DNA of 63,376 nucleotides, the filler included, from Octopus bimaculoides (lineage: Eukaryota): the NCBI RefSeq assembly GCF_001194135.2. It is 4 parts of 4 records of this genome, joined end to end, with 100 filler letters (N's around TTAATTAATTAA, not from the genome) between each part and the next. Parts side by side here need not be neighbours in the genome. Positions count along the whole stretch, not along the records: positions 1 to 18,594 come from NC_068985.1; positions 18,695 to 36,483 come from NC_068993.1; positions 36,584 to 61,537 come from NC_068990.1; 1 more part is not named here. One strand, written 5' to 3'. A program made the translations under genes and the position numbers. Each line of letters opens with the position of its first letter. Positions within the stretch are counted from its first letter, which is position 1. Positions 1 to 63,376 of this stretch are shown here, piece by piece. The notes beneath the pieces are model-generated. The model was not told where the DNA came from and searched no databases. It was given only the letters and a program-made list of their open reading frames with translations.

Positions 1-12539: not shown

Positions 12540-12762
12540 CTCTCACCAAGGTCAGTGGCTATCGAACGCCGACGAAGGGAAATAACCCTGAAATCCGGAT
12601 CCGTTCGTGCTACAGATCATGGTGAGAGGGATAACTTCCCTTGGCAAACAGGACACAGTCGTGTGTCGATAAGCCAGCTGGAGGAGTTGTCCTCCTGGGG
12701 CTAAAAGCAACAGTAACATCCACCCCTAGGGGTCAGCCACACTTAAGTGGCAATATACTACA
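12540..12762 (+). mobile_element. Hammerhead-bearing non-coding element, family 1 copy A
   Basis: 12668-12755 aligns with 16008-16093 (GATAA.CCAGCTGGA.GAG..TCCTCCTGGGG.TAAA...AAGTGGC.ATA). Confidence 0.65.
12563..12607 (+). ncRNA. Minimal Type I hammerhead ribozyme (family 1), U4C core variant
   Basis: CGAACG-CCGACGA-AGGG(AAATAA)CCCT-GAAA-TCCGGA-TC-CGTTCG. Helix III is the palindrome ATCCGGAT, with an AUC site; outer helix CTCTCACCA/TGGTGAGAG (12540-12548/12620-12628). Confidence 0.78.
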
Positions 12763-13683
12763 CTTTATATNNNNNNNNNNNNNNNNNNNNNNNNNNNNNN
12801 NNNNNNNNNNNNNNNNNNNNNNNNNNNNNNNNNNNNNNNNNNNNNNNNNNNNNNNNNNNNNNNNNNNNNNNNNNNNNNNNNNNNNNNNNNNNNNNNNNNN
12901 NNNNNNNNNNNNNNNNNNNNNNNNNNNNNNNNNNNNNNNNNNNNNNNNNNNNNNTATATATATATATATATGTATATATATGTATGTATGTAAAGTAAAT
13001 TATAGTTAAACTCTTGCATTCTTTACTCAATGCACGCTTTTCATAATACACAATCTATAAGCAAATCTAATGGTAATATAATTGCACTTAACTCTTCAAA
13101 TTTAGATCTTTCGAAATGCCATCCTTACTGAAGGCCAAATGAAATACTCCAGTATAGAAAGAGAGAATTTGACTTTGTTTATCAACGAAAACATACCATA
13201 AATGTTGCTTCAATAATTTTGCAAATTATTATAATTCTTATTTAAAGGACAGTGATTTTAAGGTGAATACTTATTACATAAGCAGAAAAAAGAAACACAT
13301 CTCGACAAAGCTCAAGATTAGGAAGGGGAAAGTACTATGATATAAATCTCCTTTTAATTTAGGTATAAGTATTAGCATAGCACTTTTTGTTTTTAACTTG
13401 ATAGATATATATTTTCTAGAAACATGCAAGAGAATTTTCGACAGAAATTGTATTTAGGTCATCTTCTTCTTCACCGAGTGGTTCTCTAAATGTTAACTAA
13501 CAGAAATTTTTTAAATCCTACAATCTCAACAAATTCTAGCAATACTACAAAATGTAATTGGATTAGTACTTTTACGAGTTCTTTAAATGAAAATTGTACT
13601 GCCAGTTCCAGTATATGCTACACAAATCTGTGAACAAGCGATAATTCAACTTACGTCATTTAAACCATGGATACAATAAGCAC

Positions 13684-13903
13684 GGCGAGCTGGCAGAAAC
13701 GTTAGCACGCTGAGCGAAATGCTTAGCGGTATTTCGTCTGCCGTAACGTTCTGAGTTCAAATTCCGCTGAGGTCGACTTTGCCTATCATCCTTTCGGGGT
13801 TGATAAATTGAGTACCAGTTACTCACTGGAGTCGACTTAATCCCTTTGTCTGTCCTTGTTTGTCCCCTCTATGCTTAGCCCCTTGTGGGCAATAAAGAAA
13901 TAA
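13684..13903 (+). mobile_element. tRNA-derived SINE family A, full length
   Basis: GGCGAGCTGGCAGAAACGTTAGC head with A-box-like motif, B-box GAGTTCAAATTC, ends AATAAAGAAATAA; near-identical copies at 26952 and 43735. Confidence 0.9.
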
Positions 13904-14250
13904 CAATCTTTGATACTCCAGCCATAAAACCGAACACGACAGATTTTCAACTGTAATTCATTTTCGTATACTCAGCATTTTATACTTTATGATATAAGAA
14001 ATTAATCACGTGGTAAGAGCTTACAGTAAGCAGAGGGAGGTTTTTCAGCTTTACTCATCTTAAAAACAAAACACTCTCTGTTCCAAAATGAAAAGATTCT
14101 CAATGGTAAATCAGAAATAATTTCATTTTGCCGTCACAAGTGGTGGTTTATTTAAAAACATTTTCTTGACCGAATAAGTAATTTAAACAGAGGTATTAAA
14201 TCCTTTCCGTGCGTTTTCGTAGTGATTTGTTTTACTTCATTAATAATACT

Positions 14251-14472
14251 ATCTATCTATCTATCGATCTATCGATCGATCTAGCTAGCTAGCTAGCTAG
14301 CTATCTGTCTGTCAGCCTGTCTTGTTCCTCTGTCTGTCCGTCTGTTGTCAGTCTGTCTATTGACCGTCTATTTGATTCTATATCTATGTCTCTGTCTGTA
14401 TGTCTGTCTGTCTGTATGTCTGTCTGTCTGTCTGTCTGCCTGCCTCTCTCTCTCTCTCTCTATCTGTCTGCC

Positions 14473-14508
<36 letters not shown>
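14251..14508. repeat. (CTAT)/(CTAG)/(CTGT)n compound microsatellite
   Basis: Direct reading. Confidence 0.9.
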
Positions 14509-14510
<2 letters not shown>

Positions 14511-14695
14511 AGAAACTATGCATTTATCTATCTACCTATAAATTGTCCTCCTATCCACATATTTTACGTTAGAATCGAAAAATTTAAGTTAATATTTGAC
14601 AGCGAACATTAGATTTATTTAGATGTAGATGCAAAATTCAGTGCAGTGCCAAAATTGCTATTATCGGTGTAAGTATTATCAGCAAAATTTATTAT

Positions 14696-14698
<3 letters not shown>

Positions 14699-14757
<59 letters not shown>

Positions 14758-14946
14758 GTTGTTCTTGTTGAAGTTGTTGCTAGAGTTATGCACCTAACTC
14801 TTATTGATGTTACTTTTTAGTTTCGGATCGATCCTCAGCCGACGAACCTTTATTGAAACACATTCCAGCAATGTCCATCCCGTCTTTTCTTCTAAATGTT
14901 AGTGTCACATCATCCATGGTGTCCACGCTGCTTTAATGTAGTAGTG

Positions 14947-14997
<51 letters not shown>

Positions 14998-14998
14998 C

Positions 14999-15029
<31 letters not shown>
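14699..15029. repeat. (CTA)n and (GTA)n arrays in opposite orientation flanking a family X repeat fragment
   Basis: (CTA)n at 14699-14757 and (GTA)n at 14937-15029. Confidence 0.85.
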
Positions 15030-15344
15030 TATAATGATAGTGGCATATAGCAACATATTTATTAGAATCACCTTCAATATTGTATTGCTTCTCTAAAGGA
15101 GCCTCTTGAGGGTTGCTTGTCTTGCTAGATATAGCAGCAAAACTCTCACTAAAACCATACATTACTGTTGAAAGTTTGGAAGACATTGAATGATGCCGTT
15201 TTCAAAATAACACTACACCGTTTTATGAAAGGAAATATACATTGGATAATAGAATTTTATAATATCTTGTGTTGACGGACAAACTCATTGTTTGTTTTTT
15301 TTCCATTTATTTTAATCACATTAAGTGAAGTTGAAGGTGACAGT

Positions 15345-15650
15345 ATCATGACAGCAACGTATCTGTTGTACTTATTCCCTAGTGGATTGTCGTGGATCCT
15401 TGTGGATGAGTTCGTTCAATAAGCCATCAGCGAAAGAAATGCTCAGCTGGAACTAAGAGAATGTATGTGGTAGAATTCCCCACCCTTGAAGTATGAAGAC
15501 CATTTCTATGCAATTCTTTCAGTAATAGCCCCCTCTCCGTACTTAACACATGTGTCTCGAGAACGGCATTGTCCGTTTTGAAATCCTTGACTGAAAGCGA
15601 AGGCAAGCATATGTCAAAATACTCATCGGCTTCTATTTTGGCACTCCAGC
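15345..15650 (-). mobile_element. mariner transposase N-terminal (HTH) remnant
   Basis: Minus strand MLECQ..HMLAFAFSQG..RDTCVKYGEGAITERIA*KWSSYFKGGEF, matching the mariner N-terminus (IC.VYGE.A...R.A.KWF..FK.G.F). Confidence 0.65.
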
Positions 15651-15689
15651 ATCATATGCCCGAAGAGAGGTAAAATTTATTCAAATATT

Positions 15690-15948
15690 AGTGGCGATCA
15701 ACATTACTTCTCAGTACAGTTACTACTTTCATTTCTTATTGGAGATTTTCTAACCAACTACTTTGCTTGCTGGAAGATCAATGATGGGTTGTCATATATT
15801 TTTCTATATATTGCGAGCTGGAGAAGATTACTGCTATCTCTAGCAGACGGGTGTCCACCACATTGGATGAGAACAAATAGCTCGATACCGTACTACTTAT
15901 TGGTCACGTCGTCTGCTAGAAGATAGTAGGGGTTCGTTTCCCTCCTTG

Positions 15949-15993
<45 letters not shown>

Positions 15994-16195
15994 GTGCAAA
16001 TTGCATGGATAACCAGCTGGAAGAGGTTCCTCCTGGGGTTAAATACGGTAGTAACATTGATTCCTACGAAACAGCCATATTGAAGTGGCGATAAACATTA
16101 CTTCTTAGTATTGTTACTATTATAGAGATTTTCTAACTTCTACTATTATTTTCTAATCTCTTATAGAGATTTTCTAACTAGCCACTTAGCTTGAT
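15690..16195 (+). mobile_element. Family 1 copy B: direct repeats 394 nt apart enclosing a hairpin with a degenerate hammerhead
   Basis: AGTGGCGAT.AACATTACTTCT.AGTA at 15690 and 16084; GAGATTTTCTAAC repeated after both; stem CTGCTATCT-CTAGCAGACG/CGTCTGCTAG-A-AGATAGTAG (15831-15929) encloses GGATGA-GA..TC-GATA-CCGTAC. Confidence 0.62.
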
Positions 16196-16455
16196 AATGA
16201 AACAAAAATTTAGAGGAAGAACAAAACTACGCAATTCATAAAGCACTAGAATAAAAATTATTTTTCCTATGTTTAATTCATATAACATGGGAAAGAAACG
16301 AACGAATTTATCTTAGAGCCTAATATTATATAAAAAAAAATTGGCCGCTCCATGACCAAAGGTTAACTGGATGAGCATTGATCTGTTGTTGAACAATCAC
16401 AAGAACAATAAGAACATAAGCAACAACACAATAAGACCAAGATCAATAACCAGAG

Positions 16456-16672
16456 AATAATGGCTTCAAATTTTGGCATAGTGTAAGCAGGTTTGAGGGG
16501 AGGGGTAAGTCGATCACATCGACCTCAGTACTTGACTGGTACTAATTTTATTGAACTTGAAAGGATGAAAGCGAAGTCGATATCGGCAGAATTTGAACTC
16601 AGTACGGAAAGAGGGGCGAAATGGTGCTAAGCATTTTGTGTATCATGCTAACGATTCTGTCTGCTCACCACT
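16456..16672 (-). mobile_element. tRNA-derived SINE family A
   Basis: Reverse-complement B-box (GAATTTGAACTC) and family A body. Confidence 0.8.
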
Positions 16673-16773
16673 TTGATAACGTAACAATAATGGGAACAAT
16701 GAGAACAACAATGACAACAACAGTAATAACAAGATTAATTATAGCGGCAGCAATGATAATATCAGAAACTAGT

Positions 16774-17030
16774 GGATGCGCGTGGCCTAGTGGTTAGTGC
16801 GTTGGACTCATGATCGTAAGATGGTGGTTTCGATTTCTGGACCGGGCGACACGCGTTTCTGAAAAAAAAAACAAACACTTCACTTCACGTTGCTCCAGTC
16901 CACTCAGCTAGCAAAAGTGAATAATCCTGCGATGGACCGGCGTCTCGTCCTGGTGGGTAATTTATACACCATGGAAACCTGGAAACCAGTAACCCAGCCC
17001 TTATGAGCCAGTATGACTCGAGAAGGAAGG
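16774..17030 (+). mobile_element. tRNA-derived SINE family C
   Basis: tRNA-like head GCGCGTGGCCTAGTGGTTAG..GGTTTCGATTTC, then TTGCTCCAGTCCACTCAGCT..CCATGGAAAC..CCCTTATGAG; paralogue at 60731. Confidence 0.85.
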
Positions 17031-17045
17031 ACGGAATCAAAAAGC

Positions 17046-17225
17046 TTAGCATAAAGTAAAACAACAATAGTAACAACATCTTGAACAACAACAACAACAA
17101 CAAAACAACAATGATAACAGCGGCTGCAATAACATAACATCAGCATTGTCAACAGCCGTAGCAGGGACTGTAGCAACTGTAGCATCAACAACGGAAACAA
17201 CAACATCAGCAATAACAAAAATAAC

Positions 17226-17289
<64 letters not shown>

Positions 17290-17360
17290 CAGCAGCAGTA
17301 ATACCTCAATAACAACAACAACAACAACAACTACTGCTGCTGCTGCTGCTGCTGCTACTT

Positions 17361-17400
<40 letters not shown>

Positions 17401-18110
17401 AATAACTACCACAATAACAACAACAGCAATTACTTATGCAGCAACCACAACAAAATACAATAATGAACGTAACAGCTAACACAATAACAAGGAAAACAAC
17501 AACAACAACAACAATAATTGTCATAAAAGCTATAACTAGTACAGCAACTACAACCGCAAACACAACAAAAAAATGATCATAATAAAAAGAAAAACACAAT
17601 AGCAATAAGTAGCATCAACACCACCACCACAACAACAACAAAAAGAACCACCTGTACCACCACATGGATACTGTATCAACAGAATTAACAACAGTAACAG
17701 CAAGCATAGCGATCATCAAGGCCACAACATCAAAACGACAATGAAACAATAGTCAGAACCACCACCACCGCCACCTTCATAGCAATCACAGCATTAACAA
17801 TCACAATAATATCAACAACCACAACAAGAACAAGAACCACAGTCATAAAGACAAGGACAAGAAACACAATTACAACAAACACTACAGCAATAACCTTAAC
17901 CACAATGACTATTGCTACCTCCAACGCCACAGCTAGAACCAACAACAGCAATAGCAACAAAACAGGAACCTCAGCCATAAGCAACACAATAACAACAGAA
18001 AAAGCATCAATCATAAAAAAACCAGAGCAACAACAGCCAATATGAAAGCAATAACGTGATCATCAACAGCAGTCATCATCATCAGCAACAACAATAACAA
18101 TCATTGCTAT
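17046..18110. repeat. Long degenerate trinucleotide (CAA/CAG/CAT/CTA) low-complexity tract
   Basis: Direct reading; source of the spurious poly-V/L/M ORFs. Confidence 0.9.
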
Positions 18111-18594
18111 GTGGAATGTATTGTTAGTTTGCCACCATTATAGGTTGCTGCTGCTGCTTGCTTTAATCGAATGAAAGGCCAAGACAAACCTTTGCAAGAT
18201 TTGATCTCAGAACGAATTAAATTATTGATAAAATGTTAATAAAATAAAAAAAATTACTAAAATATTTATAATATACTGAATGAAATACAGCGAAATATAA
18301 AAATGATATAACAATAAAATAAAATAAAATCGAAGTATAAATAAATGTTATATTCGTAGACGAAAAAAAAAAAAAAATGGAAATTTAAATTAACCAAATA
18401 AATTATTTCAGTTTTCATATTCCGTATTTTTGTTAGTTTTTGTATAAATGAAATAATTTGAGAGGAAGGAATAAATGATAAACATCCATATATATATATA
18501 TATATATGCATTTATTTAAGTATGTGTATGTCTATGTATTGGTGCATTCATGTGCATATGCTGGTTTGTGTGTGTGTAGTTATGTATGTATATA

Positions 18595-18694
18595 NNNNNN
18601 NNNNNNNNNNNNNNNNNNNNNNNNNNNNNNNNNNNNNNTTAATTAATTAANNNNNNNNNNNNNNNNNNNNNNNNNNNNNNNNNNNNNNNNNNNN
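18595..18694. other. Artificial 100-bp assembly join: 44 N + TTAATTAATTAA + 44 N
   Basis: Identical structure at 36484-36583 and 61538-61637. Confidence 0.93.
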
Positions 18695-19224
18695 AATAAT
18701 AATAATAATAATTACATGGCCGTTTTGTGTTTTATTGAAAGTCAAGCAATGCTGCTACCAACCGTCGGTAACGATTGGTTTGTAAGTTGACTGATGTCGA
18801 TAGTAAAAGGTTTGTCTTCAGAAGGCAGATGTTGATTATTAAGATTGATAAATAGTTAATTCAGTACGTTAAGGCACCTTTGCCCTTCACGTTGCACCAA
18901 ACACATACACCCAGTCGTTATATATATAGATATATATATTTATATTCTTAACAAAGTCTCCTTTCCGTTTTCTTCACCTCTTTCTCTCTCTTTCTACCTC
19001 TTGTTCACTTGCTCTCTCTCTCTCTCTTCAAATGTTCTTGTTGTTGTTGGTGGTTTTTAGATTGTATTCTTTTTGTTTTTTTGTTTCTTTCTTTAGAGGT
19101 TCTTTTTGGTTCTTATGTATTGAGTCTTATACTAACCAGCACCAGATCTAAGAGCGGAAGAACGCGAACAGATGAACACTTCTTTGTTTCTGACCAACAG
19201 TCTATCATTAAATATTTGCCATTC

Positions 19225-19250
19225 AACCTATCTCTCTTTGTCTCTTTGTC

Positions 19251-19325
<75 letters not shown>

Positions 19326-19754
19326 ATCTTTCTCTCTTTCTAACTCTTTCCCTCGTTCTCTCTCTGTCTCTCTTTATCTATCGATCTATCTCTCTGTCTA
19401 CCTATCTATCTCTGTATCTATCTTGGAATATCTCTCTCTCTCTCTCTCTCTTTTTTTCTCACTGTTTCTTGATATATCTATCAACCTATATATTATTTAT
19501 CTCTCTCTTTCTCTCATTCTCTCTCTCTCTCTCTTATTCTCTCCCTCTCTCATTCTCTCTCTTTCTATCTCTCTCTCTCTCTCGCTTTACTTATTTATCT
19601 ATCAATTTATCTATCTCTGTACGCAAACCCTTAAACAGAATTCACCTGATATTGCTGCTTTCACATACATCATCATATACATACATTTATATTTTTCATA
19701 TATATGTATATATATTTATATACACATATACACATATATACATGTATGCATGTA

Positions 19755-19797
<43 letters not shown>
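19225..19797. repeat. (CT)n/(CTAT)n then (TA)n low-complexity tract before a gap
   Basis: Direct reading. Confidence 0.9.
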
Positions 19798-20639
19798 NNN
19801 NNNNNNNNNNNNNNNNNNNNNNNNNNNNNNNNNNNNNNNNNNNNNNNNNNNNNNNNNNNNNNNNNNNNNNNNNNNNNNNNNNNNNNNNNNNNNNNNNNNN
19901 NNNNNNNNNNNNNNNNNNNNNNNNNNNNNNNNNNNNNNNNNNNNNNNNNNNNNNNNNNNNNNNNNNNNNNNNNNNNNNNNNNNNNNNNNNNNNNNNNNNN
20001 NNNNNNNNNNNNNNNNNNNNNNNNNNNNNNNNNNNNNNNNNNNNNNNNNNNNNNNNNNNNNNNNNNNNNNNNNNNNNNNNNNNNNNNNNNNNNNNNNNNN
20101 NNNNNNNNNNNNNNNNNNNNNNNNNNNNNNNNNNNNNNNNNNNNNNNNNNNNNNNNNNNNNNNNNNNNNNNNNNNNNNNNNNNNNNNNNNNNNNNNNNNN
20201 NNNNNNNNNNNNNNNNNNNNNNNNNNNNNNNNNNNNNNNNNNNNNNNNNNNNNNNNNNNNNNNNNNNNNNNNNNNNNNNNNNNNNNNNNNNNNNNNNNNN
20301 NNNNNNNNNNNNNNNNNNNNNNNNNNNNNNNNNNNNNNNNNNNNNNNNNNNNNNNNNNNNNNNNNNNNNNNNNNNNNNNNNNNNNNNNNNNNNNNNNNNN
20401 NNNNNNNNNNNNNATGTATATTGTATATCAATAGTCTATATATATATACATATATACTTTTAGGCTTTGCTGTATTGGTTCATTGAAATTCGTTCTCACC
20501 ATTCCTATTTTTATAGCCTACATATGGTTGTCTAACTTTGACGTGATGGATGAATTGAGGGTTTGCTAGGCCATCTGCACGAAGATAGACGAACAGACAG
20601 CCATGTGCAAAGTCAGATAAATAGATGTCTTTATTTGTG

Positions 20640-20686
<47 letters not shown>

Positions 20687-20807
20687 ATCTGTGTGTAAAA
20701 AAAAGTTGTTACATTCGCACATATTCCACTTATATACATGCATACATATATACGTACATATATATATTTATATATATTCATAGACACACACACACACACA
20801 TATACAT

Positions 20808-20844
<37 letters not shown>

Positions 20845-20999
20845 CTTATGCACACACAAATATACTCTAAATGTAGCCCTGCACGTGGAATACCCGATAT
20901 ATACATAAGTATATACCTGCATATGTTATTCTATGTGTATGTGTGTGTAAGTCCATGTGTGTGTAAGTGTATGAGGCGTCGCGTGTGTTTGTGTGCATA

Positions 21000-21445
21000 A
21001 ACCTACCTATTCGTTCCGGTATGGATGATTACGAAGAATATTTTCTTCGTAATTATGAGGTCTCTAGTTCAAATACGCTGTATACCATCTTACCAAGTTT
21101 TTGTTTTTCTTACACATTGGCCTACATATTTTAACTCTCTGGCTTCCACTTTAGCGTCACTATACAACCGTATTTTCGATATTTCTCTGAGGACGTGTCC
21201 GCTGCATTTCCAGCGTCTGCATCATGTTTCATCACTAATTCTGTTGATGTCCGTTGTCGACTCAACCGCGTCATTTCGGACACTTTGCAGCCACTTCATG
21301 TCGAGTATTCTCCATAAGCATGTGGAGCGGAAACTGTCTGTTGATATTTCTTCCATTTTTGTCAGTTTCCAGTTTTCACATCCGTAGAGTAATACTGGTC
21401 GGACCAACATCTCGAACAGCTTCAGTTTCGTTTTGGGACCAATAC
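21000..21445 (-). mobile_element. RTE-clade LINE 3' end (post-RT region)
   Basis: Minus strand KLKLFEMLVRPVLLYGCENWKLTK..CLWRILDMKW..VRN..ISDE(T)..RWKCSGHVLR, the LLYG.E.W / C.RRIL.I.W / RW.W.GHV.R pattern of RTE elements. Confidence 0.85.
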
Positions 21446-22107
21446 CTTTGTTGACTGAACTGCAGTGACATAAAATGAAGGATTTTTGTTCAATGATATA
21501 AATCGCTGCACGGGAACCGAACCCACGATTTTAAAATCGTCAGCACAACATCTTTAACCTCCACGTAATAATCGATAAATCCGTTATTGAATCGTTATCA
21601 CATAATTATACCTAATAGTAATAAACATGAGTCAATTTATCGTCTTTTCTGCTATAATTTCTCCGTGATTCTAAATCAAAACACAAATATACCCATGTAC
21701 CAAATTAAAAACAAAAACGAAAAAAAAATACAGAAAAATATATAAAGTAATCAATAATATACATATATCGATTCATTCGTCTATATTCATTTCCGACAAG
21801 TATTGACCTTCTGCTTACTACATAACATGTCTACAATTTTGTAGTTTGGCGATTATATTACTATCGAAGAATTCTCTAAATATATATTTATAGCCTAAGG
21901 AGAAATAGAAATATTACTGAAGAACTTTTACGATTAATCATATATTGTTGTGAAACCCCGGGTCTGCTTTGATCGACCAGACAGACCTATGGCATGTGGG
22001 CAGTGAGTAGGAAGGTAGGGGGTAGGGACGTAGAGGTTAGGGAGGTAGGGGCAGAGAGGTAGGGGCAGAGAGGTCGGTGTAGGGAGGTAGAGGAAACAAC
22101 GATTAGG

Positions 22108-22735
22108 AAGTACCCATACATACATACATACATGCGACATACACATACATTCACACATACATGCGTATAGACACACCCATACACGCACACATACATACAT
22201 ACATACATACATGCACATACATAAACACGCATACATTCACACATACATACATACACGTGCACACATTCATACATACATACGTACGCACACATACATACAT
22301 GCATACATACATACATACATACATACATATACACATACATACATACATTCATACACACATATATACTTATACATACATGCATGCATACATACATACATAC
22401 ATACATACACACACATACATACACACGCATACATTCACACATACATACAAACATACACACGCACGTGTACACACATGCATACATACACTCATATACACAT
22501 AATTACATATACATACATGCATGCATGCATACATACATAAATGCACATATACATACACACGCATACATTCATACATACATACACACGCACGTGCACACAT
22601 ACATACATGCGTACACCCGCATACATTCGCACATATATACACACACACGTGCAAACATATATACATACCTACATACACACACATATATACATACATGCAT
22701 ACATACAAACGTACACAAAATACGTATATATACAT
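22108..22735. repeat. Long degenerate (CATA)n/(CA)n tract
   Basis: Direct reading. Confidence 0.93.
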
Positions 22736-23248
22736 CCCCCAACCAATCCAGATAAACACAGACTCCAAGACCTTTACCAACTTAAACAGTAGAACCTTGC
22801 CATTTTGCTGATGACAGACTTAAATTAGCAAAGGGAAAATTCTTAAATATATTCCAAAGAAGCACACATACAATCTAGAGCATAGAAAATTCAAAGCATT
22901 TTATTTACCTGAAAGAAATCCCAGTGTTTCATGTCATTCGCTCTGATTTATTGTCGAATTCCCCGCAATAGCACGAAATTTCAACTTCTTTCAATATTTT
23001 CTGCGAATTTTAATTTAAAAATTCTCATAATTGATTGTTTATATAAATCATTTTTGCTTTTAAATGAATTTAATTTAGAATATAATAGTGATAATTGGAG
23101 AAATTAATTGTCTTTGAGTGTAAGCTGGTGATTATTTTAACTGTAGAGTTAATGAATTTGATCTCTACATCTATATTCAATAGACAAAGCTATGAAAACT
23201 GAGTAGTATTCAATTGTATTTATTAAAATAATTATACATGGTGATTTT

Positions 23249-23298
<50 letters not shown>

Positions 23299-23755
23299 AG
23301 AGAATATATACAATGCATACCATACCGAATCCATTAATGTATTTCATATTACAATAAAATATGTCATTAAAATCAGCGTAATTCTGATACAGTTCTCAAA
23401 AGGTTTTAATTCGAATTTCACTAGAGTTTTTGTTGGGTCTCTTTTTTTTACGAATTTTCATTTTAACTACATGAAACTATGTAAATGTAAATACATTTAT
23501 GTTATATATATATGATATTATTATTTAAAAGAATAATTTTCAATGCGCTTGTTGATTAAGTTACTGTTATTGCCATTATTTTCAGTGATATACAGAATTA
23601 CGATTTACAAGTAACATTAGCCCAGAAAACATTACTTAAGTGTTTGTATAGCCTGGTACAGGAGAAAACCTGAGGAGTTGGGTGATTCCATGAAACACCG
23701 TACTGCGTAATATCAATCCTATCGTCTCCATTGTTCAGAGTGATTTAGTTAACTA

Positions 23756-23835
23756 CCGTATTCGATAGCGTATAAGATGCACATTTTCCCCAAAGATATA
23801 TATCAAAAAGTTGCCCGGGGCCCTGTATACGAAGC
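23756..23835 (+). mobile_element. pogo/Tc2-type MITE terminus fragment
   Basis: TA-CCGTATTCGATAGCGTATAAGATGCAC resembles the TIR of the MITE at 46190-46415. Confidence 0.45.
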
Positions 23836-23989
23836 TGGGTCTATATTACATGCTTTAATGTAATAATGTTTTTGTCTGAATACCATCAAATACAATAAGA
23901 AGAACTGTTTGAGTTCAGGCCGACTCTGAGATGAGGCCCCGCTTGCTAGAACAACTGATTACTTATGTTTTGCTCAAACCAAACCCAGG

Positions 23990-24930
23990 GCATGCCTTTT
24001 CCACTGGATATCACTCATGTTAGTATTTTCTTTACGATGAGTTAGGCCTAGTGACAACAAGAATCGCTTCACATAGTTTCCAATGAATCCTCTACATCCA
24101 AGTTCGATTGAATAATGTTCAGCTTTCCGACATGCGCCTCCACATTCCTCGAAATGTATTTATAACGGTCGATTTTCCGAGTCCGGACGACATCAATGTT
24201 ACCTTCATGAGGAACTGTTGACTAGATCTACTACTTTCCTTTTTCACATACGATATGATAATATCTGGGTTTTTTTGTAATTAGAATGGAGGAGAATCGT
24301 TGACAGCCTGGTAACATTGTTGAAAGGGATTCGAGGAAGAACCCAATACTAACTGAATATTCACGATAGAGCTCCCTTCTTTTGCACGTCATACCGTTGA
24401 AAACAACGAAGTAAAACATACGAAACATGTTTCGTTAACTTGTAGGCCTGAGTTTTTCTCAATATGTAGGACTTAATGAAAAACAAATTCAGCAACTGAA
24501 CATTTGCAGTATTTGTATGAAACCTGAGCCAGTATATTTCACATCATTGAATGCTGTTACGGAATTACAGGCCTTCTTATAAGGTTTCCTAACTTCAGCG
24601 TTGTTTGAACGCAGTCGTTTAACGAAAGACAAAGTATAGCTGTTGTGTATTTAAGATCTTGCAGAACCGTTTGTGTAGGTAGCTTTGTCAGCTGCGTCGC
24701 TGATCCTGTATACATTTTTTGGCTCTGGTGGGCAGAGATCACTCGTAGTTCACAAATAGGTTCCTATTGACAGCTTTCTTGTAAAAGTATGTATAGATAG
24801 AACCTTCTTCCGTAATCCTGAATAGGAAATCGAGCAGAGACAGGACTCCAGACACGATTGGGTGTTCAACTTCAAATACTGTACGAACATGCCAAAAGTA
24901 AATCGACGTCTCGTACCATTTTATCTGCAC
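23990..24930 (-). mobile_element. Penelope-like element remnant: RT C-terminus, thumb, linker and decayed GIY-YIG endonuclease
   Basis: Minus strand R-D-V-D-L-L-L (decayed YVDD region), FEVEHP..LSLLDFLFRITEEGSIYTYFYKKAVNRNLFVNYE*SLPTRAK, later YYHIVCEKGK**I*ST (Y.I.C..C...YIG.T-like). Confidence 0.72.
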
Positions 24931-25158
24931 AGACTCTAGTTATTAGTACGATGCCCAACCGGGCTGAATCATTAAAAACTGCATAAATCATATCAACTAA
25001 AATCACTAGATTAGGTATTTAAATACATCAAATGACACTATTTTGTCTTTACAAATATAAATCTTTTAAAAACGTGTCTATTTACTTTTGGGATGTCTTT
25101 GTATGTATGTGTACATATTCTTTTATTCTTTTATTCTTTTATTCTTTTATTCTTTTAT

Positions 25159-25587
25159 TTGTTTCACTCATTTAACGGCGACTATGCTACAGCACCGCCT
25201 TAAAAGGGTTTTAGTCGAAAAAGTCAACTCCAAGACATTTTCTTTGAAAGTTTAGTACTTATTTATATAGGTCACTTTTGCCGAATCACTAATTTATAGG
25301 GATGCAAACACACCAACATCGGTTGTGAAGCGACCGTGGGGAAACAAACACAGACACAAAGACACACACACTCAAGCACACAAAGACACATACACACACA
25401 CACACACACACCCACACACACACACACACACAAACATATATATACATATATATATATTCAGTTTCCGTCTACCAAATTCACTAACAAGGCTTTGGTCGGC
25501 CTGAGGTTTTAGTAGAAGACACTTGCCCAAGGTGTCACGCAGTGGGACTGAACCTGAAACCATGAGCTTGAGACTCAAGCTTCTTAC

Positions 25588-25592
<5 letters not shown>
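25159..25592 (-). mobile_element. SINE family B with internal (CA)/(TA) microsatellite
   Basis: GACACTTGCCCAAGGTG..CAGTGGGACTGAACC (reverse-complement B-box) and the shared family B tail; paralogues at 39951 and 61708. Confidence 0.88.
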
Positions 25593-25621
<29 letters not shown>

Positions 25622-38316: not shown

Positions 38317-39075
38317 AAAGTCGAATTTAAAGTTAAAGAATTAAAGTTTAGAAAGTAGGCATTAAATGTTTCAGGGCAAGTTCCAAGTAGTGTGTATGCG
38401 GACCACATGCACCAGCTGTGGCTATCATGCAAAACAAGAACGCAACAGGCGACAATTAAACATCCGGACATATAGACGATACAAAGACGGACAGGGAAAA
38501 TAACAAAAAGACGGACAGGAAAAAAACAAGGACGAGTCATTCGTGGCCTTCTCTCCTCAGTCAAGTTTCCAGATTGTCCTTACAGTCTCGGCCGGCTACA
38601 CTTGAGACTGTTCAAATCTGGTTGGCGCCCAAAAATATAAGATAAGAGCATTAAATATTTTGTGAGAAAGCAAGTGCATGTGTACGACAACGAAGACAAA
38701 AAAAAACCGACCCTCCCCCACGAAAAAAAAACGGAGAAAATGTTACACAATTACAAATACAAGCAACAAGAAAATAACAACAGGGGTCTTTCGACTAACA
38801 GAAACGAATCAAGCTGAGCTGGCGTGTGTAGAGAGAAAGCCTTGAAGCAGAAACACAGGAGATAAACATAAGAGATGAAAGTCATGAGACAGGAACATAA
38901 GAGATGCTTCGCGGGCGGCAGTTAAGAAAGAAAGATCATGCCTGGCCGAACACCGGTCACGTGCAAGGCAGGGAGAAAGGAGGAGCAGAGGGATTGAAGA
39001 ACAAGGGGAGTACGAGAAAGAGAGAAAATCAGAGGGACACAGAGACGGTACAAGGGAGATAAGCGAGGTATATAT
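38310..39075. mobile_element. Purine-rich non-coding interspersed repeat, possibly a Penelope-type terminal region
   Basis: GC-richer than flanks, local hairpins (CCAGATT/AATCTGG, CAGTCTC/GAGACTG), no credible ORF. Assignment is inference only. Confidence 0.3.
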
Positions 39076-39482
39076 ATATANNNNNNNNNNNNNNNNNNNN
39101 NNNNNNNNNNNNNNNNNNNNNNNNNNNNNNNNNNNNNNNNNNNNNNNNNNNNNNNNNNNNNNNNNNNNNNNNNNNNNNNNNNNNNNNNNNNNNNNNNNNN
39201 NNNNNNNNNNNNNNNNNNNNNNNNNNNNNNNNNNNNNNNNNNNNNNNNNNNNNNNNNNNNNNNNNNNNNNNNNNNNNNNNNNNNNNNNNNNNNNNNNNNN
39301 NNNNNNNNNNNNNNNNNNNNNNNNNNNNNNNNNNNNNNNNNNNNNNNNNNNNNNNNNNNNNNNNNNNNNNNNNNNNNNNNNNNNNNNNNNNNNNNNNNNN
39401 NNNNNNNNNNNNNNNNNNNNNNNNNNNNNNNNNNNNNNNNNNNNNNNNNNNNNNNNNNNNNNNNNNNNNNNNNNNNNNNNNN

Positions 39483-39870
39483 TATAAGGATAAGATCGTT
39501 ATTTAAAAATACCGACCTTATCAGGTGGCCAGCATGGGAATAAAAACCTCAAAGGTAATAATTGTTATAAAAATTATAATTTAGGGTATCTGAGAGATAC
39601 CACCATGCTAGATATAGCAGCCAAACCTCCACTCTAAAATCACATTAAATGTTCATACAGCACCAAGAGAGAAGACAAAGAGACAAAATAAACTAACAAA
39701 AAAAAAATTACTGGATAATTCCAGATCCCGGATTTCTGGCTCTGCATAAGAAATGCTCTGCCTTCATCAATGGAATATACGCAGATAGCACATAAATACA
39801 AATATATACACATAAATACGAATGCGTACATATACGAACGTATACATACATATATATGCACGTATATATA
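39483..39870 (-). mobile_element. Hammerhead-bearing element family 2, copy D
   Basis: Reverse complement aligns with 49030-49320 and 60122-60270 (GGCTG.TATATCTAGCATGGTGGTATC..GATACCC..ATTATAATTTT). Confidence 0.75.
39718..39776 (-). ncRNA. Minimal Type I hammerhead ribozyme (family 2), C3U core variant
   Basis: Minus strand ATTCCA-TTGATGA-A-GGC-AGA-GCAT(TTCTT)ATGC-AGA-GCC-A-GAAA-TCCGGGA-TC-TGGAAT. Confidence 0.68.
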
Positions 39871-39950
39871 TNNNNNNNNNNNNNNNNNNNNNNNNNNNNN
39901 NNNNNNNNNNNNNNNNNNNNNNNNNNNNNNNNATATATATATATATATAA

Positions 39951-40118
39951 ACATACGATGGGATCTTTCGATTTCCGTCTACCAAATCCATTCATAAGGC
40001 TTTGGTCGGCCCGAGACTATAGTAGAAGACACTTGCCCAAGGTGCCACGCAGTGGGAGTGAACCCGGAACAATGTGGTTGGGAAGCAAGCTTCTTACTAC
40101 GCAGCCACGGCAGTGCCT
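39951..40118 (-). mobile_element. SINE family B 5' half
   Basis: TTTCCGTCTACCAAATCC..GACACTTGCCCAAGGTGCCACGCAGTGGGAGTGAACCC. Confidence 0.88.
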
Positions 40119-40239
40119 TACGTTTTTTTCTTAGAGGACATTAAGTATAATCTGTCTGGGTGGTCAAGGCTGGAATATCTTTGATCATAGTTCTGTTTGC
40201 GTTGCGGATCGGAAGGCTAAACAAGAATAGCAACACTAG

Positions 40240-40805
40240 CAGCAGCAGCAGCAGCAACAACAACAACAACAACAAGCAAAACCTGAACAATAAACTTGTT
40301 AATGGAATATCAAAAGCAACATGTGGAAGAACCCGATCATAGAAACATCATCATCATTTTCATTATAATCATCGTCATCATCATCATCATCATTTTCATT
40401 ATAATCATCGTCATCATCATCATCATCATTTTCATTATAATCATCGTCATCATCATCATCATCGTTGTCGCCGTCGTTCTCCCCTCCTACTCTTCCTCCT
40501 CGGCCTCCTCAACTTTCCTATCGTCATCGTCGTCGTCGTCATTATCATCATCATCATCATCATCATCGTTGCAGTAGCAGCACCACCACCACAACTACCC
40601 TCCTCCACATTTTCCTCCTTCCCTCGTTCCCATCATCATCACCACAATCATCCTCATCATCGTCGTAATTATCAAAACCACCATCACCACCATCACGTCG
40701 TCCTTGTCGTTGTCTTCATTATCATCATCATCATCATCATCATCATAATCATGATCATGATCATCATCATCATCAGCCGCAGCAACAACAATGTCAGTCA
40801 CAGCA
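40240..40805. repeat. (CAT)n/(CAA)n-rich tract including a three-copy unit of about 36 bp (CATTTTCATTATAATCATCGT..)
   Basis: Direct reading. Confidence 0.88.
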
Positions 40806-41312
40806 GCTACAACTGCGGCACCATTAGCATCACCGACAGCTAAACACCGTTTGGTAACGAATTGTGCAATGAAAAAATAATAATAAAGAAAGACGTTATG
40901 TAATCTATTGAAAGATGTCTAGCATAACTCGACTGCACAAGTCAGTTATTGATCTATCGATCTAGTGAAGTGTCCACCTTCGAACAATGACTAAAATCTA
41001 TCGATAGCGATTGTCCGTCCGGAAGAAAGGATGTGGGATTAGGGAAAATGTATAATTTTAAACATTTCCTTGATGAGACTCATATATTATGTATGTGTGT
41101 ATGCACGCACGCGTGTGTGTATGTGTGCGTGCGTGTGTATTGTGTGTGTGCGTGCGTGTTGTGTGTGTGTGTGTGTGTGACACCACTCAAGACCCATTAC
41201 AGTTATCTTTCTCCTTTCCTCCTCCTCCTCCTCATCCTCATCATCATCATCGTCTTTATATTCCTATATACATATATACATACCTACATACATATACACG
41301 TACACGCGCACG

Positions 41313-41348
<36 letters not shown>

Positions 41349-41809
41349 TACACACAAGTAAAAGGTTGATTTTCCTGGACCTTCGGTTGCAATGCCTTTT
41401 CCGGATTTCTAAGTTTCTCGAACGAAGAGTAGTTACATTGGTTAACAAACTTTCAATTAAACAAATGGTTTATATCTTTTATTATGTCTTACTCGTTTCT
41501 GTTACTGAACTGCACTCATGCTGGAGCACCTCCTCGAAAGAAAAAATATACAAGTATTAGCGTGGCTTGAACATGCGACATTCTGCGTGTAAAGCAGGAT
41601 ACTAATATTGAATTTACTTAAATAATTAAGTGTAATAAAGATACGAGTTTATTAATATTGTACTGTACAAAGTATAAGTTTGTGCAAGGTATGAAGGAAA
41701 CTTGTTTAGCGACTGCAGCAATTCGAAATTCCTACTCGTAAATTAGGGCGGATTATAAAAGGTTCTGGAACAACAGTGTCCAGAAAGTCGGTATTGTGCC
41801 TATATATAC

Positions 41810-41852
<43 letters not shown>

Positions 41853-42950
41853 NNNNNNNNNNNNNNNNNNNNNNNNNNNNNNNNNNNNNNNNNNNNNNNN
41901 NNNNNNNNNNNNNNNNNNNNNNNNNNNNNNNNNNNNNNNNNNNNNNNNNNNNNNNNNNNNNNNNNNNNNNNNNNNNNNNNNNNNNNNNNNNNNNNNNNNN
42001 NNNNNNNNNNNNNNNNNNNNNNNNNNNNNNNNNNNNNNNNNNNNNNNNNNNNNNNNNNNNNNNNNNNNNNNNNNNNNNNNNNNNNNNNNNNNNNNNNNNN
42101 NNNNNNNNNNNNNNNNNNNNNNNNNNNNNNNNNNNNNNNNNNNNNNNNNNNNNNNNNNNNNNNNNNNNNNNNNNNNNNNNNNNNNNNNNNNNNNNNNNNN
42201 NNNNNNNNNNNNNNNNNNNNNNNNNNNNNNNNNNNNNNNNNNNNNNNNNNNNNNNNNNNNNNNNNNNNNNNNNNNNNNNNNNNNNNNNNNNNNNNNNNNN
42301 NNNNNNNNNNNNNNNNNNNNNNNNNNNNNNNNNNNNNNNNNNNNNNNNNNNNNNNNNNNNNNNNNNNNNNNNNNNNNNNNNNNNNNNNNNNNNNNNNNNN
42401 NNNNNNNNNNNNNNNNNNNNNNNNNNNNNNNNNNNNNNNNNNNNNNNNNNNNNNNNNNNNNNNNNNNNNNNNNNNNNNNNNNNNNNNNNNNNNNNNNNNN
42501 NNNNNNNNNNNNNNNNNNNNNNNNNNNNNNNNNNNNNNNNNNNNNNNNNNNNNNNNNNNNNNNNNNNNNNNNNNNNNNNNNNNNNNNNNNNNNNNNNNNN
42601 NNNNNNNNNNNNNNNNNNNNNNNNNNNNNNNNNNNNNNNNNNNNNNNNNNNNNNNNNNNNNNNNNNNNNNNNNNNNNNNNNNNNNNNNNNNNNNNNNNNN
42701 NNNNNNNNNNNNNNNNNNNNNNNNNNNNNNNNNNNNNNATATATATATAAAAGAACGATATTATTCCTAAAAATAATAACGTTAGTGTCCGCGAGCTTGA
42801 AAGCCGCATCGGCAAATTAATAATTATATATAAATGTATTTGTATATACCAGGGTGCTACATAAACACCTGCTTCGCTAAAAATATTTATGTATATACCT
42901 ACATATGTGTGTGTGTGTGTTTATGTACAGACACAATCACACACACACGT

Positions 42951-42984
<34 letters not shown>

Positions 42985-43734
42985 GTAGTGACCTCATTTA
43001 GGCATAGAGTAGATTCGAACCTGAATCTGTCAATTTTCCTTAGCATTGCAACAGCATTTTTCTCACAGAAAAACAATAGTTGACAGCAGTTACATTCAAC
43101 ACATAGCTTTGCCAAGACACATTTTAACTCTTGGCCTCTTCTATGCAACCAAAAGTGGAAATTAAATAAAGGTGACCTACATCGAACAAACCTGTTGTTC
43201 ACAGCAAATATGTCCCTCTTTCTAACTAGATTGCATGGTTATAAATACTAAAGTTCCGTAAGGAAAAGTTAGTTGGTGAACAGAAACGACCAGAGATGAC
43301 AAGAGACAGACAGCCACAGGAGGCTGACGGCCAAACAATCGGTCGCTACGATACAACGTCCCTCTACTCCCACTAACTTGCTAACTAGCTCATTTCTCTC
43401 ACTCTATCACTATATTTGGCTTACTTCGGTTTATCTTTTACTCGTTTCTTTCATTGAACTGCTTGCTACGACAATGACGAGAACATGTACACACTTATAC
43501 AAGAAGAAATTAACCCTCTTAACACAGCATGCATGCTTTTCCACTTATGTTATACACACCCGCTGTCGTGTGTGGCTATACATACATATATACACTCAGA
43601 ACCACTCTAATAGCTTAGGACTGAAATTTAGGATTTCTCGGTTTTCTGTGAATCGATTTTGATAAAGCTTTACCCTGCTGGTTTGCGCTCTATGGCAACA
43701 CCATTGTTATGTTTTCATTATTCTATGACATGAA

Positions 43735-43952
43735 GGCGGCGAGCTGTCAGAAACGTTAGCACGCCGTGCGAAATGCGTAGCGGTATTTTGTTTGCCGCTA
43801 CGTTCTGAGTTCAAATTCTGCCAAGGTCGACTTTGCCTTTCATCCTTTCGGGGTCGATAAATTAAGTGCCAGTTGCGTACTGAGGTCGATCTAATCGACT
43901 GGCCCATTCCCCCAAAATTTCGGGCCTTGTGCCTAGAGTACAAAAAATTATT
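43735..43952 (+). mobile_element. tRNA-derived SINE family A (variant tail)
   Basis: Family A head and B-box GAGTTCAAATTC; tail GGCCTTGTGCCTAGAGTA. Confidence 0.9.
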
Positions 43953-44149
43953 CTATGTCATATCATTTCTTTTTTTATTTCAGATTCTCCAGTTTTGGGG
44001 TGAAACACGCTGATAGCTTTTGAATGAAAATAGCCCATCTAAACATTTTTTTTCTCCAGAAAATGAAGGGTAATGATACATATTAAGTATACATTGAATA
44101 TATGTTTAACAGAAAACCATAATTATATTATAACATTTATTGACATAAT

Positions 44150-44345
44150 GAATTATTTTGCCACATGAGCGTCATTTCGACGGATGACTTAAAAAACCGT
44201 ATTAGTCATGGAATCTTGTCAATTTCTTAGCAGTTGCAGATTGGATTGCCTCTGCTGCAGATTTGATGGTCGCCCATAAGACATCGTTTGACGTAAATTG
44301 GCGTCCATCAGCATAAACCCAACTTTTTTCCGTCGAATATTAGAC
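44150..44345 (-). mobile_element. Tc1-like transposase C-terminal remnant
   Basis: Minus strand VYADGRQFTSNDVLWATIKSAAEAIQSATAKKLT, resembling Tc1 C-termini. Confidence 0.55.
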
Positions 44346-44627
44346 TATTTTCTTCAGTCACTACACAGTGATCGCTTAGAAGTTTTAAGCTTATGAAATA
44401 TTGTTATTATCATTTACAGATTTGTAAAAAAATCCACACTGCTTTACCAAAAACTGTGGCTTTCCGAGTTAAATTTTGACTCTCATTTCTAGCAATCACC
44501 GGTGCTATTTTGCACCCTCATTTATTAATTTCTTTTTGATTTTTGAGTGCTGACGAGCCACCTATATTATAATGTATTTAAGATATCTTAATATATTAAC
44601 ATATCATTATAATATCTTATTGTATTG

Positions 44628-44672
<45 letters not shown>

Positions 44673-44809
44673 ACTCATACGTACATCCCTATATACATGC
44701 ACACACATATATATACTTACATACATAACATACATATAGAGATACATACATACATACATACATATATACATACATACATGCAAACTTATTACTCAAAAGC
44801 AGGAGCTAA

Positions 44810-45393
44810 AAGCTGCCAGTGAAAAACTCCGACATCAGAAGAGAATAACCGAGAGAAGAACAATAAAGAAACAATTTAACCACAACTAGGCAGCAGTATA
44901 CAGAGACATGAGAGGAGGAGCAGTAAACATCACGGAAGCTCCTTCACGAGAAGAAATAGACTCCTTCTAGAGGAAAATCGGGAGTAAAGAGGAGTATAAC
45001 CAAGATGCTTTGTGGCTGGAAGAAATCCGAAAAAAATTTTGCTCCTGAGTAACATCCAAGACAAACAACATTGATGGTGAAACTCTTGCAACTGTGATCC
45101 AGAAACTCCAGGATAGAAAAACATTTGGAAGAGACTCGATTGTTGGATATTGGTACAAGAAGCTAACATTCTACCAACCATATCTTATAAATCTGTACCA
45201 GCAAGCTTTCATTGGGAGCAGTAGCATACCACACTGGTTAACTCTGGCAGAGACAAAATTGATCCCCAAATGAAGAACCACTCACATGGCAAAAACTACC
45301 GGCCAATTGCATGCCAGAACTTAATGTATAAGATATATACTGCATATTCAAACCTCTTCCTCCAGGAACATGTGAAACCAATAACATTATCAC
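44810..45393 (+). mobile_element. R4/Dong-like LINE fragment: RT domains 0-2
   Basis: KQFNHN*AAVYRDM..PSREEIDSF*..DALWL..FGRDSIVGYWYKKL..PHWLTLAETKLIP..NYRPIACQNLMYKIYT. Confidence 0.88.
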
Positions 45394-45538
45394 AGTAAGG
45401 GATGAACACTAGGTGGACATCCAATATGCTAGAAAGAGGTCATCAACGACCCAACCACAAAGAAAAATAATGTTCTCCAGAAAAATTTCGCTAAACGCCA
45501 GAACAGGACAAAATGAGAAATATACAGAATAAAGAATT

Positions 45539-45610
45539 ATCTATGGACTTCACTTTCGAACATTAACGTTTTACTTACGTAACAACATCCGTGTTCTCAT
45601 CAGCAAAGAC
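45539..45610 (-). ncRNA. Type I hammerhead ribozyme (family 1 copy E), helix III degenerate
   Basis: Minus strand GTCTTTG-CTGATGA-GAACA..TGTTC-GAAA-GTGAAG-TC-CATAGAT: canonical core, G-C closing pair in helix II, GUC site, one mismatch in helix I, position 15.2 mismatched. Confidence 0.62.
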
Positions 45611-46189
45611 GTTCTATAATCAATATAATTTGCAGAACTATACTCGAATTGTCTTCATGAGACAAGACTTGCATATAGTTCTACCGATTACATTGGGGCT
45701 ATTTTTCAAAATGCTTCAGCTCCGGCGCGCAAAATTTCGGAAACAATTCTGCAGAGAATAATTCACTGCAGTATATGTTACCGGTTGGAGAACATAACTA
45801 TTCAAATTATTATTTATATAGATAGGGTGATAAATTGAATATTAATTCAATTTAAAACCAACAATTTTTCTGAATTTTCAGATTTTTTATTTGCTAGTCC
45901 ACTTGGTTTCGTCTATGTGCAAGAAAGAAGATAGGTGGTTAGAATAGCGTCGCCTTTAAGCTGTCATTTTCACTTAACTTCTTTTCTTTCAATGCTCCTA
46001 TTGAAACTCTATATAAAACGTTAACTTTCTTACCTATTCCTAATGATACTCAAACTCATTTAATTTTTTCAGTTTTATCCAATTGATTTCTTGCTGACGT
46101 AGGTCGCCAAAGATTTCTTGGATTCTAGTGATTTTTATACAAATATATTTCCAGATCAGAAGAAACAGAATAATTCTTAAAATGAAATA

Positions 46190-46415
46190 CTGTATTCACC
46201 GGTGTATAAAACGCTCTATCGCATAAGACAACACCCTACTTTTTATACGCAGAAAGAAAAATATTTTTTGTGGAAATAACAAACTTAATATGTTTCTTCA
46301 CACACTCGTACATTCGGTTTCACATCCGTAATATGGTCGCATTAAATACATGGCAATATTTTTTGTTACATTTAAGGATTAAAAAAATGTACGTCTTATA
46401 CACTGGTATATACGC
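46190..46415. mobile_element. pogo/Tc2-type MITE with TIRs of about 24 bp and TA target duplication
   Basis: TA-CTGTATTCACCGGTGTATAAAACG ... CGTCTTATACACTGGTATATACGC-TA. Confidence 0.72.
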
Positions 46416-46565
46416 TAAAAGGGTCTTTTTCCTGTTTAGGTCATAGTTACATATAAATACATTGGTTAAAATTGAAGTACAAACAACAAACACGAAGGAA
46501 GAAGAAATACACACGGATACACGCGTTTACACACACGCGCTTATAGACGCGAGTGAGTGAGCGAA

Positions 46566-46566
46566 T

Positions 46567-46611
<45 letters not shown>

Positions 46612-46674
46612 GATCGATAAAGATTGAAAGAAAGAGAGAGAGAGAGAGGGAGCGAGAAAGATTGAAAGAAAAAG

Positions 46675-46735
<61 letters not shown>
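46566..46735. repeat. (GA)n compound microsatellite
   Basis: Direct reading. Confidence 0.93.
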
Positions 46736-46739
<4 letters not shown>

Positions 46740-47237
46740 TATACACAAAAAGTGATGTTTGTAAAATGATCTTCTAGAGCGGAAACTAGCAAAACAATTT
46801 ACCAGGATGTAGAAACACTATAACATACGTTTACTAACACTTATATACATACACATACACACTCGATATATGCTGATTAGAACTTACAAAACGATACCAT
46901 ATAGGTACATACACACACATTCACACATTTAATAAGTTTACAGACAAGCATACACACACACAAACACACACACACATACACTCACGCACACACAGACGCA
47001 CACGCACACGCACACGCACATTTAACAAGTTTACAGACAAGCATATATACCCATATACACACACATACGCAGAGTTTCACACTCACACAATTTAGTTAAA
47101 TGCAAAAATGAGGCAAAAATGATTAACGACGAAACCCCATAAATAAGGAAATAGATGATAAAGGATATAAAAAAAAGAGACAATTTAAAAGTTCAAACTA
47201 TTTACTAATCTGTGAAAAATAATCGTGAAAAATAATC

Positions 47238-47358
47238 GTACTTTATATATAAATCTTGCTAAACGTACTTCATATATCTAACATATGCAGTAGGGTGTAC
47301 TTTATATATTTGAAACCAGTCAACTGCTGGTTTCAAATTTTGGCACAAGGCCAATAAG

Positions 47359-47418
<60 letters not shown>

Positions 47419-47815
47419 GGTAAATCGTTTACATCGTCCTCAGTGCTCGACTGGTACTTATTCTATAGACCCCAAAAGGATTAAAGGCAAAGTCCACCTT
47501 GGCGGAATTTGGACTCAGAACGTAAAGGCGGACGAAATGCTGCTAAGCATTTTGCCTGGCGAAATTTATATCGTAATTTATTTCGTAAACATCTAAAGTA
47601 GGACCTAATTTATATATTAAATAACAAATATGGAGAGTACTTTATATATTAAGCATCTAAGGTAGGACGTACTTTACATGCTAAACATGCAAGGGGTGGT
47701 GTACTTTATATATTAAACAGCTAAAGTAGTGTGGGTTTACTTTACATCGTAAACAACTGAGGATGGGGAAATATTTTATAAAGCATCCAAGGCTGGTTGT
47801 ACTTTATATGCTAAT
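47238..47815. repeat. Degenerate minisatellite of about 31 bp (GTACTTTATATATTAA.CA...) interrupted by a SINE
   Basis: Recurrent TACTTTA(T/C)AT motif on both sides of the SINE at 47325-47560. Confidence 0.7.
47325..47560 (-). mobile_element. SINE family A with internal (GA)n
   Basis: GGCAAAGTCCACCTTGGCGGAATTTGGACTCAGAACG is the reverse complement of the family A core. Confidence 0.85.
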
Positions 47816-48145
47816 TAAAGCTTAGGAAAAGCTGAGTGTCATGCGATTACCAGTTGTATGCCATCGGCTGGTTGAAACCTGATACTGATGACCATGTAAT
47901 CTAGGAGTGTAAAGTAATCAGAATTGCCAGCGGCTAAACAAATCTACTGTTGCGTTTATCTGATGAGACAACGGGCGAAGGTTGTGTGTACGTAGCAGTA
48001 TTTTACAAAAGCCCGTCAAAGTGGGATAAGATCCTTGAGATCCAACGAAGTCGTCTGCTGGATATGGGCGCCACCAGGATTACAAGTCAAGTGAAATACT
48101 CGACTGAAAGTTATTTGATCCTATAAATATTTGATTCTATAGTAA

Positions 48146-48360
48146 GGCGGCGAGGTGGCAGAATTGTTATGCCGGACAAAGCATTTATCGGTATTTTATC
48201 CGTATTTACGATCTGAGTTCAAATTCCGCCGAGATCGACTTTGCCTTTCATTCTTTCGGAGTTTGTAAAATAAATACCAGTTGAACACTGGGGTCGACGT
48301 AATCGACTTAGCCCCTCCCTCAAAATAACTGGCTTTGTGCTAAAATTTGAAATCACTATT
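48146..48360 (+). mobile_element. tRNA-derived SINE family A
   Basis: GGCGGCGAGGTGGCAGAATTG head and GAGTTCAAATTCCGCCGAG. Confidence 0.85.
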
Positions 48361-49029
48361 TTATTCTATAGCGGTTCATGTCGGGATCCGGACATGCAAC
48401 AAAAGCTGAAGACCAAAAAGTGGGGATAAAAATTATTTAGAAAAACAGACACCTAGGGGCTCTAACAGTAGAAATGGTATGGGAACAATGACTTGGCCTG
48501 AAAGTGGGCCTACCTTATGTTCTATACAAAACTAAAATGAGGTATACTTTCGAAAGTATGGAATAATTCAAAGATAATCATTTCTTCTTCTTCTGCATAT
48601 ATNNNNNNNNNNNNNNNNNNNNNNNNNNNNNNNNNNNNNNNNNNNNNNNNNNNNNNNNNNNNNNNNNNNNNNNNNNNNNNNNNNNNNNNNNNNNNNNNNN
48701 NNNNNNNNNNNNNNNNNNNNNNNNNNNNNNNNNNNNNNNNNNNNNNNNNNNNNNNNNNNNNNNNNNNNNNNNNNNNNNNNNNNNNNNNNNNNNNNNNNNN
48801 NNNNNNNNNNNNNNNNNNNNNNNNNNNNNNNNNNNNNNNNNNNNNNNNNNNNNNNNNNNNNNNNNNNNNNNNNNNNNNNNNNNNNNNNNNNNNNNNNNNN
48901 NNNNNNNNNNNNNNNNNNNNNNNNNNNNNNNNNNNNNNNNNNNNNNNNNNNNNNNNNNNNNNNNNNNNNNNNNNNNNNNNNNNNNNNNNNNNNNNNNNNN
49001 NNNNNNNNNNNNNNNNNNNNNNNNNNGCA

Positions 49030-49320
49030 TATATATGTATGTATACGTCCGTATATGTAAGTATACTGTTTATATACATGTATTTGTATTTATGTACTTG
49101 AGTATATTCCACTGATGAAGGCAGAGCATTATTATTTATGCAAAGCCAGAAATCCGGGATTTGGAATTATCTTATTATTTTTACTGGTTTATTTGGTCTT
49201 CGTCTTCGCTACTCGTGCCATGCGGACATTTATTGTGGTTTTGTAGTCAGGATTTGACTGCTATTTTTTCAGCGTGGTGGTATCTCTTGATACCCTGTAT
49301 TATAATTTTAAATAATTTAT
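49030..49320 (+). mobile_element. Hammerhead-bearing element family 2, copy F
   Basis: Aligns with the reverse complement of 39560-39870. Confidence 0.75.
49106..49167 (+). ncRNA. Minimal Type I hammerhead ribozyme (family 2), canonical CUGAUGA core
   Basis: ATTCCA-CTGATGA-A-GGC-AGA-GCAT(TATTATTT)ATGC-AAA-GCC-A-GAAA-TCCGGGA-TT-TGGAAT; AUU site. Confidence 0.75.
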
Positions 49321-49397
49321 ATATATATATATATATATATACATACGCACATCTTCCCATCACACACCTACATATCCGTATAAATGAAGGGGCCGTG

Positions 49398-49859
49398 TGC
49401 ATGGAAGTCGCACATATGCATCGGACACAGTCTTACACTCTTATACATGCATATACACATACACATATATGCACACGCACACACATACACATATAAAATA
49501 TATACATACATATACTTATACACACGCACGTGCACATTCACACGAAAAGGAAAAAAAAGAGAAGTTTTGGGATCACGTCCACATGTCACAAAATACCGGT
49601 TACGGTTCCCCCCGCCCCCAAGATCACGGCTAGAATCCAAATTTTTACTGTGTTCCTGCACAAGCTTTTCCATGTTTTAACTGCCATTAGTTTTTAATTT
49701 TTACATTTTTTATATATATTTTTTCATATTTTCGTTTTTCCTTTTCAATTGTGTGAATGTGTACGTGTGTGTATATGTATGTGTGAATGTGTACGTGTGT
49801 GTATATGTGTGTGTATGAGTGTGAGACTGTGTCTGACGAATATGTGTGACTTCCATGCA
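49398..49859. repeat. Imperfect inverted repeat (arms about 125-160 bp) around a unique spacer
   Basis: TGCATGGAAGTCGCACATATGCATCGGACACAGTCTTACACTC versus GAGTGTGAGACTGTGTCTGACGAATATGTGTGACTTCCATGCA. Confidence 0.8.
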
Positions 49860-49894
49860 TATGGATATGCATATGTTTGTATATCCATATAAAT

Positions 49895-49964
<70 letters not shown>

Positions 49965-50069
49965 GTATAAATGTCTAAATATATATGTATTATGTTACGT
50001 GTATGCATGTAAACACTTATGTGTATATGAGGATGAGGTTGTGTACATTATACATATACATATATACAT

Positions 50070-50127
<58 letters not shown>

Positions 50128-61707: not shown

Positions 61708-62106
61708 AAGAATAACTCCTGGGGGCGATTTGCTCGACTAAAAGGCGGTGCTCCAGCATGGCCGCAGTCAAATGACTGAAACTTATTCTTTGTAAGCCTA
61801 CTACTTATTCTATCGGTTTCTTTTTGCCGAACCGCTAAGTTACGGGGATGTAAGCACACCAGCATCGGTTGTCAAGCGATGTTGGGGGGACAAACACAGA
61901 CACACAAATACATATATATATGTATATACATATATATATAAACGACGGGCCTATTTCAGTTTCCGTCTACCAAATCCACTCACAAGGCTTTGGTCGGCCC
62001 AAGGCTATAGTAGAAGACACTTGCCCAAGGTGCCACACAGTGGGACTGAACCCTGAACCGTGTGGTTGGCAAGCAAGCTACTTACCACACAGCCACTCCT
62101 ATGCCT
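61708..62106 (-). mobile_element. SINE family B, full length, with inverted 3'-terminal segment of about 75 bp
   Basis: tRNA-like head near 62100 on the minus strand; 61708-61782 is flipped relative to copies at 25159 and 38018. Confidence 0.88.
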
Positions 62107-62234
62107 ACAAGTTTTTTGCAAAGGATGCTACAATCTTTCGCCTCCCTAAGTCACAGCTATTTAGTTCCGACTTGAGTTGGTGCGTCTAGCTAGTTCTGTT
62201 GCTCATGATGTTAAAGAGCTTTACTTCTTCCTCC

Positions 62235-62388
62235 TCTGAACGTTTTGTCTGCTGAGGTTGACTTTGCTTTTCAACCTCTCGGGATCGATAAAATAAGTCT
62301 TAGTATCAGTTGAGAAATGAAGTCGATGTAATCGATTAGTCTACTCCACACAAATTCTAGCCCTGTCTATTGTAGAGAGAATTATTGT
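62235..62388 (+). mobile_element. Degenerate SINE family A 3' part
   Basis: GAGGTTGACTTTGCTTTTCA..GGGATCGATAAAATAAG..GTCGATGTAATCGA. Confidence 0.7.
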
Positions 62389-62472
62389 TGTAGATTTTAT
62401 TAGCACAAAAAGTAAGCAGTTAGACGGGTAGATAAAAATCATACGTGTAAGATTATGTAGCAAAGAGGCGAC

Positions 62473-62558
62473 AAATAAATATCAGATAAGAGAAAAAAAG
62501 TAAATAATATCAGATAAGAGAAAAAAGTAAATAATATCAGATAAGAGAAAAAAAAAGT
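62473..62558. repeat. Three tandem copies of a unit of about 28 bp (AAATAATATCAGATAAGAGAAAAAAAGT)
   Basis: Direct reading. Confidence 0.92.
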
Positions 62559-62975
62559 GGCGATCTTTCGATACCAGTCCGAAATATCGGCCTTTTCCGT
62601 AAAAAGTGTCTTCGGCGATCTTTACCAAAGATCGGCCTTTTCCGTAAAAAGTGTTGGAGGGAAAGAGGGAAACAACGTCATAAAAGCGAAAGAGATACAG
62701 AGAGCGCGATTTCTTTTGAAGGGTTTAGGGTTAGGGTTAGGGTTTTAGGGTTAGGGCTTGAGTTTTAGGGTTTGGGTTAGGGAATTCCGTCCCTAGCCGT
62801 AACCCCAATCCTAAAACTAACCCTAAAACCCTAACCCTGACACTAAAACCCTAACCCTAACACCCTAGTGAAGATCGTGCGGGTGTTACAGAAAAGGCCG
62901 ACCTTTGGTAGAGATCGCCGAAGACACTTTTTACGGAAAAGGCCCATATTTCGGACTGGCATCGAAGGATCCCCA
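62559..62975. mobile_element. Palindromic MITE-like element with GG...CC termini, sub-repeated TIRs and a head-to-head telomeric-repeat core
   Basis: Left arm 62559-62654 mirrors about 62880-62975. Degenerate (TTAGGG)n at 62720-62782, then GAATTC, then degenerate (CCCTAA)n at 62791-62867. Confidence 0.85.
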
Positions 62976-63340
62976 ATTTCCAATGGAAACATGTATGACG
63001 TAATACAAACCCTAGTTCGAAACATATCCGCAGTAGACGAAGAGAACCGGGATCTATTTTAAAACGGGGGCCACATTTTTCATTAATGTTTTACGTAGTG
63101 TTTTTGGTACCGAAAGACTTTCAAACTTCGTATACTTATCTATTTTGTGTTATAGAACAGAAAAATATTTTTGTATTCGAATTTATTTCATGTAAAAAAT
63201 TGTCTTATTTCGATAATTTCAACCAATCACTGACAAGTATTCAGTTGTTCACATTTACTCCTTTGGCTCATTAAGCGATGTAAAGCGTATTTAATCTCCA
63301 TACCTTCGTTTTATTTGCTTTTTTTCATTTTAAATTTGCT

Positions 63341-63376
63341 TTAACCCTAACCCTAACCCTAGGGTTAGGGTTAATT
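63341..63376. repeat. Short telomeric-type palindrome (TAACCC)3-TAGGG-TTAGGG-TTAA
   Basis: 63348-63373 is a perfect 26-bp palindrome centred on CCCTAGGG. Confidence 0.9.

What the first reader, a model, noticed from the sequence alone, without database searches (positions are those of the whole stretch)
12540..45610. Four-copy family of short non-coding elements carrying hammerhead ribozymes (retrozyme-like, family 1)
Seen in sequence: hammerhead folds at 12563-12607 (+), 30281-30330 (-), 45539-45610 (-) and a degenerate one at 15840-15919 (+). Each is followed about 135-155 nt downstream (excluding a TA run) by a related motif: TCCACCCCTAGGGGTCAGCCACACTTAAGTGGCAAT (12719-12754), CAGCCATATTGAAGTGGCGAT (16072-16092), TCACACTTAATGACGAT (minus strand, about 30135-30151) and TCCACCTAGTGTTCATCCCTTACTGTG (minus strand, about 45391-45417). 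The helices differ in sequence between copies but still pair, as expected if structure is conserved. None has an ORF, and copy B has direct repeats 394 nt apart. Established: minimal Type I hammerheads with palindromic helix III occur in Penelope-like element terminal repeats and in metazoan retrozymes, which are non-autonomous retroelements spreading through small circular RNAs. Inference: this may be an uncatalogued cephalopod retrozyme-like family with a 300-400 nt monomer.
Basis: partly seen in the sequence, partly recalled or inferred. Interest (0 to 1): 0.85.

Follow-up and report, generated by a model that had tools for sequence, protein, structure and literature searches.

The report
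High-copy hammerhead retrozyme in probable octopus
Two of the four sites are copies of an abundant, transcribed 345-base non-coding repeat that carries a predicted self-cutting hammerhead RNA and is likely spread by Penelope-type retrotransposon enzymes, a kind of element already known from other animals, while the other two hammerhead-like sites are not shown to belong to it.

Summary
The quoted sequences are real, but a four-copy family is not shown. Copies A (12428-12768) and B (about 15686-16195) are homologous, with five compensatory base-pair changes. C and D do not align with them. C is a real hammerhead fold that shares a short 3' hairpin at the same offset; D is marginal.

Laying public runs on A changed the scale. 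The unit is 345 nt and has roughly 10^4 relatives in genomic data (rough range 2,600-45,000). It is joined head-to-tail in DNA and in RNA, appears in RNA of two organisms, and shows an A>G/T>C excess suggestive of editing.

A's hammerhead has canonical type I geometry (6-bp helix I, 4-bp helix II, palindromic helix III), not the Penelope minimal type. It carries U4C and an A10.1-U11.1 pair, apparently in most relatives. No ORF, Pol III box or autonomous partner was found.

Best reading: a non-autonomous, Penelope-mobilised non-LTR retrozyme, a new member of a known kind. Cleavage, circular RNA, full genomic dimers and the partner element are untested. The host as an octopus is inferred, not named by any search.

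The parts
12428..12768 (+). Copy A: 341 nt of the 345-nt family unit; ends at a TA run and an assembly gap (N 12771-12954)
   Evidence: Summed contig depth 0.76-2.1 million across 12430-12768 against about 100 in the flank; joint 12768 to 12428 with 4 letters between, in DNA and RNA; fold z -9.2 linear, -8.6 circular
12385..12427 (+). Lead-in private to locus A, between a short TA run and the unit; no significant likeness to the unit's tail
   Evidence: Depth about 100 in DNA and 0 in raw RNA at 12379-12412; 831 of 1000 shuffles align as well
12525..12645 (+). Long rod (extended helix I) holding the hammerhead of A
   Evidence: -61.1 kcal/mol, z -7.8, 0 of 200 shuffles; frequent variants T12556C and A12612G are mutually compensatory
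12563..12607 (+). Type I hammerhead of A: helix I 6 bp, core CCGACGA (U4C) at 12569-12575, helix II 4 bp closed by A10.1-U11.1 with a 6-nt loop, GAAA at 12590-12593, palindrome 12593-12600, predicted cut after 12601
   Evidence: self-duplex of the 8-nt palindrome -10.9 kcal/mol, monomer hammerhead fold 8.5 kcal/mol above the minimum
12430..12718 (+). Closing helix 12430-12438 with 12710-12718 that encloses the unit's multibranch fold
   Evidence: Predicted in A and in B as 15719-15727 with 16047-16055, with two compensatory changes and one wobble
12668..12758 (+). Conserved 3' domain with four helices, ending in hairpins 12723-12732 and 12736-12751 and an AC-rich tail; inferred site of reverse-transcription start
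   Evidence: 68 of 91 identical to B; 3 compensatory pairs, 35 of 36 cells paired; loose ends at 12746 and 12753 and other subfamilies sharing only 12672-12753
15686..16195 (+). Copy B: older, diverged, about 1.3 units long (partial tandem), decayed hammerhead core in a rod at 15840-15919, TA run 15951-15990
   Evidence: Direct repeats 15690/16084 and 15742/16166; alignment to A; rod z -4.0
30272..30340 (-). Hammerhead C: intact CUGACGA core, extra base before G10.1-C11.1, 12-nt palindromic helix III, 15-bp interrupted helix I; appears one base short at the cleavage site. Membership of the A/B family not shown
   Evidence: Score 42, 0 of 300 shuffled windows reach 31; palindrome self-duplex -16.2 kcal/mol
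30135..30152 (-). Hairpin after C resembling the A/B 3' hairpin, at the same distance from the cut
   Evidence: 0 of 1500 and 11-12 of 3000 random windows; not found by the covariance model
45390..45810 (-). Element D: a strongly folding stretch of about 400 nt with a perfect hammerhead core at 45539-45610 (long helix II, non-palindromic helix III). Separate family or chance core
   Evidence: Fold z -6.9, 0 of 100 shuffles; hammerhead score 25, reached in 13 of 300 shuffled windows; no alignment to A, B or C

Best explanation
Copies A and B belong to an abundant, transcribed 345-nt non-coding repeat with a predicted type I hammerhead, which is likely a non-autonomous retroelement (non-LTR retrozyme) copied by the reverse transcriptase-endonuclease of a Penelope-like element. 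Shown: the unit length, head-to-tail joints in DNA and RNA, high abundance in DNA, transcripts in two organisms, a fold conserved by compensatory change, no ORF. Inferred: tandem or longer-than-unit transcripts are bound by a Penelope protein, which nicks AT-rich or (TA)n DNA and starts reverse transcription at or just after the conserved AC-rich 3' hairpin, leaving copies of one to a few units. Predicted: the hammerhead would cut slowly and only as a dimer or with protein help, since helix III is a short palindrome and the core has U4C; monomers might then be closed into circles, which is untested. C and D are most likely other hammerhead-bearing Penelope-related repeats; C may be a distant cousin.
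For:: summed contig depth 0.76-2.1 million over the whole unit, against about 100 in the flank and 46.8 for the locus's own contig, giving about 5,500-35,000 copies at the median (rough, and the tool warns that summed depth is no copy number). The joint 12768 to 12428 stands in 11 DNA contigs, in 97 raw RNA reads from 59 starts (25 more reads at four nearby joints; up to 72 letters on the shorter side) and in a contig of organism B. The letters between the sides vary (12 of 33 rows shown), so the joint is an old fixed part of the family rather than a random truncation point. The main loose end before 12428 is the unit's own tail in all three runs that list it. A-B covariation: 3 pairs plus 2 in the closing helix. 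A's helix sizes match the canonical metazoan type I hammerhead defined in PMC4209133, the type that PMC7229834 ties to retrozymes of 170-400 nt, mussel 350-390. A lies between TA runs; loose ends fall at 12746 and 12753. In the one Penelope protein studied in vitro, reverse transcription starts in an AC-rich stem-loop about 85-92 nt after the hammerhead cut and targets AT-rich DNA (PMC11167929). No tRNA-type A or B box in A or B, no tRNA gene.
Against: No autonomous partner found: no Penelope domain in 240 frames scanned (of 542 listed), and no likeness to the octopus Naiad termini by motif search or by eye. DNA contigs carry at most 33 letters on the shorter side of a joint, so full genomic dimers with two ribozymes are not shown, and the window holds none. 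No pile-up of read starts or ends anywhere, and no dip in depth at the predicted cut (tables 2 and 6). RNA level is modest: 1061 of 12.9 million reads, depth 170-510, far below the 3,600-25,000 expected from uniform transcription (assumes a recalled 2.7-Gb genome), whereas mussel retrozyme RNA is abundant. Both mate orientations are equal, so reads may come from host read-through in either direction. U4C lowers activity considerably in vitro (PMC3088659). 281 loose ends and 110 substitution rows were not shown. B runs about 100 nt past the hairpin, so not all ends fall there.
Confidence: 0.7

Rival explanations
1. A and B are only the terminal repeat (pLTR) or truncated 3' ends of an autonomous Penelope-like element, and the tandem joints come from its partial-tandem insertions.
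For: Penelope elements are 6.83% of the O. vulgaris genome in 190 families (PMC13282606 supplement row), carry hammerheads in pLTRs, and most motifs occur as solo remnants (PMC4209133). 24 of 57 Xenopus retrozyme families match catalogued elements, nearly all of them Penelope-like (preprint). 281 loose ends were hidden. Other subfamilies share only the 3' domain.
Against: One fixed joint giving a 345-nt unit; the dominant sequence before the unit is its own tail; depth shows no one-sided gradient; the hammerhead is canonical rather than minimal. Descent from a pLTR is compatible with the best explanation; this rival claims only that the unit never became independent.
Confidence: 0.17
2. The unit spreads without any use of its ribozyme, as a dispersed satellite or a Penelope passenger, and the hammerhead is a dead relic.
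For: U4C and A10.1-U11.1; the monomer's best fold pairs the core with loop 3; no RNA ends at the cut; hammerhead mutants do not affect Poseidon insertion in vitro; Naiads multiply without canonical hammerheads; 8 of 9 Xenopus dimers did not cleave.
Against: None of the 26 substitutions shown within the unit falls in 12566-12598 (core, helices II and III; about 2.5 expected, so weak), depth peaks there, and the only change shown at position 17 is C to A, which keeps the NUH rule.
Confidence: 0.1
3. All four loci descend from one ancient family whose sequence has turned over while the fold and a 3' signal were kept. This is a separate question from how A and B move.
For: C's hairpin at the same offset; weak likeness of C's upstream to A's tail (23 of 1000 shuffles); D's motif under one of three scorings (5 of 3000); D folds as a closed multibranch followed by two hairpins.
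Against: No pairwise alignment, no profile or covariance-model hit; different hammerhead types (extra base in C, long helix II in D); C's direct repeat is not significant (87 of 1000); the tests were chosen after seeing the motifs; the end of D's motif seems to overlap a LINE reverse-transcriptase fragment (recalled motif, not confirmed by a call).
Confidence: 0.2
4. The unit is a SINE moved by a LINE.
For: SINEs dominate octopus repeats (PMC8967140), and many families are unclassified; Schistosoma SINE-like repeats carry hammerheads (review).
Against: No Pol III boxes or tRNA head; head-to-tail fixed joint and partial-tandem copy B; no A-rich tail seen.
Confidence: 0.03

Closest known systems
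Metazoan non-LTR retrozymes (Cervera and de la Pena 2020, PMC7229834; passages and sections 14 and 17 read, supplement unreadable)
   Same: Non-coding unit of 345 nt (mussel 350-390), 44% GC, canonical-geometry type I hammerhead, strong self-pairing, head-to-tail joints, thousands of copies, transcribed
   Different: Core U4C and A10.1-U11.1; predicted monomer fold blocks the core; RNA modest in the one raw library; circles, cleavage and full dimers not shown; cephalopods not mentioned in the main text (0 hits)
Retrozymes as non-autonomous Penelope derivatives (Li, Clavereau and Pollet 2026, bioRxiv 10.64898/2026.07.22.740005; parts 1-3 of 5 read, i.e. abstract to discussion; supplements not seen)
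   Same: Dispersed monomers plus tandem forms, unit near 300-350 nt, host genus rich in Penelope elements
   Different: No mollusc was sampled there; their 'active' definition needs two consecutive units with complete hammerheads, not shown here; no pLTR relative identified here
[quoted passage not shown]
   Same: Palindromic helix III implying dimer cleavage; C has the extra base after A9 and G10.1-C11.1; D has a long helix II
   Different: A has 6-bp helix I with an internal loop, 4-bp helix II and a 2-bp helix III stem with tetraloop, which that paper calls canonical; no ORF is attached
Poseidon element PAc of Anolis (Frangieh et al. 2024, PMC11167929; main text read)
   Same: AC-rich stem-loop downstream of a hammerhead near the insertion end; AT-rich targets; no RNA ends at the cut
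   Different: PAc is autonomous; its start site is about 85-92 nt after the cut against 135-167 nt inferred here; nothing here was assayed
Octopus Naiad elements (Craig et al. 2021, PMC8557442; passages, metadata rows and supplement part 24 seen)
   Same: (TA)n insertion preference
   Different: Lack canonical hammerheads; no shared motif with A-D in the supplement; described as long inactive in cephalopods

Membership tests
Non-LTR retrozyme (A/B family) | Non-coding unit of about 170-400 nt | tested here: met
   345-nt unit; no Pfam family in frames over the loci
Non-LTR retrozyme (A/B family) | Type I hammerhead of canonical geometry | tested here: met
   Helix I 6 bp, helix II 4 bp, helix III 2 bp with palindromic tetraloop
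Non-LTR retrozyme (A/B family) | Intact catalytic core | tested here: inconclusive
   A has U4C and A10.1-U11.1; no row restoring them among 40 of 150 substitution rows shown; B decayed; U4C is a known low-activity natural variant
Non-LTR retrozyme (A/B family) | Genomic tandem repeats with at least two complete ribozymes | tested here: inconclusive
   Head-to-tail joint in DNA (11 contigs, short sides) and RNA (up to 72 letters; 111 plus 55 in one contig); B is about 1.3 units; no full dimer seen; no assembly held
Non-LTR retrozyme (A/B family) | Highly self-paired unit | tested here: met
   63% paired, z -9.2 linear and -8.6 circular; covariation with B
Non-LTR retrozyme (A/B family) | Transcribed | tested here: met
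   1061 raw RNA reads, with a substitution spectrum unlike DNA (A>G plus T>C to C>T plus G>A: 70:28 against 21:21, p 0.02); level modest, strand unknown
Non-LTR retrozyme (A/B family) | Accumulates as circular RNA | not testable with these tools
   The joint also exists in DNA, so RNA joints do not show circles
Non-LTR retrozyme (A/B family) | Self-cleavage | not testable with these tools
   No pile-up of ends in one fragmented cDNA library, which could not be expected to show it
Autonomous Penelope-like element (pLTR) | Reverse transcriptase plus GIY-YIG ORF adjoining the repeat | tested here: not met
   None in 240 frames of the window; the frame beside B found no relative; no ORF-like loose end among those shown, 281 hidden. 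Holds for these loci, not for the genome
Autonomous Penelope-like element (pLTR) | Minimal hammerhead CUGANGAH G...C GAAAN-palindrome-NUH | tested here: inconclusive
   Consensus from the PMC4209133 supplement: C fits the extra base and G-C pair, D partly, A does not
Penelope-mobilised insertion | AT-rich or (TA)n target and ends near an AC-rich stem-loop | tested here: inconclusive
   A and C lie between TA-rich runs, loose ends at 12746 and 12753; B does not fit; TA runs are everywhere in this window
tRNA-derived SINE | Pol III A and B boxes or tRNA head | tested here: not met
   None in A or B (box patterns recalled)
A/B family (for C and D) | Significant sequence or covariance-model similarity | tested here: not met
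   only a short anchored motif for C

The most novel reading that the evidence does not exclude
A retrozyme family reached about 10^4 copies while keeping a variant core (U4C, A10.1-U11.1) that locks the monomer in an inactive fold by pairing C3-C4-G5 with loop 3, a built-in safety catch released only in dimers or by Penelope protein. Its RNA is A-to-I edited, and A, B, C and perhaps D share a 3' AC-rich hairpin about 135 nt past the cut that is the Penelope reverse transcriptase's start signal, defining a cephalopod superfamily of ribozyme elements conserved in structure rather than sequence.
Probability: 0.2. Interest if true: 0.7.

Novelty: new member of a known kind. Interest (0 to 1): 0.45.

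Why it matters
It would extend animal retrozymes to cephalopods as a family of roughly ten thousand copies; searches for 'hammerhead ribozyme' with 'octopus' and 'retrozyme' with 'octopus' found no such description in the held library. Repbase, Dfam, the O. vulgaris repeat library, Lunse et al. 2017 and the PMC7229834 supplement could not be checked, so it may already be catalogued as an unknown repeat, SINE or Penelope fragment. It offers a clean test of two open points: whether retrozymes need efficient cleavage to spread (a common U4C core would say no, or show regulation), and which cis signal a Penelope protein reads on a passenger RNA. Its long rods in a heavily editing lineage would also be natural ADAR substrates.

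Tried and rejected
No whole genome is held, so copies could not be counted or bounded directly. Rfam gave only microsatellite-driven or chance hits. Pattern scans found nothing: viral contigs, metagenomes twice, prokaryote genomes. An nhmmer profile and a covariance model of A+B did not find C or D; MAFFT of all four gave no coherent alignment. With two sequences the pair-shuffle control cannot be significant (56 of 500). The frame beside B (15430-15651, minus) found no relative (longer proteins only). The frame beside D reads like a LINE reverse transcriptase from memory, but PDB searches were blank and the Atlas gave only a lead at 0.88. Octopus Naiad termini showed no shared motif. A direct repeat in C was not significant. 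G12536T (38% of RNA reads, 0.3% of DNA depth) could mean a few loci dominate expression, but it sits among indels that short contigs align differently, so I do not rely on it. The editing signal compares different individuals: significant for X22 (p 0.02) and X17 (p 0.005), not for X14 (p 0.29). The sigma-70 scan is irrelevant to a eukaryote and was blank. Lunse et al. 2017 is not held; I saw only its citation in review PMC6765202. A search for octopus satellite DNA with editing returned 0 papers. C and D were never laid on reads, so their copy number is unknown.

Full report
Setting. The window is AT-rich, full of microsatellites and gaps, and holds scattered repeat families. No call names the organism. 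No whole genome is held.

Check of the observation. The four quoted motifs and B's repeats 394 nt apart are present. A descriptor scan scored C 42, A 29 and D 25; of 300 shuffled windows 0 reached 31, 2 reached 29 and 13 reached 25. The descriptor was widened after seeing C; the stricter one missed it. A reads: helix I CGAACG/CGUUCG, core CCGACGA (U4C), helix II AGGG/CCCU with a 6-nt loop, GAAA, palindrome AUCCGGAU, cut predicted after C12601. It sits in a rod of z -7.8. B has a rod of different sequence (z -4.0) around a decayed core. C has an intact core and a 12-nt palindromic helix III but appears one base short at the cut. D has a perfect core, a long helix II and no palindrome, inside a 400-nt stretch folding at z -6.9. 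Rfam named no hammerhead.

One family or several. Only A and B align above shuffles (63 against 20.0 +/- 2.4; blastn E 3e-7; 68 of 91 identical in the 3' domain). They differ by three compensatory pairs in the 3' domain and two in a helix that closes the whole unit. A profile and a covariance model of A+B miss C and D. Anchored on the cut, C's hairpin is unlikely by chance (0 of 1500; 11-12 of 3000), D's depends on scoring (641 of 1500; 274, 5, 25 of 3000). These tests are post hoc. So A+B is a family, C a possible distant cousin, D unproven.

Evidence from public runs. 20 of 24 listed runs hold A or part of it, in 9 studies; 13 hold half its words or more, and six small, RNA-like or unlabelled assemblies from four studies hold 37-49%, one of them from a second organism. 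I laid 4 runs on 12260-12768 at 80% likeness. In the DNA run, summed depth is 0.76-2.1 million over the unit, about 100 in the flank, and 46.8 for the locus's own contig. Allowing for baseline and contig overlap this gives 5,500-35,000 copies at the median, 2,600-45,000 at the extremes; the tool warns that this is no true copy number. A joint from 12768 back to 12428 with four letters between defines a 345-nt unit. It stands in 11 DNA contigs, 97 raw RNA reads from 59 starts, and a contig of organism B; X14 shows it only as loose ends. Because DNA has it too, it does not prove circles, and short DNA contigs do not prove full dimers. RNA is modest (1061 of 12.9 million reads), equal in both mate orientations, with no pile-up of ends and no dip at the cut. 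A>G and T>C places are in excess in two of three RNA runs, suggesting A-to-I editing, though individuals differ.

Variation in the family. 40 of 150 substitution rows were shown, 26 of them within the unit. T12556C (78-83%) and A12612G (67-84%) are compensatory. Of the 16 substitutions at paired positions, 7 keep the pair, 2 pair with a listed partner change and 7 break A's predicted pair, so constraint is partial; co-occurrence on one molecule is not shown. Position 17 varies C to A (60% RNA, 38% DNA), keeping NUH. No row falls in 12566-12598, and none restores U4 or G10.1-C11.1, although rows of about 20% are listed, so the variant core is probably the majority state. That is an inference from absence in a cut table.

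Mechanism. Cervera and de la Pena 2014 (PMC4209133) define canonical metazoan type I hammerheads by helix I of 6 bp, helix II of 4 bp and a 1-2 bp helix III with a palindromic loop, active as dimers; A fits this, not the minimal Penelope form. Their 2020 paper (PMC7229834) places such motifs in 170-400-nt tandem units expressed as circles and proposes Penelope elements as the mobiliser; a 2026 preprint supports descent from pLTRs. For the Anolis Poseidon protein, reverse transcription starts inside an AC-rich stem-loop downstream of the hammerhead, targets AT-rich DNA, and does not need cleavage, which is itself protein-assisted (PMC11167929). Here the most conserved part is a 3' domain ending in an AC-rich hairpin, loose ends fall at 12746 and 12753, A ends at 12768 in TA, and B is a partial tandem. 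I infer the same route. In A's predicted monomer fold the core pairs with loop 3 and the hammerhead fold costs 8.5 kcal/mol, while two palindromes pair at -10.9; U4C is known to lower activity in vitro yet allow viroid infectivity (PMC3088659). Cleavage would therefore be slow and dimer- or protein-dependent.

Against this reading. No partner element was found in the window or among octopus Naiad consensus sequences, B's end does not fall at the hairpin, expression is low in the one raw library (selection unknown), and 281 loose ends were hidden, so a plain pLTR origin is not excluded.

Novelty. The kind is known. No cephalopod example appeared, nor in the main text of PMC7229834, but that paper's supplement, the preprint's supplements, one file of PMC4209133, Lunse et al. 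2017 and the repeat databases were not seen. Verdict: new member of a known kind, interest 0.45, with a 0.2 chance of a more unusual variant.

Noticed in passing
window 30435-30481 (minus): A second hammerhead-like relic abutting C: GUGAAGA, an extra A, a 5-bp G-C helix II with a CUUC loop and GAAA, inside a short inverted repeat; resembles the Penelope minimal consensus with a damaged first box.
   Followed up: no
window about 30980-31022 (plus): Possible third relic, CCGAUGA followed by a half helix and CGCGUCGG, apparently lacking the GAAA box; seen by eye only.
   Followed up: no
window 11888-12357 and 62554-62979: Large imperfect palindromes (about 67% self-complementary), MITE-like; the arm next to A has a few hundred times flank depth in DNA and is present in RNA.
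   Followed up: partly
window 51932-52175, 35565-35726, 59464-59915: Further inverted repeats, the first 91% self-complementary over 245 nt.
   Followed up: no
window 13677-13905, 16456-16698, 26946-27182, 31013-31223, 33500-33608, 43710-43952, 47419-47562, 48143-48360, 62248-62386: A dispersed family of about nine copies, SINE-like (naming recalled, not tested); other small families at 16782/50678/60736, 25152/38011/39966/61708 and 39484/49027/60121.
   Followed up: no
window about 44790-45400 (plus), also 1134-1499, 6374-6877, 9175-9975, 35003-35419: Broken frames that read like non-LTR retrotransposon proteins; only weak Pfam hints (zf-RVT E 0.025, RVT_1 E 0.044). The first ends where element D's 3' motif ends.
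   Followed up: partly
window 58355-58630 (plus), 53206-53490 (plus): Mariner-type transposase helix-turn-helix fragments (HTH_48 E 1.5e-4; weak HTH hits).
   Followed up: no
window 15430-15651 (minus): A 74-residue coding-looking frame directly upstream of B on the other strand; no relative found.
   Followed up: partly
window 12672 and 12746-12753 (loose ends): Other subfamilies share only the 3' domain with A and carry a different upstream hairpin; one expressed copy ends at the loop of the 3' hairpin and runs into AT-rich DNA.
   Followed up: partly
window 12716: A>G in 83 of 444 RNA reads against 0.5% of DNA depth, in the closing helix: a candidate editing site.
   Followed up: partly
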